Part shown: piece by piece, positions 1 to 64,000 of the stretch
Layout of the letters: each line of letters starts with the position of its first letter
Position numbering within the stretch: position 1 is the stretch's first letter
Virus record (IMG/VR): IMGVR_UViG_3300028029_000124
Origin: a virus
Length of the DNA: 64,000 nucleotides
Direction: 5' to 3' (one strand)
Notes under the pieces: model-generated
What the model was told of the DNA's origin: nothing
What the model saw: only the letters and a program-made list of their open reading frames with translations
The model's database searches: none
Made by a program: the position numbers and the translations under genes

Positions 1-45
1 AGGGGCAGCGGGTAGTTTGGTGATATCTGTTTTTTCTTGTGTCAT
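1..45 (-). CDS. 5' end of a hexapeptide-repeat (LbH) paralog, truncated by the window edge
   Basis: Reverse strand from ATG at 45 reads MTQEKTDITKLPAAP, the leader shared by the other paralogs; preceded by the same junction sequence as at 3220-3300. Confidence 0.8.
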   Translation of the reverse strand, partial: MTQEKTDITKLPAAP

Positions 46-180
46 GCTTACTCTTATTTAGCTAAGTATTGTTGGAAGATATCAGAAAATTTTAGTTGAA
101 AATAGCCGTCTTGGTGCCGAGAAACCGCAGGTGTACGACTAATCCTAAATTAGGGGGTAGGACTACTCACTAATTTAGGA

Positions 181-837
181 TTAGTCGTACACCTGAGCCT
201 CGCAGGACACCTTCTCCGAGCCGAACACTTGCGCCCGGCCGAACACCCGCGCCGCGCCACACACTTCCGCCGAGCCATACACCTGCGCCCGGCCGAACAC
301 CTGCGCCCGGTCGAACACCTTCGCCCGGTCGAACACCTTCGCCGAACCGAACACCTCCACCTCACCGAACACCTCCGCCTCACCGAACACCTCCGCCGAG
401 CCATACACCTTCGCATAGTCGTGAACATCCACATCTCCGGACACTTGCGCCCGGCCATACACCCACACATCTCCGTACACCCACACTGAGTCGAACACCC
501 ACGCCTCTCCGAACACCCTCACCGAGCCGAACACCAGCGCCGAGTCGGACACCCGTGCCTGACCGGACACCTCCGCCTCGCCGGACACCCGCGCCTGACC
601 GGACACCTCCGCCGCACCGAGCACCTTAGCGTAGTCGCCCACCTTAGCGTAGTCGCCCACCTTAGCGTAGTCGCCCACCTTAGCGTAGCCGCTCACCTTA
701 GCGTTCGGCCCAACAAACGCCGTGTCTTCTGCGGTAGCCGTGTCCTCTACGAGCCCTCCGCCGTTTGGGTGGCGATGCCAGCCCGCAGGGGCAGCGGGTA
801 GTTTGGTGAGATATGTTTTTTCTTGCGTCATACCCAT
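181..837 (-). CDS. Hexapeptide-repeat (LbH) protein
   Basis: Leader GWHRHPNGGGLVEDTAT..TAFVGP followed by many V-[YFSC]-[GD]-x-A-[KEQRW] hexads. Start moved from ORF-track 900 to ATG 837/831 by alignment with paralogs. Confidence 0.85.
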   Translation of the reverse strand: MGMTQEKTYLTKLPAAPAGWHRHPNGGGLVEDTATAEDTAFVGPNAKVSGYAKVGDYAKVGDYAKVGDYAKVLGAAEVSGQARVSGEAEVSGQARVSDSALVFGSVRVFGEAWVFDSVWVYGDVWVYGRAQVSGDVDVHDYAKVYGSAEVFGEAEVFGEVEVFGSAKVFDRAKVFDRAQVFGRAQVYGSAEVCGAARVFGRAQVFGSEKVSCEAQVYD

Positions 838-904
838 TATAGTAGGGATACAGTAGAAAAATAAATAGTCAAGGACATGTCCTGAACTATTATTTTTCAC
901 CCAT

Positions 905-1402
905 TTATTTTGGTGTTACTGGACACATTTCCTGGCCGTACACATTTTCCTGCCCGCACACCTCCGCCGAGCCCCTAACCTCCACACACCCAAACACTGA
1001 CGATTTACCAAATACTCGCGCCGATCCGTACACCTCCACCTTGCCCATCACCCACGCCTCGCCGAACACCTGCGCCTCGCCGTACACCTTAGCCTCGTTG
1101 AGTACTCTTGCATCGCCGTACACCTTCGCCGCGTCGAACACCTTCGCGTCACCGAATATCTGTGCTGAGTCGTATACCCGCGCCGAGTCGTACACATTCG
1201 CCTGGCCGCACACCTCCGCCGCACCGAGCACCTTAGCGTAGTCACCCACCTTAGCGTAGTCGCCAACCACAGCGTTCGGCCCAACAAACGCAGTGTCTTC
1301 TACGGTCGCTGTATTTTCGACGAGCCCCCCACCGTTTGGGTGGCGGTGCCAACCTGTAGGGGCGACGGGCAGTTTGGTTAGATCTGTTTTTTCTTGTGTC
1401 AT
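905..1402 (-). CDS. Hexapeptide-repeat (LbH) protein
   Basis: MTQEKTDLTKL leader at ATG 1402, NGGGLVE motif, hexad repeats. The upstream extension in the ORF track is an out-of-frame reading of an orphan fragment. Confidence 0.85.
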   Translation of the reverse strand: MTQEKTDLTKLPVAPTGWHRHPNGGGLVENTATVEDTAFVGPNAVVGDYAKVGDYAKVLGAAEVCGQANVYDSARVYDSAQIFGDAKVFDAAKVYGDARVLNEAKVYGEAQVFGEAWVMGKVEVYGSARVFGKSSVFGCVEVRGSAEVCGQENVYGQEMCPVTPK

Positions 1403-1460
1403 GTCACCTACCTCAGAGTGGTACACGAAAAAATAATAGTCAAGAACATGTCCTGGACTA

Positions 1461-1571
1461 TTATTTTGTTGTTCCCGAACACTTTTCCTGGCCGCATACA
1501 TGTGCGTAATCGTACACCTCCGCCGAGCCGAACACTTGCGCACACCCAAATACCGACGATTCGCCAAATAT
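1461..1571 (-). pseudogene. Orphan 3' fragment of an LbH gene
   Basis: Reads IFGESSVFGCAQVFGSAEVYDYAHVCGQEKCSGTTK* with no start codon; nucleotide-similar to the 3' end of 905..1402. Confidence 0.75.
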
Positions 1572-1582
1572 GTGGGAACCGC

Positions 1583-2437
1583 TCACCGCAAGCCTTTCAA
1601 CGCGAGCTCCGCCTCCTGCTCACCCATACGCAATTTTAGTGTGCGTAGTGACCTAGCGTATAGATCCAATCTTCCAGGGAGCTTGTCTTTTCCGGTGAAT
1701 GTTGCCGCCAATAGCCCTACTAGGAACGTTTCGTCCCTATGGGGCACATCTACAGCAGACAAAAAAGCACTGCACTCTACAAACATCCCCTTGCGCAAAC
1801 ATAAATCTACTGCAGAAAACAAGATATCCATGTCCTTGTCGCAACTATCTGAATGGGAGATAGTAGGTTTTGTTGTTGCACCCATTTCGGTATGTCCACA
1901 TACCCATAGGTCACCACAAACCCTAGCTTCCCCGTGCACCTGAGCGTTGTCAAACACTTTCACGCTGCCACACACGTGCACGTTTCCGTGCACCTGAGCT
2001 TCCCCGTACACCTTAGCATCTCCGAACACCCTAGCGCGCCCATATACCTCCGCATTGTCGTATACCTGAGCATCGCCGAACACCCAAGCATCTCCAGACA
2101 CGTCAGCGCAGTAGTATATCTTCGCACGGCCACACACATTTGCTGTGTCTGCTACCCTCGATGTATCGTATACGCAGGAATTTTCGTATACCTTAGCATG
2201 TCCTGTGACTTGTGCCGAACCGTGTACACGAGCGTTGTCGTATACCTGAGCATTGTCTAATATCTGAGCATCACCGTATACCTCCGCTGAGCCGTATACC
2301 TTCGCGTGTGGGGCGACGTACGCAGTATTGGCTACGGTCGCGGTGTCTTCGACAAGCCCCCCTCCATAAGGGTGGCGGTTCCACCCTTCTGGTACTTCGG
2401 GGAACTCAGTCACCAAAATAGTTTCTTCTGTGCCCAT
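1583..2437 (-). CDS. LbH protein with an unrelated ~100-aa C-terminal domain
   Basis: GWNRHPYGGGLVEDT leader and hexads up to ...VCGHTEM, then non-repetitive helical-looking sequence (DILFSAVDLCLRKG...ELALKGLR). Confidence 0.8.
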   Translation of the reverse strand: MGTEETILVTEFPEVPEGWNRHPYGGGLVEDTATVANTAYVAPHAKVYGSAEVYGDAQILDNAQVYDNARVHGSAQVTGHAKVYENSCVYDTSRVADTANVCGRAKIYYCADVSGDAWVFGDAQVYDNAEVYGRARVFGDAKVYGEAQVHGNVHVCGSVKVFDNAQVHGEARVCGDLWVCGHTEMGATTKPTISHSDSCDKDMDILFSAVDLCLRKGMFVECSAFLSAVDVPHRDETFLVGLLAATFTGKDKLPGRLDLYARSLRTLKLRMGEQEAELALKGLR

Positions 2438-2451
2438 AACTTACCCTACAA

Positions 2452-3219
2452 CTAGCTGTTGCTTAGCCGCACATACACTTCTCCGCAAAACTTTACTTTT
2501 TCTGCTATAAAGGAATACCCGTAAACCATGGCTTCTCCATACACCAGAGCGCTCTCGCAGACTTCGGATTCCCCGTAAACTTGTGCTTGATCGCAAACCT
2601 TAGCTTCGCCGTGAACCTCTGAGGTGCCATACACCTCGGAGTCCCCGTACACCTCAGCTTCACCGTGAACCTTAGCTTCACCGTGAACCTCAGCGTTACC
2701 GTGCACTCTAGCTTCAGCGTATACCTCAGCATTTCCGTACACTCTCGCTAGATCGAATACTTGGGACTCATAATATACTTTGGTATGGCCATGCACCTTA
2801 GCGTGCCCGGATACTGTTGCGGAGTCAGACACCTCAGCGCCCCCGTACACCTTAGTGCAGTCGCACACCTCAGCGTTTCCGCACACCCACGCCGATTCGT
2901 ACACCTGAGCCCGGCCATACACATTCGCCGAGTCGTACACCTGAGCCCGGCCGAACACTCGCGCATCGCCGGACACCCTCGCCGAGCCAAACACTCGCGC
3001 ATCGCCGGACACCCTCACCCGGCCGGAGATCTGAGCGTAGCCGCACACCTGGGCTTCATCATACACCTGAGCCTCGTCGCACACCTCAGCATTCGGTCCG
3101 ATGAACGCCGTGTCGGCCACGGTAGCCGTGTCCTCTACGAGCCCCCCGCCGTTTGGGTGGCGGTGCCAGCCTGTAGGAGCGACGGATAGTTTGGTGAGAT
3201 CTGTTTTTTCTTGTGTCAT
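2452..3219 (-). CDS. Hexapeptide-repeat (LbH) protein
   Basis: MTQEKTDLTKL leader, NGGGLVEDT motif, hexad repeats. Confidence 0.85.
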   Translation of the reverse strand: MTQEKTDLTKLSVAPTGWHRHPNGGGLVEDTATVADTAFIGPNAEVCDEAQVYDEAQVCGYAQISGRVRVSGDARVFGSARVSGDARVFGRAQVYDSANVYGRAQVYESAWVCGNAEVCDCTKVYGGAEVSDSATVSGHAKVHGHTKVYYESQVFDLARVYGNAEVYAEARVHGNAEVHGEAKVHGEAEVYGDSEVYGTSEVHGEAKVCDQAQVYGESEVCESALVYGEAMVYGYSFIAEKVKFCGEVYVRLSNS

Positions 3220-3360
3220 GTTTACTCTTATTTAGCTAAGTATTGTGGGAAGATATCAGAAAATTCGGGGTAAAAATAGCCGTCTTGGTGCCGAGAAACC
3301 TCATGCGTTGCGCTACGCGCTGGTGTGCGGGGAAACGGAGGACTACTCACTAATTTAGGA

Positions 3361-3957
3361 TTAGTCGTACACCTCCGTTTCCCCGCACACCAGCGCGTAG
3401 TCCGACACTCTCGCCGAGCCGAACACCTCAGCATAGCCGCACACCCACGCCCCGCCGAACACCTTAGCGTAGTCGTACACCTTCGCCCAGCCGAACACCT
3501 TAGCGTCTCCACACACCCTAGCCCGGCCGCACACCTTAGCCCGGTAGTATACGCTCGCCCGGTCGTACACATGAGCATCGCCGCACACCCGCGCCGAGCC
3601 ATACACCTCCACCGAGCCATACACCCGCGCCGAGTCGTATACACGCGCGCGGTCGAACACCCGCACCGAGCCGTACACACTCGCCGAACCGGATACCTGC
3701 GCCGAGCCGTACACCTCCGCCGAGCCGTACACCTTAGCTGCGCCAGATATCCACGCTTCGCCGTACACCTTAGCGTAGTTGCGCACCTCCGCCGAGCCGA
3801 GCACTCGCGCCGTGCCGTACACCTTCGCGTCGGGCCCAACGAACGCCGTGTCGGCCACGGTAGTGGTATCCTCCACTAGCCCGCCGCCGTTTTGGTGGCG
3901 GTGCCAGCCGACATGGGCAACGGAGAGTTTTGTGGTGTCTGTTTTTATGCGTGCCAT
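3361..3957 (-). CDS. Hexapeptide-repeat (LbH) protein
   Basis: GWHRHQNGGGLVEDT leader and hexads; 3' end and downstream bases match those of 181..837. Confidence 0.85.
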   Translation of the reverse strand: MARIKTDTTKLSVAHVGWHRHQNGGGLVEDTTTVADTAFVGPDAKVYGTARVLGSAEVRNYAKVYGEAWISGAAKVYGSAEVYGSAQVSGSASVYGSVRVFDRARVYDSARVYGSVEVYGSARVCGDAHVYDRASVYYRAKVCGRARVCGDAKVFGWAKVYDYAKVFGGAWVCGYAEVFGSARVSDYALVCGETEVYD

Positions 3958-4080
3958 GTTTACTATTATTTAGTTAGGTATCACTGGCGGATATACGAAA
4001 ATGGGAGGTAAAAATAGCCGTATCGGTGCCTAGGAACCTGTGCTGTGAACTATAGGGTTAGGGACTATCGAAGAATGTGA

Positions 4081-4839
4081 CTACTTACTAATTTCAGTGT
4101 CCCCGAATACACTCGCAGAGCCGGACACCTGCGCCTCGCCGTACACCCACGCTGAGTCGAACACCTGCGCCGAGTCGGACACCCGCGCCGCGTCGAACAC
4201 CTTCGCCGAGCCGGATACCTGCGCCGAGCCGGACACCTGCGCCGAGCCAAACACCGACGCATAGCCGTGAACACCCACATCTCCGGACACTTGCGCCCGG
4301 CCGTACACCCAAGCGTCTCCGGACATCCTCGCCGAGCCGTACACCCACGCCGAGCCGTACACCCAAGCATCTCCGGACATCCTCGCCGAGCCGTACACCC
4401 ACGCCCCGTCATACACTTCCGCCGAGTCGTACACTTCCGCCGAGTCGTACACCTTCGCCGAGTCGTATACACGCACCGAGCCGTATACCTCCGCCGAGCC
4501 GTATACCTCCGCCGAACCGAACACTTCCGCCGAGCCGTACACCTTAGCTGAGCCGTACACCTTAGCGTCGCCGTGTACCCACGCTTCGCCGTACACCTTA
4601 GCTGAGCCGTGCACCTTAGCTGAGCCAGATATCCACGCTTCGCCGTACACCTTAGCGTAGTTGTGCACCTCCGCCGAGCCTAACACTCTCGCCGTGCCGT
4701 ACACCTTCGCGTCAGATCCGACGAACGCCGTGTCGGCCACGGTAGTGGTATCCTCTACTAGCCCACCACCGTTTTGGTGGCGGTGCCAGCCGGCAGGGGC
4801 GGCGGAAAGTTTTGTGATATCTGTTTTTATGTGTGTCAC
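4081..4839 (-). CDS. Hexapeptide-repeat (LbH) protein
   Basis: GTG start, same leader, hexads, family-typical GDTEISK* ending. Confidence 0.85.
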   Translation of the reverse strand: MTHIKTDITKLSAAPAGWHRHQNGGGLVEDTTTVADTAFVGSDAKVYGTARVLGSAEVHNYAKVYGEAWISGSAKVHGSAKVYGEAWVHGDAKVYGSAKVYGSAEVFGSAEVYGSAEVYGSVRVYDSAKVYDSAEVYDSAEVYDGAWVYGSARMSGDAWVYGSAWVYGSARMSGDAWVYGRAQVSGDVGVHGYASVFGSAQVSGSAQVSGSAKVFDAARVSDSAQVFDSAWVYGEAQVSGSASVFGDTEISK

Positions 4840-4902
4840 GGTAGGTGCCTGGCGATGATGTAGGATAAATAATAATAATAATAAACAAGAAAATGTTCTG
4901 GC

Positions 4903-5364
4903 TTACTTAGCGCCCTCGCACACGAGGGCGTTTCCTGATACATTCGCCGCGCCGCATACCTGCGCCGAGTCGCATACCTGCGCCGAGTCGCATACCTGCG
5001 CCGAGTCGTATACCTGCGCATCGCCACGCACCTTCGCCCTGCCAGATACCGTTGCCCAGCCGAACACTCTAGCTGAACCATACACCTCTGCCGAACCGGA
5101 CACCGTTGCCCAGCCGTCTACTCGCGCCTCACCGGACACCGTTGCCTCACCGGACACCGTTGCCCAGCCACCTACTCGCGCCTCGCCGTACACTTCTGCC
5201 GAGCCGCACACCGTTGCCCAGCCACATACATGCGCGTAAGGCCCAATAAACGCAGTATCGTCTACGGTAGTGGTGTCCTCCACTAGTCCGCCACCGTTTA
5301 GGTGCCGGTGCCAACCGGAAGGGGCAGAAGGTAGTTCGTCGACGTATGTTTTTTCGTTGCTCAT
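4903..5364 (-). CDS. Hexapeptide-repeat (LbH) protein
   Basis: ATG 5364 (MSNEKTYV), GWHRHLNGGGLVEDT leader, hexads including WATVSG variants. Confidence 0.85.
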   Translation of the reverse strand: MSNEKTYVDELPSAPSGWHRHLNGGGLVEDTTTVDDTAFIGPYAHVCGWATVCGSAEVYGEARVGGWATVSGEATVSGEARVDGWATVSGSAEVYGSARVFGWATVSGRAKVRGDAQVYDSAQVCDSAQVCDSAQVCGAANVSGNALVCEGAK

Positions 5365-5493
5365 GACCACGCCATTAGGAATACAGGAGAAAAAATAATA
5401 GTCAAGAAATATTTTGTTCGTTACCCATTTTTGTGTCTCCGTAGGCACCTGCGCCCGGCAGAGCCGGACACCTCGTACACCGACGACCGTGAG

Positions 5494-5691
5494 CTACCTC
5501 GATTTTTGGAGACAAGCGAACGCCGAGTCGATAATATCCCTAGTGATATCCCTGTTCTCGATCCTCGTGTTGCCGTAGGCCCAACCCTTGCGTTCCTCGT
5601 CGGTCAGGCGACTCGGGACCTTGTCCTCGGCATGGAGTCTTTTGACTCTTTGGATGAGCTCTTCGGTCGTCATCGATTCGCTTCGCTGCAT
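5494..5691 (-). CDS. Small hypothetical protein (AYGNTRIEN motif)
   Basis: 65-aa helical-looking ORF embedded in the LbH array; start may be the internal MTTEEL. Confidence 0.5.
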   Translation of the reverse strand: MQRSESMTTEELIQRVKRLHAEDKVPSRLTDEERKGWAYGNTRIENRDITRDIIDSAFACLQKSR

Positions 5692-5885
5692 GTGCTGTCA
5701 TCATGGTGTAGTTGTCGGCACCTTGCAAGTCCCAAGCACGCAACGGTGACGTATCTCGGTCGGTGACCATAGTAGTGGTATGGTACGGCGTGTAATTACG
5801 ATAAACCTAAACTATTTGTTGTATTATTATACATGCAGATTCTTTCGTCTCAATGATAAATAAAAATAATAGTCAAGAAACATTC

Positions 5886-6513
5886 TTACTGGTGGGGGTA
5901 CCTGCTAGGAGGGATGTTTAGGGCAACCATGATTTTCCGGATATGTGAATTTAGGTTCACGAAATCTGCCGGTTCCGCAGAGATGGGGAATATTTGAGAT
6001 GTGTCGTTGTCTCTATCTATTAGCGCCCTAACGATATCCGTTATTAGTGATGCGCACACCCTAGCGCTCTTAGTGTTGCGTACCCTTCTTGTATAATTAA
6101 TACAATCTTCTAGGGAGATTGCTACAATTCTACTTTTGTTTGTTTCTTTACCTATGCCCACCAAATCATGTTTTCTGAATCTTAGTTTGCCTAGGACCCA
6201 CTGTGTTTTAGTCTCTCGATCGACCCGTTCAAGTGAATGCTTGCTCTCGCTTATTAACATTACTGCACTCCCTACACCTATTTTATTGCTGCCCATCTTG
6301 TCTATTATTCCAGTTCCGGACACGCTAGATGTTCCGGACACCTTCGCGCGGACTAGCACCTCTGCCCCCGCCGGACACCTGTGCGTCAGGTCCAACGAAC
6401 GCAGTATCGTCTACGGTTGCTGTATCTTCGACGAGCCCCCCGCCGTTTTTGTGGTGGTGCCAGCCCGGAGGGGCGGATGGGAGTTTGGTGAGATCTGTTT
6501 TTTCTTTCCTCAT
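5886..6513 (-). pseudogene. Frameshifted LbH-leader fusion gene
   Basis: ATG 6513 gives MRKEKTDLTKL...NGGGLVEDT...GPDAQVSG; removing one G from the G5 run (C5 at 6365-6369 on +) joins it to ORF 5886..6395 (GAEVLVRAKVSG... plus a unique C-terminus). Confidence 0.7.
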
Positions 6514-6566
6514 GACTATTCTAATGGGAATACAGGAGAAAAAACAAATGTTCAAGAAATGTTTTG

Positions 6567-7529
6567 CTAACTGTTTATTTTTGTGTCGCCGGACACCTCC
6601 TCCGAGTTGTGCACCTTCGCGCGGCCGGACACCTTCGCGCGGCCGGACACCTTCGCGCGGCCGTACACCTTCGCGTCGCCGTGTACCTGCGCCGAGCCGG
6701 ACACCTCCACCTCGTCGAGCACCCAAGCATCTCCGGACACCCCCACTTCGCCGTGCACCCACGCCGAGCCGGACACCTTCGCGCGGTCGAACACCTGAGC
6801 GTCACCGAATACCTGCGCCTCGCAGGACACCTGCGCGTCGTCGTACACCTGCGCGTCGTCGTACACCTTCGCGTCGCCATGTACCCGCGCCGAGTCTAGT
6901 ACCTTCGCGCGGCCGAACACCTGAGCCCGGCCGAATACCTGCGCCTCGCCGGACACCTTCGCGCGGCCGGACACCTTCGCATCGCCGTGTACCTGCGCCG
7001 AGCCGGACACCTCCACCTCGTCGAGCACCCAAGCATCTCCGGACACCTTCGCGTCGCCGAACACCCGCGCCGAGTCTAGCGCCTTCACGCGGTCGAACAC
7101 CTGAGCGGCACCGAATACTTGCGCCTCGCAGGACACCTTCGCGTCGCCGTACACCTTCGCGTCTCCGGACACCTTCGCGTCGCCGTGTACCCACGCTTCG
7201 TCGTATACACGCGCGTGGCCGAACACTTGAGCCGATCCGAACACCCACGCCGAGTCGGACACCTGCGCCGAGTCGGACACCTGCGCCGAGCCGAGCACCC
7301 GAGCCGAGCCGAACACCCGAGCCGAGCCGGACACCTGCGCCGAGTCGGACACCTGCGCCGAGTCGGACACCATCGCCCTGTCGTACACCTTCGCATAAGG
7401 TCCGACGAATGCCGTGTCTTGGACGAATGCCGTGCCCTCTACGAGCCCTCCGCCGTTTGGGTGGCGATGCCAGCCCGCAGGGGCAGCGGGTAGTTTGGTG
7501 AGATCTGTTTTTTCTTGTGTCATGCCCAT
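6567..7529 (-). CDS. Hexapeptide-repeat (LbH) protein, longest copy
   Basis: MGMTQEKTDLTKL leader, long hexad run with internal nucleotide-level duplications, ends GDTKINS*. Confidence 0.85.
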   Translation of the reverse strand: MGMTQEKTDLTKLPAAPAGWHRHPNGGGLVEGTAFVQDTAFVGPYAKVYDRAMVSDSAQVSDSAQVSGSARVFGSARVLGSAQVSDSAQVSDSAWVFGSAQVFGHARVYDEAWVHGDAKVSGDAKVYGDAKVSCEAQVFGAAQVFDRVKALDSARVFGDAKVSGDAWVLDEVEVSGSAQVHGDAKVSGRAKVSGEAQVFGRAQVFGRAKVLDSARVHGDAKVYDDAQVYDDAQVSCEAQVFGDAQVFDRAKVSGSAWVHGEVGVSGDAWVLDEVEVSGSAQVHGDAKVYGRAKVSGRAKVSGRAKVHNSEEVSGDTKINS

Positions 7530-7579
7530 TCTAGTATGGATACAGGAGAAAAATAAATAGTCTAGGTGTATTTTGTCTG

Positions 7580-8629
7580 CTAGTCCCCCAAGTCAGCTAT
7601 TTTCCTTGTCTCTCCGCTAACGTCGTCGACGTACAATTTAGTGGTTCTCGGGTCCTCGTGTCTAGCCCAAGCAGTTAGTGCTGCCTGGGACCCTGTCCAC
7701 GCTTTTGCCCTGACTGTAATTGCGTGGTGGCGCAATTGATGTGGGTGTATGTGGGATAGCCCGGCGTCCTTTGCTCGTACGGCTACGCGAGCCCACAAAC
7801 GCTTGCCGGATATGGCGTTGCCTCGGTCCGAAAAAAATAGTGGTCCGTGCAGCCCCTTCCAGGATAAAATTGATATCTTGCTGTCCACCACCCCCACCAC
7901 CTCCGCTCTGACCAACAACCACGACTGTATCGCGGCCCACGTTTTTGGGTGTACGGGCTGCCATAGGTCTTTTCCTCCTTTGCCCTGAACAAAAATCTCA
8001 GGTCCGTGCTCCACAGAATCCCTCACGTGGTCGGGAAATAGTATTTTCCCTACTTCGCTGGCCCGGAACCCGTCGTTTCCTAGCAGCCGAAACATTGCTA
8101 GGTCCCGAGGCCCGTGCCAGCGGCGGTCGTCTTCTGTGTTTTGGAGTAAGGCATCCCACGCAGCCCTCCCTGGTCCCCTCACGTCTTTGTACGGGACTAT
8201 CTTAGCCACAGGTATGCACAGCACCCAAGGTACCAGTTCGGCGAAGTTCAATTTTTTCACTATAGAATTGAGGCTGCGCATGGATCTAGCTATTGTTCCC
8301 TGCGCCAGGCCTTGCGACATGAGCTCGGACTGGTAACTCAGCACCGTCTGTCTGGCCTCTCCAGCAGACAGCGCCAATAGATAGGACAATGCGCATGCCG
8401 ATGGGACTTTGCCGCCCGATGCGTCCTCCCACCAGTCGCCGAACCTGCGTACGTCCTGGCCGTACGCAGCAACGGTGTTTTTTCTGAGTTGTCCTAGAGC
8501 CACTCGTAACAACTCTGCGCTTCTGTGCTCGTGGCCCTGTGAACATACTGCAACCGTCCCCGATTCCCTACGCAAGGGCCCTACGGAAGCGGGAATGATC
8601 TCTACTTCTTTAGTTCTGTGTGTGGTCAT
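7580..8629 (-). CDS. Tyrosine recombinase (integrase/Xer-like)
   Basis: Catalytic set in order: GFRASEV (R), QGKGGK (K), HPHQLRH (HxxR), WARHED, TTKLYV (Y); N-terminal core-binding-like region. Likely start MTTHRT at 8629 (track gives 8683). Confidence 0.92.
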   Translation of the reverse strand: MTTHRTKEVEIIPASVGPLRRESGTVAVCSQGHEHRSAELLRVALGQLRKNTVAAYGQDVRRFGDWWEDASGGKVPSACALSYLLALSAGEARQTVLSYQSELMSQGLAQGTIARSMRSLNSIVKKLNFAELVPWVLCIPVAKIVPYKDVRGPGRAAWDALLQNTEDDRRWHGPRDLAMFRLLGNDGFRASEVGKILFPDHVRDSVEHGPEIFVQGKGGKDLWQPVHPKTWAAIQSWLLVRAEVVGVVDSKISILSWKGLHGPLFFSDRGNAISGKRLWARVAVRAKDAGLSHIHPHQLRHHAITVRAKAWTGSQAALTAWARHEDPRTTKLYVDDVSGETRKIADLGD

Positions 8630-8795
8630 GTTGCTGCTTTCTGAAAATAGTGGATGTCTGTGTAGCACAAATAGACAGGACATAATACCTATTTATTCCT
8701 GTCTATTGGCTAGCTATCGCCCTATTGCGCCTATTTGAAGGGCATGCTACACTCGTTATCGCGGAATACGCGACAACTAGAAAAAACACAAAAAT

Positions 8796-9026
8796 ATGGC
8801 GGCAGATCAAACACACGACCAAGGTATGGGTGAGAGCAGAGAGAGCAGAGAGAGCATAGCCAGGAAGCTGTGCTCTGCTTGGCCGTGCCTCCCGCGAAGC
8901 TTGCGGGAAAACATGGGCCTAACTGCTCTGCAGTCAGTTCAGGCGCACGCAATGATGAGAGAATGCGAACATCTAGGTGACTATGCTATGTTACAAAAGG
9001 TCCAGGACATGTTATCCTGCATGTAG
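8796..9026 (+). CDS. Hypothetical protein
   Basis: ATG ORF, first of a compact plus-strand run; no motif recognised. Confidence 0.45.
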   Translation: MAADQTHDQGMGESRESRESIARKLCSAWPCLPRSLRENMGLTALQSVQAHAMMRECEHLGDYAMLQKVQDMLSCM

Positions 9027-9040
9027 GAGCGTGTAGGTAT

Positions 9041-9223
9041 ATGTCCTTTCATGACGAGATAGCGGAAAAAGTGGGTCACAGCAGCAGAGCCGTGGGTAAA
9101 TTAGCGGGTGCCTTACGTGATCTTGGGGACGTGGCCAACGCACACATGGCAGATGCTGTAGCTAAAACTTTGGCTGACATTGCTAGTCAAGCACTGGCGG
9201 AGACACAACCCATAGATTTGTAG
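9041..9223 (+). CDS. Hypothetical protein
   Basis: 60-aa helical ORF with purine-rich upstream sequence, closely spaced with neighbours. Confidence 0.55.
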   Translation: MSFHDEIAEKVGHSSRAVGKLAGALRDLGDVANAHMADAVAKTLADIASQALAETQPIDL

Positions 9224-9233
9224 GTAAAATGAC

Positions 9234-9644
9234 ATGAAAATTCACGCAATAGCTTCTGCGGATTACGAATCTATCCGACAATATAAATATCGCACCATAA
9301 GGGAGATGGTATTTCAGACTCCGGTACCTGCAACAGAAATAGTTGTTACAGGTGACGGATACGTTAGCCTGGATGTTGTCGGAGTGTTGTCGCTACGCAA
9401 GGGCTACGCGTGGGACGGACCTTCCGGCCCTACTTACGACGACGCTACCAACATGATTCCTAGTTTGGAGCACGACGCCTTTTACCAATTGATGTCAGAG
9501 GGCCTGCTTGCGCAAGGGTCTAGGGTCGCAGTAGATAGGTATTTTCGCACCAGGTTACTTCACCACGGCATGGGTAGATTGCGCGCGTACATCTATTTCC
9601 GTAGTGTGCGTGTATTTGGCGGAAAATACTCAGCCCGTGCGTAG
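9234..9644 (+). CDS. DUF1353-like protein
   Basis: GYAWDGPSGP...SLEHDAFYQL pattern, which I associate with DUF1353. Confidence 0.7.
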   Translation: MKIHAIASADYESIRQYKYRTIREMVFQTPVPATEIVVTGDGYVSLDVVGVLSLRKGYAWDGPSGPTYDDATNMIPSLEHDAFYQLMSEGLLAQGSRVAVDRYFRTRLLHHGMGRLRAYIYFRSVRVFGGKYSARA

Positions 9645-9666
9645 GTATCCCAACAACACTACGGAA

Positions 9667-10074
9667 ATGCAGCGAAAAATGTTGCACAAGGTAGAGCACG
9701 AGCCGGGTTACGTCCCTAGCACGTTGAAGACGCGCAACCGTTTGGCCCTGCTAGTACAGCGTGGTTTCATCGTAGAACTACCTAATGGCAGGCACACGTT
9801 GGCCAAAGATATATTGCCGCAAATCACTTACTTCATACAGGAAGCGGGCGGCGGAGACATATGTATAGGTGTGAGTCACACACACAAAATAGTAGATGGG
9901 CTACAAGCAGGCAATCCGCGAAAGATTGCGTTGTTGGGAGCTTTTTCTGGTGACCGCATGCGCGACATGCTGCCTAGCATAAAGCGCCACAGTATTATAG
10001 GTAATTGGTATTCTCCGCACAGAGACGTTATTAGGTGGACTAAACATATAGACTTTTCTACGGTTGACGTATAG
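9667..10074 (+). CDS. Protein with C-terminal GIY-YIG/T5orf172-like domain (degenerate)
   Basis: TYFIQ...ICIGVS...LQAGNP..IALL resembles the T5orf172 pattern YFIQ..KIG.S..RL..LQTG.P; start assumed at MQRKML. Confidence 0.55.
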   Translation: MQRKMLHKVEHEPGYVPSTLKTRNRLALLVQRGFIVELPNGRHTLAKDILPQITYFIQEAGGGDICIGVSHTHKIVDGLQAGNPRKIALLGAFSGDRMRDMLPSIKRHSIIGNWYSPHRDVIRWTKHIDFSTVDV

Positions 10075-10339
10075 TACCATGGCGAAAAAATACTCATTAG
10101 TGTATCCCGCCCCTCGTGTCGGCGTAGGAACTACTCGTAGCGAATTGGTCAGCATTTTGCGCATGTTAGGTAAGCGACTAGGTTTCGTCTGCCCGGAGGA
10201 TTGGTACTCCCTTGAATATAATGACCTAGACATATTTGTGGGGCTACGTGCCAGAGCAGGTAACCCTATTAGGGCAGCTAGGACTGTACATCCTGAGTTG
10301 AACCCGCTTGAGTTCCTCTGTCGTTCACCTTCGTGCTAA
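10064..10339 (+). CDS. Hypothetical protein
   Basis: Overlaps the preceding stop; start may be MAKKY; no firm family. Confidence 0.5.
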   Translation: MTYSTMAKKYSLVYPAPRVGVGTTRSELVSILRMLGKRLGFVCPEDWYSLEYNDLDIFVGLRARAGNPIRAARTVHPELNPLEFLCRSPSC

Positions 10340-10347
10340 CCTAGGGT

Positions 10348-10695
10348 ATGTCCGACCAGTTCGTAGATAGGGTTGCGGCACTTTCCGGGCACACTACTCG
10401 TGCGTGTAAGGCAGTAGCGGACGCTTTAGAGTCCGCAGATATCGGCATGTCTGCACAAGCGGAAACTTTGCGCAGGGTAGCAAACGAGCACGCTAGTGTG
10501 GTGTTCGACTGTTTTTGTGAAACGCAACCCATCGAGCTTCACAGATTCCAGATTTGTGCGAGGTTGAAACTTAGCATATCTGAAATATCCGCCTTAGCTG
10601 TTGACTTAGAGCAAAGAAGTAGGCCAGGAGGCAAAAAAATAAAGCGTGCCGTCGATTTGTTAATTTCTGTGCTGCACGAACAACCAGACGACTGA
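10348..10695 (+). CDS. Hypothetical protein
   Basis: ATG ORF continuing the plus-strand run, followed by a hairpin. Confidence 0.6.
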   Translation: MSDQFVDRVAALSGHTTRACKAVADALESADIGMSAQAETLRRVANEHASVVFDCFCETQPIELHRFQICARLKLSISEISALAVDLEQRSRPGGKKIKRAVDLLISVLHEQPDD

Positions 10696-10728
10696 CTTGA
10701 CTACGCGCCGAGCAAGTCGGTCGTCTGG
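10684..10728. terminator. Hairpin between convergent genes
   Basis: CCAGACGACTGACTTG / CAAGTCGGTCGTCTGG, 16-bp stem with one G-T pair, 13-nt loop. Confidence 0.6.
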
Positions 10729-10743
10729 AAATTGCGTGTAGTA

Positions 10744-11046
10744 CTACTTACCGGCAGGGGTTGCGTCTGAGGTATCCGAGCCCTTGGGGGCTGCGTCTGG
10801 GGTATCCGAGCCCTTGGGGGCTGCGTCTGGGGCATCCGAGCCCTTGGGGGCTGCGTCTGAGGCATCCGAGCCCTTGTGGGCTGCGTCTGAGGCATCCGAG
10901 CCCTTGGGGGCTGCGTCTGAGGAATCCGAGCCCTTGGGGGCTGCGTGTGTTAGGCCTTGATTGTTACCGACCGTTGCCTTTTCTTCGTGTGTGCAACATG
11001 CAGGAATAATAGTTGCAAAAACAAAACAGGTGATTTTTGAGAACAT
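10744..11046 (-). CDS. Secreted/lipoprotein-like protein with 10-aa repeat (DAAPKGSDxS)
   Basis: MFSKITCFVFATIIPACC hydrophobic leader then six decapeptide repeats. Confidence 0.6.
   Translation of the reverse strand: MFSKITCFVFATIIPACCTHEEKATVGNNQGLTHAAPKGSDSSDAAPKGSDASDAAHKGSDASDAAPKGSDAPDAAPKGSDTPDAAPKGSDTSDATPAGK
10761..10946. repeat. 30-bp tandem repeat, 6 full units plus a partial
   Basis: Unit CTGCGTCTGAGGCATCCGAGCCCTTGGGGG with few substitutions. Confidence 0.95.
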
Positions 11047-11078
11047 GGCAGGTAACCTAACACCTGGTTGGCTGCATG

Positions 11079-11549
11079 TCACCCATTACCGATAGGTCCA
11101 AACATTCTAGGCCCCATGTTTTCTGGGTGAGTTAATTGGTCCACGGCGTGAGCTATGGCGTCTGCCCAGGGCCGAGTATCTTCACGCAGATATGGGAAAG
11201 TTTGCATAGCTACGCCTTCCGTAGGGGAGAAATCTACGACGACGATATTTGCCTGTGTATTGGAGCACATCCCCGTAACGTAGTCTGGAGATGCTGCCAT
11301 GTTCCTCACCACAAATTCTGCGCTGTCGCTGTATGCGGAACAAAAATTATTGAACACTCGTAGCATGCCTTGGTCCACATCACATATTTCCAGTGCTACT
11401 ATCGACTTGTTTTGTCTGCGTGCACGAAAAACTAGGTCTTCTCCGGAAGGCAATTTATTGTTGAAACAGAACCTACGGCTTGTTTTTTTGTTCTGTTTGG
11501 TGACCAAGATTGCTAGAAGGGCAGCAGCAGGGATGATTATGGGCAACAT
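11079..11549 (-). CDS. N-terminally membrane-anchored protein
   Basis: MLPIIIPAAALLAILV followed by basic TKQNKK. Confidence 0.7.
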   Translation of the reverse strand: MLPIIIPAAALLAILVTKQNKKTSRRFCFNNKLPSGEDLVFRARRQNKSIVALEICDVDQGMLRVFNNFCSAYSDSAEFVVRNMAASPDYVTGMCSNTQANIVVVDFSPTEGVAMQTFPYLREDTRPWADAIAHAVDQLTHPENMGPRMFGPIGNG

Positions 11550-11643
11550 GCCAGCATACTACCTCGAAATCTGTGGGGGGTCACATATTTCGAGGTAGTA
11601 TGCTGGCATGTTACTGTGATGGCTACTTATTGCCTCAGAGTAA

Positions 11644-11997
11644 TTACTCGGACGTACCTAGCTCTGCTGCTCTGCTACGTACCATATCGAGCAAGCGAGG
11701 TAAGGTTGCGTCGTTTGCCCGGAAACTTACTCTCTGCGTGTCGGAGAAAGGTAGGGGCAAGCGGGTCCTCCACACTCTAGGGGTATACGGGTGCTTCTCC
11801 AAGCATTTTACTTTGCTGCTATCCGTACGGTATAGGGAATAGCCGCACAGATCGCAGGCCCCCCAAAGCATCGCTGACGACCTACTTTCGTGAAAATAGA
11901 TAAAGCTACACTCCTTGTCGTTATCGTACCAATATGCCATAGGTAGGAGATGAGTCCCTATGGGAGAGTACACTATTGATCTGTGCCAAAGTTCCAC
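11644..11997 (-). CDS. Hypothetical protein
   Basis: Abuts the upstream gene; CxxC (CDLC) present. Confidence 0.55.
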   Translation of the reverse strand: MELWHRSIVYSPIGTHLLPMAYWYDNDKECSFIYFHESRSSAMLWGACDLCGYSLYRTDSSKVKCLEKHPYTPRVWRTRLPLPFSDTQRVSFRANDATLPRLLDMVRSRAAELGTSE

Positions 11998-12348
11998 TTA
12001 GAACTCGTGTGAGGAGATAAACAAGTCTGCTAGGGCGTCTAGTTCTGACCTAGACAGCCTGTTGCCTGACTTGCGGCTAGCTTTTATTCTAGCGTAAGTG
12101 GCACGTAGTGTCGTAGCTTTAGCTGCTTCGGTAGCGATGCTTTCTGCTGCCGTCAACCTGTCCTTCTCTGCTGCCGCATTGAAAGTTAGTCGCGAACCAC
12201 ACACGATTTTTCCGTTGTGTTCCCACCCAAAAAACTCCCCGTCCGCACCTTTTAGTACTACGGGGCGCTTATCCGAGTGAGCCTTGGAATGTACCGGAAA
12301 TATCCCATCCTTACTCTCGTCCCAGTCTCTTATCTTTCTGTATGACAT
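11998..12348 (-). CDS. Hypothetical protein
   Basis: Start overlaps the stop of the LamG gene. Confidence 0.6.
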   Translation of the reverse strand: MSYRKIRDWDESKDGIFPVHSKAHSDKRPVVLKGADGEFFGWEHNGKIVCGSRLTFNAAAEKDRLTAAESIATEAAKATTLRATYARIKASRKSGNRLSRSELDALADLFISSHEF

Positions 12349-13730
12349 TACCCTTTGTCCTCTATGTAGTAAAGAGAGAAGCTCGTGCCTTGCAACATAG
12401 TTCCTGTGGTAGTGGTTATGGTTAGCCCATGCATGTTCGTGGATGCCTCGTCCCAGAACCCTCCGAACGACCTAGACAACACATTAGCTGACGTTGGCGC
12501 TGCCGTATATGCTAGCGTCATATTTCCTTGGTACATCCTTCTCCCCGCACGGGTACCGGATGACCCTCCCACGTTAGCTTCTGGATATATAGTTGCCTCT
12601 GTTAGGATAGTACCTTGTGCGGACCCTTCAGGTATGGCTAGGTGAGCAATAACCCAGCCTGTAGATGACGCAGTTATACCTTGCATGTCACTACCTATGT
12701 TAGAAGCTAGTCCATTAGGCCTAGCCTCCACTAGTATTGCTCCTGAAGTAGCTACCCTACCGACTAAATAATATGTTCCGTCGGCGTTACCATTCAGTCC
12801 GTCGAAGGTTAGTGTGGTAACATCTGCTGTCGCTGTTAGTGTGTCTATCAGCACCATACCTTGGCGTATGAACCTTTGTCGGTATACGTCGTGTGCCTGT
12901 CGAATCTCTATGTCAGATAGTTGCCTGTCCCACATACCGACAATATCTATATCTCCTGTGTATGGATTGTCGCCGTCCTCAGACCTACCTATGTATATGT
13001 CATTCCCTACATCGGAGTTTCGGGTACCGGCAGGTGTACCATCAAAGGATGGCACCAATTTACCGTCAAAAAATATATCTACTCCGCTGGTCGTTCCTCG
13101 GATGGCTAAAGATGTCCAGCGGTCAACTACTGCGTCTTCTGGGGTGGAGCTTGCTGCGTAATCCGTAATACTGAAATTTTGTCGGAATTGAACGCTTTCC
13201 GACCCTAGCAGTTTCACGTCCCACCCACTGTTTCCAGCCGGTCCCCTAGTACTTATTAGGGTCTTTGTTCCAGACGTACTGGTGTTCCTAAACCATAGCA
13301 ATAGGGTGCCCCCTCCTGAGTCCCATAGGTTATCTAACACAGAATTCTTAGCGAAACTTACTGCTCCTGCCACTCCATCGAATGACATATGTGAGTCCAC
13401 CACAGATGCGCCTGTTATTTTAGTTCCTCCGCTCGCGTTGCCCTGAACGTCGTTTATGTAAGAAAGCCCGTTGTCAGGCGCAGAGTAGTTGTTGCCAATG
13501 TCGAACAACATCTCTCGGTTGAGGTTAGGCAAACCACTAGGTGTTCCTTTGGTGACCATCTCCCACGAGGATGTTTGCGCCAGTACTTGTACAGGAGCAC
13601 AAAAATTACTTATAGTCTCTACCCACGCCAAACACTCCAGTGTCAGCCCGTCGTCCGACCCTAGAGCTATGATATCATCCACGTTATCCACGTGGTAGAA
13701 TAGTTTATTTGTGATTGTATTTATTGCCAT
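12348..13730 (-). CDS. LamG/concanavalin A-like domain virion protein
   Basis: RWTSLAI...DIFFDGKL...IYIGR...YTGDIDIVGMWDRQLSDIEI is a Laminin_G_3-type signature. Confidence 0.8.
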   Translation of the reverse strand: MAINTITNKLFYHVDNVDDIIALGSDDGLTLECLAWVETISNFCAPVQVLAQTSSWEMVTKGTPSGLPNLNREMLFDIGNNYSAPDNGLSYINDVQGNASGGTKITGASVVDSHMSFDGVAGAVSFAKNSVLDNLWDSGGGTLLLWFRNTSTSGTKTLISTRGPAGNSGWDVKLLGSESVQFRQNFSITDYAASSTPEDAVVDRWTSLAIRGTTSGVDIFFDGKLVPSFDGTPAGTRNSDVGNDIYIGRSEDGDNPYTGDIDIVGMWDRQLSDIEIRQAHDVYRQRFIRQGMVLIDTLTATADVTTLTFDGLNGNADGTYYLVGRVATSGAILVEARPNGLASNIGSDMQGITASSTGWVIAHLAIPEGSAQGTILTEATIYPEANVGGSSGTRAGRRMYQGNMTLAYTAAPTSANVLSRSFGGFWDEASTNMHGLTITTTTGTMLQGTSFSLYYIEDKG

Positions 13731-13745
13731 TTCTTATGTTCGCCC

Positions 13746-15077
13746 TTACGCGCCCCAAGATACGACCTCTACACTGAAAGTAGCAATCCCGCCATCATTA
13801 TTTGCTATCCTGCAGTACAATGTATTTGCCTCTAAACCTGCCCCGCTATCGCCTAGCAACGCTGAGTTAGACCTGTCGGAATACTCAAGTGACGTGTCTA
13901 CGTTTGCTTGAGAATATATTGTATCTGTGCGCGAGGCGTCCCTAAAGAATGTTATCGTAGCATCTGAGCATGTTCCCGTTGCCGTGACTACTCGTAAAAA
14001 CGGCAGAGATATATACGCAGACCCTACTACTATAGAAAAATCTACTATCCCACCTCCGCCTGCTGCTGACCCCGTAACGATGGGGGACCCTCTCGTATCG
14101 AGGGTTTCTCTAACTATCCCTGTTACTGCGGCTGCTGCACTGTTACTTATCGTGTTTGTTGTGCGGTACTGAACTCTCCAAGATATATTGGTAGCCACTA
14201 GTCCAGTAGCTATGACGACCACGCTGTTGTTGTCGGCAGCGAGGGTTGCAGTTACTGTATTAGCTAGGCTCTTGCGTGTCTCGAAACCGTTGGTCTCTTG
14301 CGTCCACGTCTGCGCCCCTGCACCATCTCTATAATAGGTGAACACCTGCCTGCGGAAGTATATGTTGCCTGGCCCTGCGTCTGCCGTGATCAATACTTCT
14401 ACGCTGTGTTGTGTGCCGTCCGTGACCGTAGGTATGGGCGTAGCGATAGTTACGCCCACAGTAGCGTCGGTGGTTGTGAACGTATCTTCTCGCCAAGCGC
14501 CGGAATCTGTTGCCGTACCCAGTGTTATCCAATTTGTTCCTGGCGACACTCCTGGCGTGTTGTTGACGTAAATGCCCGAACCTACCCCGGCCCCTCTCAG
14601 GTATATCGACCCTGCTAGGGCAGCGATTGTGCCTCCTGGGTCTCGGTTGCCTGTAAATACTTGTGTGCTATTTGAAGTATTTGGCCCGGACGCAGACAAA
14701 CGTAGATACGGCGACTCGTCTCCTGACCATTGAGGTATGATGTCGACATATCCGTCGCTAGTTGTCCCTTCTCCCAGCGATATGGCCACATTGCCTCCGG
14801 GTCCACCTGTAGCAGCACCCGTAGATATCTTTACGTCCCCTCCCAGGGACACTCCTCCTGACGCCGCCACATATACCATTTCCCCTGGTCCTGACGCACC
14901 GGGAGAACCGGAAGAAATTGATACTGCTCCTCCCGAACCTGCTCCGTCACCATCTCCTCCCACTACGGAAATTAGGTTGCCGTCGTCACCAGAGGCAGGT
15001 GCGGCAGATTGTCCATGAACGGTGTCTCCGGGGGCTACGAGCAGCCCGAGCCCATAAGTTCTGACTATTTTTTGCAT
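13746..15077 (-). CDS. Gly-rich fibre/spike-like structural protein
   Basis: GGxVxIxxG repeats and a motif (GNRDP...GSIYLR...W) shared with the two larger paralogs. Confidence 0.65.
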   Translation of the reverse strand: MQKIVRTYGLGLLVAPGDTVHGQSAAPASGDDGNLISVVGGDGDGAGSGGAVSISSGSPGASGPGEMVYVAASGGVSLGGDVKISTGAATGGPGGNVAISLGEGTTSDGYVDIIPQWSGDESPYLRLSASGPNTSNSTQVFTGNRDPGGTIAALAGSIYLRGAGVGSGIYVNNTPGVSPGTNWITLGTATDSGAWREDTFTTTDATVGVTIATPIPTVTDGTQHSVEVLITADAGPGNIYFRRQVFTYYRDGAGAQTWTQETNGFETRKSLANTVTATLAADNNSVVVIATGLVATNISWRVQYRTTNTISNSAAAAVTGIVRETLDTRGSPIVTGSAAGGGGIVDFSIVVGSAYISLPFLRVVTATGTCSDATITFFRDASRTDTIYSQANVDTSLEYSDRSNSALLGDSGAGLEANTLYCRIANNDGGIATFSVEVVSWGA

Positions 15078-15121
15078 TTATGTGCTTTATAGTTAGGTGC
15101 GGAAACTTACCGCACTGTGGA

Positions 15122-18100
15122 TTAGAATGTCTTGACCACCAGTTTAACTACGTCTGTAGCAAACAAAGGGTAACCAAATTGTATGGAGTCTCCGGCAATT
15201 CCTGAGTTACCTGCAGCACATGTGAAGGATCCCGCTGTGCTCGATGTCACGTTGCTGTTTATCTCCTCTAGGCCATTCACCGACACGACAACGCGAGTGA
15301 CGAAACCGGATCCTGTAGGCACAGAAGTAGGGATGGTCCCTCCCCCCAAATCCACCAGTGATGTGAGCAAAATGTCTGTGTTGGCGGAAACCGCCCCTGG
15401 GACAAACTGACCTACAGTTTCGGAGTACGAGGATCCTCCTGCACCCACCTCAGTCCAGGTTGTGCCTTCCGAAACTACATCCGACGTATTTATCCACAGC
15501 GCCCCCGGAATGCCGTCTACTGCTTGTGTGTTGCGGAAATACAGTGAAGACGGCATCGCAGCAATTGACGCGGCGCCTGGGTCACGAGTACCTACCAACA
15601 TTTGTGCGGAAGATCCGTTTGTTCCACCCGTAGATAGCTCCACGATGTGCTCGTTGTCCAGGCTAGTGTCAGCATCCACAAATAAGTATCCGGGGATTCC
15701 TGCTGTCTCTAGGCCTGGCTGGACAACTACATTTCCTCCTCTGAGTCCCGTAATCCCTGCTGGTCCCCCCTTAATTATGGTGTCCGTGCCGGAAACTGAT
15801 CCTACTGAGGCGCCCGCACTGATCACTAATGGTCCAGCGGATGCGTTAGTTCCCGCCAATCCTGCTCCCGACGTAATAGTTACGTCACCTCCGCCTTGAT
15901 CGTCACATATTCCACCGGTGATGACGACCTTTCCTCCTAAAAAGCCGCCTGTTCCTACGTTGTGGGCATTTCCGCCAGTGATCGTTACGCTACCAGGAAG
16001 GCCGTCAGACTCTCCCATCGCCGCGTTTCCTGCCTTGATTGTGACGTTTCCGCCATTGCCGGGATCTCCGACGCCAGTATCTCCACATATCAGGCTGATG
16101 CTACCTGTTGCGGATTCGAGGTCTATGCCGTCTGCTGTGAGTATGGCGATGTCTCCGTAATTGCCTGCGGTCTGGATGGTTAGATTACTAAGATCTCCGA
16201 GCGTCTGAACAATTACATGTTCTTCGCTTTCTATAGTCTGTAGGGTTAGGTCTCCCGCAGACGCCTGAACTGTCCCTGACGTTCCTTCGAAATCTATAGT
16301 GTTCGCTACCCCGCCACCTGCGTGGAGTCCTACCTGGATGCGTGTGGATGCGCTCTCTGTGTCGAACGCCGCTCCGTCAAAGAATAAGTTTCGTGCTGTA
16401 CGTACCTCTAGCCCGCCGGCAGAGTCTCCCACGTCACCTATCGTTATCAAGTCACCTATTGCCCTAGGATTGAGCGACAGTAGGTTGTTTGTTCCTGCAT
16501 CATTGCTGAACGATAGCGTGTCAGCGTCGGTGATGCGCCAATCGAAAGATTGGTCCATGTTTGCATCGGTAGCGCCTGTGTCCTCTACTGCAACCTCTAG
16601 CGTTCCTCCCCCACCCGACCCCGTGCCTACCTGCACCCAGTCTGTGTTGTTGGGCACCGCACCATTATGTATGTACATGGTAGATAGCGTCCCGGATGCT
16701 CGGTATGCTATATCTCCTGGGTTGCCCGTAATGTTTCCTATGGGGCTGGCGGCAGTCACATACTGCCTAACGTCATCGGTCGTACCTGTGTTGAGCAAGC
16801 GCAACACAATATCCCCTGCAGTAGATGCGGGAGCAGAACGTACAGTGACTGCGCCCAGTATGCCGCTGGAAGACGTCCCTGGAGACAGGGTAATGTCTCC
16901 GCCTGCCCCCACTCCTGGGGCGGCTCCCGCGATGATGGACACGTCGCCCCCTCCACTAGTGCCTCCGCCGTTTCCTGCGGCCAGTGTGATGGCGCCCCCC
17001 ACATTATTTCCTGAGCTGGCGCCTGCCGCTACGGTAACCGCCCCACCGAGCCCAGATACAGTGACATCTCCGGCAGCTATGCTTATGTCTCCAGAGCTGC
17101 CCGTGTTCACGTCCCCTGTGCCCAGCGTCAACGGCCCAGAATTACCTGAAATACTTCCTGCTCCACGAGTACCTACTAAGATACTACCAGAGTCCCCTGT
17201 AGTGGACCCTGGTACGCCGGAGAGAAGTCGTATGTCTCCAGACGTCCCTGTTCCGGACGCAGAACCTGGTCCGGAGACAATGTCAATATTCCCGCCAATA
17301 GATCCCGCCGTAGATCCCCCGGCTCCGCCATTCAGGACTAGTGTGCCGCCAGCACCTGTCCCGGAGCCGCCGCCCGCTATAACGGAAATTTCTCCTCCTG
17401 CGTTGTTGCCTCCCGTGGCGGACCCGGAAGTGACGTTTACTGAGTTTCCTGCTGCTGCGGGCTCGTCTCCTGCGGTGATGTTTACAGCGTCCGCGGCAAG
17501 TAGGTCTAAGTTTCCAGACGTTTCCGTAGAGACAGTGAACGTACCAGTGGTTACTGTGATGTTTGATGCGCCAGTACCATCGATGGAGAAAGTCCCTCCA
17601 GACAGAAGGTCGAATGTGCCCGCGACATCCACATCCATATTCGTTCCGGCATTTACGTCCAACACAGTGCCAGATGTTATATCTACGTCTTGTCCGGCAG
17701 ATAGCGAAGCGTTGCCTGCGGAGGCCCCCACTGATATGTTGCCCGCAGATACTGTGAAATTAGACGTGGCGCCGGCGTCTAGGGACACCGCCCCTGCCAT
17801 GAGTACGTCGAAGGTAGTCCCGTCGAAATCCTGTATCGGAGCATCTACGTCGAATATCAAGGCGGCTCCCGCCACCTGCACACTCGTCGCCTCCGTGACA
17901 ACAAACATATTCGCACTCAAACTGTCCCGCAACCTCCAGGCGCGAGTAGCTGCCAGATTCACGGTAGCGTTGGTAGCTACTGTTACTGTGCTTGTGCCTT
18001 GGTTGTCGTACGCGTTTTGGCGTGTAACGTCTACCGCCGCTGCCTGGTCGACCAGGCCACCTGGCCAGGGAGCGAAACACTCTTCTGGGACGGACTCCAG

Positions 18101-18796
18101 TGTACTCCTAGCGACATACCCGTACTCGATGGTGAGCCCTGCTGCTGCTGTGGTCAGATCGAAGCCGTTACGTCCAGCGTTGACTACGACAAGCGAAATC
18201 TGAACTCCGTCTGCCCCGTTGTCGAAAGCGTTACCGTTTGTGGCCGTGCTGGGGCCCTGGAGTAGACCGTATACTTGGTCGCCTCCAGGAGTAGAGACCA
18301 CGTCCCCTGTGGCAGTATCTACTAGTACACAAAGATTCTTAGGTGCCAGTGCGTTCTGTCCAGGCACGACCACTGAAGAATTACCTGTACCTACTGCTCC
18401 AGCGAGTTGGGCAGTGATGGCACCAGAAGTCGTCACAGCTCCAATGGCAGATACTTCTGTAGGTACCTGTCCAGGAGAAGCCAGAGTAACTACGTTTGCT
18501 CCTCCCCCAACTACAATATCGGCAAGGGTAGATACCCGGCAGAGTATTGTTTTCCCTTCGAGGTCAGATAAGTCAGAATCTAATTCAATGACGCCTCGCG
18601 CGGTTACTGCGTCGTACCAGTGCTCTCCTCCTGTGGGGACAATTCCGTGAATTAGTTTGTTTACTTGTGATCTAATCGCGTTGTAATCGAACTCCCCGCT
18701 AGATGCTGCGGTCTGTAGTGCAGCGAGCCCGGTGCCTAATGTGTCCGTGTACGTGTCAGAAGGACGAAGCTGGGTAGATTGCCGTGTTTTTGACAT
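15122..18796 (-). CDS. Large Gly-rich fibre/spike-like protein (1224 aa)
   Basis: Long run of GGxIxLxAG beta-repeats; N-terminal ~470 aa almost identical to 19545..21806. Confidence 0.75.
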   Translation of the reverse strand: MSKTRQSTQLRPSDTYTDTLGTGLAALQTAASSGEFDYNAIRSQVNKLIHGIVPTGGEHWYDAVTARGVIELDSDLSDLEGKTILCRVSTLADIVVGGGANVVTLASPGQVPTEVSAIGAVTTSGAITAQLAGAVGTGNSSVVVPGQNALAPKNLCVLVDTATGDVVSTPGGDQVYGLLQGPSTATNGNAFDNGADGVQISLVVVNAGRNGFDLTTAAAGLTIEYGYVARSTLESVPEECFAPWPGGLVDQAAAVDVTRQNAYDNQGTSTVTVATNATVNLAATRAWRLRDSLSANMFVVTEATSVQVAGAALIFDVDAPIQDFDGTTFDVLMAGAVSLDAGATSNFTVSAGNISVGASAGNASLSAGQDVDITSGTVLDVNAGTNMDVDVAGTFDLLSGGTFSIDGTGASNITVTTGTFTVSTETSGNLDLLAADAVNITAGDEPAAAGNSVNVTSGSATGGNNAGGEISVIAGGGSGTGAGGTLVLNGGAGGSTAGSIGGNIDIVSGPGSASGTGTSGDIRLLSGVPGSTTGDSGSILVGTRGAGSISGNSGPLTLGTGDVNTGSSGDISIAAGDVTVSGLGGAVTVAAGASSGNNVGGAITLAAGNGGGTSGGGDVSIIAGAAPGVGAGGDITLSPGTSSSGILGAVTVRSAPASTAGDIVLRLLNTGTTDDVRQYVTAASPIGNITGNPGDIAYRASGTLSTMYIHNGAVPNNTDWVQVGTGSGGGGTLEVAVEDTGATDANMDQSFDWRITDADTLSFSNDAGTNNLLSLNPRAIGDLITIGDVGDSAGGLEVRTARNLFFDGAAFDTESASTRIQVGLHAGGGVANTIDFEGTSGTVQASAGDLTLQTIESEEHVIVQTLGDLSNLTIQTAGNYGDIAILTADGIDLESATGSISLICGDTGVGDPGNGGNVTIKAGNAAMGESDGLPGSVTITGGNAHNVGTGGFLGGKVVITGGICDDQGGGDVTITSGAGLAGTNASAGPLVISAGASVGSVSGTDTIIKGGPAGITGLRGGNVVVQPGLETAGIPGYLFVDADTSLDNEHIVELSTGGTNGSSAQMLVGTRDPGAASIAAMPSSLYFRNTQAVDGIPGALWINTSDVVSEGTTWTEVGAGGSSYSETVGQFVPGAVSANTDILLTSLVDLGGGTIPTSVPTGSGFVTRVVVSVNGLEEINSNVTSSTAGSFTCAAGNSGIAGDSIQFGYPLFATDVVKLVVKTF
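17384..18796. repeat. ~1.4-kb near-identical direct repeat, copy 1 (copy 2 at 20394-21806)
   Basis: Constant offset of 3010 bp; identical shadow ORFs in the track (17563/20573, 17760/20770, 17999/21009, 18219/21229); few substitutions seen, mostly near the ends. Confidence 0.95.
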
Positions 18797-18902
18797 TGTT
18801 GTGCTCGCCCGGTACAGGCAATAGGAGATCCCTGTATCGGTGCCTCCCTATATTCCTTAGCCTACCATAGTAACAAGGAACATAGTACATGCGCTCTTTG
18901 CG

Positions 18903-19544
18903 CTAGTTGTGCTCTAACACGACTGTTCCGGCTACTTGTGCCGTGCCTCCAGAAAAAGTAAGTACTAGAGATATTTCGATGTCCGAATCGGCAGCGAAAT
19001 CTGTAGCTTCTCCGGTAAAGTCGAAGGTTCTTGTTTGGTGCACACCTATGGCGGTGGCGGTAGTGACTTCTGCTGCAGGCAAAGCTCCCCGTGAGTGAAA
19101 CACCCTTACCGTAGCACCGGTTATTTCTCTATCTGGGCTAATACTTACGGATTTTACTCTTCCTGCATACCCCATCACTAATTTAGAGTGTGGGTCCAGT
19201 TTAGAGCCCTCATAATATTGTACCCAACTAATGAATACGTTTGTCCCTACTTGCCCTAGGGACACTCCGTGAGCGAAAGACCTGGATCCTAGTCGGATAT
19301 ACTCTGAGCGTGGGGGGAACGGGGCGATGTCTCCCGCAGAAAGGATCCTGTCTCCGTATACTCCCGTACCGTCAGACCTGTAAACCGTTACAGTGGTTAT
19401 TTTTCCTACGAGTAAGTCATGTATACGAAATATGTCACCTATTCGCACCCCTCCTCGCAATAAGTGTATTTCTCCGTTCCCTGCTGTGCTCCAATACGCG
19501 TCGGATAGGGGTATGCCTCCAGCAGTCAATAATACTCTGTCCAT
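18903..19544 (-). CDS. Beta-rich structural/accessory protein
   Basis: Abuts the upstream gene; lies between the two fibre paralogs. Confidence 0.6.
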   Translation of the reverse strand: MDRVLLTAGGIPLSDAYWSTAGNGEIHLLRGGVRIGDIFRIHDLLVGKITTVTVYRSDGTGVYGDRILSAGDIAPFPPRSEYIRLGSRSFAHGVSLGQVGTNVFISWVQYYEGSKLDPHSKLVMGYAGRVKSVSISPDREITGATVRVFHSRGALPAAEVTTATAIGVHQTRTFDFTGEATDFAADSDIEISLVLTFSGGTAQVAGTVVLEHN

Positions 19545-21806
19545 CTAGTACACTTCCGTGTTTATGAATGAAGCAGTAACCAGTCCGCCCGCTGCGGAAT
19601 CGTCACACTGCGCGAATGTTCCTGTGCCTGGAAAAGTAGCAGATGCTGAGGACCCTGCGGTTCCTGACGTGCCTAAGTAATCTCCCGCGGTTGCAGCATT
19701 CGTTACTTTCACTGTGAATCTACCTGCTATAACCAACCATACCTCAGCATTGTTTGCTCCGCCTATGGCTACAGGGTAAACAACGTCAGTGTTGTCGGCT
19801 GTAGTGGTAGTGGTTACAGAATTAGCGTTAAATATATCCATGACTGCTAAGTCGTTCACCGCTAATGGTCCACCGGACCTGTTCGTTTTAGCTATACAAA
19901 TAGCTTCTCCGATGAATCTAATAGATGCCGCTTTTACTACTTTTCCTGTAGATCCACTAAATAGTGCTACTTCATTATCTACAGAGCTTGCTGGGCCAGT
20001 AACGTCTCCACCAGATATCTCCGTCCAATCGGTTCCCTCTCCCGCTACGTCTGACGTGTTTATCCACACTGCCCCGGCTGTACCGTCCGCGACTTGTGTG
20101 TTCCTCAAGTATAGCGATGCAGGTCTAGCAGATATTGCTGTTGCATCTGGGTCACTTGTGCCTACAAGCATCTGTGCTGCGGATCCATTGCTTCCCCCCG
20201 TAGATAGTTCCACGATGTGTTCATCGTCACCGTTACTAGAACCTGCTAACGAGACGAACCCAGGCACTCCAGCAGTCTCTAGTCCTGGTCGCAACACTAC
20301 GTTGCCGCCAGTAGCACCAGTAGCTCCTGCTGAACCTGCGGATATGACAACATCTTCTCCGGACGAGGACCCGTTTGCGTCACCTACGGTGATGGAAATT
20401 TCTCCTCCTGCGTTGTTTCCTCCCGTGGCGGACCCGGAAGTGATGTTTACTGAGTTGCCTGCTGCTGCGGGCTCGTCTCCTGCGGTGATGTTTACAGCGT
20501 CCGCGGCAAGTAGGTCTAAGTTTCCAGACGTTTCCGTAGAGACAGTGAACGTACCAGTGGTTACTGTGATGTTTGATGCGCCAGTACCATCGATGGAGAA
20601 AGTCCCTCCAGACAGAAGGTCGAATGTGCCCGCGACATCCACATCCATATTCGTTCCGGCATTTACGTCCAACACAGTGCCAGATGTTATATCTACGTCT
20701 TGTCCGGCAGATAGCGAAGCGTTGCCTGCGGAGGCCCCCACTGATATGTTGCCCGCAGATACTGTGAAATTAGACGTGGCGCCGGCGTCTAGGGACACCG
20801 CCCCTGCCATGAGTACGTCGAAGGTAGTCCCGTCGAAATCCTGTATCGGAGCATCTACGTCGAATATCAAGGCGGCTCCCGCCACCTGCACACTCGTCGC
20901 CTCCGTGACAACAAACATATTCGCACTCAAACTGTCCCGCAACCTCCAGGCGCGAGTAGCTGCCAGATTCACGGTAGCGTTGGTAGCTACTGTTACTGTG
21001 CTTGTGCCTTGGTTGTCGTACGCGTTTTGGCGTGTAACGTCTACCGCCGCTGCCTGGTCGACCAGGCCACCTGGCCAGGGAGCGAAACACTCTTCTGGGA
21101 CGGACTCCAGTGTACTCCTAGCGACATACCCGTACTCGATGGTGAGCCCTGCTGCTGCTGTGGTCAGATCGAAGCCGTTACGTCCAGCGTTGACTACGAC
21201 AAGCGAAATCTGAACTCCGTCTGCCCCGTTGTCGAAAGCGTTACCGTTTGTGGCCGTGCTGGGGCCCTGGAGTAGACCGTATACTTGGTCGCCTCCAGGA
21301 GTAGAGACCACGTCCCCTGTGGCAGTATCTACTAGTACACAAAGATTCTTAGGTGCCAGTGCGTTCTGTCCAGGCACGACCACTGAAGAATTACCTGTAC
21401 CTACTGCTCCAGCGAGTTGGGCAGTGATGGCACCAGAAGTCGTCACAGCTCCAATGGCAGATACTTCTGTAGGTACCTGTCCAGGAGAAGCCAGAGTAAC
21501 TACGTTTGCTCCTCCCCCAACTACAATATCGGCAAGGGTAGATACCCGGCAGAGTATTGTTTTCCCTTCGAGGTCAGATAAGTCAGAATCTAATTCAATG
21601 ACGCCTCGCGCGGTTACTGCGTCGTACCAGTGCTCTCCTCCTGTGGGAACAATTCCGTGAATTAGTTTGTTTACTTGTGATCTAATCGCGTTGTAATCGA
21701 ACTCCCCGCTAGATGCTGCGGTCTGTAGTGCAGCGAGCCCGGTGCCTAATGTGTCCGTGTACGTGTCAGAAGGGAGTAGCTGAGTAGATTGTCGTGTTGC
21801 CACCAT
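19545..21806 (-). CDS. Gly-rich fibre/spike-like protein (753 aa), paralog of 15122..18796
   Basis: Shared N-terminus, shorter repeat region, different C-terminal module. Confidence 0.75.
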   Translation of the reverse strand: MVATRQSTQLLPSDTYTDTLGTGLAALQTAASSGEFDYNAIRSQVNKLIHGIVPTGGEHWYDAVTARGVIELDSDLSDLEGKTILCRVSTLADIVVGGGANVVTLASPGQVPTEVSAIGAVTTSGAITAQLAGAVGTGNSSVVVPGQNALAPKNLCVLVDTATGDVVSTPGGDQVYGLLQGPSTATNGNAFDNGADGVQISLVVVNAGRNGFDLTTAAAGLTIEYGYVARSTLESVPEECFAPWPGGLVDQAAAVDVTRQNAYDNQGTSTVTVATNATVNLAATRAWRLRDSLSANMFVVTEATSVQVAGAALIFDVDAPIQDFDGTTFDVLMAGAVSLDAGATSNFTVSAGNISVGASAGNASLSAGQDVDITSGTVLDVNAGTNMDVDVAGTFDLLSGGTFSIDGTGASNITVTTGTFTVSTETSGNLDLLAADAVNITAGDEPAAAGNSVNITSGSATGGNNAGGEISITVGDANGSSSGEDVVISAGSAGATGATGGNVVLRPGLETAGVPGFVSLAGSSNGDDEHIVELSTGGSNGSAAQMLVGTSDPDATAISARPASLYLRNTQVADGTAGAVWINTSDVAGEGTDWTEISGGDVTGPASSVDNEVALFSGSTGKVVKAASIRFIGEAICIAKTNRSGGPLAVNDLAVMDIFNANSVTTTTTADNTDVVYPVAIGGANNAEVWLVIAGRFTVKVTNAATAGDYLGTSGTAGSSASATFPGTGTFAQCDDSAAGGLVTASFINTEVY
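20394..21806. repeat. ~1.4-kb near-identical direct repeat, copy 2
   Basis: Matches 17384-18796. Confidence 0.95.
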
Positions 21807-21819
21807 CTCGCTGTCAGTC

Positions 21820-22809
21820 CTACGCCGGTATGTACCTGACTTCTAGGAAATCTCCTATACTTGGAGGTATTGATGTTGTGAAAGACACTACAGTTGTTCC
21901 CGGTGTGCCTCCTGGCGCTGTGGTGTAATCTACTCCTGGGTCTTCTCTTAGCCCGTTTCGGCTGTACTCCAAACGCGCTCCGTTAGCCCCTTGGTCCACA
22001 GCATCCACTCCTCCAGGAAAAGTAAATACTTGATTTGCCCCGTTTACTGGGCCCACAGGTTGTGCTGTAAGTACGGGACCTACGGCGACCCACCCTGCGT
22101 TACTGGGAGCGACACCTAAAAATTGCCAAAACGTGGAAGTGTTGTTTGACAGCCTAGCGTACAGCTCGCCGGAAGATAGTGCCAGTACGTTACCTTCAGG
22201 GACCAGTGGGCCTGAAGGTATTCCTGCCCCTGATATGGCCACGTCCACGGACCCTGCGCCGTTGGGGGTTACGAGCACGCCACCGCCCACAAAATTCATA
22301 TTTGCTACAGCGGGATCGACGATAACTCCCTCGTCCTCTACTGTTAGGCTACCTCCACCACCTCCACCACCTCCGTTGCCGTACACTAGTGGGATTGTCC
22401 AATCAGAGTTTCCCGTTTTAGGGATTGCCATGACCGTAGCTCCGTCGTCGGACAATACGATGGGGGCTATCAATCCGTCATTGTACGTATCTGTTCCCTG
22501 CAGCGCAACAGTTACGGAGTTTCCTGACGTACCTGCGTTGATGGCGACAACCTGGAAATATGTCCCTCCGTTCACTAGCTCCCCGGCAGGCATCTGTACG
22601 GTGAACGATCCGGCAGAAGAGTCAGCAATTATTAGGGCGCCCAGATCTCCTGTGCCTAACACAGTAGCAGAGGAGACAAATACTTGTCTCCTGTACGGCA
22701 ATCCCGCAGCGGCAAGCGTTCCCGGCAACACGCGACAAGTATCCCCCGCACAAGAGAAAAAAGCAACTGCTGTGTGTTTCTCTTGAGCTGTCGGGGAAGA
22801 TGCAAGCAA
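21820..22809 (-). CDS. Fibre-associated structural protein
   Basis: Beta-rich with a poly-Gly linker (GNGGGGGGGGS); start position uncertain. Confidence 0.6.
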   Translation of the reverse strand: MLASSPTAQEKHTAVAFFSCAGDTCRVLPGTLAAAGLPYRRQVFVSSATVLGTGDLGALIIADSSAGSFTVQMPAGELVNGGTYFQVVAINAGTSGNSVTVALQGTDTYNDGLIAPIVLSDDGATVMAIPKTGNSDWTIPLVYGNGGGGGGGGSLTVEDEGVIVDPAVANMNFVGGGVLVTPNGAGSVDVAISGAGIPSGPLVPEGNVLALSSGELYARLSNNTSTFWQFLGVAPSNAGWVAVGPVLTAQPVGPVNGANQVFTFPGGVDAVDQGANGARLEYSRNGLREDPGVDYTTAPGGTPGTTVVSFTTSIPPSIGDFLEVRYIPA

Positions 22810-22830
22810 AACCCTGCTCTCCTGTGGTAG

Positions 22831-23550
22831 TTGTGGTTCTTGCTCAGCGCAAATAAGATATTACTTAGCCTACGTAATGGGGAATCCTTACACGAATTAC
22901 TAATCTTACGCCAAGATTTTTTGTGGTCAGATAGGCTCACGGTACCTAACGAGATAACTAGGGTATACAAGGGTATTTGTTGCGATTACCGCACAGCGGC
23001 ATCCTTGTGTTCTCTGTTGCCTGTAGACGTGGAGCAAGGTGCAACACACAGCAGTATGTCGGCAGACTACACACCTATGAGGTACCGTATGGAACTGCCT
23101 TCTACAGAGAGGGCAAAACACAGCAGCGACGTGTGGAATATTTACCCTGAAAATGCTGTGTTGTCCGCCACACCTAAGCGTAAGAGGAAGGAGGCAAATT
23201 GGTGTGTTTTGCTCATGTACGAATTTGCCTGTCCTGTAAAAAGCGCGGCTTTCTACGTGAACCCTCTAGACCTTTCTTGGGATCTCCCTACCGTGAAGCA
23301 GGAAGATAGAGGGCAGACTTTCTACACGTCCCACCTACCTTTGCCTGTGACTCTAGCATTTATTAGGATAGATAAGTTACCTGGTAGCCAAGAGGATAGG
23401 GTTACCTTCGCAAGAAAGTCTTTGTTGGCAGACATAGCAGAGAAGGTACCTAGGTACGATTGGGCACCACCAAAAAGAAAAATACAAAATACGTTTATAG
23501 GAAAAATCCCTAGGTTAGTATTCTGTAGGGGAGGCAATTGTGCTCCGTAA
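22831..23550 (+). CDS. Hypothetical protein
   Basis: 239-aa ORF overlapping the start of the RusA-like gene; start uncertain. Confidence 0.55.
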   Translation: MWFLLSANKILLSLRNGESLHELLILRQDFLWSDRLTVPNEITRVYKGICCDYRTAASLCSLLPVDVEQGATHSSMSADYTPMRYRMELPSTERAKHSSDVWNIYPENAVLSATPKRKRKEANWCVLLMYEFACPVKSAAFYVNPLDLSWDLPTVKQEDRGQTFYTSHLPLPVTLAFIRIDKLPGSQEDRVTFARKSLLADIAEKVPRYDWAPPKRKIQNTFIGKIPRLVFCRGGNCAP

Positions 23551-24037
23551 ACAAATAAAAACTTTTGTTCCGGAGGGACATTGCGTTAGTAAAGAAGATC
23601 GTCTACCTGTGGGGTCAGAATTATCTATAATTATTCGTCAGACAGCCAGGAAAAACATGTCACATAGGGCCGTCCCGTTTCGTACACGGCAAGGTAAACT
23701 TGCCGCGAAGTCTGTGCTCTCTGCGTCGTCCAGAGCTCTCAGGGAATATGTGTGTTTGTTATGTAAGGACAGTGGTTGGCCTGCTCGTATAGACTACGGG
23801 GAGTGGGCAATAGAGATATTTACTTACTGGAAGACAGTTAGGCACCTTCCTTCGGGTGACGGATCGCACATATTGCACCTACCTAACGGAGACATAGATG
23901 CACCTGTGACCCCTATCTTAGATGCAGTAAAATGTGCTGCATTCGACGACGATGCCAGAATATCCCCCCTTACGTCGGATCGGGCCGTGGATAAAGATGA
24001 CCCTAGGATATTGGTAACTGTGTTGCGGCACAGGTAG
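23540..24037 (+). CDS. rusA: RusA-like Holliday junction resolvase
   Basis: GDIDAPVTPILDAVK..AFDDDARI matches the RusA D.DN..K...D....DD..I pattern, with substitutions at the N and K positions. Confidence 0.7.
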   Translation: MLRKQIKTFVPEGHCVSKEDRLPVGSELSIIIRQTARKNMSHRAVPFRTRQGKLAAKSVLSASSRALREYVCLLCKDSGWPARIDYGEWAIEIFTYWKTVRHLPSGDGSHILHLPNGDIDAPVTPILDAVKCAAFDDDARISPLTSDRAVDKDDPRILVTVLRHR

Positions 24038-24127
24038 TGCTACTTACCTTCCGCGTAAGCTATCCATGCTATTAGCGCGCACCCTACAACTACTGCTGTC
24101 TGTACACCAAAACGTTTTTTATTTTTC

Positions 24128-25084
24128 TTAGTTTCCATGTTGTGTTCCTGCCAATACCTTAGAAATCTCTGCGGCTACTTCTTTGTTCTTACGTATCCAG
24201 CGTAGGCTCCAATATATTACCGTGTCCGCACCTTCTCTCTCTGCTGCCTGCACAGCCAGGCGAATTCTAGTCTTTGCGGACAGGTCCCCTAAAGCGTTTT
24301 TAGGTGATTGTCTATACGCGGCTAATCCTATAGCCATGTCCACGTTGCCGAAATTCTTCTTCCACCGGGTTACTTGTTTATGTACTAACGTACTAGGGTC
24401 TGCCCCGTTTCTTGTGGTGGAATACGCTTGCGGTACTATATAATCACATATATTAGCAATGGGTGCGAATTTATCTTGTGGTGTGTAGCCTATGCCGTTA
24501 GCTCCCATTCTACATGACCTACTAGCAAACTGCTTCTCTATCAGCTTTGCCGCTTCCGTGTAGTCCATAGCACCCTTGGCACGGGTCCACGGTTCCTCTA
24601 CGTCCCATTGGATGGATGTTGCCTCTGTAGCAGCGAGCAGCGGCAAAAGCACTGCTGCAGCTTGCTCTATGTATTCCTTATGGGGCATTACCCATGACAT
24701 CAAGTGCACCTCTATGCCTGCATCCCTAGCTATTTTTGCTAGTCTGACTATCTTTGTTTGGCTACGTACACTAAATTTTCTTTTGCTTCGCGACCTACTG
24801 TGGTCGTTCACTATTATGTCGAGTCTGTTGATTCCATGAGCGCGAGCAAAAGCTACGTCGCGCTCAGGGTTTCGTAGACTGGTTGTCCCGCACCACGCAC
24901 CTACCGTGGTTATCCTATTGCTACGCACGGCTGCCGTGGTTGGCTGCGTGGTTGTGGTGCTGTCTTTAGGGGTATGTGAAAGCTCGCGCATAAACTCAAC
25001 AAAAGGCATAGTTGTCGCTTTAGGCTCTTTTTCGTCGCTAGGGTAAAAGAAAGATAATATTAGTCGGTATGCCTTAGAAAACAT
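24128..25084 (-). CDS. Putative TIM-barrel glycoside hydrolase-like protein
   Basis: Alternating beta/alpha pattern with IQWDVEEPW, PQAYS and terminal IYWS motifs; family not resolved. Confidence 0.4.
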   Translation of the reverse strand: MFSKAYRLILSFFYPSDEKEPKATTMPFVEFMRELSHTPKDSTTTTQPTTAAVRSNRITTVGAWCGTTSLRNPERDVAFARAHGINRLDIIVNDHSRSRSKRKFSVRSQTKIVRLAKIARDAGIEVHLMSWVMPHKEYIEQAAAVLLPLLAATEATSIQWDVEEPWTRAKGAMDYTEAAKLIEKQFASRSCRMGANGIGYTPQDKFAPIANICDYIVPQAYSTTRNGADPSTLVHKQVTRWKKNFGNVDMAIGLAAYRQSPKNALGDLSAKTRIRLAVQAAEREGADTVIYWSLRWIRKNKEVAAEISKVLAGTQHGN

Positions 25085-25086
25085 GT

Positions 25087-27129
25087 TTACTTTTTGTTCA
25101 TGAGTAGAGCTATCGCAGCCATGGCTACAGTGCCCACCACCATTGCGCCTGCTCCGCCTGCGGGAGGTTTATTTCTTTTTCCCGGCAAAAGTGAGAAATT
25201 TGTTTTGTGTAGCACCTCAGACGTTGCTGGCGGCTCAGGTAACTTAGGGTCGCCCAGAACAGAAGGAGCAGAAAATTTCATACTTGCCATGCCGCACTCG
25301 CTCATGGGGGCTCCGGGCAAGCACGGAGGGTTCAGTTCATGTGGATCTAGTCCGCTTGCCTGCGCTAAACCTAACAATTCTCGCTTAGCACTGCCTTCTG
25401 GCATGTCTTGGTACCTAATATTTTTCCAACCACCTGACTGGAATATAGCAGTAACGGATTCGTACCATTTGTCTCGCAATTCTTTGTCCTGAAACGCGGA
25501 GAATCTTTGCCTGTTATCGTTGTCTGTGTCCCCCGAAACATACATGCACATGTTGGAAGACAGTGTAGCTGCCTGTCTACCTCTGAGGTTCCACAAAGCC
25601 TGAACAGGCACAGACTGGGATGTGTCGACATCTCCTGGCTCGGGCAGCCAAAACTGTTTGTTGTCTTTTCCCCGGGCCAGCGCGTCATATAGCTTCGGGT
25701 TATTTTTAGTGGGTAATCCTGAACAAACTCCTCCCAGTCCCGTACAAGAGTACTCCCTTAGCGCACCATAATTGCTGTTGCGTTTGTTTCCTTCGTACCA
25801 TACGTTTTTCCAACTACCTACACGAAAGTACAGATTGTACAAGTGTGCTAGAAGGTCTCTAGACGCACCTCTCCTGCCGGGACCTTCTGGGATAGACAGC
25901 ACGTCACCGCGCCTTTTTTTAGTACAATTACCTACCCCTTTTCTGGGGTCATTGCCGCGGAAATGTCCATCCAGACAGTAGAAAGTAGATGTCCAGGGGA
26001 TACCCGCAGGCGCCGATGTCCAACCTGCACGTATCTCTTGTGCTAGGCGAAGCATGCCATACACGTAGTCTTCCCAGGGAGACATTAATTTTACGGGGTC
26101 CACTGAAAACATGGCAGGACCGGGTGATAAGACCATAGACCACCACGTGGACGCTAGTCCAGAGGATGTCGGGTATAGCGACCCCATGTCCCGCACTGCT
26201 CCTGGGTCAAGGTTTATTTTGTCGCCTAGCCCGGTCCTCAGTCCGGTAGGGAAAAACAGGGACCTAGCCACATTTCCTGTACCTGGAACTAGGCCGAAGC
26301 CCCCTGTAGCTTGCCCTGCTACAATCCAGCCGCTCGCGCTGCTCCCTATATTTTCTGTGCCTAGCGATCCGTCCTCCATCACCCCTTTAGCATCGAACCC
26401 CAAATACTCCCCTCCTTGGAGTAGTTGATACGCAGGAGCAGCGATTCTTTGCGTATCGTTGTTGTCCATCAACCGAAACAGGTACTTAACATGTTCCTGG
26501 TCTCGCATAGGAGAGTACTCTGTTGCTGTCACAGGTACGCTGAATTTTCGGGCGAATTCTTTCTGTACCACGCTGAGTTTGGCATCACGTGACGCCTTCA
26601 CCAGGTTTGTTACTATCTTACATAGGCCAATTACTATGCGAATTATCCAACCGACTATTGGTATCTTAGTTAGTCCGTTAATTACTTTGGTGAAAACATC
26701 TGCTGCCACCACCCCGCCTACAACATCTAACACGCGAAGTAGGGAAGATGTTTCTTGTGAGTATATTGGGCCCATCCCACGTAGATTTTCAGACAGTATT
26801 CCCACTGTCTGAGTCATTTTCCCCAGCATCTGCTTTGTGGCGTCCGCCAAGTCGAACAGTCCAGTATCTGTCACGCCTCCCCACAACAAAGTAAAAACTT
26901 CCTTGTCGCCTAGACGCATGTCTGACCCCGCTGCCTGCAGTCTGGCGAGGGTAGCGCTGTCGGCACCTACTACAACCCCCGCAGGATCAGCATTCGCCAA
27001 ATTCACCAGGTCGCCTAGTGATGGCGGCATGTTAGTTTTCCACGTATAAGCTAAGTCTGAACGTACTTCCCCCTGAAAAATTTCTCTTCCCCACTCAGTG
27101 TTTCGCATGTCTGTGTTTGATATGATCAT
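25087..27129 (-). CDS. Large protein with C-terminal membrane anchor
   Basis: 680 aa; ends AMVVGTVAMAAIALLMNKK; internal amphipathic IPIVGWIIRIVIGL segment. Confidence 0.75.
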   Translation of the reverse strand: MIISNTDMRNTEWGREIFQGEVRSDLAYTWKTNMPPSLGDLVNLANADPAGVVVGADSATLARLQAAGSDMRLGDKEVFTLLWGGVTDTGLFDLADATKQMLGKMTQTVGILSENLRGMGPIYSQETSSLLRVLDVVGGVVAADVFTKVINGLTKIPIVGWIIRIVIGLCKIVTNLVKASRDAKLSVVQKEFARKFSVPVTATEYSPMRDQEHVKYLFRLMDNNDTQRIAAPAYQLLQGGEYLGFDAKGVMEDGSLGTENIGSSASGWIVAGQATGGFGLVPGTGNVARSLFFPTGLRTGLGDKINLDPGAVRDMGSLYPTSSGLASTWWSMVLSPGPAMFSVDPVKLMSPWEDYVYGMLRLAQEIRAGWTSAPAGIPWTSTFYCLDGHFRGNDPRKGVGNCTKKRRGDVLSIPEGPGRRGASRDLLAHLYNLYFRVGSWKNVWYEGNKRNSNYGALREYSCTGLGGVCSGLPTKNNPKLYDALARGKDNKQFWLPEPGDVDTSQSVPVQALWNLRGRQAATLSSNMCMYVSGDTDNDNRQRFSAFQDKELRDKWYESVTAIFQSGGWKNIRYQDMPEGSAKRELLGLAQASGLDPHELNPPCLPGAPMSECGMASMKFSAPSVLGDPKLPEPPATSEVLHKTNFSLLPGKRNKPPAGGAGAMVVGTVAMAAIALLMNKK

Positions 27130-27695
27130 GTTACTACCTGAATCTTACACACCCTTTTTACGTATAGTCGTATGGTTCGGTTCCATATAGCTATATCACT
27201 TTGCGATATGTTGGCGCGGCTATCTGAATCAGCCAAAGGGAATAGGTCTAGGGGGAATCCAGGGTAAGCTTTACCTATGGCGTACTTTGCAGCACTAACC
27301 ATGCGTGGGTTAGGTACAGATATGACGAAGCCCCCATCTCCTTTGCTCGTCTGTTTGAACGGATTATCTACAGGTTTTCCAGCTACTCGAAAAGGTAAGC
27401 ACGCGCCTTCTGGGCCCAATATAGCTACCTCTTCTTCCATGAGTCTGGCCAAGTAATCCTCAGAACCAGAATTCCAATACTCTACACAATCACCATTTTG
27501 GGTGTACGCGTACATAGACCCAGAGGCAGGGTTTTTTGGTGAGCACCAGCTGCCTTGTCCGGTATCGTTCCCTTTAGTGGAACCGCCATTAGGGGGGGCA
27601 GAACGGAACACAACCACACTGTTGCTTTTCGGCTTATTCTTTTTATTTTTCCCGCCGAAAAGAACTATGGCTAGGAGAGGAAGTATAAATAGCAT
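27126..27695 (-). CDS. N-terminally membrane-anchored protein
   Basis: MLFILPLLAIVLFGG then KNKKNKPK. Confidence 0.75.
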   Translation of the reverse strand: MLFILPLLAIVLFGGKNKKNKPKSNSVVVFRSAPPNGGSTKGNDTGQGSWCSPKNPASGSMYAYTQNGDCVEYWNSGSEDYLARLMEEEVAILGPEGACLPFRVAGKPVDNPFKQTSKGDGGFVISVPNPRMVSAAKYAIGKAYPGFPLDLFPLADSDSRANISQSDIAIWNRTIRLYVKRVCKIQVVT

Positions 27696-27773
27696 TAGGT
27701 ACCCTCCCCTAGCCTCGCACGTAATTCAATTATTTGCTAGCTAATAGCTGCTGCTAGCCCTTACACCTAGTTG

Positions 27774-28379
27774 TTACGTATCAGATATAAAATATCTGGC
27801 TGCCCTAGTGTTGCCTCGGCAGAATACTTTGTTGTCGTCGCGCAGTCGAGAAAGAGACCTAGCTACGCTAGGTCGACGAGCCTGTATTTTCTCCGCAATT
27901 TCCCGCACACCTACACCGGAATCCTCTTCTTCTGTATCTTGTTTCCCCACCATATAGCGAAACACTGCTGAATCCAATGTCTCTGCGGCTACTGCGGCTG
28001 GGCGACCGTCCCCGCTGGATTTTTTGCCTGCGTGGGCAGGCAAAACACCTTCTCGAACGAAGAACAAAATATCTCCTAGAGATAGTGCACGCACTGCGTC
28101 GTAGCTATGCACAGGCATCTTGCTTACTAGTTTGTCTACCTTGTCCAACACAGAAAAGATTTGTTTCTCTTGGTGGTAACCTAGACCGGTACCGCACTCC
28201 TCGTCATCCCGTAACAAAAGCAAGATGTCACTAAGTGTAAGGTCTCTCACTTCTTCGTATGCCGAGGCGCACATTTGGCCTACAAGGGTCCCGACCTTTT
28301 TTAGTCCGTCTTCACCCACAATTTTTTTATTTGCTGTCTTTTTTTCTTTCATGTTTGCTCCGACTTCTGCTTCGCGCAA
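27774..28379 (-). CDS. Protein with C-terminal winged helix-turn-helix
   Basis: VGVREIAEKIQARRPSVARSLSRLRDDNKV...ARYF; start may be MKEKK at 28352. Confidence 0.6.
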   Translation of the reverse strand: MREAEVGANMKEKKTANKKIVGEDGLKKVGTLVGQMCASAYEEVRDLTLSDILLLLRDDEECGTGLGYHQEKQIFSVLDKVDKLVSKMPVHSYDAVRALSLGDILFFVREGVLPAHAGKKSSGDGRPAAVAAETLDSAVFRYMVGKQDTEEEDSGVGVREIAEKIQARRPSVARSLSRLRDDNKVFCRGNTRAARYFISDT

Positions 28380-28487
28380 TGTGCGCTTTACCTAGGTTTA
28401 TTTTAGGTGACGTTCATAGCTTCGGACATTACCGGCATAAAAGTAAAAAAGCAACCTAATGGGCGGAATTATTGTGAGAAAAGTAAT

Positions 28488-29192
28488 TTATTTTCCTTTT
28501 ATGAGAACTGCGACGGCCCCCGCGATTATCGCGGCCCCTACTAGCCCTACCATGCCGCTTGACTTCCTTACGTCACTTACTATCTCCGCGGCCCCTCTTC
28601 CAACAGCAACACCGAATCTCTCTGCCGCAAAGTAATATTCGTACAACACATAATTTATCTCGTTGACCATTGCGTCATAACCAACGGAGTTACTATACAC
28701 TGCGCTGGCGTAGAGGTAATTTTTATATATTCTTGCTGGCTCACAAAAGTCTGATCCTGTATGTATCCATTTACTTGTAGGGTCAGTTATGACTAGGTAC
28801 CTAGACCCCCGCAATATTGGGGCATACACATTGTCTATGAGCAACCTCCTGGCGTCTTCTGCACCTAGTTTGCTGGCTACCTCTAGTGTGTCTTTATAGT
28901 GATCTAATCTTGCACCTAGTCGCGCTAGATCGTCTTCTCCTACCCAATTGACTCCGTGAGGCGGGCGGAAATACTTGGTGTTGTCGGCGACCAATGACAA
29001 TAAATTTTTATGTACCAGATCTAGTTCGGTAACTAGTTCTGTCATGTGTTGTAGGTCTATGCGGTCAGGGTTTTCCTCTGTGTGAGGTTTTCCTGACTTA
29101 CTAGTCGCTAAACCTACAACCAATTGGTCTTTTAGTGCATTGCAACTATATAGCTTAGCTAACGCAAGGTCATATTTACTTAATTTAGGCAT
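28488..29192 (-). CDS. Protein with C-terminal membrane anchor
   Basis: Ends MVGLVGAAIIAGAVAVLIKGK. Confidence 0.75.
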   Translation of the reverse strand: MPKLSKYDLALAKLYSCNALKDQLVVGLATSKSGKPHTEENPDRIDLQHMTELVTELDLVHKNLLSLVADNTKYFRPPHGVNWVGEDDLARLGARLDHYKDTLEVASKLGAEDARRLLIDNVYAPILRGSRYLVITDPTSKWIHTGSDFCEPARIYKNYLYASAVYSNSVGYDAMVNEINYVLYEYYFAAERFGVAVGRGAAEIVSDVRKSSGMVGLVGAAIIAGAVAVLIKGK

Positions 29193-29255
29193 AGTGTGCT
29201 TGCGGTTACCGTAGATGTATTGTTAGTGAGCCGAACCGGCTTACTTTTTGCCCTT

Positions 29256-30062
29256 TCAGCCACCTGCATATCCTCCCGCTATGGCGGAACCTGTGTCCGG
29301 GCGGCAAGTATTTGCTTGAACGTCAAAATAGTACCCGTCAGGGCAACACACTTCGTGCAGAGCATCGTAGAAATAATTGGGTGGGCAAAGGTCGCTAACA
29401 GGTACGCTGTCAGGAGACAGTCCTGGCTCAGGTGCACCGGACCCAGATGTCCCAACAGAAATTACTCTGTTTGCCATGTCTGCAATAATTTGATACATGG
29501 CTAGCACTTTTGCATACGTGGGCGAAAAAGATGCCGTGTCTCCTCCTGACCAAGTCTTTGCTCTAGCTTTCATGGCGGACCACTCGCATACGGGCAACAG
29601 TTTGTGCATTAGGCTGTCTGCGAGCGCTGCGGGGGTGCGGTACTTTGCCCAGGCTGCGGAGTACATGTCCATCATCTCCGTCTCCATCATCGCCTGGTCT
29701 TCTATGCTTATGGTGTATGTGTTGTGGTAGTACTGCTCTGCTAGCGCCACAAAACAAGCGTCTAGCTTCACGTCCTCTTCTGTTGCAGCCACTTCTCCCG
29801 CCACTCCTGTAGCAGACCCGAACACGCACTCACCGCGGATGTTGGAGTACTGAAGACCGGCAGGACACACCGATGGGTCATTAGGGAGCGGTGCGTTGGG
29901 CGTGCTACCGTTTAGCTTCTTTTTCTTTGCTGCTGCGGAGTTGCTATACATGGCAAACACGAGGCCTGCCGCCAGTGCGGGAACGAGGATAGACATGGCC
30001 CCCATTATCTCAGTATTTCTCGTGGGTTGCAAGCGAGAGCTATGTGAATACCGCGCGTTCAC
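29256..30062 (-). CDS. N-terminally membrane-anchored, Cys-containing protein
   Basis: Likely start MGAMSILVPALAAGLVFAM then KKKK; two Cys-rich mini-domains (CPAGLQY..C, CPPNYFY..CCP). Confidence 0.7.
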   Translation of the reverse strand: MNARYSHSSRLQPTRNTEIMGAMSILVPALAAGLVFAMYSNSAAAKKKKLNGSTPNAPLPNDPSVCPAGLQYSNIRGECVFGSATGVAGEVAATEEDVKLDACFVALAEQYYHNTYTISIEDQAMMETEMMDMYSAAWAKYRTPAALADSLMHKLLPVCEWSAMKARAKTWSGGDTASFSPTYAKVLAMYQIIADMANRVISVGTSGSGAPEPGLSPDSVPVSDLCPPNYFYDALHEVCCPDGYYFDVQANTCRPDTGSAIAGGYAGG

Positions 30063-30077
30063 TATGTCTGTTATCCA

Positions 30078-30764
30078 CTACGGGCTATTGTCTTCTAGTG
30101 CCTCCAATTCTGCTTCTAGTGCTAGGTGTGTGTCGCTCTTAGTTGGTTGTTTACGATACCTGCCTGCGGCCCTATCCGCTGCCCACGCCTGTTTTCTGTC
30201 CGTATGTCCCTGTTCGTGCTTGTTTAGTAGTCGTTGTACCCTACGGGTAGCTCCCGCCCTTGCTTCCTCCTCAGTGTGCGCAGCCACTAATTTTGTGATG
30301 CCGACCTTGATAGGCAACATGTCTAGCTTCAATGTCTGTACGTCGGCTTTTAGTGGGTCTAGGTCTGTCTTTACGTGTAGAGACAGATCTGCCTGTGTTG
30401 CGTTGTTACCTATGGCTTGTTGGTATCCTGCACCTAGCCCAAATACTGCGGTGGCACCCCCGAAACATACACCTACTGCCCATTTTGCTACTTTCGCTAT
30501 ACGTTTCTTTGTGCTAAACATGTCTTCGAAAGCATTATCGGCAATGAGTTCTCGTTGCTGTGATTGCCTTATTTTTGCTTTCTGTTCGGGAGTAAGTACA
30601 GATAGAAGCGCCTCTACTGTTGCTGCCATATTCTCAATCACGTGCGGTATGTTTGGGGCCACTGCTGCTGTTTTTTGTGTTATAGTCCCCCCTATCTCAC
30701 TGCTGCGTGTATGTTCTACTTTGGCGGCAGTCGCTGACCGTGAGTATAATCCGTGCTCAGACAT
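30078..30764 (-). CDS. Membrane protein with coiled coil
   Basis: Central hydrophobic WAVGVCFGGATAVFGLGAGY followed by heptad-like DLDPLKADVQTLKLD. Confidence 0.7.
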   Translation of the reverse strand: MSEHGLYSRSATAAKVEHTRSSEIGGTITQKTAAVAPNIPHVIENMAATVEALLSVLTPEQKAKIRQSQQRELIADNAFEDMFSTKKRIAKVAKWAVGVCFGGATAVFGLGAGYQQAIGNNATQADLSLHVKTDLDPLKADVQTLKLDMLPIKVGITKLVAAHTEEEARAGATRRVQRLLNKHEQGHTDRKQAWAADRAAGRYRKQPTKSDTHLALEAELEALEDNSP

Positions 30765-30844
30765 GCTGCTAGCAGTGTATCACAAATGTGTTTGTCGACT
30801 ATCGCGCACAATATAAGTATGTACCGCTAGCCTAGTGCTACGTC

Positions 30845-31621
30845 TTGAGGTACCCTACGAGGATGCCTAAATACTCGCCTGCGTGGGGGTTATTAGCTGT
30901 AGCGACATTCCTCATTACTCGAAAGGCTGCTGCGGGATCCGTTGCGGGCCGTGAGTTGGTACACAAGGACGAGGGCGAAGGCACACAAGAGCCAGAGATA
31001 CCTACAGAGACTTACCCTATGAGACCAATAGACGATTCGTGGATCCCTCCTGGGCAGGGTGCCCCACTACATGCGATGCTTTCTGGTGACCCTAAACGTC
31101 CGGAGATTGCTGCTGCACTTTCTGAGATGGACGATTATTTGGCGTCTTCTGGTATAAACACCTCGTGGGTCAGCGCCAAAGAGTTGACCACAATGCCCAA
31201 AGGCTCAACATCTTCGGGTAGAAAACCCGTAGCCATCCCTCCTCGTGGACTATGGGAAAACATAATACCTACGTTGCGTCTGTGGGAAAACGAGATCCGT
31301 GGGCCCATGGGTGTGCCTATGAGGTTGAGAGCCTACCGCCCGGTGGATTACAACACAGCGGTAGGTGGGGCGGCAGGCTCTCAACATCAATGGTTTTCTG
31401 CACTAGATATTTATTTAGATGGAGACAATAATACTGCTAAGAATAGGAGATCTCTCGGAGTAATGGGGGCGTTGGCATATCTGTCGGCACCTGAACATAA
31501 AATAGGTTTCGGTGCGTACGGGTCACCTACACCTAGCAACATTCACCTAGATACAGGATTCAGTAGGCGCAAGTGGAAAGATGCGCAATACTTCATAGAC
31601 AAAGCACAGAAGGTTTCGTAG
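30845..31621 (+). CDS. Peptidase M15-like (Zn peptidoglycan peptidase) with N-terminal hydrophobic segment
   Basis: AYRP..YN.AVGGA.GSQH...ALDI...IHLD = SxH-x6-D...HxD zinc ligands of the M15 fold; probable start MPKYS. Confidence 0.82.
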   Translation: MRYPTRMPKYSPAWGLLAVATFLITRKAAAGSVAGRELVHKDEGEGTQEPEIPTETYPMRPIDDSWIPPGQGAPLHAMLSGDPKRPEIAAALSEMDDYLASSGINTSWVSAKELTTMPKGSTSSGRKPVAIPPRGLWENIIPTLRLWENEIRGPMGVPMRLRAYRPVDYNTAVGGAAGSQHQWFSALDIYLDGDNNTAKNRRSLGVMGALAYLSAPEHKIGFGAYGSPTPSNIHLDTGFSRRKWKDAQYFIDKAQKVS

Positions 31622-31651
31622 GAACACAATTATTTGTAGTTGCTTTGTTGC

Positions 31652-31954
31652 CTATCGCGTTGACCTATATGCGCGATAGGCTTTCTTGGTAAGCGACGAA
31701 ACTATAAAAGTTTTGTCTAAAGTCTTAACATATCTGTCTCTGTGCTCTGTCCAGGTATCTGGGTTTGTTGTAAATAAGACATCTCTGGCACTGCGTAGTA
31801 TGTCGTTTACGTGGCCTACAGGTTCGGATAGGTGAGAAAAAGTGTTGGGCAACGCCTTTTTTGCTATGTCCCTAGTTGTAAGTAATATGCGCAGCACAGT
31901 AGAGATAATACCACAAAAAATGTTTTGTGGTATTATCTCTACTGTGCTGCGCAT
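31652..31954 (-). CDS. Hypothetical protein whose 5' part is a perfect palindrome
   Basis: 100-aa ORF in the expected orientation; first ~25 codons lie within the 31878-31963 palindrome. Confidence 0.35.
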   Translation of the reverse strand: MRSTVEIIPQNIFCGIISTVLRILLTTRDIAKKALPNTFSHLSEPVGHVNDILRSARDVLFTTNPDTWTEHRDRYVKTLDKTFIVSSLTKKAYRAYRSTR

Positions 31955-31963
31955 ATTACTTAC
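31878..31963. repeat. Perfect inverted repeat, 41-bp arms, 4-nt centre
   Basis: GTAAGTAATATGCGCAGCACAGTAGAGATAATACCACAAAA-AATG-TTTTGTGGTATTATCTCTACTGTGCTGCGCATATTACTTAC. Confidence 0.97.
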
Positions 31964-31972
31964 TTTGGTGCG

Positions 31973-32776
31973 CTAGTCTGCTGCCTCTTTTAGGCAGTCA
32001 CTAGCGATACGGAATATCGTTGTTAGGTCTTCTTCTGTGTGATTGGTTCCGAATCGCACCTTAGCCGCTGCGCTAAGTACCGCCCTATTTTCCGTGAGTT
32101 CTTTTCTCCTACTCTGGCTGAGCACAGGTTCTTTTTTTCCGAATATTTTAGCCAGTAGTCCCTTTTTACTCTCTGGGATAGTTAGTATCTTATCTACATT
32201 CGCTATCTCTGATTCTATCATTGCATTCCATACGGACCCTAGTTTGTTTGTGGTAGGTACGGAACGAAGTATATTTAGTTGTATAACATCCCCGATCACC
32301 ATCAACAACATGTTGGCTTTCTCGTGGTGTGCTACAGCTACGGCCAGGTGTGTGATGTTGTACATATCAACATCCCCACTAGCATCACGCATTTTTTGTA
32401 TGCTTAGCTGCATTTTTGTAGGTAGTGCAGCTAGCCTATAAGACACGTCGTTCTTGTTCTTCTCGTAAATATCTTTACTTGCCTTGTATATTGTGCTTTC
32501 CTCTTCTGCTACCCACTCGGCATGCTCCTCCGGGCTACGAAAAAATACTTCGGTAGTGTGTCCAGCTTGTACTATGCTTACTCCCCTAGGGCCATAATCG
32601 TCGTCCGGTCGCCCCCAGGTACACAAACTATCTCCTGATTGCGGCTGTGGGTAACCCTCCCCTCTAGGGTAAGACACGCGCATTCCGTGATCCAGGATAC
32701 ACGTCCATGTATGTCCGTCGTTAGACAGTAATACTTCGGTTACTGTATAGCTCTCTGTAGGTCTTGTTTTTGTCAT
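31973..32776 (-). CDS. Hypothetical protein
   Basis: 267-aa ATG ORF co-oriented with the replication genes. Confidence 0.65.
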   Translation of the reverse strand: MTKTRPTESYTVTEVLLSNDGHTWTCILDHGMRVSYPRGEGYPQPQSGDSLCTWGRPDDDYGPRGVSIVQAGHTTEVFFRSPEEHAEWVAEEESTIYKASKDIYEKNKNDVSYRLAALPTKMQLSIQKMRDASGDVDMYNITHLAVAVAHHEKANMLLMVIGDVIQLNILRSVPTTNKLGSVWNAMIESEIANVDKILTIPESKKGLLAKIFGKKEPVLSQSRRKELTENRAVLSAAAKVRFGTNHTEEDLTTIFRIASDCLKEAAD

Positions 32777-32909
32777 GATCAGTATTCTATGTGTGCCCGC
32801 ACGTGTTTACTATGAGAGCAATGGTTGTTACCCACAAAAATAGTGTTGGTGCAGTAAGAACGAATATGGGAAGGTGGTACGACGTAATTTGTTTCACTCA
32901 CGTTCCTGG

Positions 32910-33527
32910 TCATTTAGACGAAGCCGCTATAGATGTGTTTCTTATGACCCGTATGCCAGGTATGTTTATGTTACCTTTTGCTGCACGTATGTCTGACATT
33001 ACTGTTTTCTCGCAAACTGCTATGTACTTGTCGGGTACTTTGCTCATGTCTAAGATATCGAAACTGAACGATATCCTTGTGCTTATGCCTGCGATATCAG
33101 AAAATTTGCTGTTCACCTCCTGTATAGTCGAACCCGCACTGCCTTGAGAAACTGCTAGGTCACCTACCTCTTGGAGCGCTGCAGACATCCTGTCGTGCTC
33201 AGAATCCATAGCGTCTGACATTTTCAGCTTTATTTGTTTTTCGCAAGACAATAATAATTTCAGCGGCTCAAGAAACCACGATCGCACTGTGCTCAGTGCT
33301 GCAGCCATAGGTTTTGTGGCTGCGTCACGCATAGCCGTTAGGTTTTTAGCTTTCCCCTTAATTTCTTTCAATATAGCAGCAGCAAACTCCATGTCCTCTT
33401 GGCTAGCTATCACCAGAGACTCCATCTCGTCGAGCACTCCCTGTGCGTCTTTTCCTGCGTTCTCTGCGTTTACTTTGTCTTTCTCGGAGACAGAGATGGT
33501 ATTATTTTCTTTTTTATTTTTTGGCAT
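32910..33527 (-). CDS. Gp157/Gam-like coiled-coil protein
   Basis: Long helical region and terminal NIPGIRVIRNT motif typical of phage Gp157-like proteins. Confidence 0.55.
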   Translation of the reverse strand: MPKNKKENNTISVSEKDKVNAENAGKDAQGVLDEMESLVIASQEDMEFAAAILKEIKGKAKNLTAMRDAATKPMAAALSTVRSWFLEPLKLLLSCEKQIKLKMSDAMDSEHDRMSAALQEVGDLAVSQGSAGSTIQEVNSKFSDIAGISTRISFSFDILDMSKVPDKYIAVCEKTVMSDIRAAKGNINIPGIRVIRNTSIAASSK

Positions 33528-33534
33528 GGTTCAC

Positions 33535-35700
33535 CTATCTGTTCCGTTCCCACGGAATCATCTTACCGTTATTGTCGTACACTGCGCACGCCTCTTTCTC
33601 CCACCTCCGCATAATGTACGGCTCAGCCGTCATAGGCACGTTAGGGGTCCAGTAGTTGTACGCGTGCACCATCTCGTGTTTGAGTTCCCACGCTACGGCT
33701 TCCGCTACATCTTCCTTACACTCCACGTGAATCTCGTCGTGCAAGAAGTTCACGTTGTGTGAGCCGTACAGGGAAGACTCAGGGCAACAAAATTGTTTGT
33801 GTGCTACGTTGAACAGTGCTTCCTTGGCAGCATCTGCCGTGAGTCCCTGAAAGAACGTATTGCACGCTTGGGTGTATCCCACTCGTCCTCGTTCTCTGCA
33901 AGACCTGTATTGCTCTATGTTAGCCCTGTGCGACATACGCAACTTTGCCTCCTTCTCCGGGTCGTCACTTCTCTCCCGCCTAGGGAATAAGGAGTTTATG
34001 AACCTGAAATACTCCGTCATCTCGGGCCACGTCGTGTTCCACTGCCTTTTTAGCTCTCTGGTCTCATCCACGGAGATGTCGACACCGTAATTTCCTCTGG
34101 CGAACAACACAAATGTCTCTGCCCCTAGGCCGCCCGGAAAACCGAAGTTTGCTGCTTTGCCTAGTGTTCTCATCTTCCCCAAGTAAGCTTTTGTTTCTGC
34201 GTCACCTGTGGACCTGCCCTCCATGACCTCACGGTAGGGTATTCCTAGGATGTTTGCGACCATCCCCGAATGTGGGTCCTCACCTGCGTTTAGTGCAGAA
34301 GCTAACTTAGAGTGCCCAACTACCGACAAGCATATTTCCGCCAAGGCTCGCAGTTCTGCTAGATCGTAATCGCATCCTACGAACACATACCCGTCCCTAG
34401 GCACAATACATTGTCTAACCCCGAAAGCTCTGGGGGGGTTCTGAATGTTTGGGGAGCTTGAGCTTGTCCTCCCTGTCTCCAACAGTGATTCGAATCTAGT
34501 CTGGATGGGGTGCACCTCCCCTAACCTAAGCGCAGGTATATACGTTGTGCGCAGCTTTGTGACTTTTCCGTAATCCCTATATTGTAGGAGATATTCGGAG
34601 TTTGATCTCTCGCAGCTGTCCGCACTTAGGGAAACGTACTTATACTCGCACGACATAAGTACTTCTGCAGATATAGCCTTTTTAGCCAGCAGCTTATCTT
34701 GAGCGGATAGCCCAGCCGTCTCTGTGCGTGCCCTTGTTGTACATATGTCTTTCCCTTTCTTGGTTAGCGTGCAGTCATCCGCTAACGCTTTGTACATCAT
34801 ACTCTTTGCCAACTTAGTATTTTTTACTAGGTTCTTTCGCAGTAGCCCAGAAGCTAACATGAATTTTCTTAGTCTATCCTCCTCAGTACTAAGTTCGCCG
34901 TCAAGCAAAGATATGGCTGCGGCGTCTGTGCGCAGCCCCCAGCAAGATATTAGGTGCAGCGCCCAGTGTCCTCTACCTTGGCGAAATTGATCGGTCAATG
35001 TGCCTGCGGAGTCTGGTATCATGTTTTGTGCTAGAAACACATTGAGTGTAGCTATGGAATCACCGATAGCGTATTTTCTAGCACCTTCTTCCCAATCCTC
35101 TACGGGAACATCTAATAGTTCCCCGTACTGCAACCTGAAATTATCTTTATCTAACGGAGTACCTACTAGCCTATGGTGCACATCGGACAGGTTGTACACA
35201 ATCTTTTTCTTCTTTTGTACCTTGCCTGCAACGCTCGCAGGTGACCAAAAGTCTCCGAGTATTCCCTCAGATAGGTCCAGTAATTTTTGTCTGGTCAGGA
35301 CATCGTATACCCTATCGTCTATTAGTGCATCAAATATCACAGGCATTAGCCTAGGGAATTTTACCCCTATAACGGCTAAGTCAAATGGTGCGTTTGCCCA
35401 AATAGTGTGTCTGGACGTTAGACAATGCTCCAACAAATCCTCAGACTCGTCGCTACCAGATATGCCTACATCTCCCACACCGAAACCACTCCCGTCAAGC
35501 TCTGCCCAAGACAGGCAGGCCATGGGTGGGGCTAACCTGCCTGGACGTATGGGAGATGTCTCCGTGTCCATAGCAATGGGTCGCGCATGGCTAGAAGTTA
35601 TTTCTATGGCCTTGGCATCCCTACGCTTCCACTCAGCGTTAGCCTCGGCAATTATGTTCGGTTTTTCCATATGTGATATACCACTTATAGGCAAAGACAT
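33535..35700 (-). CDS. Family A DNA polymerase with 3'-5' exonuclease, no 5'-3' exonuclease
   Basis: Exo I MDTET; TGRTSSSSPNIQN; motif A CDYDLAELR; motif B KAANFGFPGG; motif C LHDEI. Confidence 0.95.
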   Translation of the reverse strand: MSLPISGISHMEKPNIIAEANAEWKRRDAKAIEITSSHARPIAMDTETSPIRPGRLAPPMACLSWAELDGSGFGVGDVGISGSDESEDLLEHCLTSRHTIWANAPFDLAVIGVKFPRLMPVIFDALIDDRVYDVLTRQKLLDLSEGILGDFWSPASVAGKVQKKKKIVYNLSDVHHRLVGTPLDKDNFRLQYGELLDVPVEDWEEGARKYAIGDSIATLNVFLAQNMIPDSAGTLTDQFRQGRGHWALHLISCWGLRTDAAAISLLDGELSTEEDRLRKFMLASGLLRKNLVKNTKLAKSMMYKALADDCTLTKKGKDICTTRARTETAGLSAQDKLLAKKAISAEVLMSCEYKYVSLSADSCERSNSEYLLQYRDYGKVTKLRTTYIPALRLGEVHPIQTRFESLLETGRTSSSSPNIQNPPRAFGVRQCIVPRDGYVFVGCDYDLAELRALAEICLSVVGHSKLASALNAGEDPHSGMVANILGIPYREVMEGRSTGDAETKAYLGKMRTLGKAANFGFPGGLGAETFVLFARGNYGVDISVDETRELKRQWNTTWPEMTEYFRFINSLFPRRERSDDPEKEAKLRMSHRANIEQYRSCRERGRVGYTQACNTFFQGLTADAAKEALFNVAHKQFCCPESSLYGSHNVNFLHDEIHVECKEDVAEAVAWELKHEMVHAYNYWTPNVPMTAEPYIMRRWEKEACAVYDNNGKMIPWERNR

Positions 35701-35745
35701 ATGCCCTCACGCATAAATACATGTGGGCATATGTTGTGTAGTCAG

Positions 35746-36186
35746 CTACTCAATAGCTGCTGGGGACCAAGTATGTACAGTAAATTCTTTTTTGTCGCTC
35801 TTGGTCAATATCGTGTGGCACTGAAGGCCCAACACAACTCCGGCAAGAGGCTGGTCGTCGCTAAGCACGTCCTCGACGGTGTCCTCGTCTACTTCTTTGT
35901 TGGTCTCCTCTGTAGCCTCAAGACCGTTCGCTGCCAAAATAAATCTCTTCAGATTGATAGGGCCCATGTCGTTGTTATATTTGATTAGTTGTGCGTAGGT
36001 AGTTCCCACGCGCATGTTTTCGCTATCTGTACTAAGTAGTTTTGCTTCAATCACAATAAACAATTCTCTGTTCCTGGACACCCTATCGATCACCTTAATG
36101 ATCTCCACTGTGTGATTACCTACCAAAAAGTATGGATGCCTGTCTCCGGTAGCGTCCGCGTCATTTACTCCTGAATATTTTCCCAT
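35746..36186 (-). CDS. Putative ssDNA-binding/annealing protein
   Basis: Beta-rich and acidic, between polymerase and helicase; call is positional. Confidence 0.45.
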   Translation of the reverse strand: MGKYSGVNDADATGDRHPYFLVGNHTVEIIKVIDRVSRNRELFIVIEAKLLSTDSENMRVGTTYAQLIKYNNDMGPINLKRFILAANGLEATEETNKEVDEDTVEDVLSDDQPLAGVVLGLQCHTILTKSDKKEFTVHTWSPAAIE

Positions 36187-36196
36187 TTTGTTCCCT

Positions 36197-36229
36197 TGCT
36201 TTGTTTCTGCTTTGTTTCTGCTTTGTTTA
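36197..36229. repeat. 11-bp tandem repeat x3
   Basis: TGCTTTGTTTC units just upstream of the 36186 start codon. Confidence 0.8.
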
Positions 36230-36268
36230 CTTTACTATTATTATTGCGCTACACAATAATAACTGTGT

Positions 36269-38026
36269 CTACGGGTCTACTACTTGTAATCCCGCCAGGA
36301 GGAGTTTCTGCTCTGTACCTTGCGTCTCCTGTATGTACTTAGCGTCACGTAACGCTTGGCGCATACCTTCACGTAACGTAGAATCCCCGAGCATTATCTC
36401 ATAAAACACTTCGTCAGCCTTTTGCCCGAACCTATGTTGTCTGCCGAATAGTTGCTCGAATATCTTTCCGTTGGATGGGGGAGACACAATAAAATTTCTA
36501 TTCCATGCCTGAAGATTTCTACCTGTCCCGTTACTGGCAATGCTGGCGATGGCTGGACCTTTGCCTGCGTATTCTTCAATAGGCATTTTTGTTTTGGTGT
36601 CCAGGCCTTTCCTGGAGAAGAACGGTATTCCAGACATCCTGGCAAGCTTTTCTCCTGTGGCTACGTGGTCCACCCAAATTATGCCGTTATGTTTACCAAC
36701 ACGGTCTATGACTTGCTGCATAACGCTAGTGTCTAACCATACGGGTACTGTGTTTGCCTTGAACGTATCCTTTATCTCTTCCCACTCCTCACATAGGTTT
36801 CCTGAATGAAGTAACCCACGATTACATGCCGTCCACACCTGCAGTGGGCTGTCTAGTCCGGGAGTGCGCTCCTCTAGTACCTGGCGAACGTAGTAGAACC
36901 ACGCCCTTCTTTTGCGCAACCAATCTTCTGGTGGCTCCGGGTCCCAACGATAGTAGAATCCACATACTAGCTCACGCACGTGCCTCCATACGTCTATGGC
37001 TTGGCGGCACAGTTCTCCTCCGGGAGTCTCCCAGTCCTCTTTCAATTTATCTATATGTGACACTATGGTATCGGGTATTTCTGGCTCCCAGAAACTCCCT
37101 ACTATGCTTGCCGCCACCTTAGACTCTTTAGTAGTTATGACTCCCCTTGACGCAACCAACCTAGAATTAAAGGCATACCTTGCGGCGGTCAAACCAGTGT
37201 AGTTGTTTTCTGGCACTAGGCTGCTGGTCAGTGTAAGTAGTGCCCCAGGGCTACGTCTCTGATTATCGCACTTCTCGTCTATAGCCTCGGCCCACTCAGT
37301 AGCTTCAGATGCTTTTGACGGCATGGGCATGTCGATATGCCCTAAGCTCCAGCGCAAAAGGTGGTGGAAGTCCATGATGCTTCTACTAGTAATTGTTCCT
37401 GATAGAGCACAAAATATAGTATTTTGGTGTTCTTCCATGTACCGCTCTACTCGTTTTGTTACGGCAGCATCCCTGTTTTTCAGGTACTGGGCTTCGTCTG
37501 CCACTATTAGGTCAGGTTGTCTATCGTCCAAGTAAGCGGAACCGGATACCCTACCTAGCTTCTGATAACTAACGATATCGTAGTCGTCGTGCTTTTGCCA
37601 ATGTGCATCTAGGTCACAGAATTCTGCTATGGTTTTTTCTTTCAGATGTGCGGGCACTAATAGCACAGGCCTGGTGGCTTCGACCACCAAAGGGGCTAGC
37701 CTAGTAATTAGTGTCTTCCCCCCGCCCACTAGGATTATCCCTAGAAGCCCATTCATGTCGTGTAGGTCTGTCAGGCTCATGACTTGAGCTGCTCGAAGAG
37801 TTTGCCCCCCGCCTAGAGTGCGCAACCAATCTGTCATTTCCTCTTGCAGTAAATGTATGTCTTCTTTTTCCCAGTCGCGTTGGGATAGGTTCCTTACGCG
37901 GATCAGTTCGTCCGTCTCTTGTATCCCTGTTGCCTTCCTTCTCTTTGCTATGTTCGAAGAAGGAGAGAGATCCTGCACAGTCTTTCCGCGCTTCGCTAAC
38001 ATTTTCACGAGTAATTTTGTTACCAT
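36269..38026 (-). CDS. Superfamily 2 (SNF2-like) helicase
   Basis: GGGKT (I), IVADEAQ (II), LSGT (III), GTGRNLQ (V), EQLFGRQHRFGQ (VI). Confidence 0.88.
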   Translation of the reverse strand: MVTKLLVKMLAKRGKTVQDLSPSSNIAKRRKATGIQETDELIRVRNLSQRDWEKEDIHLLQEEMTDWLRTLGGGQTLRAAQVMSLTDLHDMNGLLGIILVGGGKTLITRLAPLVVEATRPVLLVPAHLKEKTIAEFCDLDAHWQKHDDYDIVSYQKLGRVSGSAYLDDRQPDLIVADEAQYLKNRDAAVTKRVERYMEEHQNTIFCALSGTITSRSIMDFHHLLRWSLGHIDMPMPSKASEATEWAEAIDEKCDNQRRSPGALLTLTSSLVPENNYTGLTAARYAFNSRLVASRGVITTKESKVAASIVGSFWEPEIPDTIVSHIDKLKEDWETPGGELCRQAIDVWRHVRELVCGFYYRWDPEPPEDWLRKRRAWFYYVRQVLEERTPGLDSPLQVWTACNRGLLHSGNLCEEWEEIKDTFKANTVPVWLDTSVMQQVIDRVGKHNGIIWVDHVATGEKLARMSGIPFFSRKGLDTKTKMPIEEYAGKGPAIASIASNGTGRNLQAWNRNFIVSPPSNGKIFEQLFGRQHRFGQKADEVFYEIMLGDSTLREGMRQALRDAKYIQETQGTEQKLLLAGLQVVDP

Positions 38027-38059
38027 TAGGGCTCTCTCCTTCCTTACTTACTTGATTGT

Positions 38060-39361
38060 TTACTTACTTTCGTGAGCAGGGAATTCTTTTTTGTATTCTT
38101 CCCACACGTCAGTGGCTACACCGATAGGGTCGTCCAGCCCAGGCATTGCTAGGACCTCCACATAGATGGACACGAACGCTTTTTTGTCTTCTGACTTAGC
38201 GAGTAGGTCTTGTGTACCCTGCTTATCTGCACGATCTGTAGCTACGTGATTCGATACCGCAGACAGTAGCTCAGACAACATACTAGCGAAGTCTGTCGTC
38301 CCCTCTCCCGGTTGTTCACTATCAACCACTCTGTTTTTTGCTCCCTTGGGACGGCCTGCCCTAGTCTTCTTTTTTGGTGGGTCTCTTGTACCATCCACGG
38401 ACCCATCTGGAACTTCCGATGCGGTAGTATCTACTGGAATCACATCCTGTTCTGGTGGGTTCACAGGTACTCCCTTTTCTCCCTTTGTTTCTGTGTTTCC
38501 TTGTTTAGCAGCTTTGCGCTGCGCCATACGTTCTTTTAGAGTCATAGCCATTATGTCGTTCGTCCTTCTCTGTATTGATTTTATTCTCTCCATACTAGAG
38601 AGATTACACCTGTCTTGATAATAGCAACCACCGTAGTCGTTGCATGCATATGCGTTGTAGTCTACCTGCAACACACTTAATTTTTTGTTTGCGTACCTGT
38701 TTCGCAAGTCTGCCATCTTGTCTGCGTAAGCGCGTATGATGGTCATTCCTGCATCTACTTCTTCTCTAGATACGGTGACCTGTACTGCTCTGGCCTTACC
38801 TTTTCCTTTGGTGGGGTAGTACACCCATCTGAGCATCACGGAGTCCACATCGAAACTGTCTAGGGACTCTTTTGCGTAGATTATCCCCTGAACGTCGTTC
38901 CTCAGTCCTTCTTCGCTGAGTGCCCATTTCAGGTCGCCCGTTGTTTTATGGTCTAAGACTATTCTAATGTCGTCGGCAGATACCGACAACAGTTCCTGTT
39001 TAGAATTTCCGTAGTCTGCGCTACTTAGCCGCAGATCTACAAAACCTCTGTACTTGTGTGGACCTAAAGAGAATATGAAAGAGTGCTCCACACCTAGGCT
39101 CTTTGAGGGCAGAGGTAGTAGATGTATCCCCTTTGTCGCAATCTTGCCCTCTTTTGTCTTTATGTCTGGAGCAACACCACTCCCTAACCATCTCTCTAAT
39201 ATCTCGTGTACTCTCCCTCCCAGTGCTGCTGCTGGTCCTTGAGGTGATATTATGCCTTCTAGGTAGTGCCACGCCCACGCCCTCTCACAACTGGCGAATT
39301 TCTTTATTTGTGATGCACTGAAAGGTTTCGGCATTATCATTCTTTTCTCGCTTGCCACCAC
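38060..39361 (-). CDS. PD-(D/E)XK (RecB/Cas4-like) exonuclease with low-complexity C-terminal extension
   Basis: SASQI..F..C; G.RVHE.LE; GFVDL; DHKT; terminal C..C..C. Confidence 0.85.
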   Translation of the reverse strand: MVASEKRMIMPKPFSASQIKKFASCERAWAWHYLEGIISPQGPAAALGGRVHEILERWLGSGVAPDIKTKEGKIATKGIHLLPLPSKSLGVEHSFIFSLGPHKYRGFVDLRLSSADYGNSKQELLSVSADDIRIVLDHKTTGDLKWALSEEGLRNDVQGIIYAKESLDSFDVDSVMLRWVYYPTKGKGKARAVQVTVSREEVDAGMTIIRAYADKMADLRNRYANKKLSVLQVDYNAYACNDYGGCYYQDRCNLSSMERIKSIQRRTNDIMAMTLKERMAQRKAAKQGNTETKGEKGVPVNPPEQDVIPVDTTASEVPDGSVDGTRDPPKKKTRAGRPKGAKNRVVDSEQPGEGTTDFASMLSELLSAVSNHVATDRADKQGTQDLLAKSEDKKAFVSIYVEVLAMPGLDDPIGVATDVWEEYKKEFPAHESK

Positions 39362-39753
39362 GCAGGTTCGTCAATAATTTCTAGGTCTATGGCTGCCTGC
39401 GTGTCCGCTATCTTGCGCTGAGACGATCTAGATTGCGCTTGCCTGCAGCGATTGCCGTACTGTGCTTCGTGATACTTAGGGATCACTAGCGCTTCCGGCA
39501 ACACTATTACTGCGCAAAACATAATGAGCTTAGGTAGGTGCTCCTCCACAAAATCTACGTGAGGGCAGTCTATTGCTGCCGCTACTTGCGCAGAAATGTC
39601 CGGTATTTCGGTAGAGTCCAGAGATAACACTCCTGCCTTATTCGCAGACTTTATTATCTCTGTCATTAGTGCTCTACCGAAAAAACCTAGGACTACGCCT
39701 TGCGCTGACGTGTCAGTATATATTTTGACGTAATTCGCAGACGAAAAATCCAT
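39337..39753 (-). CDS. Hypothetical protein
   Basis: First gene of the leftward replication run. Confidence 0.55.
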   Translation of the reverse strand: MDFSSANYVKIYTDTSAQGVVLGFFGRALMTEIIKSANKAGVLSLDSTEIPDISAQVAAAIDCPHVDFVEEHLPKLIMFCAVIVLPEALVIPKYHEAQYGNRCRQAQSRSSQRKIADTQAAIDLEIIDEPAWWQARKE

Positions 39754-39913
39754 GTAGGTCTACCTACACGGCAGGAAAGACAAACGCAAGCTTTTTGTGA
39801 TGTTCGTGCGGATAATTTTACTTTTGTTATTGAAACACCTCAATTGTCTGGCGTAGGGGAGATTTATCGTGTAGTGTTCGCGCGGCGTGAAGTCAAAAGT
39901 CCGCAACGGAAGC

Positions 39914-42682
39914 ATGGAAAAATTACCTATCCGATTTACGACGTTCGCGCATCCCACATCGGTACAGCCCACCACCCACAGTGGTGAGAAGGCGTTCCTA
40001 GACCTATTCAGGCTGGTTGTTTGTGAAGATAAGCTAGGCGTAGGGCTGTATTGCGCTTGTGAGTATCTACTAGGAAAGACGAGGAAAAAGGCTAACGTAC
40101 TGCATGTTACTTGCGGAGTAATAGACGTGGACAGCGCAAGTGAGAGTGCTGTGAGGGATGTTGTGGCGGAGTTGGATGACCTGAATCTCCACTATATTTT
40201 TCACTCAACTCACAGCCATAAGGTAGGGCTGTCTGAGGGTAAGTTCAAATGTCGTATCGTGCTGTTCTTGGATCGCCCATGTTCACTGTCAGATTGGCCT
40301 AATGTGTGGGCGGCGATAAACGTGCACCTAATTGCAGGACTCGCGGACACCAGTTGTCGGGACCCCAGTAGGATGTATTTTTTGCCTTCTTGTCCGCCTG
40401 GAGCAGAAGATGTTGCTTTCGTGAAGCACGTGAACGTGGGCGGCGAGTGTTTGCGTGTATCGGATCTCCTAGAGCTAGCGGAGTCTTTACCTGCGCTGTG
40501 TGACGAACAGAGGAACATAGGAATACCTGTACCTGACGAGGATTTGCTTAAACGTATACTAAAAGAAGACAGGATGTTAGCACTTAAATATGGGCTTGCT
40601 GCATACCCTGCAGCTATATCTGGACAGCATGGGGATGTGTGTACCTTGCGCGCAGCTATGCTTATTGGGGATTATGGTGTGGATGACGTATCGGGTTGGC
40701 CGCTTCTTTGCGAATATAACCTGCGGTGCTCTCCCCCGTGGGAAGAGTCTGAGTTACGGGAAAAGATGGCGAACGCCAGAAAGTACCGCACCTATTCTGT
40801 AGGTTGGAGGTTGGTAAGTAGTGTCGACGGAGACACTGTCTCCGCAGAACAACTAAAGAAATTTGCTAAAAAGATGTCGGACAAGTTAGGCCGTGATGGG
40901 GCTAACGGGCGAATGTTATCACGCATATTGTCGGGTTCCGGAGTGTTGGAAGACGCGTCGCAAGTATTCGAATCTATGGCCAGGATTGTGGCTAGTCGTT
41001 TCCCTTTTGCGGATGCTGCAGTCATGGCGAACCACATGGCTGCTGCAGTCAAGGCAACAGAGAAATTGGGAGACAGCACAGTTACTGAGGAGTATATAGC
41101 AAAAACTATACTCACTGCTCAACATGACATACATAGCAAAAAAGACTTGGATAGGCTTACAAGTCAAGCACTAGACTTGCGTAAAATAAAAGACGCATTT
41201 CGTACCATCGGCGTAGATAGGGAGACGCCCTACACGTTTAGTGAGATAGCTACTTTTGCTGCGGATGCAGGAGTAGCAGCAAACGAATTCAAGTCTAGGT
41301 GGATAATAAAGCACCACAACCAGACTTTCTTCTTTATCGGGGGAGAGTACACTAGGGGATATTCTGATCATGAGGCGCGCATGATGGCAATAGAGGCGCT
41401 GAAACCTACGAAGCTACCTATGTTCAAGGATGGGGCAAGTGGCCCTTCCCCTATGAAAATGTCTGAGATCGCTGAGAGGTATGGCTCTGTGGCAAATTGT
41501 GTAGTATCGGACATGTCAAAATCTACATCTCAATACTCTGGTGACACTAAAACCCTAGTGTTGGCCCCTTGCCCTATGCGGGATTTGATTCCTGCTTATA
41601 GTGAGCACGTAGATGGGTGGTTGCGTTCCCTTTGTCCGTCCGAAGAATTACAGGGTCTCCTCTTGGATTGGTGCGCGTGTGTTACGTTACTAGACAAGCC
41701 TTGTGCTGCGGTGTTCCTATACGGTGAGCCAGGTACAGGCAAGTCACTGTTTGGGTACGCTTGCGCTAGGCTTTGGCGGGCTGACGATATCGGCCCCACA
41801 GAGTTAGAGGATGTTACCGGAGATTTCAACGAGCTGTTGGCGAGTTGTCCTCTAGTACTTGGTGACGAATTTGTACCTACGGACCGTATCACTGGAGAAC
41901 CAAAAACGGACCTACTTAGGCGCATCGTACAAGAGAGATCTAGGAGCTACAAAGTAAAACATGTTAGCACATCTAAGCTACTGGGGGCGATACGACTAGT
42001 GCTAACGGCAAACAACCCAGACATCTTAGTTAGCGATAGGAAGCACCTAACCAATCAAGACATTGCTGCAATAACCGAGAGGTTTCTGTGCATAAAGGTG
42101 GGGGACAAATCCAAGAAATTTTTGTCTTCGTTGCGGGGAGTGCTGAACAAAGAAGAGTATTACGAGTTCTTTAGCGGGGACACCATACCTAGACACCTCC
42201 TATGGTTGAGGGATAACAGAGAAGTAGCTTATGGGCCTAGGTTTCTTGTGGAGGGGTTGCCTGGATCCGAGTTAGAGATGGCCATGATGGTGGGTTCGGG
42301 ATTACGATCCGAGGTGTGTCACTGGTTATCGAGATACATACTATCTGACAAACAAACTCGCGCAATAAAAACAGCTAATACTTCGAGTAAACCAGAGGTT
42401 ATACGTACCGAAGGGGGTAATGCGTTATTAGTAACAGCTCAGGCACTGTATGATTTGTGGATAATATTCAATCCAGAATCTAATAAGCCTACTATAGGGT
42501 CACTAGAAAAGGCGTTGGGTGGAGTATGTGGTACAGGGAGAATAAAACACAACGGAAATAGGTACAGGGTAGTGAACCTGACTAGGGTAGGCTACTGGGC
42601 AACGAATAACGGAGTATGTTCGGAGGAACAATTCTCCTCTGCTTTGGAGGTCCTAGGGTTGTCGTACACTCAGGCCAAGTAA
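39914..42682 (+). CDS. AEP primase-polymerase / PriCT / SF3 (D5-like) helicase fusion
   Basis: VIDVD, HSTHSH, CRIVL, DPSRMYF (AEP); CSPPWEESEL (PriCT-like); GEPGTGKS Walker A, LVLGDE Walker B, LTAN motif C. Likely start MEKLP at 39914. Confidence 0.88.
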   Translation: MEKLPIRFTTFAHPTSVQPTTHSGEKAFLDLFRLVVCEDKLGVGLYCACEYLLGKTRKKANVLHVTCGVIDVDSASESAVRDVVAELDDLNLHYIFHSTHSHKVGLSEGKFKCRIVLFLDRPCSLSDWPNVWAAINVHLIAGLADTSCRDPSRMYFLPSCPPGAEDVAFVKHVNVGGECLRVSDLLELAESLPALCDEQRNIGIPVPDEDLLKRILKEDRMLALKYGLAAYPAAISGQHGDVCTLRAAMLIGDYGVDDVSGWPLLCEYNLRCSPPWEESELREKMANARKYRTYSVGWRLVSSVDGDTVSAEQLKKFAKKMSDKLGRDGANGRMLSRILSGSGVLEDASQVFESMARIVASRFPFADAAVMANHMAAAVKATEKLGDSTVTEEYIAKTILTAQHDIHSKKDLDRLTSQALDLRKIKDAFRTIGVDRETPYTFSEIATFAADAGVAANEFKSRWIIKHHNQTFFFIGGEYTRGYSDHEARMMAIEALKPTKLPMFKDGASGPSPMKMSEIAERYGSVANCVVSDMSKSTSQYSGDTKTLVLAPCPMRDLIPAYSEHVDGWLRSLCPSEELQGLLLDWCACVTLLDKPCAAVFLYGEPGTGKSLFGYACARLWRADDIGPTELEDVTGDFNELLASCPLVLGDEFVPTDRITGEPKTDLLRRIVQERSRSYKVKHVSTSKLLGAIRLVLTANNPDILVSDRKHLTNQDIAAITERFLCIKVGDKSKKFLSSLRGVLNKEEYYEFFSGDTIPRHLLWLRDNREVAYGPRFLVEGLPGSELEMAMMVGSGLRSEVCHWLSRYILSDKQTRAIKTANTSSKPEVIRTEGGNALLVTAQALYDLWIIFNPESNKPTIGSLEKALGGVCGTGRIKHNGNRYRVVNLTRVGYWATNNGVCSEEQFSSALEVLGLSYTQAK

Positions 42683-42733
42683 TTTTTTGTTTGTCTTGCT
42701 TTGTTTGTGTATGTGTGATACACGGCAATTATG

Positions 42734-42807
42734 GGGCCCGTAGCTCAGTTGGTTAGAGCATCCGGCTTATAACCGGAAGGTCTCTGGTTCAATCCCAGAT
42801 GGGCCCA
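42734..42807 (+). tRNA. tRNA-Ile, anticodon UAU
   Basis: Cloverleaf: GGGCCCG/TGGGCCC acceptor, GCTC/GAGC D stem, TCCGG-CTTATAA-CCGGA anticodon arm, TCTGG-TTCAATC-CCAGA T arm; CCA not encoded (ACAA). Confidence 0.95.
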
Positions 42808-42809
42808 CA

Positions 42810-42851
42810 AAAGTCACCCCCGCAATCTTAGTTGATTGTGGGGGTGACTTT
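42810..42851 (+). terminator. Strong hairpin after tRNA
   Basis: AAAGTCACCCCCGCAATC / GATTGTGGGGGTGACTTT, 18-bp stem with one G-T pair. Confidence 0.75.
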
Positions 42852-42971
42852 CTAACATGCAACACAGATATGTGCGCTAGCTCGTGTTCGTGCGTACGTG
42901 CGTGCTCTGGGTCGTGTGTGTGATTGTATGCGCTCGCTAGTGTGCTTGTATGCGCTCGTGTTCGTGTATGA

Positions 42972-43213
42972 GCTCGCCCGTGTGCGTTCTAGGGTGCGTG
43001 TATGCGCTCGCTCGCTCGTGTGCGTGAGATAGTGCGTGTATGGGCTCGCTCGTGTGCGTTCGAGAGTGCGTGTATGTGCTCTCTCGTGTGCGTGAGATAG
43101 TGCGTGTATGTGCTCGCTCGTGTGCGTTCGAGAGTGCGTGTATGCGCTCGCTCGTGTGCGTGCGAGAGTGCTTGTACGCGCTCGCTCGTGTGCGTGCGAG
43201 AGTGCGTGTACGC
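42972..43213. repeat. 34-bp tandem repeat, seven units
   Basis: Units start at 42972, 43010, 43044, 43078, 43112, 43146, 43180; consensus GCTCGCTCGTGTGCGT(GA/TC/GC)GA(T/G)AGTGCGTGTATGY. Confidence 0.9.
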
Positions 43214-43881
43214 GCTCGTGTACCCTGTCTGGCTCTAACGTGTCGCCGTGGGCGGTATTGTGTAGATTGTCGTGCTTGCGCGTACGGCGAAACGGCTTGT
43301 GTACATAGCTGTAGTCTTGCGCACACCGCACCAAACAAAAAACACAATTCATTATGTATTTTTGGTTACTTGCACATAGGTGCTAGATGGTAGTTAGGTG
43401 ATAATGCCGCGCAATATGTGCCTCAATATTTATATAATAAAAATATTCGTCACAGTTTTTGTGTCGTGAGGTACATTTATGCCTCGATCGATCAGGTAAC
43501 ATTACTACCACAATATTTATATTACCGATATATTGCCGGATATCGGTGCAAGTTCCGCTCAATATCCTGCAATATAAGGCAATATAAATATTATTTAGGT
43601 AAGATCTCACGGAAAATTGTCGGAATAATATTTTATTAGGCTAATTAATATTTTATTAGTTACCCTGCAAGGCTGACATGTTCTCCAACGAAACCATATA
43701 TTTAGTAACGTACAACACAAAACAATATTTTATTATGTGGCTTCTACCCGAATTATATGTGTAATGTGTACCAGAATGTAACAAAACTACACTCGGTGCG
43801 CCAACCCCGTGATAGTGCGTATTCTTGTAGTTACCACCCCGTGCGGCACACATACAGAACAAAAATTAGTTGCGCAGTTTA

Positions 43882-43999
43882 CGCGGGGCCAGCTGGAAAA
43901 CGCCTAATTGGAAGGTTAATTTATTGAGAAATTTTTGGTTAGAATTAATTCTTCTTATTTCCCAAGCAACCAATTTGGCGTTTTCCAGCTGGCCCCGCG
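43882..43999. repeat. 30-bp inverted repeat (1 mismatch) around a 58-nt AT-rich spacer
   Basis: CGCGGGGCCAGCTGGAAAACGCCTAATTGG ... CCAATTTGGCGTTTTCCAGCTGGCCCCGCG. Confidence 0.92.
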
Positions 44000-44296
44000 C
44001 ACACACCGCTTTTTGCGTTCGGTTTTTCTTACGTCGATCCCTCAGCTTCAGTGATCGCTTGAGGTACTCTCAACACCAGCACACATCTTACCCCGTATGG
44101 CGCTCACATGGGCCGTGGTGAGGTTTCGCCCACCGGGGCCCGGGCATAGCAGCAAAAAACGCTAGGACGTTACTGGGGGCAACACATGGCGCACAGACAC
44201 GAACACATAAAATTAGTTTTTGTTGCTGTACGGGAAGCATCCCGGATTGACTGCGAACGCAAACCAAGGTAGTACTGTGCCGGACAGCCGATACAT

Positions 44297-44767
44297 ATGC
44301 GACAAGCCACAGCTGCAGCCACATCTGCAGCCACATCTGCAGCCACATCTGCAGCCACATCTGCAGCCTCATCTTCAGCCGCATCTGCAGCCACATCTGC
44401 AGCCACATCTGCAGCCACATCTGCAGCCACATCTGCAGCCACATCTGCAGCCACATCTGCAGCCACATCTGCAGCCACATCTGCAGCCACATCTGCAGCC
44501 ACATCTGCAGCCACATCTGCAGAGACGTATTCGGAAACTTACACTTTGTGCGTGATACCGGATCATGTTGGGGATGAACCATTCGTGTATGGGTACTCTA
44601 TACTGAAGACAAACGTTGGGTGGGATATATTGTTTAGGGAGGGTTACGGCAGTGCCCCTAACTACTCTGACTGCTGCAGTATCACTCACTTACTAGGCTC
44701 CACTTACCGAAGAGCAAACGATTTGGCGTGGGAGCAAGTAAAACAAAAATTTCCTGTCAGTGCTTGA
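44297..44767 (+). CDS. Hypothetical protein with (AATS)n N-terminus
   Basis: ATG start, repeat tract, then a plausible ~80-aa unique domain; other frames are also open across the repeat. Confidence 0.45.
   Translation: MRQATAAATSAATSAATSAATSAASSSAASAATSAATSAATSAATSAATSAATSAATSAATSAATSAATSAATSAETYSETYTLCVIPDHVGDEPFVYGYSILKTNVGWDILFREGYGSAPNYSDCCSITHLLGSTYRRANDLAWEQVKQKFPVSA
44315..44518. repeat. 12-bp tandem repeat x17
   Basis: GCAGCCACATCT, two variant units near 44351-44374. Confidence 0.97.
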
Positions 44768-44990
44768 CATATGTGGAACACGTAAAGCACTGACCATACC
44801 TATAAGTAATAGCGATTTGGTCACACCATGCGGCAAACACGAGATTGTCTAACGCTTAGGCACAGATACGTATTTATGTATAGATCAGGAAATGTCACTA
44901 CGAAAGCATTCGTGTACGCCTATTACATATTATGGGCAATGTTCCTGTGTTGGTTATGTATCTATGGTTGATTGTGAATTATAACTAAGA

Positions 44991-45680
44991 TCAACCACAA
45001 TCCCTGGATGTCTCTAGTGCGGGTAGTAGAGCAGCTAAAGATTCTTTTTCGTATTGTACCGCATCGATGTCGTGCAGCCAGTATGTGTCTCTCATGGTCT
45101 TTATTCTCCTATATATGCCTTTCTCTACTTCTTCCTCAGGGTAGCATTGCAACATACGCGTAACGAATGTTTGCTTGTATGCGGGTATCTCCACTCTCCA
45201 CCTCCCCGAAGATTGTAATATATTGGCATCAAACACATTATTCCCTAACTGTCTCCTTTGGCAATAGTGAACAAGCTCGTGAGACAGGATAGCTACACGA
45301 GATTCTGCTCTCTTGTCCCAAAACCCGTCAGATATCAATAACCTCTTGCGTAGGGCAGTAGCAGCAGGTCGCCCTACACCTAACCCCGACAGGTCTACCT
45401 CCTGCACACGTATACCTAGGCGACCGAGCATGGCCAGCGCTTCCTTCTCATCGTATTCGGCGTTACCTGTGACCCAACCCTGAGCACAATCTACAGCGTT
45501 AGCGTACTCGACATCGAAGTCAGATAATTTGTGGGTATCCGCACCCGGGGACCGAGCACCCAACAACACCGACGGAATACAGCCCACTAGAATAAATATA
45601 AACGACACTACGGACAGCCCGACCGCTAAAGATGACAAAAATACCATGGCGTAAACTAAAAAATCTCTGGTGCTAAACAT
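44991..45680 (-). CDS. Membrane/lipoprotein-like protein with HExxH motif
   Basis: Hydrophobic N-terminus ending LVGC; ILSHELVHYCQ and downstream EIPAY suggest a zincin-like fold. Confidence 0.65.
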   Translation of the reverse strand: MFSTRDFLVYAMVFLSSLAVGLSVVSFIFILVGCIPSVLLGARSPGADTHKLSDFDVEYANAVDCAQGWVTGNAEYDEKEALAMLGRLGIRVQEVDLSGLGVGRPAATALRKRLLISDGFWDKRAESRVAILSHELVHYCQRRQLGNNVFDANILQSSGRWRVEIPAYKQTFVTRMLQCYPEEEVEKGIYRRIKTMRDTYWLHDIDAVQYEKESLAALLPALETSRDCG

Positions 45681-45720
45681 AGCCCAGAGATTACCACATA
45701 TGTTGACCTAGCGAGACTAG

Positions 45721-46734
45721 TTAGCGACAATCTACAATATATATGTATTCTTTGTTTTCCGTGTGGCTCACTTCGCCAACACAACTACCCTTTTTGTTGT
45801 GTATCCCTATCTTGGCCCCAACATATCTCCTATAAGGTTTGGTTACGACGGTAACTTCCCCTCTGTTGGACAGCAAAGAAAACATGTCTTCTTTCTTTTG
45901 GTATCCTTCGTTGCTGAAAGACACAATTATAAGCTTGGCAGACACGTTGCGAAGTAGCACACAAAATTCTTCTGTGTGCTTAGGTTTAGAATTATAATTA
46001 CTTTTCCTATCCCTGACATCTACTCGCTTGCAGGCTACACCATAATGCTCCGGTTTGTCCCAAAGCGTCAAAGACTCCCAGATGTGATAATTTCCTAGGT
46101 AACTGTGCTGGTTGTACGGAGGATCTAAATACACGATGTCTGCCGCTACCTCAGCAGCGGCATCGGCTGCGTCCATACACAAAGCCAGGCCGTTGCCATG
46201 TTTAGCAGCAGGCAACACATCAGGCATACGCATCAATAGATCTTTTCCCGCTCGTGGTGCCCAACTCTTTAGGTATGCCATCTGTAGCCCGCAAGTACTG
46301 TCCACACGATCTGCTGCCTCCATTAGTGATGTGATCAATACAGATTTCAGGATTGGGGGCAGACACTTTCGCTCCAATTCTTCCCTAATGGAATCCACGC
46401 GCCTGCCGTTCTTTGGGTGAAAGAACCTAGACCGCTCGCAGAATGTTTGTGTGAAGTACCCGGCTTCGCCACACAAATTATTGAATTCTGAGATCAACGA
46501 CTCTGCTGCAGATTCGATGTTCTCCCTATCAGCCTCTACATAGCAAGTAGCTAAACAGTGAGCATAAGCGTTATGGTCGTTAGAGGTTACGCTATATCCT
46601 GCTTTTTTGAACGCATGACCTACCCTAGAAGTACCAGAAAAAATGTCTGCCACACTCGACAATTCAGAATATTTACTTGCTGCACACAATATGTCTGGGA
46701 GTAATGTCCTCTTAGAGCCTAAATATTTTATCAT
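45721..46734 (-). CDS. DNA adenine methyltransferase (D12/FokI-like class)
   Basis: YLGSK, DIFSGTSRV (SAM binding), SND, YLDPPY (catalytic). Confidence 0.9.
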   Translation of the reverse strand: MIKYLGSKRTLLPDILCAASKYSELSSVADIFSGTSRVGHAFKKAGYSVTSNDHNAYAHCLATCYVEADRENIESAAESLISEFNNLCGEAGYFTQTFCERSRFFHPKNGRRVDSIREELERKCLPPILKSVLITSLMEAADRVDSTCGLQMAYLKSWAPRAGKDLLMRMPDVLPAAKHGNGLALCMDAADAAAEVAADIVYLDPPYNQHSYLGNYHIWESLTLWDKPEHYGVACKRVDVRDRKSNYNSKPKHTEEFCVLLRNVSAKLIIVSFSNEGYQKKEDMFSLLSNRGEVTVVTKPYRRYVGAKIGIHNKKGSCVGEVSHTENKEYIYIVDCR

Positions 46735-46958
46735 GACCTGCGTAACCTGCGTAACTTGCTTGGCCTGAACAACAACGTCAATAACATAATTACTGCAGTG
46801 GATATTGTACCACTAAATATTTCTCCAGTGTCGTTGCCTAGTATGTTCATACCTATATAAGGCAAACAATTGCGCACCAGCGCGTACACCACTAAATAGT
46901 CCACAACACACACAAGTAAAAACACTATATTCAACATAAAATGCATATCTTTCCCCAT
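46731..46958 (-). CDS. Small two-helix membrane protein
   Basis: Two hydrophobic segments, basic C-terminus, overlaps the MTase start. Confidence 0.55.
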   Translation of the reverse strand: MGKDMHFMLNIVFLLVCVVDYLVVYALVRNCLPYIGMNILGNDTGEIFSGTISTAVIMLLTLLFRPSKLRRLRRS

Positions 46959-46970
46959 CTCATTTTCTTA

Positions 46971-47612
46971 CTACACATGCACATAGCTACGTTTGGCACC
47001 TATGTAACCATCCAGCCAAGAAGTGGGCTCCACATGAAATTCGTCGTCTTCCTCTATGTCCATACACGCTAACTCTTCTGCCACACGCCTTGACGCACAC
47101 ATAGACATCTCAGATACGGTCAAAGCAGCAGAGCTTGTTTTCTTATTGCGTGCGTCCCTCTCCCCGTTTAGACGCTCTGCTACTGTGGCCACTGCTCCCA
47201 ACAAAAATGATGTTTCGCAACCCCCACAATCAATGGGCAAAGACAGCAATACAGACCTAGCAGCACGTGCAAGACATAACGCATGGTTAGCAGCCTGCTC
47301 CTGACCCACAATGGAAATTTCTCCGCAGTCGGATATCAACACCTGACAAGAGTTATGTTCGGCAAATAAATCGAACAACTCCACCTCCCAAATGTTCCTG
47401 GCAGTATCTGTGTCTTCCTGAAGACGCACGCCCGAACCGCCGGAAATATTGTTAGTTTGGATGTTGTATTTGCTGGCAAGAGCTTGCGCGCGAGCTGCTG
47501 CGTTTGCTGCCTCGTACACATTGCTGGACGTGGCAAGGAGCATCAATTTTGAGATCCTATCCTCTTGCCTACGTAGAAAACTAACACTTGTGTGTTTTGT
47601 TGTACTGTACAC
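46971..47612 (-). CDS. DUF2786-like protein
   Basis: RISKLMLLATSSNVYEAANAAARAQALASKYNI matches the DUF2786 N-terminal pattern; start uncertain. Confidence 0.65.
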   Translation of the reverse strand: MYSTTKHTSVSFLRRQEDRISKLMLLATSSNVYEAANAAARAQALASKYNIQTNNISGGSGVRLQEDTDTARNIWEVELFDLFAEHNSCQVLISDCGEISIVGQEQAANHALCLARAARSVLLSLPIDCGGCETSFLLGAVATVAERLNGERDARNKKTSSAALTVSEMSMCASRRVAEELACMDIEEDDEFHVEPTSWLDGYIGAKRSYVHV

Positions 47613-47617
47613 ACCCC

Positions 47618-47645
47618 GAAACCCCGTGCGGTTAGCTACGGGGTC
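47618..47645 (-). terminator. Cassette-junction hairpin, copy 1
   Basis: GAAACCCCGT-GCGGTTAGCT-ACGGGGTC; recurs at 48289, 49175, 50149, 50851, 51602 (truncated), 52340. Confidence 0.65.
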
Positions 47646-47666
47646 AGTGTCTATAGGGTAACAGTG

Positions 47667-48209
47667 CTACTGGTTAATTATCTCTATCCCTAGTACGCAT
47701 GTTGAACCGCACACCTCTGCTGAGCCGGACACATACGCATCTCCGTGCACCTGGGCATCTCCGTGCACCTGGGCATCTCCGGATACATGTGCGCGTCCGA
47801 ACACCTGCGCCGAGCCGAACACCTTAGCGTAGTCGCACACCTCCGCCGCGCCAGCTAACCACGCATGTCCGCACACCTTAGCCGAGCCGGACACCTCCGC
47901 CGAGCCATACACCCAGGCCGAGTCGTATACTAGCACATCCCCAAACACCTTAGCCGAGCCGAACACCTCCGCCGAGCCGAACACCTGTGCAGAACCGGAC
48001 ACCTTCGCCGATCCGGACACCTCCGCCGTGTCGAATACTTGCGCCGAGTCACATACCTCCGCCTCGTCTCGCACCCGAGCACCTCGCCCAACAAAAGCAG
48101 TAGGTGCTACGGACGCTGTATCTTCTACGAGCCCACCTCCGTTTTTGTGGTGGTGCCAACCAGGAGGGGCAGAGGAGAGACCAATTAGATTTGTTTTTAC
48201 TTGTTCCAT
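47667..48209 (-). CDS. Hexapeptide-repeat (LbH) protein
   Basis: GWHHHKNGGGLVEDT leader plus hexads. Confidence 0.85.
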   Translation of the reverse strand: MEQVKTNLIGLSSAPPGWHHHKNGGGLVEDTASVAPTAFVGRGARVRDEAEVCDSAQVFDTAEVSGSAKVSGSAQVFGSAEVFGSAKVFGDVLVYDSAWVYGSAEVSGSAKVCGHAWLAGAAEVCDYAKVFGSAQVFGRAHVSGDAQVHGDAQVHGDAYVSGSAEVCGSTCVLGIEIINQ

Positions 48210-48337
48210 TTTTTGTTCCTATTTCTTAGACTGATATTGCGGTAGACTATTCAAAATAAACGAGATAAAATAATCGTCCTGGCACCTCGAAACCCCGTGC
48301 GGTTAGCTACGGGGTCAGGGCCCATTGAGGCGGCTGA
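48210..48337 (-). promoter_or_regulatory. Repeated ~120-bp cassette junction (hairpin, T-rich tract, promoter-like segment, RBS)
   Basis: Homologous to 49109-49223, 50073-50192, 50772-50893, 51524-51619, 52262-52389 and partly 52948-53019. Coding strand: hairpin, TTATTTT tract, TTGAAT, GAGTCTAA, AGG(G)AC-A5-ATG. Confidence 0.75.
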
Positions 48338-49108
48338 CTACTCACCAATTTCGGCGTCACCGCACACACACTCTCGGCCACACACCCTCGCCCGGCCGTA
48401 CACCCACACATCTCCGGACACCTGCGCCGAGTCGTACACCCGCGCCGAGTCGTACACCCGCGCATCGCCGAACACCCGCGCATCGCCGAACACCCGCGCC
48501 GCGCCGTATACCTGCGCCGCGCCGTATACCTGCGCCGCGCCGTATGCCTGCGCCGAGCCGTATACCTGCACATCGCCGGACACCTTCGCGCGGTCAAGTA
48601 CCCACGCCTTGCCGTATACATGTGCCGAGCCGTACACATGTGCCGAGCCGTACACCTCCGCCGAGCCGTACACCTCCGCCGAGCCGTACACCTTAGCGTA
48701 GTCGTGAACATCCGCCGATCCGAACACCTTCGCTTTTCCGCATATCGCCGCCTCTCTGTACACCATCGCCTCGCCAAACACCTTCGCCGATCCGCACACC
48801 TCTGCACACTCAAACACTCGCGCCGACCCATACACCGAAGCATTGCCGGATACTTCCGCCGAGCCGGATACTTCCGCCGAGCCAAACACTCGCGCCGTGC
48901 CGGACACCTCAGCGCGCCCGCGCACCTTAGCGCAGTTGTACACCTCCGCCGAGCCCAGCACCCGAGCACCCGGGCCAACAAACGCAGTGGTTGCGACGGT
49001 TGCCGTATCTTCTACGAGCCCGCCTCCGTTTGGGTGGCGGTGCCAACCTACGGGAGCGACGGAGAGTTTTACTATATATGTTTTTTCTTGTCCCATGTCC
49101 GTAACCAT
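48338..49108 (-). CDS. Hexapeptide-repeat (LbH) protein
   Basis: Shared leader, hexads, ends GDAEIGE*. Confidence 0.85.
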   Translation of the reverse strand: MVTDMGQEKTYIVKLSVAPVGWHRHPNGGGLVEDTATVATTAFVGPGARVLGSAEVYNCAKVRGRAEVSGTARVFGSAEVSGSAEVSGNASVYGSARVFECAEVCGSAKVFGEAMVYREAAICGKAKVFGSADVHDYAKVYGSAEVYGSAEVYGSAHVYGSAHVYGKAWVLDRAKVSGDVQVYGSAQAYGAAQVYGAAQVYGAARVFGDARVFGDARVYDSARVYDSAQVSGDVWVYGRARVCGRECVCGDAEIGE

Positions 49109-49223
49109 TTATTAGACTGGTGTTGTGAGCTACTATTCAAAATAAAAGAAAGAAAATAATCGTCCCGGCACCTAGAAACCCCGTGCGGTGAGCTACGGGG
49201 TCATGGCCTATAGGGCAATAGTG

Positions 49224-50072
49224 CTACTTACTAATTTCGGTGTCACCAAATATCTGCGCTTCGCCAAACACCTCAGCCGATCCGCACACATGGGCATCTC
49301 CGAACACCCAAGCTAAGCCGTGCACCAGCGCCCGCACGGACACCTTAGAATTACCAAACACTTTAGCGTTTCCGGATACCCGAGCCGAGCCGAACACCCG
49401 AGCAGAGCCGAACATTTGCGCGTAGTCCAACACTCTCGCCGAGTCGAACACCTCAGCATCTTCGCATATCCACGCATAACCGCACACATTCGCCGAGCCG
49501 GACACCTGCGCATCGCCGGACACCTTCGCGCTGCCGTACACCTGTACCTCACCACACACCAGTGCCGATTCGAACACCAGTGCCGATTCGAACACCAGTG
49601 CATGACCGTACACCTTCGCCGAGCCGTACACCTTCGCCGAGTCGTGCACCTTAGCGCAGTCGTACACCTCCGCCGATCCGAACACCTTCGCTTCTCCACA
49701 TATAACCGCATCGCTGTATACCCTAGCCCTACCAAACACCTGTACCTCACCACTCACCCGAGCCGAGCCGTACACCCGCGCCGAGCCGTACACCCGCGCC
49801 GAGCCGTACACCAGCGCCGAGTCGGACACCAGCGCCGAGCCGTACACCCACGCGTAGTCGAACACCTTCGCCGAGCCGGACACCCGCGCCGCGCCACACA
49901 CCAGCGCCGAGCCGTACACCTGCGCCCGGCCGCACACCTGTGCATCGGGTCCAACAAACGCAGTATCGTCTACGGTTGCCGTATCTTCTACGAGACCGCC
50001 GCCGTGGGGGTGGTGGTGCCAACCTGTAGGGGCGACGGATAGTTCGGTAAGATCTGTTTTTCCTTGTGCCAT
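49224..50072 (-). CDS. Hexapeptide-repeat (LbH) protein
   Basis: Shared leader, hexads, ends GDTEISK*. Confidence 0.85.
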   Translation of the reverse strand: MAQGKTDLTELSVAPTGWHHHPHGGGLVEDTATVDDTAFVGPDAQVCGRAQVYGSALVCGAARVSGSAKVFDYAWVYGSALVSDSALVYGSARVYGSARVYGSARVSGEVQVFGRARVYSDAVICGEAKVFGSAEVYDCAKVHDSAKVYGSAKVYGHALVFESALVFESALVCGEVQVYGSAKVSGDAQVSGSANVCGYAWICEDAEVFDSARVLDYAQMFGSARVFGSARVSGNAKVFGNSKVSVRALVHGLAWVFGDAHVCGSAEVFGEAQIFGDTEISK

Positions 50073-50192
50073 TTTTCGTCCTATCTATTAGACTGGTGTT
50101 GTGAGCGACTATTCAAAAAGGGAGTAAAAATAACCGTCCCGGCACCCCGAAACCTCCGTGCGGTGAGCTACGGAGTTTTGAGATGCTTATTT

Positions 50193-50771
50193 TTACCGCC
50201 TAACAATTTCTTTTCCGCGTACCTTATCTTCGCCACACACCCGCGCCGAACCACGCACCCTAGCTTCGCCGGACACTTCCGCCGATCCATACACTTCCGC
50301 CGATCCATACACTTCCGCCGATCCATGCACCTTCGCATGGCCACATATCTGCGCCTCCTCATGCGCACGCGCCGAGCCGCACACTCGAGCATCTCCGTAC
50401 ATCGACACATCTCCGTACATCGACGCATCTCCGTACGTCCGCGACGAGCCGTGTATCACCGCACCGCCGTAAACCCGAGCTTCGCCGTAAACCCGAGCTT
50501 CGCCGGACACCCACGCCTCGTCAAATACCTGCGCCGAGCCATATATCCTAGCTCCTATGGACACTATCCCCAGGCCGTACACCCGCGCCCGGCCGTACAC
50601 CTCCGCGTGATCTAGCACCCTCGCCCGGCCGTATACCCCAGCATCCGGCCCAACAAACGCAGTATCGTCTACGGTTGCCGTATCTTCTACGAGCCCACCG
50701 CCGTTTGGGTGGCGGTGCCAACCAGGAGGAGCAGAGGAAAGCCTAGTTAGATTTGTTTTTACTTGCTTCAT
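50193..50771 (-). CDS. Hexapeptide-repeat (LbH) protein
   Basis: Shared leader and hexads. Confidence 0.85.
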   Translation of the reverse strand: MKQVKTNLTRLSSAPPGWHRHPNGGGLVEDTATVDDTAFVGPDAGVYGRARVLDHAEVYGRARVYGLGIVSIGARIYGSAQVFDEAWVSGEARVYGEARVYGGAVIHGSSRTYGDASMYGDVSMYGDARVCGSARAHEEAQICGHAKVHGSAEVYGSAEVYGSAEVSGEARVRGSARVCGEDKVRGKEIVRR

Positions 50772-50893
50772 TTTTTGTCCCTATTTCTTAGACTCTGGTT
50801 GTCTAAACGTATTCAAAATAAAAGAAAGAAAATAATCGTCCTAGCACCTCGAAACCCCGTGCGGTGAGCTACGGGGTCGATCAAAGATCGGTG

Positions 50894-51523
50894 CTACCGA
50901 TCTTTGACGCACCAATTTCCGTTGACGCTAATCAAAATTCCGTGATCATCCCAAGAATATATCTCGGCAGTGTCCACCGGGGCGGGGCCGCCGAAAACGC
51001 GTAGGCCGGTCACGTCTATCCCGATATCCATTAGCGACTTGCACGCACCATCGGGACCACAGATAGAATTTTCTGCTCGATTCAACGTCTCGGCCAATTC
51101 CTCCAGGCTGTCGGAGTCGACTACGGCCTGCGCTTCCTCGGATAATTCTGAATCCATGTATGTGATTGTCGTTACGCGAGATCCGTCATATGAGCGGTTA
51201 GCCCCTGTATCCGTGACGCGCAAAATTCCACAATATGCGATATCGACGACGATGACACCCCCATGACGCGACCCCACGACGCTCTTCTGCCGCCACACGG
51301 TATCCCCGTCCACCCCCGCGGGCAGGCTAGGGTGGATGGTTATGTCATGTGACGCACATAGTTCGCCATTAAAGTGAACACCTACGGTCCACGTGTACGA
51401 CCTATCGTCCGTAGACAGATCTCCGGCGAATTGTTTGGCGGCGTCGTACGGACACGCGGCTAGCACCAGATATTTTTCTTCGCATCCAACAGTATCACAA
51501 TAGTATGTTTTTTCTTGTGTCAT
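50894..51523 (-). CDS. Non-LbH cargo protein beginning with the LbH leader MTQEKT
   Basis: Full junction elements on both sides; only the first six residues resemble the LbH genes. Confidence 0.75.
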   Translation of the reverse strand: MTQEKTYYCDTVGCEEKYLVLAACPYDAAKQFAGDLSTDDRSYTWTVGVHFNGELCASHDITIHPSLPAGVDGDTVWRQKSVVGSRHGGVIVVDIAYCGILRVTDTGANRSYDGSRVTTITYMDSELSEEAQAVVDSDSLEELAETLNRAENSICGPDGACKSLMDIGIDVTGLRVFGGPAPVDTAEIYSWDDHGILISVNGNWCVKDR

Positions 51524-51619
51524 TTTTTGTCCTATCTATTAGACTCGGGTTGGCTCAACATATTCAAAATAAAAGAAATAAAACAACCGTCCTAGCACCC
51601 CGAAACCCCGTGCGGCTAG

Positions 51620-52261
51620 CTACCTACTCGGCATAATTAAAATTTCCCAATACCCCCCCGAGGTACCTATATAATCCGAGCAGCTCAACATGAAAATTAT
51701 CGGGTCCATGGCACCCACTCCCAGATACATATCCACAACACTAGGGTTCCTTCCGTCGGCTAGCTTGAGCATCCGCGCCAACAATTGAATGTTCACACGT
51801 ATGTCGCTCGCACGCTTATTTTCGGGTCTTTCTGCAGACTGCACGGCAGCAGAGTAAATTGTGCCTAGCTTGGCACCAACGACCATACCGGAGCTGTTTA
51901 CCCGCACACGCTCGGTAACAGAAAATTTTCCTGACATCTGTACACCATCCACACAAATTGTGGCTACTCCTTCACCTGAATCGTACGGTGCTTGTACGGA
52001 TATAACCGATTTACGCCCAGCCGATTTTAGTGCTATTTCTGCGCACGCTAGTGGTAGGCAGTGAAATGTGTCCGGAATTTCGCGCACGTGTTCACTCCCT
52101 CTGTCCGTACGGACGGCGCACGCATGACCGTCAGTAGCAGCTAGGTGATGTCTAGACACTAACAACGGTAACAGATAAGAATCTTCCTTATTTCCTACAA
52201 TCTTGGACGCAGACGCTATCAAGAAAGACAACTCTTTTTTTGTGATTATGTGGCTAACCAT
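51620..52261 (-). CDS. Sliding-clamp (DNA Pol III beta)-like partial protein
   Basis: LAATDGHACAV and RVNIQLLARML resemble beta-clamp domain motifs; much shorter than DnaN. Confidence 0.45.
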   Translation of the reverse strand: MVSHIITKKELSFLIASASKIVGNKEDSYLLPLLVSRHHLAATDGHACAVRTDRGSEHVREIPDTFHCLPLACAEIALKSAGRKSVISVQAPYDSGEGVATICVDGVQMSGKFSVTERVRVNSSGMVVGAKLGTIYSAAVQSAERPENKRASDIRVNIQLLARMLKLADGRNPSVVDMYLGVGAMDPIIFMLSCSDYIGTSGGYWEILIMPSR

Positions 52262-52389
52262 TTTTTGCTCTATCTATTAGACTCGGGTCGGCTAAACATA
52301 TTCAAAATAAAAGAAAGAAAATAATCGTCCCGGCACCTCGAAGCCCCGTGCGGTGAGCTACGGGGGCCAGGGCCGATAGGATAATAGTA

Positions 52390-52947
52390 CTAATTCCTAA
52401 TTTCGGTGTCGCCGGACACATCCGCCGAGTCGAGCACCCACGCCTGGCCGCGCACCTGCGCTTCGCCGCGCACCTGCGACGAGCCGGACACCCGAGCCAT
52501 TTCGAACACCTGAGCCGCGCCGAATACACTAGCCCCGTCGGACACCTCCGCAGAGCCGTACACCCGCGCGGATCCGTATATCGCCGCGCCCGACACCCGC
52601 GCCGAGCCAGACACTCTCGCCGAACCGAATATCACAGTATCCCCGCATATATGTGCTCCGTCACTAATCTGGGATTTTTCGTTTACCCACACCTCGCCGG
52701 ATACCTTCGCGCGGCCGGACACCCGCGCCGAGCCAGATATCCACGCCGAGCCAGATATCCGCGCCGAGTCCAGTATCTGCGCATCCCCGTACACTTGCGC
52801 TTCCTCGCTGACCTGTGCGTCAGGTCCAACAAACGCAGTAGGTGCTGCGGTAGCCGTGTCCTCTACGAGCCCGCCACCGTTTGGGTGGCGGCTCCATCCG
52901 GTAGGAGCGACGGATAATTTGGTCAAATCTGTTTTTTCCAGTCTCAT
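52390..52947 (-). CDS. Hexapeptide-repeat (LbH) protein
   Basis: Shared leader, hexads, ends GDTEIRN*. Confidence 0.85.
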   Translation of the reverse strand: MRLEKTDLTKLSVAPTGWSRHPNGGGLVEDTATAAPTAFVGPDAQVSEEAQVYGDAQILDSARISGSAWISGSARVSGRAKVSGEVWVNEKSQISDGAHICGDTVIFGSARVSGSARVSGAAIYGSARVYGSAEVSDGASVFGAAQVFEMARVSGSSQVRGEAQVRGQAWVLDSADVSGDTEIRN

Positions 52948-53019
52948 TTTTTGTCCCTATCTATTAGACTCGGGCCGGATAAACGCATTCAAAATAAGCG
53001 AAATAAAAGAAATTGAACT

Positions 53020-53286
53020 TCATTCTACGGGATACGCGCATTCTATGTTTTCCCCGCAAGCGTCGCACGATAAATTGTCGTCCTTCCAATTTATACCTCC
53101 CTCGGTATCCCCGGGTGGTCCCGACAGATTCGACTCAGCTACCGACGCGCAATCGGGACAGTATGCGGCATGGTCGCACACATAATATATCGGGTATCCC
53201 CCCACGAGAGTGAATTTGCGCGCACCACCCGCAGGCATAGTGTCGATCACGGAGATTGTTTTTTCGTTTCCAGACATCCTGGTCAT
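53020..53286 (-). CDS. Small putative Zn-binding protein
   Basis: GGYPIYY, CPDC and CDAC pairs. Confidence 0.65.
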   Translation of the reverse strand: MTRMSGNEKTISVIDTMPAGGARKFTLVGGYPIYYVCDHAAYCPDCASVAESNLSGPPGDTEGGINWKDDNLSCDACGENIECAYPVE

Positions 53287-53671
53287 TTAGACGGATATTG
53301 TTCGTCACCTATTCAATAAAATAAAATAAAATAAAAAGAATAATCGAGGAAGAATACACGTCTAAATTGCGTGAACGTCGCAAAAAACATCTCTTCCGCA
53401 CTATCGTCGCACGTACTAATTGCCGCTTTCGCGATGTTTGCGCGAAAGCGTCAATCTCGCCTATACACGGCGGCGAGTTACCGGGACTGTCAATTACTTG
53501 ACGCGGCAGGCATCGGCGTAGGGTTTCGCGCAGGTGACGCACATTATGCTATGCTATTGACGCCGCGTGGTACGCGATTACTGCGCGCGTACCGAAATAT
53601 GGGAGAGGAAAGAAATAAAAATAATGAGGATAAAAATAGTGTTACGGAGTCTAATTAGATAGGGACAGAGG

Positions 53672-53983
53672 ATGACAAAAACTAAAAATTACTCGGCAGA
53701 AAAAACTGAGATGCATATATGGATCAGCAATACGGAGAACCTCTATGCGCATATTATCCGCATGGAGGAGGAATCACTAAAAAAAGCAGCCGCGGGTAAA
53801 TATACCCGAGCGGCTGCAATCAGATTGTGGAGGCGCGTGGTAAACGACGGGGCCACATATTGCGCTAAGTCCGGAGGGCGAACATTCCCAAAATTGTTGT
53901 GCGAGGAAATAGCTACAGAAATGGTAGAAGAATTCGAGGAAACCGGAGAATTCAGGAATCTGCGGCCAACTCGTTCAATTTGA
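53672..53983 (+). CDS. Hypothetical helical protein
   Basis: Preceded by an inverted copy of the cassette promoter/RBS segment (GAGTCTAATTAGATAGGGAC). Confidence 0.7.
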   Translation: MTKTKNYSAEKTEMHIWISNTENLYAHIIRMEEESLKKAAAGKYTRAAAIRLWRRVVNDGATYCAKSGGRTFPKLLCEEIATEMVEEFEETGEFRNLRPTRSI

Positions 53984-55034
53984 GAAGCATCGTAGTTTGG
54001 TCCGCTGACAGTAACGCACTGATCCGCACTAAATTCGGACCGGCCATTAGCAGGTCGCGAAAAGATAACACCGCCTCGGCGGTGGCGACATCATCGCCCC
54101 TAGACGTAGCAAATTGCAGCGCCTCCAACTCAAGGGCGGACAACAATTGCCCAATCTCTAGCGCTTGATCGGAGGACAACGAATCTCTAAACGCATGCGC
54201 GAACACTGTGAGTGGATTAGTCCGCAGGTCAATATCAGAGGACAGGTCAATATCTGTAGGAGTATGCTCCTCATTCTCAGCATTGATCTCTTGTTTTTCC
54301 ACTTGCGTTTCTTCGCCCGGTTTCGCTCTAGATTGCATATATGCACCGAATTGAGTCACTGCAGCGGGGGCCGCCATTTTTAACATGTCAATCAACGCGG
54401 CCTGGTTTTGGCCCTTCATTTTGTCGGCAGCTAGATTGCGCTCCACGTCCAGAGTGAGGGCCATCGCGTTAGATTGCATGGCCAGCCCCTTGTGATATTT
54501 ATCGACCAACAATTCGTTAGTTTTTAATAGTTGGTGTATCTGTTGTGTAGAGCTGTGTGAGAATTCAAGTATTCGGTTGTTCTGCGCTTCCAGGTGCGCG
54601 TTTTGTATCGTTATGAAATGTGCTTGCTGCTGCAGCACCATACCAATTATGCTTGACATGTCCGAATCTGAGGCGTCAAGTATTGCCTCTGAATCGTCGC
54701 CAAGTCCTTGCTTAAACGAGAACGTCTTTTTGTCCTCTTTCCCGGATATGATGCGCACGAACCTTGCTCGGTAGGTGGCGGGCTCTCCCGAATCCTCAAC
54801 GTCATAGGCAGCAATTGCTACGATTAGAGTGGCTATATGCTCTGCTGTGTCCGAAGGTTCGCCGTCTATACTCTCGGACAGCGCAAAACCGTTCACCTTC
54901 TTCCACGATTTCCTTATTCTCTTCTCTACCGCTACTCGTACCAGGTCCTTGCTGAGCTTATCTACGCGCTCAAGTAGCCTATCCGGTAGAGGAAAGGCTT
55001 CCGACGTGGGGTCAAAATGGTTGTCTAGTTGCAT
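53952..55034 (-). CDS. Coiled-coil hypothetical protein
   Basis: Long ORF with Gln/Leu-rich heptads; probable start MQLDNH at 55034 (track gives 55169). Confidence 0.7.
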   Translation of the reverse strand: MQLDNHFDPTSEAFPLPDRLLERVDKLSKDLVRVAVEKRIRKSWKKVNGFALSESIDGEPSDTAEHIATLIVAIAAYDVEDSGEPATYRARFVRIISGKEDKKTFSFKQGLGDDSEAILDASDSDMSSIIGMVLQQQAHFITIQNAHLEAQNNRILEFSHSSTQQIHQLLKTNELLVDKYHKGLAMQSNAMALTLDVERNLAADKMKGQNQAALIDMLKMAAPAAVTQFGAYMQSRAKPGEETQVEKQEINAENEEHTPTDIDLSSDIDLRTNPLTVFAHAFRDSLSSDQALEIGQLLSALELEALQFATSRGDDVATAEAVLSFRDLLMAGPNLVRISALLSADQTTMLLKLNELAADS

Positions 55035-55307
55035 TATTTGTCCTCCGCTGCGAAGTAACGCAGCTAGGAGAGCGTATACCAGGCGCAAAAACATATCCAA
55101 TTTACCTCGTACACAAGTAAAAACACCAAGGATTACAGCACCTTGGAAAAATACACTTGTGGTGCACACAAGACATCAAATAATTGCTTGCGTAAGAGTA
55201 TGTAATTTATGTAAATTACATATAGATATCGCCGTGTATGTATGCGGTGAGTTACTACCACCACCAGATGCTTACATCGCATTTAGCGAATTACTAAGGA
55301 CTACAAA

Positions 55308-55724
55308 CATGGCAATTGATAAATCAGATCTTATGAAGCTTCCTAAAGAGGAAGTCGTTAGCGGTTTCGCACGTATGACCGCAAGCTTGCGCAAGAGCAA
55401 GGAAGTCGCACGACGCAAAGCCGAAGACGTCATGGAATACGCAATTAGCGGCGGTGCGTCATTCGGTGTCGGATATTGGATTGGTACTACCAAGGGAGAG
55501 CACGCGCTCTCAGGAACAGACCCCACCGAAGACCTAAAGATTGTAGGTGTCGATAAGGACCTACTAATCGGAGGAGCTTTGGCCGTCATGGGAATTACCG
55601 GCATCGGAGGAAAGAAAGCGTCGGCAGCAGCATCCTCAGCAGGCAAGGGCGTCTTGTCGTATTGGGCGGGCAGCGCGGGCGAACGCATGGCGATTGAGCG
55701 TGCCACCGAAGAGGATTCGAGCAT
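55308..55724 (+). CDS. Small membrane-associated protein
   Basis: Probable start MAIDKS; two Gly-rich hydrophobic segments (GGASFGVGYWIG; LLIGGALAVMGITGIG). Confidence 0.7.
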
Positions 55725-55800
55725 CTAAAATTGTTGGGTGTTTGACTACCTAGCGAACACCTATATTTTGTTCTAGCGTTCCGAGAAGAAGTATAGACGC

Positions 55801-55826
55801 GCGAAATGCGCATATGCGCACTTCGC
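55801..55826. promoter_or_regulatory. 26-bp near-perfect palindrome, candidate operator
   Basis: GCGAAATGCGCAT|ATGCGCACTTCGC, one mismatch, about 100 bp upstream of 55929. Confidence 0.55.
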
Positions 55827-55928
55827 ACATATTAGTCTTTCTAGGGGAAGAAGAGCGCGCAGGGTATAACTAAATTGTGTGAGATATCTCACACATAACC
55901 AATCACAACCTGCAAAAGGAATACTACT

Positions 55929-56513
55929 ATGTCTCGACAACGAATTATCGCGGGGCGCTCGCGCGCACCATGGGCCGGGCTTTCCGGCAACTCTGAAGGT
56001 TACGCCGGCGGAAGCTGCCCCACGGGCAACAACAACGTCAACGATAACCGATACTCATGCCAATCGAGTATGTGTGAAGACGAGGCACCCGTCTGCGGGT
56101 GCAACGTAATCGGCGCCAACACGTTTGACACCGATCAGAACGGGGTCGCGGCAGGTGTTAGCCGCAAGCTCAGCATCGACGCAGGCGACGCATGTCGCTG
56201 GCAGCCACGATCTATGTTGATCGTCGGGTACGACGCTGACGCAGCAAACGCAGAGCGTTTGTCCTCTCCCGTCGTTCAAACCCCCACTGTGCTATTGACT
56301 GCCAGTGTCGGAACAATTCCGATGATTCGGCGCACAGGCGCCAACAGCTTCGGAATTATCAGCGACGGTTATAGTGACCGCAAAGAGATCACTTGCGTCG
56401 ATTGGGCACCATTCACGTCGGTGCAAAATCAGGGTCTCACTCTGGAGTTTCTCCAGGTCGGCGCGAACCCGCTGCACATCTTCGTGATCCTCTGGGGCGA
56501 TAACCTCGGGTAG
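55929..56513 (+). CDS. Beta-rich protein, candidate single jelly-roll capsid protein
   Basis: Basic/Cys-rich N-arm then alternating beta-strand patterns; followed by a strong terminator. Fold call is inference. Confidence 0.4.
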   Translation: MSRQRIIAGRSRAPWAGLSGNSEGYAGGSCPTGNNNVNDNRYSCQSSMCEDEAPVCGCNVIGANTFDTDQNGVAAGVSRKLSIDAGDACRWQPRSMLIVGYDADAANAERLSSPVVQTPTVLLTASVGTIPMIRRTGANSFGIISDGYSDRKEITCVDWAPFTSVQNQGLTLEFLQVGANPLHIFVILWGDNLG

Positions 56514-56519
56514 TGCGTG

Positions 56520-56554
56520 CGCAGCAAGACCTACATTATGTAGGTCTTGCTGCG
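56520..56554 (+). terminator. Intrinsic terminator
   Basis: CGCAGCAAGACCTACAT-T-ATGTAGGTCTTGCTGCG perfect 17-bp arms followed by TATTATTTTT. Confidence 0.8.
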
Positions 56555-56614
56555 TATTATTTTTATAGTTATATTTTATTTAGGTATTATATACCTAACG
56601 ACATACAGGGAAAA

Positions 56615-57580
56615 ATGCGCGCACCATACCTAACGGCAGCTACGGCAAATGTCGCCATAAACACTTGTGCGGGTACGAGAGACCCTAACGGCGGACCACT
56701 GCTAAGCATGCCACCGGCATGGAATAGGCAGAGGCAGTATAGTGGGCTGTGGTGGGATGGAGGACAATTTTCTCCTACACTAACGAAGTCCGAACGTGAC
56801 TTCTTGATGCAACAAACGCCCGATCCTTTGACAGAGGTAGGGGATTTACTTTTTGTTCACGCAGAGTCCACCACGTGGTGGACTGTAGACTTGTGGGGCA
56901 TGGAGGTATCTAGGTACATCGAGTTTGGGCTACCCGGTGTGTCATCGCTATCCCAAGGAGAGGTGATAGCAGAAAATCGCAGATTTACCCGTATAAAGGC
57001 ACGAGTTACGTGGGAAAACACTCAAGTTCCTAGATCTGTGGACGTAGATGTTGGCCCAGGAACTAGGTTCTCTGTCGCCGCTAACGCGGTGCGCGTAACC
57101 CCACTAATACCAAAAAACCATATGTTTGTGGAGGTCGGCACGACCACGAACACAGCAAGAGACAACAATATAGTGCTACCTACAGGCAACTCCGGGGGCC
57201 TGGTACTTGACTCCATCATAGGTGGGTCAATATACCCATGCTTTTCTCCGTCTGCGGGAACAACTGCTACATATACTCAAACCATTCGGCAGTTGTCCTC
57301 TAATGATCCAGGGGTTGTTCCCCAACTAAACGTAAGCGTCCCTCCCGCAGCAAAGCGAGTCTCCATATATGTCCAAGGGGACCCATTCCTATCGCCTTGG
57401 TACTGGGTAGTAGCATCTGCGGGATCTAGTACGCCTGACCTAGGTCCCTCTATAACTTTCGACGCATCGCTGGGTGCGGTGGCCAACATAGGAGTCCCTC
57501 AGAACGTAATAGGAATCCTCATGCCTGCTCCAGCAGCCATGAGGAGAACCTGGACGATAGTGTGGGATCTAGAACTATGA
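56615..57580 (+). CDS. Beta-rich putative virion protein
   Basis: Probable start MRAPYL at 56615; ends RTWTIVWDLEL. Confidence 0.65.
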   Translation: MRAPYLTAATANVAINTCAGTRDPNGGPLLSMPPAWNRQRQYSGLWWDGGQFSPTLTKSERDFLMQQTPDPLTEVGDLLFVHAESTTWWTVDLWGMEVSRYIEFGLPGVSSLSQGEVIAENRRFTRIKARVTWENTQVPRSVDVDVGPGTRFSVAANAVRVTPLIPKNHMFVEVGTTTNTARDNNIVLPTGNSGGLVLDSIIGGSIYPCFSPSAGTTATYTQTIRQLSSNDPGVVPQLNVSVPPAAKRVSIYVQGDPFLSPWYWVVASAGSSTPDLGPSITFDASLGAVANIGVPQNVIGILMPAPAAMRRTWTIVWDLEL

Positions 57581-58071
57581 GCAGCATATACACAGATGTA
57601 CAGATAGCCTCCGGAGCATTCTCTAACGACTCATTCTCTAACGGAGGCGTATTTTCCCCTACGTCGCCAGAATACCCAATTGCTTTCAGGATACCCGCTG
57701 TTCCTGGGGCTATCGTACGCATAGAGGACATACAAATATCTGCCGATGGCCTGCACGATATGGAGATATGGTGGTCGCCTATAAAGACAGAGATTATACC
57801 AATCTCTGTCCCTGTAGCTGGAGGTACATCTGGATACACACTCATATACAAGTACGCCGCAAGGCGACAAGCATCACCGTTCGGAGAGCCTGACGATTCG
57901 GGCAGAACACTGCAGAAGCCTTTGTATATGGGCGGTAATTTATCCGCGAGCGGAGAACAAAATTCTGGTGGTGTAGGTACGATACAATTCGTAATGCCTG
58001 GAGCAGTGTCCGCAGCACTGCGAGCCATGACCACATACACGTATACGCCCACAGGAGGGGCAGCACTATGA
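57577..58071 (+). CDS. Beta-rich putative virion protein
   Basis: ATGA overlap with the previous stop (MSSIYT). Confidence 0.65.
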   Translation: MSSIYTDVQIASGAFSNDSFSNGGVFSPTSPEYPIAFRIPAVPGAIVRIEDIQISADGLHDMEIWWSPIKTEIIPISVPVAGGTSGYTLIYKYAARRQASPFGEPDDSGRTLQKPLYMGGNLSASGEQNSGGVGTIQFVMPGAVSAALRAMTTYTYTPTGGAAL

Positions 58072-58556
58072 TACAGGATTTCGATCCTGTATGGGAATTT
58101 CGTGTCGTCTTCGATGCGTATGATGACGCTATGGCGATGCAGGTACTCGGAGGCCTGTGCGAAGGAGTAATTAGGGCAAACATGATATGGATTTCCGAAG
58201 CAGGAGATAGAGCACCATGTTGTTTGTCCGAAGCAGGGGTCAGATATGTGTCTCCTATAGGGTGCGGTTCTCCTCACCCTTGCCAAACTGTCCGAGGGGC
58301 AGCAGAAATACTAGAAAAAGGGGTAGCTACCTGTATAGACATAGCACCGTACATGGCAGCACAACTACGCCTACGTGGCCAAGGGGCTACAGTAGTGTTC
58401 GTGAACATGCGGGACCATGCAGGAAATAAGATATCCGGCATGTACCACGCACTGGTACAATTGTCTAAAGGTAAGACAATAGACTATACTCAAGACCTAA
58501 TCGACGGCAACACCGCCAGGTGCGCTGAGATCTGCTCAAAGCGGATAAAGAAATAG
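58068..58556 (+). CDS. Transglutaminase-like (Cys-His-Asp) protein
   Basis: ATCIDIAPYMAAQLRLRG (Cys), YHALV (His), IDYT (Asp) in transglutaminase-like spacing. Confidence 0.65.
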   Translation: MIQDFDPVWEFRVVFDAYDDAMAMQVLGGLCEGVIRANMIWISEAGDRAPCCLSEAGVRYVSPIGCGSPHPCQTVRGAAEILEKGVATCIDIAPYMAAQLRLRGQGATVVFVNMRDHAGNKISGMYHALVQLSKGKTIDYTQDLIDGNTARCAEICSKRIKK

Positions 58557-58565
58557 ATACCCACC

Positions 58566-59693
58566 ATGCCTACCTTCACTTCTGCCGCTGTCGGAATCAC
58601 TGCTCTCCTTCTCCTTCTAGGAGGATCTAAGAAGAAAAAGAACGGGGGTAAAGGTACAACTCCCGCAGGATGTCCTCCGTTCGAGTATTCGGAAGAGCAG
58701 GTAGACGCAGCTATAGCGTCGGCTATAGTAGCAGGTAAACAATCAAAAGAGTCTATTGCTAGCTCGGTAGGCGCAAACATGTGGCCCACCTACCCTAACG
58801 GTAAGAGCAGACTAGCATGGCCACCTAGCTCGACCGCTCCGGACGAGGTTGTCTGTCTATGGGAGTTACTCTTGCGGCAGATTGAAGACTACCTGCAAGA
58901 AAACAATATTCCCCCTTTCCCTGACTGCCCAGCAGGTACCTCAATAAACCAGTCCGCGGGTGTATGCGAACCTACCACCGCTAGCACCTTCGATCCCACA
59001 GGTTACGAGACGCCACTAAACTCTAACTACCCCACGCACGGTACGTTACTGCAGGTCAGACACGGTGACCGCCTGTTAGGGACATTTTCCGAGATCAACG
59101 TCGGCCAAGACATCCAAGGGGAGGCGCTTAGATCTATTGCGTACACCACACTACTAGGTGCTGCCTGGGATACAGCTAAATCCAATGGTGCATCTGACGC
59201 AGACGCTAAGAAATTCGCACAAGATGTCGCCTACGACAACAGCAACAGGGTTGACTACATACACCTAATCCAGTGCTCTCCCTGGAATGATGCGCTATAC
59301 ACCACCTACGGGTTCGGGCCGCAGGCCATGGAAAGCCCCGCAGGCCGAGCGCTTAGGTTCCTTCCACAGCACCACGATAACCGCAAGAGGATGATGCAAG
59401 GCTATGCCCCCCGGCGAAACATCACGCTGGGAGACATCACAGATAAGGGAGCAGGAAACGCTCAAGCGCAAAGCGGGGACCGTAACTTGGCGTACTTGTG
59501 GCTGCCTAAGCTAAACGAGGACACGCTATGGGATAGTGGCGGCAAGGACATCACGACGAATGGTGTGAATTGGGCAGACGGAAGCAGCGCAATCATGCCT
59601 CCCCCAGAAGTAGTAGAGCTAGGCGTAGAAAACGTCCCGGAGGGAGCAGGGTGGGGATGTCTGGGATACGAAGCTAGTTCAGTGGGTGAGTAG
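58566..59693 (+). CDS. N-terminally membrane-anchored protein
   Basis: MPTFTSAAVGITALLLLLGGS then KKKK. Confidence 0.75.
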   Translation: MPTFTSAAVGITALLLLLGGSKKKKNGGKGTTPAGCPPFEYSEEQVDAAIASAIVAGKQSKESIASSVGANMWPTYPNGKSRLAWPPSSTAPDEVVCLWELLLRQIEDYLQENNIPPFPDCPAGTSINQSAGVCEPTTASTFDPTGYETPLNSNYPTHGTLLQVRHGDRLLGTFSEINVGQDIQGEALRSIAYTTLLGAAWDTAKSNGASDADAKKFAQDVAYDNSNRVDYIHLIQCSPWNDALYTTYGFGPQAMESPAGRALRFLPQHHDNRKRMMQGYAPRRNITLGDITDKGAGNAQAQSGDRNLAYLWLPKLNEDTLWDSGGKDITTNGVNWADGSSAIMPPPEVVELGVENVPEGAGWGCLGYEASSVGE

Positions 59694-59698
59694 GTAAT

Positions 59699-60175
59699 AT
59701 GTCCACCAAACTAACTTTATCAGCAAGCATGGCGGCAGTAGGCGGAGCACTATTGTTGCTCGCATACATAGGCAAACAGGGCAAACAGGGCAAACAGGGC
59801 AAGAGAACAAAAACTAACAAAACCCACGCCGTTCCCGAAGATAGTGCTCGGCCAGTGGGCGAGCGCATGCTATTAGATACAGCATGCGGCACACTGCTGG
59901 AGCGGGTAGACAGCGCCAGATACGATGTCCGGATAACGGAAATATACTGGAAAATGCGAGCTATGGGAGAAGAAGACCCAGAAGATATCGCGGCTGGGAT
60001 CTTGCGGGAAGATTCCCCCCACTGCTCGTGGCCCCCAGAAGAGGGTAGCACAATGCGAGCAAGGAGCCTGTGGGAGTCCGTGTACCGGGCAGTATCCAAT
60101 TACCGAGAGTTAGAGCTTACGGGGAAACTCGAAGAGTTTCCTGCGATATTTGGTACTGGAGAAATAATAGAGTAA
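59699..60175 (+). CDS. N-terminally membrane-anchored protein
   Basis: Hydrophobic leader then (GKQ)x3; SWPP...LWE motif shared with 58566..59693. Confidence 0.75.
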   Translation: MSTKLTLSASMAAVGGALLLLAYIGKQGKQGKQGKRTKTNKTHAVPEDSARPVGERMLLDTACGTLLERVDSARYDVRITEIYWKMRAMGEEDPEDIAAGILREDSPHCSWPPEEGSTMRARSLWESVYRAVSNYRELELTGKLEEFPAIFGTGEIIE

Positions 60176-60178
60176 CAT

Positions 60179-60760
60179 GTGGGCATGTTGCTACAAGTAA
60201 AGGCCGCAAGAAACAACGCAACCTCTCGCGGCTTTGTCGTGATAGACCCTTCAGCGGAGATACATTCCTGCGGGGACGGTAACTCGCTATGGGACACACT
60301 AGACCTTCTAGAAGGTAGGTACGGCAGCGGCAGCGGAGAAAACCAACACACAGAGTACTTCCCAGGCGCTACCTTGCTGCAGGTTGACGGAGACGAAAAT
60401 TCGTTGACGGTGACTGACGGAGCAGGGAATAATTTCATTTGTTCTACCTCAGCAGATTTGTGGGAAGCCGTAACTTCCCTCACAAAGGAAGTTCGTGGTG
60501 GCGAGTTGGTTGTGCGCCAACATGCAGCTCCAGCACAAAACAGGAGGTGCGGAGAGCAAACGATATTCGCTACAGAAGAATGTAGTGAAGACGATAGTTA
60601 CTCCCCCGTGCGCGACATGTTGAATGTTTTTGTTGGGGGAGACTCAGCAGCAATAGGGGAGAGCATAATAAGGAAACTCCGCTCAGTAGGGCACAGGGGG
60701 GCAGCACCCAAACCAGGCTCGCGCAAAATTAGAAAAGTGCGCAGAGGAGATATATACTAA
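60179..60760 (+). CDS. Hypothetical protein
   Basis: Tightly packed in the operon; basic C-terminus. Confidence 0.65.
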   Translation: MGMLLQVKAARNNATSRGFVVIDPSAEIHSCGDGNSLWDTLDLLEGRYGSGSGENQHTEYFPGATLLQVDGDENSLTVTDGAGNNFICSTSADLWEAVTSLTKEVRGGELVVRQHAAPAQNRRCGEQTIFATEECSEDDSYSPVRDMLNVFVGGDSAAIGESIIRKLRSVGHRGAAPKPGSRKIRKVRRGDIY

Positions 60761-61527
60761 TGTCTATAAATAGCCTATTACTTATGGGTGCCGTAGCCGC
60801 TGCGGCATACTCAGCCTCAGGAAAACAAACAAGGACAATAGGCAAACAGTCGCACTATACCAACAGGGGAGAGCAAAACGTAAACCTCGCGGGGGTGAGC
60901 GAACTACATAAGCTCATGGAATTGGCAAACCTGTCTAACCCATGGAAAATTTTCTTGGAGACGGTTGTATATAACGAGAGCAAATTCAACAATTTAGTTG
61001 GGCTAGGTGACATTGACATGTTCCCCCCGTGGGCACAACCTAACGCGAAAGCAACAAAGGCCAGTAGGATGCGGGAGGCCCAGGCAGCAAAGGCAGTGTA
61101 CATTCGACAAGAGTACTTGGCGAACTGCGATCACCCAGAATGGAAGTATTCTTTTGGTTCTGGTGGGTGGTTCGGTATGCTCCCCGCCAGTGGAGTATAC
61201 GCTTTCAAAAATACGGAGTACAGATGTATGGATCCATGGGAGGTTTTTTCTCCTGCGGCGTCACTGGTCATGGCCATAGAGTTCGCTCGTAGGCTAATGC
61301 GACGCAAAGGATTCACGGAATACCCTACTTGGGCAAACCTTCGCGTAGGTTGGGGCAGACCGTCCAGTATGGGGGATGAGGCAGCCCTGGAGAGGATATA
61401 TCCGAAATTTGGACAAAAACTGAGGGCGCTAGCACATCAAGAAAATTTCATGTATGGGGAAGTAGGCAAGCTACCTGAGTATTCACCAGTAGCGCTACTA
61501 GACAAACTAGAAATGGGTAGGCAATAA
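60760..61527 (+). CDS. Lysozyme-fold/lytic transglycosylase-like protein with N-terminal anchor
   Basis: Helix-ending NESKFN (candidate catalytic Glu), GWFGM, F.P..SL..A; SLT-like spacing. Confidence 0.5.
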   Translation: MSINSLLLMGAVAAAAYSASGKQTRTIGKQSHYTNRGEQNVNLAGVSELHKLMELANLSNPWKIFLETVVYNESKFNNLVGLGDIDMFPPWAQPNAKATKASRMREAQAAKAVYIRQEYLANCDHPEWKYSFGSGGWFGMLPASGVYAFKNTEYRCMDPWEVFSPAASLVMAIEFARRLMRRKGFTEYPTWANLRVGWGRPSSMGDEAALERIYPKFGQKLRALAHQENFMYGEVGKLPEYSPVALLDKLEMGRQ

Positions 61528-62106
61528 ATGACAAGAAAATTCCATAACGTGGGTAAAGGTTCTGATAGCGGAGCTTTCTCTGGGGCTGCAGGTCAGACGA
61601 ATACAACAGGGAGAGTGTCCGCAAACCCTGGTGATACTGTAAACGTAGTATGTGCCCCAAGAAACAAAAAAACAAGTTTCCCGTGGAGGACAATATTCCT
61701 TACTGCCGGAGTCGCTACGATAGGTACAGTGGTAGCCACTAAACTAATCAAGAGCTTCTCAGATAGTGGCGATGCTACCGATAAAGCGCAACTCAACCCT
61801 AAGGCTAAGTCTACCCAAATGTCTTTGAGGGAAGCCAGCATAGCCGCACTATTCGCGTCACCTAACAACTCAGGAGCAGCCATACCTAACCCGCTTACTC
61901 CTGTACCTTTGCCTGCACCTGCATTGCCTGCCGGGCCTAGTCATAGAGAGCTAGAGTTAGTTGAGCGCGAAGCCGTACTGCGAGAGAGGCTCGCCGAAAT
62001 GGAAGGATTTATGTCTGCACAGCGGCAGGAGGCGGAACGTAAAGAGATAGAGGAAGCCAAACCTAAAGTAGATTCTTTGGCTGCTTTGCTTGCTGCGGAC
62101 GACTAA
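61528..62106 (+). CDS. Membrane protein with C-terminal coiled coil
   Basis: WRTIFLTAGVATIGTVVATKLIK transmembrane-like segment; Pro linker; charged helix. Confidence 0.7.
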   Translation: MTRKFHNVGKGSDSGAFSGAAGQTNTTGRVSANPGDTVNVVCAPRNKKTSFPWRTIFLTAGVATIGTVVATKLIKSFSDSGDATDKAQLNPKAKSTQMSLREASIAALFASPNNSGAAIPNPLTPVPLPAPALPAGPSHRELELVEREAVLRERLAEMEGFMSAQRQEAERKEIEEAKPKVDSLAALLAADD

Positions 62107-62172
62107 CCATACAGCAGGTAGCAAATAACATAAGAATGTGCGAAACTGTGGGAGCCACTAATTTGGGGACCC

Positions 62173-63153
62173 ATGGATACAAAAACAAAACTAATAATTC
62201 GGCAAAGATCACGTAAATTCGTGCGTTCATCTAGAGTTCGCGTGGCAAAGAGCCAACCTTTTGCCGGAGGGGTATTCCCTGGTCACGTAGGTGACTGCTC
62301 CCCTTGTCAGCAGTATGCTCAGGACACGTGCTCTCCGTGCGACGAACCGCACGTGCAAGATCCTTGTCCCGAACCCCCACCTGTGCGCACGCCCACTAAG
62401 CCTAGACAGCCCCCTACACGCACGCCCACTAAGCCTCGACAGCCTCCCGCCCCTCGACCGCGACCTCCCGCCCCTCGACCGCGACCTCCTGCTCCTCGAC
62501 CTCCTGCTCCTCGACCTCCTGCTCCTCGACCTCCTGCTCCTCGACCTCCTGCTCCTCCTGCTCCTCGACCGCGACCTCCTGCTCCACCCACTAAGCCTAA
62601 GCACCCACCTACTAAGCCTAAGCACCCACCTACTAAGCCTAAGCACCCACCTACTAAGCCTAAGCACCCCCGTCCTCCCGTACCCCCCACAGCCGGGCCA
62701 CGAGGACCGTTAGTATATAACACTGTCCCATATACACCGCCGTCGTGCCTAGATGTTTGTGAGCATAGGTACAAGGCCGGGCAGATGTCCAAAGAAGCAT
62801 ACGCAGCATGCGTGCTAGATTGCTGTGTCGCAGAATGTGTCGCAGCAGGGGGTAACGCGGACTTGTGTCGGCGTAATTGTTCCCCTAAACCTGCAGGATT
62901 ACCTAAAAACTCCGTGTCGTGTTCCCAACATTGTCGTGGGAAGCACGGGACAAACACTAAAGCTTACTTCCGCTGTATGGCCGAAATTTGTGAGGGCGGC
63001 CTGGATACGCAACGGCCCAGCGGCGCCCACGTAGAGCCGCTCGTCACGAATAGCTCACCCACACATTCTGTGGGAGGTTCGGTAGGCGGCAGTGCTGCAG
63101 CAGTGCTGCACGGAGGGTTCAAGGCAACACTAAATTCGATGGGAAAGAAGTAA
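62173..63153 (+). CDS. Pro-rich, Cys-rich low-complexity protein
   Basis: PPAPR (15-bp) and PTKPKHP (21-bp x4) repeats flanked by CxxxC-type Cys clusters. Confidence 0.65.
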   Translation: MDTKTKLIIRQRSRKFVRSSRVRVAKSQPFAGGVFPGHVGDCSPCQQYAQDTCSPCDEPHVQDPCPEPPPVRTPTKPRQPPTRTPTKPRQPPAPRPRPPAPRPRPPAPRPPAPRPPAPRPPAPRPPAPPAPRPRPPAPPTKPKHPPTKPKHPPTKPKHPPTKPKHPRPPVPPTAGPRGPLVYNTVPYTPPSCLDVCEHRYKAGQMSKEAYAACVLDCCVAECVAAGGNADLCRRNCSPKPAGLPKNSVSCSQHCRGKHGTNTKAYFRCMAEICEGGLDTQRPSGAHVEPLVTNSSPTHSVGGSVGGSAAAVLHGGFKATLNSMGKK

Positions 63154-63156
63154 GAC

Positions 63157-63444
63157 ATGGCATACAGAAGCACACTACAAAGCGTCCGCACAGCAGCCAA
63201 CCTAGGGCGCTCCCCGGGGTTTGCGGGCAGTCAGATATATGGAATGGTTTTGCCTAGGATCCCCCAGATCGAACAGCACAACCACGCACACAATCGAAGT
63301 CAGGTGTTCGGTCTAGTGCTTCCTGCGAAGCAAGGATACTCAGGCAAACGGAAGGCGGACGACATCCGCCTAGGAAAATCCTTGACCAAAAAGCCATGTT
63401 GCGAGTCTTGTTCGCATGGCGGGACGTGCGAAAGCGAAGCCTAG
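63157..63444 (+). CDS. Small protein with C-terminal Cys cluster
   Basis: Operon spacing; ends KPCCESCSHGGTCESEA. Confidence 0.6.
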   Translation: MAYRSTLQSVRTAANLGRSPGFAGSQIYGMVLPRIPQIEQHNHAHNRSQVFGLVLPAKQGYSGKRKADDIRLGKSLTKKPCCESCSHGGTCESEA

Positions 63445-63448
63445 GGAC

Positions 63449-63730
63449 ATGTCAGGAAAATACCCCTCCCCCTGCAACGCGGCAGGAAAAGATGTGTGGC
63501 CATCCGTAACAAGGGCCTGGGACGGGCGGGAACGCTCGTGCTCCGTACAAAATCTCAGAACTACTGCTTTTGCTGGGGGGGCAGTAGTTAGGTCGCTAGA
63601 CACCACTAGGGCAGTGTCTGACATTCTAGCTTCTAGGAGAGCTAGAAAGAATCGTCCGGGAGGGGCACGCGCGTTCCACATAGGTTTTTCTGGCGGAGCA
63701 AAAATAATATACCGAGAACGCGTTCGGTAG
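63449..63730 (+). CDS. Small basic hypothetical protein
   Basis: AGGGAC-ATG start (MSGKYP) in frame with track ORF 63416..63730. Confidence 0.55.
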   Translation: MSGKYPSPCNAAGKDVWPSVTRAWDGRERSCSVQNLRTTAFAGGAVVRSLDTTRAVSDILASRRARKNRPGGARAFHIGFSGGAKIIYRERVR

Positions 63731-63746
63731 TGTAGGATGTAGAGCT

Positions 63747-64000
63747 ATGTCAGGCAAACCCGAGTACCTAGGAGACCCTGGATCTGTAGTCCTTCTGGGG
63801 TCTGTGGTCAGTTTGGGAGCATTAGAGCCTAGCGGCAGAGAGGTTGCCCACACGTGGAGTCTTCGTGGTGCCCCAGGGTTGCTGTGGAGCCCAAAGAAGA
63901 AAACGCTGCTCATCTTCCCTAAGATGTCGTTCTCTTGCTGGGTAGACATCAGGAATTCCTCCGGACCTGCCTCCGGACCTGCCCTAAGGAAGCACAGGCT
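63747..64000 (+). CDS. Partial CDS running off the window
   Basis: ATG at 63747 (MSGKPEYLGDPG...), no stop before 64000. Confidence 0.6.
   Translation, partial: MSGKPEYLGDPGSVVLLGSVVSLGALEPSGREVAHTWSLRGAPGLLWSPKKKTLLIFPKMSFSCWVDIRNSSGPASGPALRKHR

What the first reader, a model, noticed from the sequence alone, without database searches (positions are those of the whole stretch)
1..53672. Two arrays of hexapeptide-repeat expression cassettes that appear to capture and turn over foreign genes
Seen: 15 LbH paralogs (10 at 1-7529 counting one partial and one frameshifted; 5 at 47667-52947), all on the minus strand with a shared GWHxHxNGGGLVEDT leader. Arrays ~40 kb apart share a junction core (left AAAATAGCCGTCTTGGTGCCGAGAAACC at 99, 3273, 4011; right AAAATAATCGTCCYGGCACCTMGAAACC). 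Several units hold unrelated cargo instead of, or fused to, LbH sequence and leave orphan LbH ends behind. A tyrosine recombinase heads the left array. Known: repeated promoter-stem-loop cassettes (PeSL elements of T4-type phages) shuffle accessory genes by homologous recombination. Inference: a modular gene-capture and diversification platform built on a repeat-protein scaffold; I know of no description of this arrangement.
Basis: partly seen in the sequence, partly recalled or inferred. Interest (0 to 1): 0.88.

Follow-up and report, generated by a model that had tools for sequence, protein, structure and literature searches.

The report
Phage beta-solenoid gene arrays with shuffling junctions
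A new hydrothermal-vent phage carries 15 diverged copies of a common but unexplained phage rod-protein gene in two arrays of single-gene modules, separated by repeated hairpin-plus-promoter-like junctions at which unrelated genes have been spliced in; this is a tidy example of known phage gene shuffling, not a new gene-capture machine.

Summary
There are 15 minus-strand paralogs: 10 on the left (one frameshifted, one cut by the window edge) and 5 on the right. A junction core occurs 9 times against 0 expected. Non-family genes and orphan tails sit inside the arrays, and a tyrosine recombinase lies beside the left array.

- **Family:** The proteins are YdcK-type capped beta-solenoids (PF18836, phrog_5070). 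The "shared leader" is mostly that family's N-terminal cap, which is also found in unrelated metagenome proteins.
- **Junctions:** They are composite hairpin / AT-tract / promoter-like elements, analogous to the PeSL cassettes of T4-type phages.
- **Mosaic joints:** These are real. One cargo gene carries the family's first 5-7 codons, while its 46%-identical homolog in another element does not.
- **Recombinase:** Nothing ties it to the arrays. It is generic and co-directional, and two complete, unrelated IMG/VR phages with 14 and 11 copies have no tyrosine recombinase.
- **Recent turnover:** None was seen. Contigs from three studies match the window wherever they cover it. Two assemblies differ only by four 18-nt (one-hexad) indels inside the solenoid genes, plus a 180-nt length difference in an unrelated repeat gene outside the arrays.

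This scan has found arrays of the same family on other DNA before. Verdict: a new variant of a known kind, of moderate interest. The function of the rods is unknown; I infer early host-directed binders.

The parts
1..45 (-). First 15 codons of solenoid gene J; the gene continues left of the window
   Evidence: 89% direct repeat of 3175-3308. Complete gene in L006:17508-18176.
46..180 (-). Junction I->J, type L2, with core at 99-126 and a fold-back hairpin covering the stop of gene I
   Evidence: RNA fold -22.6 kcal/mol, z -4.08.
181..831 (-). Solenoid gene I (216 aa, 29 unbroken hexads)
   Evidence: PF18836 / Hexapep hits.
832..904 (-). Junction H->I, type L1: AT-rich palindrome whose 3' arm holds TTGACT, followed by a T-tract
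905..1399 (-). Solenoid gene H
1400..1582 (-). Junction G->H: orphan solenoid 3' end (1497-1577) plus palindrome/TTGACT element (about 1430-1467)
   Evidence: Hexad scan; three collinear blastn matches to the tail of H; hairpin z -3.79.
1583..2437 (-). Gene G: N-cap plus 24 hexads, fused to a ~95-aa non-solenoid C-terminus (about 1583-1900)
   Evidence: the C-terminus has no PHROG hit.
2452..3219 (-). Solenoid gene F (255 aa); only 14 nt separate it from G
   Evidence: PF18836 E 6.6e-14; phrog_5070 E 1.5e-86; AF2 model with pLDDT 73.5.
3220..3360 (-). Junction E->F, type L2 (core 3273-3300)
3361..3957 (-). Solenoid gene E (recent duplicate of D)
   Evidence: 89% nt identity to D over the N-terminal 150 nt.
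3958..4080 (-). Junction D->E, type L2 (core 4011-4038)
4081..4839 (-). Solenoid gene D (GTG start, 252 aa)
4903..5364 (-). Solenoid gene C; an 18-nt indel at 4970 differs between assemblies
5494..5691 (-). Cargo c65 (65 aa), preceded by a TTGACT-type element
   Evidence: weak phrog_4580 hit.
5886..6513 (-). Broken chimera: solenoid leader B (6325-6513) runs out of frame into cargoB (5886-6395), which keeps a hexad remnant at 6303-6365
6567..7523 (-). Solenoid gene A (318 aa, 46 hexads); an 18-nt indel at 6629 differs between assemblies
   Evidence: PF18836 E 5e-28.
7580..8683 (-). Generic Xer-like tyrosine recombinase, co-directional with and upstream of the left array
   Evidence: PF00589 E 2e-11. 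XerC/XerD models score 55-65 bits against cut-offs above 329; no integron-integrase equivalog hit.
47613..47666 (-). Terminal copy of the conserved hairpin after gene O, upstream of the DUF2786 gene
47667..48209 (-). Solenoid gene O
   Evidence: a Logan contig spans 47618-48317.
48210..48337 (-). Right-type junction N->O: hairpin, core, AT tract, TTGAAT, conserved GTCTAA box
48338..49093 (-). Solenoid gene N
49224..50072 (-). Solenoid gene M; an 18-nt indel at 49779 differs between assemblies
   Evidence: PF18836 E 7e-19.
50193..50771 (-). Solenoid gene L; an 18-nt indel at 50290 differs between assemblies
50894..51523 (-). Cargo c209: first 21 nt are those of a solenoid gene, the rest is an unrelated family; intact right-type junctions on both sides
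   Evidence: The 46%-identical homolog P0229 in another element starts MSDVKKM-TYHC and lacks the leader.
51620..52261 (-). Cargo c213, an ORFan; its stop codon lies inside the hairpin position
   Evidence: only a self hit among 5.8 billion proteins.
52390..52947 (-). Solenoid gene K
52948..53019 (-). Junction c88->K: promoter-like half only, no hairpin
53020..53286 (-). Cargo c88, a small Cys-rich protein with an A-rich solenoid-like start (MSGNEKT) and its own AT-tract/TTGAAT element upstream
   Evidence: weak phrog_18452 hit.

Best explanation
The two arrays are hyperplastic accessory regions of a novel large tailed-phage-like genome from hydrothermal-vent or epibiont communities. Each gene is built as its own module. 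In the right array a module consists of a stop codon, a conserved 7-bp-stem hairpin, a 28-nt core, an AT-rich tract, a -35-like TTGAAT, a conserved GTCTAAT box, an A-rich start and then the gene. The left array uses two other junction types, one of which shares the 28-nt core. Fifteen modules encode N-capped YdcK-type beta-solenoid rods of 14 to 46 unbroken hexads; most are acidic, but E, L and N are near neutral to basic (pI 6.2-8.5). The family grew by old tandem duplication and unequal recombination, and N-terminal nucleotide identity is 57-89%. Rod length changes by slippage of single 18-nt units. Homologous recombination within the repeated junctions, together with microhomology or illegitimate joints inside the genes, has occasionally placed unrelated ORFs into modules or fused them to solenoid 5' ends, leaving orphan tails. 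This is the same logic as PeSL-mediated shuffling in T4-type phages and needs no dedicated recombinase. Shown here: the anatomy, family membership, mosaic joints, length polymorphism and recurrence in unrelated phages. Inferred: that the junctions act as terminator plus promoter, and that the rods are abundantly and separately expressed early proteins that bind host or defence components through their variable outward-facing positions.
For: Family: PF18836 above its cut-off in all five solenoid genes scanned (I, G, F, D, A); phrog_5070 E 1.5e-86; profile hit to YdcK structures 2F9C/2PIG at E 1e-21, including the cap; a regular solenoid AF2 model. Junction anatomy and statistics. Mosaic joints: c209 shares 21 nt with solenoid starts, while its homolog P0229 lacks that leader; orphan tail at 1497-1577; frameshifted chimera B/cargoB. 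Slippage: four 18-nt indels between two assemblies, all inside solenoid genes. Age and exchange: identity matrix with no clean left/right split. Recurrence without a recombinase: 35 IMG/VR loci carry the cap; complete phages G001 and G002 have 14 and 11 copies, no PolA match to this phage and no PF00589 hit. In G001 both solenoid genes and interspersed ORFs sit behind a repeated TTGACA-N17-TATGAT cassette. The two nearest PolA relatives (46-50% identity) have other small ORFs and no solenoid genes beyond the primase, so the region is variable at depth. PeSL definition from PMC2839356 and PMC4122927.
Against: No transcription data exist, since no RNA run holds the sequence. The simple sigma-70 scan did not call promoters at the junctions, and the hairpin's T-tract is weak, so promoter and terminator activity are unproven. 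No structural variation in module content was seen in three studies, but these were contigs only and coverage in two of them was low. The paralogs are old, so any turnover is slow. The rods' function is entirely inferred: there are no PADLOC hits and no literature on the family in phages.
Confidence: 0.6

Rival explanations
1. Integron-like platform: the adjacent tyrosine recombinase inserts and excises modules site-specifically at the junction palindromes or hairpins.
For: A tyrosine recombinase abuts the left array. Two left junctions carry near-perfect palindromes, and all right junctions carry a conserved hairpin.
Against: The recombinase is co-directional with the array and only weakly Xer-like, with no integron-integrase equivalog hit. 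The right array, 40 kb away, has no recombinase. Each module has its own promoter-like element, unlike promoterless integron cassettes. The palindromes are AT-rich, contain the TTGACT box and end in a T-tract, which fits a terminator-promoter overlap better. Joints lie inside coding sequence. Complete phages with 14 and 11 copies have no tyrosine recombinase, while the control rang in 14 of 14 genomes.
Confidence: 0.05
2. Plain family expansion with no capture: the non-family ORFs are old residents of the region, and solenoid duplicates with their junctions spread around them. The shared first codons reflect gene conversion of a regulatory or translation-start element.
For: Cargo GC equals the backbone. 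The paralogs are old. No content variation was seen between samples. The conserved A-rich start could be a translation element that belongs to the junction.
Against: The orphan solenoid tail after G's foreign C-terminus, and the hexad remnant inside cargoB, show that foreign sequence entered pre-existing solenoid genes. The c209 family exists elsewhere without the leader.
Confidence: 0.2
3. The rods are virion or fibre components whose number and length vary to change host range, in a phase-variation-like manner through 18-nt slippage.
For: Length polymorphism in whole hexads. Beta-helices are common in tail spikes. There is a weak phrog_697 'structural protein' hit.
Against: The genes lie among replication and early-type genes, each with its own junction, and not in the structural block at 12-27 kb. 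The proteins are small and lack anchor or enzymatic domains. In G001 homologs sit behind sigma-70 consensus promoters typical of early genes.
Confidence: 0.1
4. Assembly artefact: the arrays are mis-assembled collapsed or expanded repeats.
For: Logan contigs break at paralog boundaries, and many short cross-paralog 'joints' appear at 85% likeness.
Against: Two assemblers give the same order. Within the arrays the only differences are four 18-nt indels; the one other difference is a 180-nt length change in a repeat gene outside them. Paralogs differ by 11-43% even in their best-conserved part. Contigs span whole modules and junctions, and runs from other studies hold identical pieces.
Confidence: 0.02

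Closest known systems
YdcK family beta-solenoid proteins (Pfam PF18836; NCBIfam NF040481; PDB 2F9C/2PIG; PHROG 5070 and 7964, function unknown)
   Same: Hexapeptide x-V-x-G-x-A repeat. N-terminal cap containing GGG[LW]V..TA.V, which aligns to YdcK residues 52-138. Widespread in phages (72 GenBank phage records by tblastn; 35 IMG/VR loci).
   Different: Far below the YdcK equivalog cut-off (65 bits against 350). Shorter N-terminal region. Fifteen copies in one genome, and rod length varies from 14 to 46 hexads.
PeSL (promoter-early stem-loop) cassettes of T4-type phages (PMC2839356, PMC4122927)
   Same: Repeated intergenic composite of a stem-loop and an AT-rich promoter-like element, bounding single accessory genes in variable regions. 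Crossovers can lie as far as the start of the coding region. No dedicated recombinase is needed.
   Different: This phage is not T4-type; it has a PolA replisome. There is no sequence similarity to PeSLs. Promoter, terminator and mini-circle activity are untested. Most modules hold one protein family rather than assorted ORFans.
Lineage-specific tandem paralog expansions in large phages, including YdcK-like arrays noted earlier in this scan
   Same: Head-to-tail diverged copies of one small family in accessory regions, with repeat-unit length changes.
   Different: There are two separate arrays sharing a junction core, with documented chimeric modules and orphan tails.
Integron gene-cassette arrays
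   Same: An array of single-gene units next to a tyrosine recombinase, with hairpin-forming sequences between units.
   Different: No IntI-type integrase, no divergent attI/Pc layout, no attC architecture, and modules carry their own promoter-like elements. Arrays of the same family exist in phages with no recombinase.

Membership tests
YdcK-type beta-solenoid (PF18836) | Repeat matches the Pfam model above its gathering score | tested here: met
   30.6-94.9 bits against a cut-off of 30 in the genes tested.
YdcK-type beta-solenoid (PF18836) | Homology to the solved YdcK structure, including the cap region | tested here: met
   Profile A3 against PDB: 2F9C/2PIG at E 1e-21, profile positions 21-108 to chain residues 52-138.
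YdcK equivalog (NF040481) | Score above the curated equivalog cut-off | tested here: not met
   65.5 bits against 350.
Left-handed beta-helix acyltransferases (LpxA, LpxD, GlmU and similar) | Score above the family cut-offs, with catalytic and substrate-binding insertions | tested here: not met
   26-36 bits against cut-offs of 207-666; hexads are unbroken and have no loops.
Left-handed beta-helix acyltransferases (LpxA, LpxD, GlmU and similar) | Left-handed triangular helix | tested here: inconclusive
   The AF2 model fits LpxD/LpxA only at about 12 A rmsd, but fits right-handed helices such as TibA at 2.5 A over 213 residues. Model pLDDT is only 73.5.
Bactofilin (PF04519) | Score above the gathering cut-off of 27.9 | tested here: inconclusive
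   23.7-40 bits; three of six genes pass, and the hit overlaps the hexapeptide periodicity.
PeSL cassettes | Repeated intergenic motif between a stop codon and the next ATG in a variable region | tested here: met
PeSL cassettes | Stable stem-loop component | tested here: met
   Hairpin with a 7-bp stem in the right-array junctions (5 pattern matches, plus variant copies); 8 consensus pairs. The left-array palindromes fold with z about -3.8.
PeSL cassettes | Strong sigma-70-like promoter with an AT-rich upstream tract | tested here: inconclusive
   An AT tract and TTGAAT or TTGACT are present, but no -10 close to consensus was found and the consensus scan called none at the junctions. The host is unknown.
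PeSL cassettes | Host genome is a T4-type myovirus | tested here: not met
   PolA, PriCT primase and PD-(D/E)XK exonuclease module; no GenBank phage DNA match.
PeSL cassettes | Mini-circles or indels with crossovers in the junctions | not testable with these tools
   Only contigs are available; no credible joints were found.
Integron | IntI-type integrase | tested here: not met
   Only weak XerC/XerD/XerA-like hits, far below their cut-offs.
Integron | Integrase divergent from the array, with attI and Pc; cassettes promoterless and ending in attC | tested here: not met
   The integrase is co-directional, 56 nt upstream of gene A, and every module has its own promoter-like element.

The most novel reading that the evidence does not exclude
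The repeated junctions, together with the shared A-rich first codons, act as a portable expression socket in non-T4 large phages. Junction-to-junction recombination during replication continually excises and reinserts single-gene modules. This lets a phage both diversify a beta-solenoid binder family (a counter-defence or host-takeover repertoire tuned by rod length and surface residues) and sample foreign ORFs from co-infecting elements. The pattern recurs independently in unrelated phage lineages such as IMG/VR G001.
Probability: 0.25. Interest if true: 0.65.

Novelty: new variant of a known kind. Interest (0 to 1): 0.42.

Why it matters
YdcK-like capped beta-solenoids form one of the larger phage protein families with no known function. 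In this phage and in unrelated large phages they are amplified to 11-15 copies, and each copy sits behind its own regulatory cassette. That argues for a dosage- or diversity-driven role in the phage-host conflict, and it gives a defined set of natural length and surface variants to test. The locus also extends PeSL-style modular shuffling beyond T4-type phages, with unusually legible recombination scars. It does not reveal a new recombination machine.

Tried and rejected
- **Near-DNA searches of GenBank phages:** no match.
- **IMG/VR scans with the recombinase and the DUF2786 protein:** no relatives.
- **Whole-genome search:** unavailable for this window and for the ENA contigs of the PolA relatives.
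- **Foldseek against PDB:** gave nothing below E 0.26. VIA-align gave generic beta-helix matches, and the handedness of the model conflicts with that of the LbH enzymes.
- **Read laying:** The second run used contigs only. Its 14 'joints' have short sides (21-62 nt) at 85% likeness and come from cross-mapping of other paralogs, so I do not count them as excision products.
- **Cargo proteins:** Pfam, NCBIfam and PADLOC gave nothing; PHROGs gave only two marginal hits, for c65 and c88. c213 is an ORFan.
- **Literature searches for YdcK in phages and for beta-helix early genes:** nothing relevant.
- **LfeInf's '18 places':** these proved to be one gene, not an array.
- **N-terminal peptide as a capsid-targeting tag:** I considered the idea that MTQEKT... 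works like the tag on T4 internal proteins. This comes from my own recollection. It is not tested and not adopted, because only 5-7 residues are shared with the cargo, and the G001 homologs start directly at the cap.

Full report
**What the window is.** The window encodes a PolA-type DNA polymerase (33535-35700), a helicase, a PD-(D/E)XK-type exonuclease, a primase (39887-42682), a Dam methylase (45721-46734) and large ORFs without family hits. It has no near DNA match among 50,697 GenBank phage records, and scans of IMG/VR with two of its proteins found no relative. The nearest PolA relatives are 46-50% identical and lie on 124-152 kb metagenome contigs that share the replication-module synteny. 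Near-identical sequence is held by an epibiont metagenome, the likely source, and at low depth by two hydrothermal-vent metagenomes from other studies. The source contig is about 84 kb.

**Observation check.**
- A six-frame pattern scan finds 14 complete copies of GW[HNS][RH]H.[NYH]GGGLVE[DNG]T, all on the minus strand.
- A fifteenth gene begins at 45 and runs off the left edge. An independent MEGAHIT assembly (L006) shows it complete (222 aa), followed by a non-family 225-aa ORF and a PIF1 helicase.
- The ORF at 7580-8683 is a tyrosine recombinase.
- Non-family ORFs c209, c213, c88, c65 and cargoB lie inside the arrays, and gene G has a foreign C-terminus.
- An orphan solenoid tail at 1497-1577 is collinear with the last ~110 nt of gene H.

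**Not an assembly artefact.** L006 and L008 reproduce the window over 17.6 kb and 21 kb. The only differences inside the arrays are four 18-nt indels in genes A, C, L and M. The one other difference is a 180-nt length change in an unrelated 12-nt-repeat gene. Logan contigs span whole modules, for example 47618-48317 and 50812-52328. A contig from a different study spans the c213->c209 junction with no differences.

**What the proteins are.**
- The five solenoid genes scanned against Pfam (I, G, F, D, A) all match PF18836 (YdcK beta-solenoid repeat) above its cut-off.
- Gene F hits phrog_5070 at E 1.5e-86; that family has no assigned function.
- A profile of the family hits the YdcK structures 2F9C/2PIG at E 1e-21, and the match includes the cap.
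- Scores for acyltransferase models and for the YdcK equivalog are far below their cut-offs.
- The hexad is [KQREW]-V-[YFSCH]-[GD]-[SDER]-A, with V and A above 85% conserved and the other positions variable. Rods have 14-46 unbroken hexads. Eleven of the fourteen are acidic (pI 4.6-5.5); E, L and N have pI 6.2-8.5.
- AF2 gives a regular solenoid (pLDDT 73.5). Its handedness is uncertain, because it superposes on right-handed helices at 2.5-4 A but on LbH enzymes only at about 12 A.

**The 'leader'.** The motif H.HPNGGG[LW]V..TA.V..TA.VGP.A.V is present in 21 of the 120 best metagenome homologs, which are otherwise only 36-55% identical. It is also present in 35 IMG/VR loci. It is therefore the family's N-terminal cap. 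Only the first ~13 residues (M-T-Q-E-K-T-D-L-T-K-L...) are specific to this phage.

**Junction anatomy.**
- *Right array.* A module runs: stop codon, about 20 nt, a hairpin (7-bp stem, 10-nt loop), the 28-nt core, a T-rich tract, TTGAAT, 17-18 nt, the GTCTAAT(A/G)A box, an A-rich leader, then ATG. The hairpin pattern matches five times within three mismatches, and variant copies follow genes L and c213. Its stem is kept in all copies.
- *Cargo and neighbours.* The same junction precedes the cargo genes c213 and c209. The promoter-like half precedes c88. The GTCTAAT box, mirrored, precedes the plus-strand gene at 53672.
- *Left array.* There are two junction types. L1 has TTGACT followed by a T-rich spacer, and in G->H and H->I it is preceded by an inverted copy that forms an AT-rich hairpin ending in a T-tract. 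L2 shares the 28-nt core with the right array.
- *Distribution and activity.* The motifs are confined to the arrays within this window. A simple sigma-70 scan did not call them, and the hairpin's T-tract is weak, so promoter and terminator activity remain inferred.
- *Match to PeSLs.* The layout fits the published description of PeSLs: a stem-loop plus an AT-rich sigma-70-like promoter in the intergenic regions of hyperplastic segments, recombining without a known dedicated enzyme (PMC2839356, PMC4122927).

**Evidence for shuffling.**
- The first 21 nt of c209 are those of a solenoid gene (18 of 18 identical to A and F), and the sequence then diverges. Its only close homolog, P0229 (46% identity), lies in a different element of the same sample, inside an ordinary operon. 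P0229 starts MSDVKKM-TYHC, whereas c209 starts MTQEK-TYYC. The joint therefore lies at the shared TY.
- G consists of the cap and 24 hexads, then ~95 foreign residues, with the displaced solenoid tail left downstream.
- B/cargoB is a frameshifted chimera with a hexad remnant.
- The stop codon of c213 lies in the hairpin position.
- Cargo GC (43-54%) equals the backbone (49%). The solenoid genes are GC-rich (54-66%) because of their composition.

**Age and rate.**
- N-terminal nucleotide identity among the paralogs is 57-89%. Only D and E look recent, and left and right copies interleave.
- No difference in module content was seen among the three studies. Coverage there is low and contig-based, so rare variants are invisible.
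- The four 18-nt indels show that rod length changes by single hexads. An earlier window of this scan reported the same behaviour for a related family.

**Is the recombinase part of it?**
- It is only weakly Xer-like, co-directional with the array and 56 nt upstream of gene A.
- The right array has no recombinase.
- Two complete IMG/VR phages carry 14 and 11 copies of the capped family: G001 (176 kb) and G002 (151 kb). They show no PolA match to this phage and have no tyrosine recombinase, while the control search rang in 14 of 14 genomes.
- In G001 the solenoid genes and interspersed unrelated ORFs each follow a repeated TTGACA-N17-TATGAT cassette. The architecture therefore recurs without any recombinase.
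- The two nearest PolA relatives have other small ORFs, and no solenoid genes, beyond the primase.

**Conclusion.** The arrays are a real and large lineage-specific expansion of a catalogued but functionally unknown phage family. They are organised as PeSL-like single-gene modules with clear recombination scars. The 'capture platform' reading is right about modularity and chimeras, but it is not supported as a dedicated or active mechanism. The function of the rods remains an inference: early, separately expressed host- or defence-binding proteins.

Noticed in passing
window 44308-44520 (ORF 44088-44582, minus strand): A 12-nt tandem repeat encodes (ADVA)n. The two assemblies differ here by 180 nt, bounded by a 38-nt overlap, so repeat number is polymorphic or collapsed in one assembly.
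   Followed up: partly
window 18396-18568 and 21406-21578: The two large minus-strand ORFs 15122-18796 and 19545-21806 share a duplicated N-terminal segment with identical peptide stretches in the hexad scan.
   Followed up: no
window 128-195: An inverted copy of gene I's last codons forms a strong hairpin across its stop codon (-22.6 kcal/mol, z -4.08), in the place where other junctions carry the conserved hairpin.
   Followed up: partly
L046 (IMG/VR G001:108000-127999) and L047: An unrelated 176-kb, 35%-GC phage has 14 capped solenoid genes in clusters. Each gene, and the interspersed small ORFs, sits behind a nearly identical TTGACA-N17-TATGAT cassette.
   Followed up: partly
L051:9404-10063: A 46%-identical homolog of cargo c209 lies in a different mobile element or phage of the same sample, beside SSB, VRR-NUC, methyltransferase and HTH genes.
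   Followed up: partly
AF2 model of window 2455-3219 (minus strand): The model superposes on right-handed beta-helices (TibA, 2.5 A over 213 residues) but on left-handed acyltransferases only at about 12 A rmsd. The handedness of this family's fold deserves a direct check against 2F9C.
   Followed up: no
window 53287-53671: A 385-nt divergent control region lies between c88 (minus strand) and the plus-strand gene at 53672. The AT-tract/TTGAAT element faces c88, and the GTCTAAT box occurs on both sides.
   Followed up: partly

Follow-up and report, generated by a model that had tools for sequence, protein, structure and literature searches.

Long inverted repeats at gene boundaries in a phage genome: a mixed set whose longest perfect members probably arose by template switching

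Quasi-palindrome mutations in phage T4 were reportedly described by Ripley in 1982. A four-point template-switch model has been published (PMC5453318), and template switching creates and maintains RNA hairpins (PMC8794818), including de novo miRNA hairpins (PMC10710096). Homogenisation of the arms at quasi-palindromes has been described in proteobacteria (PMC5941160), and a T7-type family A replisome has been shown in vitro to switch templates at repeats (PMC9484634). In Mimiviridae, transcript 3' ends follow a 'hairpin rule', which involves polyadenylation and a virus-encoded cleavage enzyme in a eukaryotic giant virus (PMC4402537).

The DNA analysed here is a 64,000-nt window of a phage genome of ~84 kb. 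All nine inverted repeats that an earlier note had listed are present in the window, with the following arms:
128-153/170-195: perfect arms of 26 bp (128 repeat)
3313-3341/3372-3400: perfect arms of 29 bp (3313 repeat)
11545-11570/11587-11612: perfect arms of 26 bp (11545 repeat)
31878-31918/31923-31963: perfect arms of 41 bp (31878 repeat)
50881-50892/50896-50907: perfect arms of 12 bp (50881 repeat)
56520-56536/56538-56554: perfect arms of 17 bp (56520 repeat)
43882-43911/43970-43999: arms of 30 with one mismatch (inner part of the 43872 repeat)
10684 repeat: arms of 16 with one mismatch
42810 repeat: arms of 18 with one mismatch

Comparison with ENA k141 contigs and with Logan contigs of SRR8439058, which come from a different assembler, showed that other contigs of the same virus carry seven of the repeats (3313, 10684, 11545, 31878, 35697, 50881, and 56520) without a single base difference. 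The 3313 repeat was unchanged in contig k141_956228, the 31878 repeat in contig k141_788549, and the 11545 repeat in one Logan and one ENA contig.

The window held 10 stems of at least 12 bp, against 0.07 in dinucleotide shuffles of 2-kb blocks and 0.33 in codon-preserving shuffles. Five stems reached at least 17 bp, against 0 in both kinds of shuffle. The baseline of 636 kb of other phage DNA (40 viral or metagenome loci, T7, and MW202816) contained about 0.2 stems of at least 17 bp and about 0.1 of at least 20 bp per 64 kb; its longest stem was 20, and only three of its perfect stems reached 15 bp. The long-stem excess of the window over this baseline gave a Poisson P of about 2e-6 to 4e-6. 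A mismatch-tolerant score of at least 20 was reached five times in the window versus 0.2 times per 64 kb of baseline, and the relatives L008 and L010 had no perfect stem longer than 12 bp. The excess had been proposed to be genome-wide. The long tail is indeed exceptional against shuffles and other phages, but short repeats (9 bp or more) have a total density of 5.8 per 10 kb, inside the range of 0–7.9 of other contigs. Because other phages span this short-repeat density, the data do not demonstrate a switching rate that is raised in general. Within genes, perfect repeats of at least 8 bp numbered 45 versus 17.8 +/- 4.4 in codon shuffles, a surplus that is as expected if arm-perfecting acts genome-wide.

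The repeats sit at gene boundaries, as the earlier note had said: 12 of the 15 scored touch intergenic DNA, which makes up 10.5% of the window (P = 6e-10). Stop codons lie within the stems of 128, 3313, 10684, and 50881, and start codons within the repeats 11545, 8670, and 35697. Each arm matches only its neighbouring partner. When long inverted repeats were sought with no distance limit, the arms lay 2–58 nt apart, and the only exceptions were the matching ends of the paralogous 128 and 3313 cassettes and one weak 21-nt pair. Hairpins are present at a minority of gene ends only, and in folding energy per nucleotide only about 8 of the 51 listed intergenic gaps are conspicuous. The set is mixed rather than one system, and comprises long-stem terminators, an origin-like element, and fold-backs without a U-tract. 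The latter are the long perfect repeats 128, 3313, 11545, and 31878, in which one arm contains a gene's own stop or start and the other falls in spacer.

Three repeats lie at the ends of cassettes:
128..195, minus strand: fold-back repeat, 26 bp perfect, 33-nt arms at 94%, 16-nt loop
170-195: source arm of 128, the last four codons and TAA stop (181-183) of the beta-solenoid gene 181..831
128-153: copy arm of 128, in the 3' spacer
3313..3400, minus strand: fold-back repeat, 29 bp perfect, 30-nt loop
3372-3400: source arm of 3313, the last codons of gene 3361..3957
3313-3341: copy arm of 3313, replacing the spacer and 5' arm of the conserved cassette hairpin
50881..50907, minus strand: hairpin with a 12-bp perfect stem and 3-nt loop across the TAG stop (50894-50896) of the cargo gene 50894..51523
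49169..49204, minus strand: representative of the conserved 7-bp cassette hairpin (ACCCCGT, 10-nt loop, ACGGGGT, TTC), ~21 nt past the stop
52334-52369, 50845-50880, 50144-50179, 48283-48318, 47612-47647: stretches with further copies of this hairpin
4026-4061, 3289-3324: copies that are degenerate or half overwritten

The source arms of 128 and 3313 bear out the claim that several arms copy coding ends. A typical cassette has a stop codon, a spacer of 21 nt, and the 7-bp hairpin, with 45 nt from the stop to the conserved TTC. Compared with its paralogues, the 3313 cassette keeps the total of 45 nt, and ~22 nt of spacer plus the 5' arm of the hairpin are swapped for the inverted copy. Microhomologies of CCT and CGTAG mark the junctions, and what remains of the old hairpin, its loop and 3' arm, stands stranded. 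The 128 copy lies over an old loop and 3' arm that even before had been complementary in part to the coding end, and this repeat perfected a quasi-palindrome that was already there. The paralogous cassettes show that 3313 and 128 both overwrote the conserved small hairpin, which supports the template-switch reading for these two repeats. Up to the break, genes 831 and 3957 are identical over 34 nt; beyond it, their inverted copies differ. The 128 and 3313 repeats are two independent events after a duplication. Where the conserved 7-bp hairpin has degenerated, in the left array of cassettes, a new large hairpin occupies the same slot in four of the eight. At 50881, the conserved cassette hairpin lies immediately downstream. 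Paralogous comparators exist for 128, 3313, and 50881 only, and the footprint is read entirely from them; the polymerases of the closest relatives are only 46–50% identical, so the ancestral state is taken from paralogues rather than orthologues.

Four other repeats involve start sites or spacers:
11545..11612, minus strand: fold-back, 31-nt arms at 97% (26 bp perfect), 6-nt loop, no U-tract
11545-11575: arm of 11545 with the Shine-Dalgarno-like GAGG and ATG (11547-11549) of gene 11079..11549
31878..31963, minus strand: 86-bp palindrome, 41-bp perfect arms, asymmetric 4-nt centre (AATG/CATT)
8670..8707, minus strand: imperfect repeat, 18-nt arms at 83%, 3' arm (minus strand) spanning the integrase start codon (8681-8683)
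35697..35734, minus strand: imperfect repeat, 18-nt arms at 83%, 3' arm spanning GAGGG and ATG

The other arm of 11545 occupies an unusually long spacer of 94 nt. The palindrome at 31878 begins 9 nt past the TAG of gene 31973..32776. One of its arms holds the start of the orphan ORF 31652..31954, which stays in frame through the loop and second arm (45 nt, 15 codons) and has coding-like codon usage. No counterpart of this palindrome was found in the relatives compared. For 11545 and 31878, both without a paralogous comparator, the direction of copying is suggested by which arm looks functional. The start codon in the 3' arm of 35697 belongs to the family A DNA polymerase gene (33535..35700), and the stop codon of the upstream gene is 12 nt ahead of the 5' arm.

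At the ends of transcription units lie five further repeats, hairpins of terminator type:
858..897, minus strand: A/T-flanked palindrome (AAAAATAATAGT..GGACATGTCC..ACTATTTATTTTT) after gene 905..1402, terminator-like, with a T-run
1425..1472, minus strand: second copy of the A/T-flanked palindrome, 12-bp perfect core, T-run
10684..10728, plus strand: hairpin of convergent genes, 16-nt arms, the sole mismatch being G-U on the plus strand
42810..42851, plus strand: post-tRNA hairpin, 18-nt arms, one G-U pair
56520..56554, plus strand: intrinsic terminator, 17-bp perfect stem (19 bp with flanking pairs), then TATTATTTTTAT

The earlier note had proposed, for the whole set, either template switching or a selected dsRNA- or cruciform-based control layer. 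Template switching suits the longest perfect repeats, but one genome-wide class that takes in these five hairpins and the one origin-like site is not supported. A stem followed by a U-tract was found at 56520, 858, 1425, and a repeat at window-equivalent 67123, T-runs following 56520 and the last of these; the tail is weaker at 42810 and 10684. The 56520 stem is a canonical intrinsic terminator after gene 55929..56513. The 42810 hairpin begins 2 nt after tRNA-Ile(TAT) (42734-42808) and is the putative terminator of the primase and tRNA unit. The 5' arm of 10684 holds the TGA stop (10693-10695) of gene 10348..10695, and this hairpin between convergent genes looks like a bidirectional terminator. 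Other cassettes have the same 3' half-site as the 858 palindrome without its 5' arm. The clear terminators of this phage have perfect stems of 15–19 bp. We suggest that transcription units terminate at the hairpins 10684, 42810, 56520, and two more slightly beyond the window, and the unusually long and perfect stems of these hairpins would fit the same arm-homogenising process. The repeats 128, 3313, 11545, 31878, and 43872 were rejected as intrinsic terminators: no U-tract follows their stems, and none was called in the terminator scan.

We favour, with a probability of roughly 60%, the reading that the longest perfect repeats arose by template switching, that they share a common cause with the arm-perfecting elsewhere, and that there are three kinds of repeat overall, the other two being the terminator hairpins and an older, origin-like DNA-level element at 43872. 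The repeats 128, 3313, 11545, and 31878, and probably 50881 and the 858/1425 pair, would be young products of short-range template switching, that is, of Ripley's quasi-palindrome mechanism, also called four-point template-switch mutation. We infer that the polymerase would briefly copy the nascent or opposite strand backwards and then rejoin the original template. An exact inverted copy of a constrained neighbour (the last codons and stop, or the ribosome-binding site and start) would be written into dispensable spacer. Selection would remove the events inside genes, so the survivors would pile up at gene boundaries, where they may serve as 3' hairpins or start-site occluders. In the arrays of beta-solenoid cassettes, the new copies would replace the older conserved 3' hairpin, and the hairpins would thus turn over. 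The inverted copies are exact reverse complements of sequence within about 100 nt and have no other source in the genome; at 3313, as seen from paralogues only, a stretch is replaced and microhomology is present at the switch points.

A second reading, possible but clearly less probable, is that the long hairpins are a selected control layer at the RNA level and that template switching was merely their route of origin. They would be sites of RNase III processing, stabilise 3' ends, terminate transcription independently of a U-tract, or occlude translation. The strong boundary bias, the stop and start codons inside stems, and the new large hairpins in half of the left-array cassettes, where the 7-bp hairpin decayed, are consistent with such roles. 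Both wobble-type mismatches (10684 and 42810) are G-U on the transcribed strand, and the clear terminators likewise have long perfect stems. Three fold-backs at one slot of paralogous cassettes could reflect a selected hairpin rather than a mutational hot spot, and four to five perfect long repeats in one genome are many for neutral scars. However, the RNase III family was matched by none of ~60 non-solenoid ORFs in a Pfam scan, only a minority of gene ends have a hairpin, and at the same junctions close relatives have none of these repeats. Gene 11079..11549 would pay in expression for a 31-bp stem across its start, as would ORF 31652..31954 for the palindrome it contains. The covariation of the conserved cassette hairpin was not above shuffles, and long-term selection on pairing does not yield perfect arms of 26–41 bp.

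It is unlikely that the largest palindromes (31878 and 43872) are both sites acting at the DNA level, as cruciforms or protein-binding elements; an origin of replication, a telomere-resolution (tel) site, and a packaging signal are the candidates. The second of the two is this element:
43872..44009, no strand assigned: origin-like repeat, 40-nt GC-rich arms at 88% (inner 30 nt with one mismatch) enclosing a 58-nt AT-rich spacer

It lies beside the primase gene; the intergenic region around it spans 735 nt and contains AATATTT-type repeats (43400-43760). Its arm motif occurs only twice in the window. In both of the closest relatives, L008 and L010, the equivalent place next to the primase gene also has long repeats, with iterons. 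By architecture and position, 43872 resembles a replication origin and is a candidate for one; within the template-switch reading it would be an older DNA-level element. The 31878 palindrome lies at the end of the replication gene block, but its asymmetric centre, the coding-like ORF passing through it, the lack of a counterpart in relatives, and the lack of a protelomerase family match among the window proteins scanned argue against a DNA-level site. The cassette-end fold-backs would also be left unexplained.

It is very improbable that fold-back chimeras or other errors of amplification, library preparation, or assembly produced the repeats: inverted chimeras do arise in amplification with strand-displacing polymerases (PMC9484634) and one sample may underlie all records found, but the repeats are internal and 27–138 bp long, so that each fits one 141-mer of the k141 contigs, the k = 141 assemblies span each of them, the sequence beyond them keeps the correct frame and length, different assemblers returned identical repeats, and in-vitro errors would not avoid coding sequence as 12 of the 15 repeats do.

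We speculate, with considerable doubt, that the family A polymerase replisome of this lineage switches templates at short inverted repeats unusually often, so that it goes on making and perfecting long hairpins, and that these are then co-opted as RNA structures at gene ends, namely terminators, RNase III sites, or start-site occluders. If so, the sister cassettes of 128 and 3313 would show hairpin birth and turnover caught in progress.

Among known systems, integron attC sites are also imperfect palindromes 3' of each cassette gene, in an array that here adjoins a tyrosine recombinase gene. The phage stems differ in being perfect, without extrahelical bases, and in copying the adjacent coding end; the GTTRRRY / RYYYAAC core was not seen when the 128 repeat was read by eye, without a pattern search. 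The recombinase gave weak XerC/XerD-type, generic Xer-like matches far below all curated NCBIfam cut-offs, with 45.8 bits against a 220-bit cut-off for the archaeal XerA model ('tyrosine recombinase/integron integrase'), and an integron (attC and IntI) was rejected. Protelomerase target sites of the N15 telRL type are, like 31878, long perfect palindromes near replication genes; a tel site was rejected for 31878, whose AATG/CATT centre is not self-complementary and which an ORF crosses, with no protelomerase gene found among the scanned proteins. As under the Mimiviridae hairpin rule, long palindromes of unrelated sequence lie just downstream of phage genes. This rule was also rejected, since the phage hairpins occur at a minority of genes and the scanned window ORFs contain no RNase III family; among the polymerase relatives, the more distant ones (about 40% identity) belong to tailed phages. 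Intrinsic and bidirectional terminators are matched by 56520, 858, 1425, 42810, and the 67123-equivalent, which have T/A runs at unit ends, and by 10684 between convergent genes, whereas the phage stems are longer (15–19 bp) and perfect, and the repeats of 26–41 bp lack a U-tract. Quasi-palindrome mutations are compared with at least four or five long events (26–41 bp) in one phage genome, all at gene ends, two of them independent events at one slot of sister cassettes that replaced a conserved hairpin, the ancestral state being known from paralogues only. The likeness is that the phage insert is an exact reverse complement of the adjacent sequence, the replaced stretch keeps its length, both junctions show microhomology, a weak inverted repeat becomes perfect, and a long perfect stem forms in a single step.

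All of the inverted repeats listed in the earlier note were recovered in the window, and each is named here by its start coordinate. The perfect stems with loops of up to 60 nt measured 41, 29, 26, 26, 17 and 13 bp, with four more of 12 bp. Ten stems reached at least 12 bp, where block dinucleotide shuffles gave 0.07 and codon-preserving shuffles 0.33; five reached at least 17 bp, and the shuffles gave none. The comparison set was 636 kb of other phage DNA, comprising 40 non-redundant viral or metagenome loci, T7 and MW202816, the best polymerase match in the phage database. In this set, stems of at least 17 bp occurred at approximately 0.2 per 64 kb and those of at least 20 bp at approximately 0.1, the longest being 20 bp, and T7 had no stem of at least 10 bp. 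The Poisson probability of the long-stem excess against this DNA was 2 × 10−6 to 4 × 10−6. A mismatch-tolerant score of at least 20 was reached by 5 repeats in the window and by 0.2 per 64 kb in the comparison DNA. Short repeats (at least 9 bp) had a density of 5.8 per 10 kb, which is inside the range of the other contigs (0–7.9). The genome-wide excess proposed in the earlier note thus holds for long stems and not for general repeat density. Within genes outside the arrays, short perfect repeats (at least 8 bp) were 2.5–3 times commoner than in codon shuffles (45 vs. 17.8 ± 4.4).

The proposed placement at gene boundaries was borne out, since 12 of the 15 scored repeats touch intergenic DNA, which makes up 10.5% of the sequence (P = 6 × 10−10). 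This boundary bias argues against in-vitro chimeras. Consensus promoter and terminator scans of the window gave counts no higher than those of shuffles.

Other contigs of the virus were found through exact protein matches. The window was matched by two MEGAHIT-style k141 contigs (ENA ERZ27262693) and two Logan contigs (run SRR8439058), in which repeats 3313, 10684, 11545, 31878, 35697, 50881 and 56520 were base-identical. The sole differences were two 18-nt repeat-unit indels within solenoid genes, indicating that at least one matching contig differs from the window's own contig. In another assembly of the virus, L055, exactly one hexapeptide-repeat unit of 18 nt is missing at each of 4953-4970 and 6612-6629, and the remaining sequence is identical over 16.5 kb. 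The number of repeat units varies, either within the population or from one assembly to another. A 300-nt direct repeat (99% identity; 17384-17683 and 20394-20693) lies in the large genes 15122..18796 and 19545..21806, and one independent assembly ends close to it. Contig L057 of this virus covers 7.5 kb past the window and carries three more repeats, showing that the pattern extends beyond the window:
L057 15966-16030 (window-equivalent 66725), 12-bp stem
L057 16364-16393 (window-equivalent 67123), 15-bp perfect palindromic terminator with a T-run
L057 19279-19311 (window-equivalent 70038), 16-bp stem between convergent genes

The window comes from an uncultured phage and is 89.5% coding. Its replication block encodes a primase-helicase, a PD-(D/E)XK nuclease, a helicase and a family A DNA polymerase, and a Xer-like tyrosine recombinase and a D12 adenine methyltransferase are also encoded. 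The Rfam search of the window returned nothing beyond the tRNA. The other elements needed below are:
1-7523 and 47667-52947, minus strand, two arrays of paralogous YdcK/bactofilin-like beta-solenoid genes
42734-42808, tRNA-Ile (anticodon TAT), the only tRNA of the window, directly 3′ of the primase gene

The solenoid genes of both arrays share the leader MTQEKTDLTKLPAAPxGWHRHPNGGGLVED, and some cassettes carry unrelated "cargo" bodies (50894..51523 and 51620..52261). The ORFs 42852-43352 and 44088-44582 have a non-coding-like codon usage. The former matches sequence antisense to solenoid-like genes of other contigs; any real gene here may therefore lie on the plus strand.

The phage records searched by DNA and by protein gave no close match, and the best protein-database match to the polymerase had 50% identity. 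The closest relatives have the same replication-gene order with a polymerase identity of only 46–50%. Polymerase scans of viral contigs, species genomes and metagenome contigs recovered relatives at 26–37% identity only, and no relative turned up when viral contigs were scanned with the primase. Three polymerase relatives at approximately 40% identity (L052, L053 and L054) are tailed phages that encode portal, terminase, Mu-F and baseplate proteins. This virus is therefore probably tailed as well, its own structural genes being very divergent. The perfect repeats are not shared by the relatives, indicating that the repeat load is specific to this genome and not a family-wide rule.

The repeat set is heterogeneous and includes several kinds. 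The first kind comprises long perfect fold-backs without a U-tract, none of which was called by the terminator scan. One arm of each is a constrained sequence and the partner arm lies in the spacer:
128 and 3313, constrained arm formed by the final codons and stop of a solenoid gene
11545, constrained arm formed by GAGG and the ATG of gene 11079..11549
31878, constrained arm formed by the start of an orphan ORF, the downstream part of which has coding-like codon usage

Smaller hairpins, distinct from these fold-backs, lie over the start codons of the integrase (8670) and the polymerase (35697).

In 31878, the loop and second arm contribute exactly 45 nt, in frame. The orphan genes adjoining 31878 and 11545 had no homologues except their own sequences.

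The paralogous cassette junctions inside the genome allowed a before-and-after comparison. A typical junction consists of the stop codon, a 21-nt spacer, ACCCCGT, a 10-nt loop, ACGGGGT and TTC, with 45 nt from stop codon to TTC. After gene 3957 (3361..3957, minus strand), this distance is still 45 nt. An exact reverse complement of the last codons now occupies approximately 22 nt of it, the small hairpin's 5′ arm among them. The copy starts past the common CCT and finishes in CGTAG, which also occurs within the ancestral hairpin; the old loop and 3′ arm persist, now unpaired. After gene 831 (181..831, minus strand), the copy lies on top of the old loop and 3′ arm, which were already partly complementary to the coding end; in repeat 128, a quasi-palindrome was thus made perfect. 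The two genes are identical over 34 bases up to the break, beyond which their inverted copies differ; these are two independent events following duplication. Every fold-back arm lacks a second match in the window apart from its partner. With no distance limit, all long inverted repeats were still local, and the sole distant pairs were a weak one of 21 nt and the match of the 128 end to its paralogous 3313 end.

The fold-back footprint is that published for short-range template switching (PMC5453318, PMC5941160). Template switching is known to make long perfect hairpins in a single step (PMC8794818, PMC10710096), and in vitro it occurs at inverted repeats with a T7-type replisome (PMC9484634). 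The long perfect repeats are best explained by template-switch or quasi-palindrome mutation, with the paralogue footprint seen at 128 and 3313. The earlier note's suggestion of one genome-wide cause is not supported for the whole set, which also includes terminators and 43872.

The shorter repeats are intrinsic-type terminators with unusually long stems:
56520, 17–19 bp stem followed by TATTATTTTTAT, immediately 3′ of a stop codon
42810, begins 2 nt 3′ of the tRNA
10684, between convergent genes, with a TGA stop inside the 5′ arm
858 and 1425, A/T-flanked palindromes

The lone mismatch of 10684 and that of 42810 are each a G-U pair on the transcribed strand. The 858 and 1425 palindromes look like template switching on the half-site CTTGACTATTATTTTT, which other cassettes bear alone; a deletion in those other cassettes is a possible alternative.

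Repeat 43872 consists of two imperfect, GC-rich arms of 40 nt separated by an AT-rich spacer of 58 nt. The intergenic region that holds it is 735 nt long and contains AT-rich repeats. At the equivalent place adjoining the primase gene lie the longest repeats of both closest relatives, which are built of iteron-like direct and inverted units (L008 2441-2572 and L010 1640-1760; TGTCATCAGC and GTATCAGCACTGAACG). The arm motif of 43872 had no exact match in the relatives. By its position and composition, 43872 is a probable candidate origin-like element. Repeats of the AATATTT(T)AT(T)A type occur several times, in either orientation, within the AT-rich stretch 43400-43760, which may be an origin or regulatory region.

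Two other palindromes were observed. A near-perfect 26-bp palindrome at 55801-55826, with the 14-bp perfect core TGCGCATATGCGCA, lies in a 759-nt intergenic region preceding the rightward gene block and resembles an operator. The repeat at 31320-31389 (22-nt arms, 20/22 paired, 26-nt loop) lies within the Peptidase_M15-like gene 30863..31621 and may be either a regulatory structure or the product of template switching that has been tolerated; a PDB sequence search with this protein gave no informative match.

Four of the eight cassettes in the left array, where the conserved small hairpin has decayed, bear a large new hairpin in its position. Turnover of hairpins, with selection favoring some 3′ structure, is compatible with this pattern; so, equally, is a mutational hot spot where a hairpin stalls replication. 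Covariation in the conserved 7-bp cassette hairpin amounted to two compensatory pairs, which was not above shuffles.

RNase III, protelomerase, integron integrase and reverse transcriptase families were not detected in the scanned ORFs. An N15-type tel reading of 31878 was rejected, as the scans gave no protelomerase and the palindrome center is asymmetric. Integron attC sites and the Mimiviridae hairpin rule were rejected on their defining tests (for the latter, intergenic regions and Pfam scans), the former also lacking its integrase, and retroelement self-priming was dismissed, no reverse transcriptase family having matched a scanned ORF. Long perfect palindromes in such genomes are not necessarily recombination sites, telomere sites or switches, and should be annotated with caution.

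The mode of origin of long perfect RNA and DNA stems is a long-standing puzzle. Template switching has been proposed as their single-step origin, chiefly from animal and bacterial genomes. This phage presents several fresh events within one small genome, with before and after states visible in internal paralogues, at stop codons, start codons and cassette ends, where a hairpin can matter. Should reads and transcript maps confirm this, the phage would offer a compact natural system in which to study how terminator-like hairpins are born and replaced. Its unusual features are the number of template-switch scars in one genome, their strict placement at gene ends and the paralogue evidence.

Follow-up and report, generated by a model that had tools for sequence, protein, structure and literature searches.

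A hairpin behind the genes of a phage cassette array: a putative leaky terminator and 3'-end protector in a gene linker

Introduction

What does a short hairpin do when it recurs, nearly unchanged, behind one gene after another of the same phage? The accessory-gene regions of phages turn over fast, and how new genes arrive there ready to be expressed is only partly understood. To our knowledge, the promoter-early stem-loop (PeSL) cassettes are the single well-described answer, and they are described for T4-type phages only. These cassettes were reported by Arbiol et al., 2010 (PMC2839356) and Comeau et al., 2014 (PMC4122927), and a PeSL is defined as a stem-loop terminator or attenuator followed by an AT-rich region, a promoter, a Shine-Dalgarno sequence and a start codon (PMC2839356). 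Here we analyze a hairpin that stands at the gene junctions of a different kind of phage, in a viral DNA stretch of 64,000 nucleotides (IMG/VR record IMGVR_UViG_3300028029_000124; hereafter the window). A preliminary description of this DNA had taken the hairpin's structure to be selected and its loop to be a possible protein-binding element, as in attC-like folded sites or antitermination hairpins.

Results

The array genes lie on the minus strand, so the gene upstream of each hairpin stands at higher coordinates. Seven copies, all on this strand, follow seven consecutive genes, and the repeat itself is real: the pattern CCCGT-N10-ACGGG occurs five times (0.32 expected by chance), and a 16-mer core with at most three mismatches yields seven copies within 47.6-52.4 kb. 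The tally is six full copies and one without its 5' arm in the main array, plus one decayed copy in a second array. Four copies are canonical, reading ACCCCGT, a 10-nt loop and ACGGGGT in plus-strand letters, with a folding energy of -15.4 kcal/mol: 47620..47645 (stem-loop 47621-47644; 61.6 bits), 48291..48316 (stem-loop 48292-48315; 66.7 bits), 49177..49202 (stem-loop 49178-49201; 65.0 bits) and 50853..50878 (stem-loop 50854-50877; 62.7 bits). Two copies are variants. The one at 50154..50175 reads CTCCGT/ACGGAG (57.8 bits, -11.4 kcal/mol), and the one at 52342..52368 (stem-loop 52343-52367; 65.8 bits, -13.6 kcal/mol) reads GCCCCGT/ACGGGGGC, with an altered closing pair and a helix that is retained only with a bulged C.

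The hairpin forms a stable helix after gene ends and at a fixed distance from them. Specifically, the distance between the TAG codons at 47667-47669, 48338-48340, 49224-49226 and 52390-52392 and the G in front of the stem is exactly 21 nt in each case, as had been noticed for four copies. The first of these belongs to the terminal copy of the array (47620..47645), which is followed after 10 nt by a GTG start at 47612. At the variant copy 50154..50175 the stop is TAA (50193-50195), 17 nt before the hairpin. The copy at 50853..50878 follows an unrelated cargo gene (50894-51523) whose TAG, at 50894, is 15 nt away, and the spacer here is a 12-bp fold-back of the cargo gene's own end (50881-50907). 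At the truncated copy (51593..51634, core 51605-51628; 20 bits) the loop, 3' arm and box are retained, the end of a second cargo gene (51620-52261) takes the place of the 5' arm, the TAG of that gene lies within the hairpin's own GUAGCU, and folding gives no stable hairpin. This copy is the seventh and was absent from the preliminary description.

Folding in the mRNA sense yields the hairpin as the sole robust helix within the junction. It consists of an outer helix CCCCG/CGGGG, a U-A pair with a bulged A, an inner GC/GC helix and the 5-nt loop UCACC, that is, eight outer and two inner pairs. Intrinsic terminators typically have a GC-rich stem of at least 5 bp, a short loop and a U-rich tract of about 5 in 8. 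The tail after this stem, UUUCGAGG, holds about three U in eight, and a terminator scan of the window did not call the hairpins, in agreement with the earlier remark that the tail is weak. The compensatory changes reported previously held in part: the paired change in the copy at 50154 is real and can be read as C-G to U-A, or alternatively as a U.G wobble plus a 1-nt insertion. Covariation inside the window is thin when taken alone, with one pair altered on both sides and 21 of 500 shuffles reaching the observed score.

Each complete junction runs from the stop codon through the hairpin, a GGUG box, an AT-rich run and promoter-like and ribosome-binding-site (RBS) blocks to an ATG, over about 105-125 nt. 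In the junction at 48210..48337 (minus strand), delimited by block alignment and repeat families, the order is a variable spacer, the hairpin, a UUUCGAGGUGCC..GGACGAUUAUUUU box, the AT-rich run, TTGAATA, a second variable spacer and AGTCTAA..ATAGGA..AAAAATG. Alignment and repeat families (D13, D18-D20) place homologous junctions on the same strand at 49109-49223, 50073-50192, 50772-50893, 51524-51619 and 52262-52389, six in total with lengths of 96-128 nt. The junction is a mosaic: identity is about 90% or higher in the hairpin, in the box and in the AT-rich/TTGAATA and AGTCTAA..ATG blocks, and block by block the hairpin reaches about 96% among the window copies, while the intervening spacers are near random. 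The flanking solenoid proteins share 47-56% identity only. Recent duplication alone therefore does not explain the conservation of the hairpin and the other blocks. The promoter-like block (the AT-rich run and TTGAAT-N18/19-TCTAAN) is conserved across junctions, as is the RBS/start end, ATAGGA(C)AAAAAATG; a sigma-70 scan called no minus-strand site at the promoter-like block.

The hairpin and the promoter-like/RBS half of the junction can occur apart. After the last gene of the array (47613) the hairpin half stands alone, and the GTG at 47610..47612 (minus strand), which is the second GTG of the conserved GGGGUGUG box behind the hairpin, opens the gene of a DUF2786 protein (46971-47612). This start was assigned from the open reading frame and the domain match, which begins at residue 18, ahead of any in-frame ATG. 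At the internal junctions the real start lies about 80 nt beyond the position of such a GTG. Conversely, a lone promoter-like/RBS half at 52948..53019 (minus strand; AT-rich run, TTGAATG, AGTCTAATAGATAGGG, ATG) directly follows a TGA stop without hairpin or box, and a second one lies at about 53287-53345, on the same strand; both precede the first array genes.

A second solenoid array, also on the minus strand, contains the decayed copy. This copy, at 4024..4068 (repeat families D18 and D20; 14.1 bits, -0.3 kcal/mol), lies upstream of a related box, GGTTCCTAGGCACC, and with 51593-51634 it makes two box-bearing junctions without a stable hairpin, so the hairpin is dispensable at some sites. Fold-back hairpins of 26-34 bp occupy the slot at two further junctions. 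The one at 128..195, of 26-33 bp, is built from the gene's own 3' end just 5' of a GGTTTC box, and the one at 3313-3400 sits in the same type of slot. Since these fold-backs before the box are unrelated to the hairpin, the presence of some hairpin in the slot seems to matter more than its sequence.

Outside the window, the hairpin module (the same outer helix and bulge) occurs in at least nine unrelated GC-rich phage contigs. The set of relatives comprises 12 distinct cores from about 10 phage contigs, which have the outer helix and the bulged nucleotide in common and carry seven different inner-helix sequences, every one fully complementary. The mean inner-stem length is 2.9, compared with 1.16 for shuffled sequences (0 of 2000 shuffles as high). 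In addition, CUCCG/CGGGG stems allow U.G pairs on the sense strand only, and the copies on one contig (L005) form a C-G, C.A, U-A series. The covarying inner helices and the sense-strand G.U pairs indicate that the structure is under selection, and on the mRNA strand. It is thus mainly the relatives outside the window, with their 12 cores, paired inner helices and L005 series, that bear out the earlier proposal of a selected structure. The loop, which that proposal had called well conserved, is indeed invariant inside the window phage, whereas GCAA, GCAG, AUCA, UCC and others replace it in the relatives, with GCAA tetraloops on three different inner stems.

The relatives share more than the fold. 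A stop codon, mostly TAG, lies about 20-23 nt upstream of the hairpin, so that the fixed spacing is a trait of the wider family as well; within the window TAG is the commonest stop anyway (25 of 63 other ORFs), and the preference is informative only in the GC-rich relatives. About 10 nt downstream, as at 47612, a GTG opens the next ORF without a well-spaced Shine-Dalgarno sequence, and in one copy this GUG is replaced by AUG. Phages without common proteins retain the very sequence of CCCCGUA..ACGGGG and the 3' flank YUUCGnGGUG, and some 20 nt 3' of the hairpin are conserved between unrelated phages. The hairpin is a member of an undescribed family of stop-hairpin-start gene linkers in about 10 otherwise unrelated phage contigs.

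Searches for known counterparts gave little. The Rfam 15 covariance models matched nothing at the hairpins of the window and of contig L016 at gathering score or at E up to 10; megablast and blastn against an isolate phage collection gave no match; the box pattern found no useful match in viral contigs; phages related to the window phage by DNA polymerase had no such junction in the 40 kb sampled; and a search with the solenoid protein returned distant matches only. Several other readings were rejected. Readthrough of the TAG into a coding hairpin has an in-frame extension available, but the substitutions that distinguish the copies do not fall on third positions, and the spacers differ by 7 nt. 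For a pseudoknot between loop CACC and box GGUG, one L005 copy offers 7 bp but three L005 copies offer no pairs, and most copies in the window offer 4 bp. For a tRNA-derived fragment or attP core, the T-arm is unpaired and Rfam gives no match. A host REP-like repeat is rejected as well: the 4.8-Mb MAG that contains L016 has six exact matches to the flank, all of them on the phage contig, and a scan of species genomes hit that contig only. A solitary CRISPR-repeat mimic would have its handle on the wrong side and too long a loop, and a second hairpin in the box is inconsistent among copies. A look-alike at 12237-12265, inside an ORF, is due to chance, as are the match on contig L015 and most loose-pattern matches.

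Discussion

We propose that the hairpin is an mRNA-strand structure that marks the cistron boundary, and that it serves as a putative leaky terminator and as 3'-end protection within a gene linker; we give this reading a probability of about one half. The core of the linker would be the stop codon, some 21 nt, the hairpin, the GGUG box and the next gene. When the hairpin emerges in the transcript, RNA polymerase would terminate part of the time, a reading that agrees with the weak U tract, and the hairpin may then shield the resulting 3' end from 3' exonucleases. Each gene of the solenoid array would form a cassette that is partly insulated and has a promoter-like block of its own, placed downstream of the hairpin, by the same logic as in the PeSL cassettes of T4-type phages. 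The repeated junction of about 105 nt could in addition supply homology for recombination, from which the two unrelated cargo genes between intact junctions would follow. Several observations weigh against this proposal. The U tract is weak, neither the terminator nor the sigma-70 scan made a call at these sites, and a stable hairpin is absent at two box-bearing junctions. Moreover, no room is left for a promoter at 47613 or in most relatives, where the hairpin is followed by the next gene after about 10 nt; either termination at such sites is leaky or the hairpin has another role. The conserved bulge, the CCCCGUA..ACGGGG sequence, the roughly 20-nt 3' flank and the TAG preference are all unneeded in a plain terminator.

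A dedicated RNA-binding or RNA-cutting factor of the phage or the host might recognize the hairpin by its lower helix, its bulged nucleotide and its flanks, which is possible, though on the whole we find it unlikely. Such a factor could cut the polycistronic RNA a few nucleotides downstream, leaving the 3' hairpin on the upstream message and starting the next one at a nearly leaderless GUG, in the manner of the RNase III sites between T7 early genes, or it could repress or activate translation of the next gene. Conservation of sequence beyond pairing among phages without common proteins, the conserved bulge, the nearby GUG or AUG without a well-spaced Shine-Dalgarno and the invariance of the loop within the window speak for it. 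On the other side, no candidate factor was found, the loop is free to vary across the family, two junctions lack the hairpin, two carry unrelated fold-backs, and the internal array junctions have their real start about 80 nt further on. Because the lower helix, bulge and flanks are conserved and the loop is not, a binding factor is possible there rather than at the loop, where the preliminary description had put it. We consider it doubtful that horizontal spread has carried the whole unit (UAG, about 22 nt, CCCCGUA-variable helix-ACGGGG, YUUCGnGGU, GUG), as a structured RNA motif not described before, between unrelated phages, that a dedicated factor uses it for cutting or translation gating at each cistron boundary, and that it doubles as a portable linker through which phages swap and capture genes in ready-to-express form.

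A role mainly in recombination, with any effect on expression secondary, is improbable. The linker could offer passive homology between cassettes, a role proposed for PeSLs and also for 'boundary sequences', or it could be a folded attC-like recombinase site. Unrelated cargo genes do lie between intact junctions, the linker begins at the stop codon, with TAGCAC recurring in both the window and L005, and reaches the following start, the module is found in phages without common genes, two independent rearrangements break at the same CGTAG on the border of arm and loop, and crossovers in PeSLs were mapped within the stem-loop (PMC2839356). Nevertheless, microhomology of 4-5 nt accounts for the breakpoints, there are no attC cores, integron integrase, terminal inverted repeats or target duplications, and the GCAA loops, the covariation of the inner stems and the sense-only G.U pairs are signs of selection for an RNA fold, which passive homology does not need. 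Shaping and protecting mRNA ends is the most likely role, ahead of an integron-like recombination site. We hold it very improbable that the inverted repeat is a duplex-DNA operator bound by a dimeric repressor at each cassette, on the pattern of mycobacteriophage L5 stoperators or of phiC31 with its conserved inverted repeats. The phage may be temperate, as it has an integrase, and there is one site per cassette, in a single orientation and near promoter-like blocks; however, compensatory changes and entirely different inner helices keep pairing rather than half-site sequence, G.U pairs exist in the RNA of one strand only, and the arm centres, 17 bp apart, are out of helical phase. We likewise disfavour, as scarcely credible, a functionless hairpin hitchhiking on tandem duplication of the solenoid genes. 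The copies do sit in a tandem paralog array with the stop-codon spacing that duplication would give, but the hairpin stays about 96% identical between randomised spacers and paralogs of only about 50% protein identity, and the same module occurs with covariation in unrelated phages.

If the hairpin is only a leaky terminator, the finding is ordinary, though well documented. If a factor reads it, the motif would offer a new point of access to phage gene expression and a compact, portable part for cistron boundaries. The window also provides a PeSL-like cassette layout in a phage that is not T4-type, and the module is a structured motif, with covariation, a conserved bulge, a preferred stop at a constant distance and a nearby start, common to phages without common genes.

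As in an intrinsic terminator, a GC-rich hairpin with an 8+2-bp helix stands about 20 nt past the stop with A before the stem and U's after it; unlike one, it has three U only, conserves its bulge and flanks, and often has the next gene 10 nt downstream. The early genes of T7 are separated by RNase III sites, irregular duplexes of about 50-60 nt whose cleavage leaves a protective 3' hairpin; conserved hairpins between the cistrons of a polycistronic phage transcript are the common point, but the window helix is too short for RNase III. An antitermination hairpin, as suggested earlier, does not fit in copy number or position: a lambda-type nut site (boxA/boxB) occurs once per early operon and has a 5-bp stem with a GNRA-like pentaloop, whereas the window has seven sites, one per gene end rather than at the operon start, with a bulged 10-bp stem and the loop UCACC. 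A likeness to attC sites is not supported either. A folded site at the 3' end of each cassette, a one-directional array and a stop at or inside the element are alike. By contrast, the flanks, ..CGAAAC on one strand and GTTTCGA.. on the other, fit neither core (R'' RYYYAAC, R' GTTRRRY), there is no attI, the short, symmetric helix has a single bulge, and the junctions carry their own promoter-like and RBS blocks, where attC cassettes are promoterless and expressed from one Pc. The sole recombinase of the window (7580-8683), 40 kb from the array, reaches no more than 65 bits, where the curated cut-offs, that of the integron-integrase/XerA model among them, are 220-335.

In layout the junction agrees with the published definition of PeSLs, which are also composite intergenic repeats of about 100 nt from upstream stop to downstream start, with a G/C-rich stem-loop right behind the stop, an AT-rich region, promoter-like hexamers, a Shine-Dalgarno sequence and a start; they also flank small accessory genes and unrelated cargo, with rearrangement breakpoints within the stem-loop. 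PeSLs belong to the hyperplastic regions of T4-type myoviruses and have a strong sigma-70-like early promoter, whereas the window phage has a PolA-type polymerase with primase and helicase and a promoter-like block without a sigma-70 call. Its hairpin also stands alone 10 nt before a start and is common to unrelated phages, neither of which is described for PeSLs. A further likeness is to the SAS/ESAS repeats of Cluster K mycobacteriophages (Pope et al., 2011, PMC3203893): SAS is a 13-bp GGGATAGGAGCCC 3-8 bp before the start, and ESAS consists of 17-bp inverted-repeat arms upstream of it (PMC3203893). No link to an upstream stop codon and no covariation are described for these repeats, the arm sequence of ESAS is conserved whereas the inner helix of the window family covaries, and the sequences differ. 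The similarity lies in the architecture only: an inverted repeat with a variable spacer just upstream of a short conserved sequence abutting the start, in many copies of one orientation, in the non-structural half of the genome.

The hairpin as a block of gene junctions

The window carries a phage-like genome piece (PolA-type polymerase, helicase, primase, Dam methylase, tyrosine recombinase, and one tRNA) for which we found no close relative among isolate phages. Every gene between 46.9 and 53.3 kb lies on the minus strand, and this stretch encodes five paralogous beta-solenoid proteins (YdcK/bactofilin-like hexapeptide; 47-56% identical to each other), interrupted by two ORFs unrelated to the paralogs (50894-51523 and 51620-52261). 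We found a hairpin after each of seven genes in this solenoid array, including the two unrelated ORFs: four canonical copies, two variants that fold nonetheless, and one copy without the 5' arm. Exact pattern matches in the window number 5, compared with 0.32 expected by chance. In mRNA sense, the outer helix consists of G.U, A-U, CCCCG/CGGGG, and U-A, and the upper part of a bulged A, an inner GC/GC helix, and a 5-nt loop U(C/A)ACC, with a folding energy of -15.4 kcal/mol. The preliminary description had noted a fixed spacing to the stop codon and a weak U tract, and both hold in the window: four copies lie exactly 21 nt past TAG, the hairpin tail UUUCGAGG is poor in U, and a terminator scan made no call at the hairpins.

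Six junctions within the array can be aligned along ~105-125 nt. Their blocks follow in the order of a variable spacer, the hairpin, a box (UUUCGRGGUGCYRGGACGRUURUUUU; six copies versus 0 expected), an AT-rich run ending TTGAATA, a variable spacer of ~14 nt, and AGTCTAA..ATAGGA..AAAAATG, the last of which often extends through the first six codons (MTQEKT). The conserved blocks are ~90% identical or better, whereas the spacers are close to random. The flanking paralogs share only about half of their amino acids, a divergence that excludes recent duplication as the explanation for this conservation, and the blocks are maintained either by selection or by gene conversion that is very patchy. A micro-ORF of 10-19 codons (M-P/L-G-R-L-F...) opens at the GTG of GAGGTGCC in the box (48267-48290 and equivalents); four out of five differences between its copies fall on third codon positions, it is absent from the second array described below, and it is probably due to chance.

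At the array edges, the two halves of the junction separate. The hairpin and the start of the box stand alone after the last solenoid gene (47613), and the AT-rich/TTGAATA/AGTCTAA/ATG half occurs by itself ahead of the first genes (52948-53019 and about 53287-53345), where it directly follows a stop codon; in reverse orientation, it also precedes the plus-strand gene at 53672. Their positions therefore make the hairpin half a signal of gene ends and its counterpart a signal of gene starts. The region 53290-53700 is a divergent control region, where the start module AGTCTAAT..ATAGGG..ATG serves the array on the left and, in a version with 1 nt inserted, the plus-strand gene on the right (53672-53983).

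Three further junctions, which carry the related box GGTT(T/C)C..GGCACC, lie in a second solenoid array at 1-7.6 kb. One of these holds a decayed hairpin (4024-4068; 14 bits, -0.3 kcal/mol), and at the other two the gene's own 3' end, copied as a fold-back of 26-34 bp, occupies the hairpin slot (128-195 and 3313-3400). The fold-back at 3313 meets the old hairpin's remnant at CGTAG, the same place at which the truncated copy at 51609 is broken; the cargo ORF at this truncated copy ends on a TAG within the hairpin's own GUAGCU. Across both arrays, some hairpin precedes the box in 8 out of 10 junctions; the hairpin is not indispensable. Earlier accounts of the arrays as expression cassettes, of the fold-backs, and of a cargo gene fused after codon six were rechecked and are consistent with this linker picture. 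The box hexamer reads GGCACC in the second array (99-126, 3273-3300, and 4011-4038) and GGTGCC in the first (48267-48294 and others), and a two-base change converts it to its own reverse complement.

Related hairpins in other contigs

We scanned collections of viral contigs, metagenomes, and species genomes by exact patterns alone, which makes the TAG statistic and the size and host range of the family provisional. The first scans gave a single match outside the window, contig L005; L017 refers to that contig as well, and L016 and L018 refer to its sequence on a contig of 50 kb that was binned into a Nannocystaceae MAG. The terminase, portal, and capsid identify L005 as a lambda-like phage, and tblastx found no proteins common to it and the window. 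It aligns with the window copies from the stop TAGCAC to ~20 nt beyond the hairpin (42-62 nt, 81-86% identity). With a covariance model, we found at least six related hairpins in L005, after successive small genes; hairpins of this type are all on the phage contig, and none occur elsewhere in the MAG. Their flanks are near identical and their inner helices and loops different, with one pair running through the series C-G, C.A, U-A. An 83-aa gene and its junction hairpin are duplicated in L016 (3072-3349 and 4503-4780; 100% protein identity).

Later scans added contigs, giving 12 genuine distinct cores that begin C(C/U)CCGUA and continue with GGU(G/A): three in the window and nine outside it (contigs L005, L024, L196, L205/L234, L207, L220, L230, and L233). 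Features forced by a search pattern were not counted as evidence (the 3' arm and GGTGTGA in one scan, the loop or arms in others), and one look-alike inside a window ORF was excluded as chance. In each of three other GC-rich phage contigs (L162, L202, and L217) there are two or three hairpins that have the same tail CGGGGCU-UUU-GGGGUGU and lack the GUA bulge, a sign that the family may be larger and looser. By DNA polymerase, the window phage is closest to L189 (a 152-kb contig; 50% identity), of which the 40 kb sampled contain neither a solenoid array nor a junction hairpin; an IS605 OrfB/TnpB-like gene lies within the replication region of L189 (15770-16993).

All 12 cores have the outer helix and one bulged nucleotide in common, together with seven different inner helices that are all complementary (GC, GCCG, CCGG, CCGC, CCUC, CCC, and UCCGC). 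The mean inner-stem length is 2.9, compared with 1.16 after shuffling of the halves between members (0 out of 2000 shuffles as high), and GCAA caps three different inner stems. In four contigs, CUCCG is paired with CGGGG, and the resulting U.G pair is possible on the sense strand only. Covariation inside the window is thin (one pair changed on both sides, with a score reached by 21 out of 500 shuffles), whereas the inner-helix covariation and the sense-only U.G pair in the relatives give much stronger evidence for the earlier proposal that the structure is selected. No family matched the hairpin in an Rfam search.

Stop and start codons around the hairpin

In relatives found via the 3' flank, 18-25 nt separate the end of the upstream ORF from CCCCG, and the stop of this ORF is TAG in about 12 out of 18 distinct elements (raw tally 14 TAG, 4 TGA, and 3 TAA), against a rough background at the same loci of 34% TAG and 51% TGA. 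TAG is uninformative inside the window because it is the commonest stop there; judged by the upstream stops of the relatives, the fixed spacing to TAG is a feature of the family, on a provisional statistic. On the downstream side, reading from the GTG in the conserved GGUGUGA gives an open frame of 60 codons or more in 17 out of 26 instances, versus 8 out of 26 for the other usable frame; open frames are the sole basis for the start codons in GC-rich contigs. In one L005 copy, ATG replaces GTG. At the terminal copy in the window, the corresponding GTG, 10 nt past the hairpin, is the start of a DUF2786 gene (46971-47612), whose domain match begins at residue 18, ahead of the first in-frame ATG. 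A promoter cannot fit between the hairpin and the GTG at 47612, and the hairpin there is therefore not an efficient terminator.

Possible roles of the hairpin

The safest mechanism is that of a cistron-boundary RNA hairpin, which would provide leaky termination and 3'-end protection and would be built into a linker that also bears the start signals of the next gene. A plain terminator does not explain why the lower-stem sequence and bulge are conserved, why unrelated phages have a conserved 3' flank in common, why TAG is preferred, or why the Shine-Dalgarno sequence before the GTG is poorly spaced. These features leave room for factor-dependent readings, in which RNA processing would yield a 3' hairpin together with a near-leaderless GUG, or the hairpin would serve as a translational operator. 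The attC-like site or antitermination hairpin put forward in the preliminary description did not hold up. R'/R'' cores are absent, the cassettes bring their own start signals, and the window encodes no integron integrase, its recombinase scoring no higher than 65 bits where the cut-offs are 220-335. As for a nut-like site, the defining features fail, with one site for each gene end.

In the solenoid array, the boundary linker would be extended by the promoter-like/RBS block into partly insulated cassettes that resemble the promoter-early stem-loops (PeSLs) of T4-type phages and may be shuffled through recombination between junctions. PeSLs comprise a stem-loop terminator or attenuator, an AT-rich region, a sigma-70-like promoter, a Shine-Dalgarno sequence, and a start codon, spread over ~100 bp, and flank ORFans (PMC2839356). 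The window junctions have the same block layout; however, the window phage is not T4-like, and a sigma-70 scan made no call at its promoter-like block.

Other repeats in the window

A 300-nt duplication (17384-17683 and 20394-20693; 99% identity) lies inside a 1224-aa and a 753-aa ORF, neither of which has a PHROG match. Tandem repeats with periods of 12, 34, 30, and 15-21 nt occur inside or beside ORFs at 44257-44568, 42904-43247, 10727-10966, and 62413-62606, respectively. Near-perfect long inverted repeats with arms of 41, 31, and 18 bp are found at gene boundaries (31878-31963, 11545-11612, and 42810-42851), and those with 41-bp and 18-bp arms lie between convergent gene ends, a position as for bidirectional terminators.
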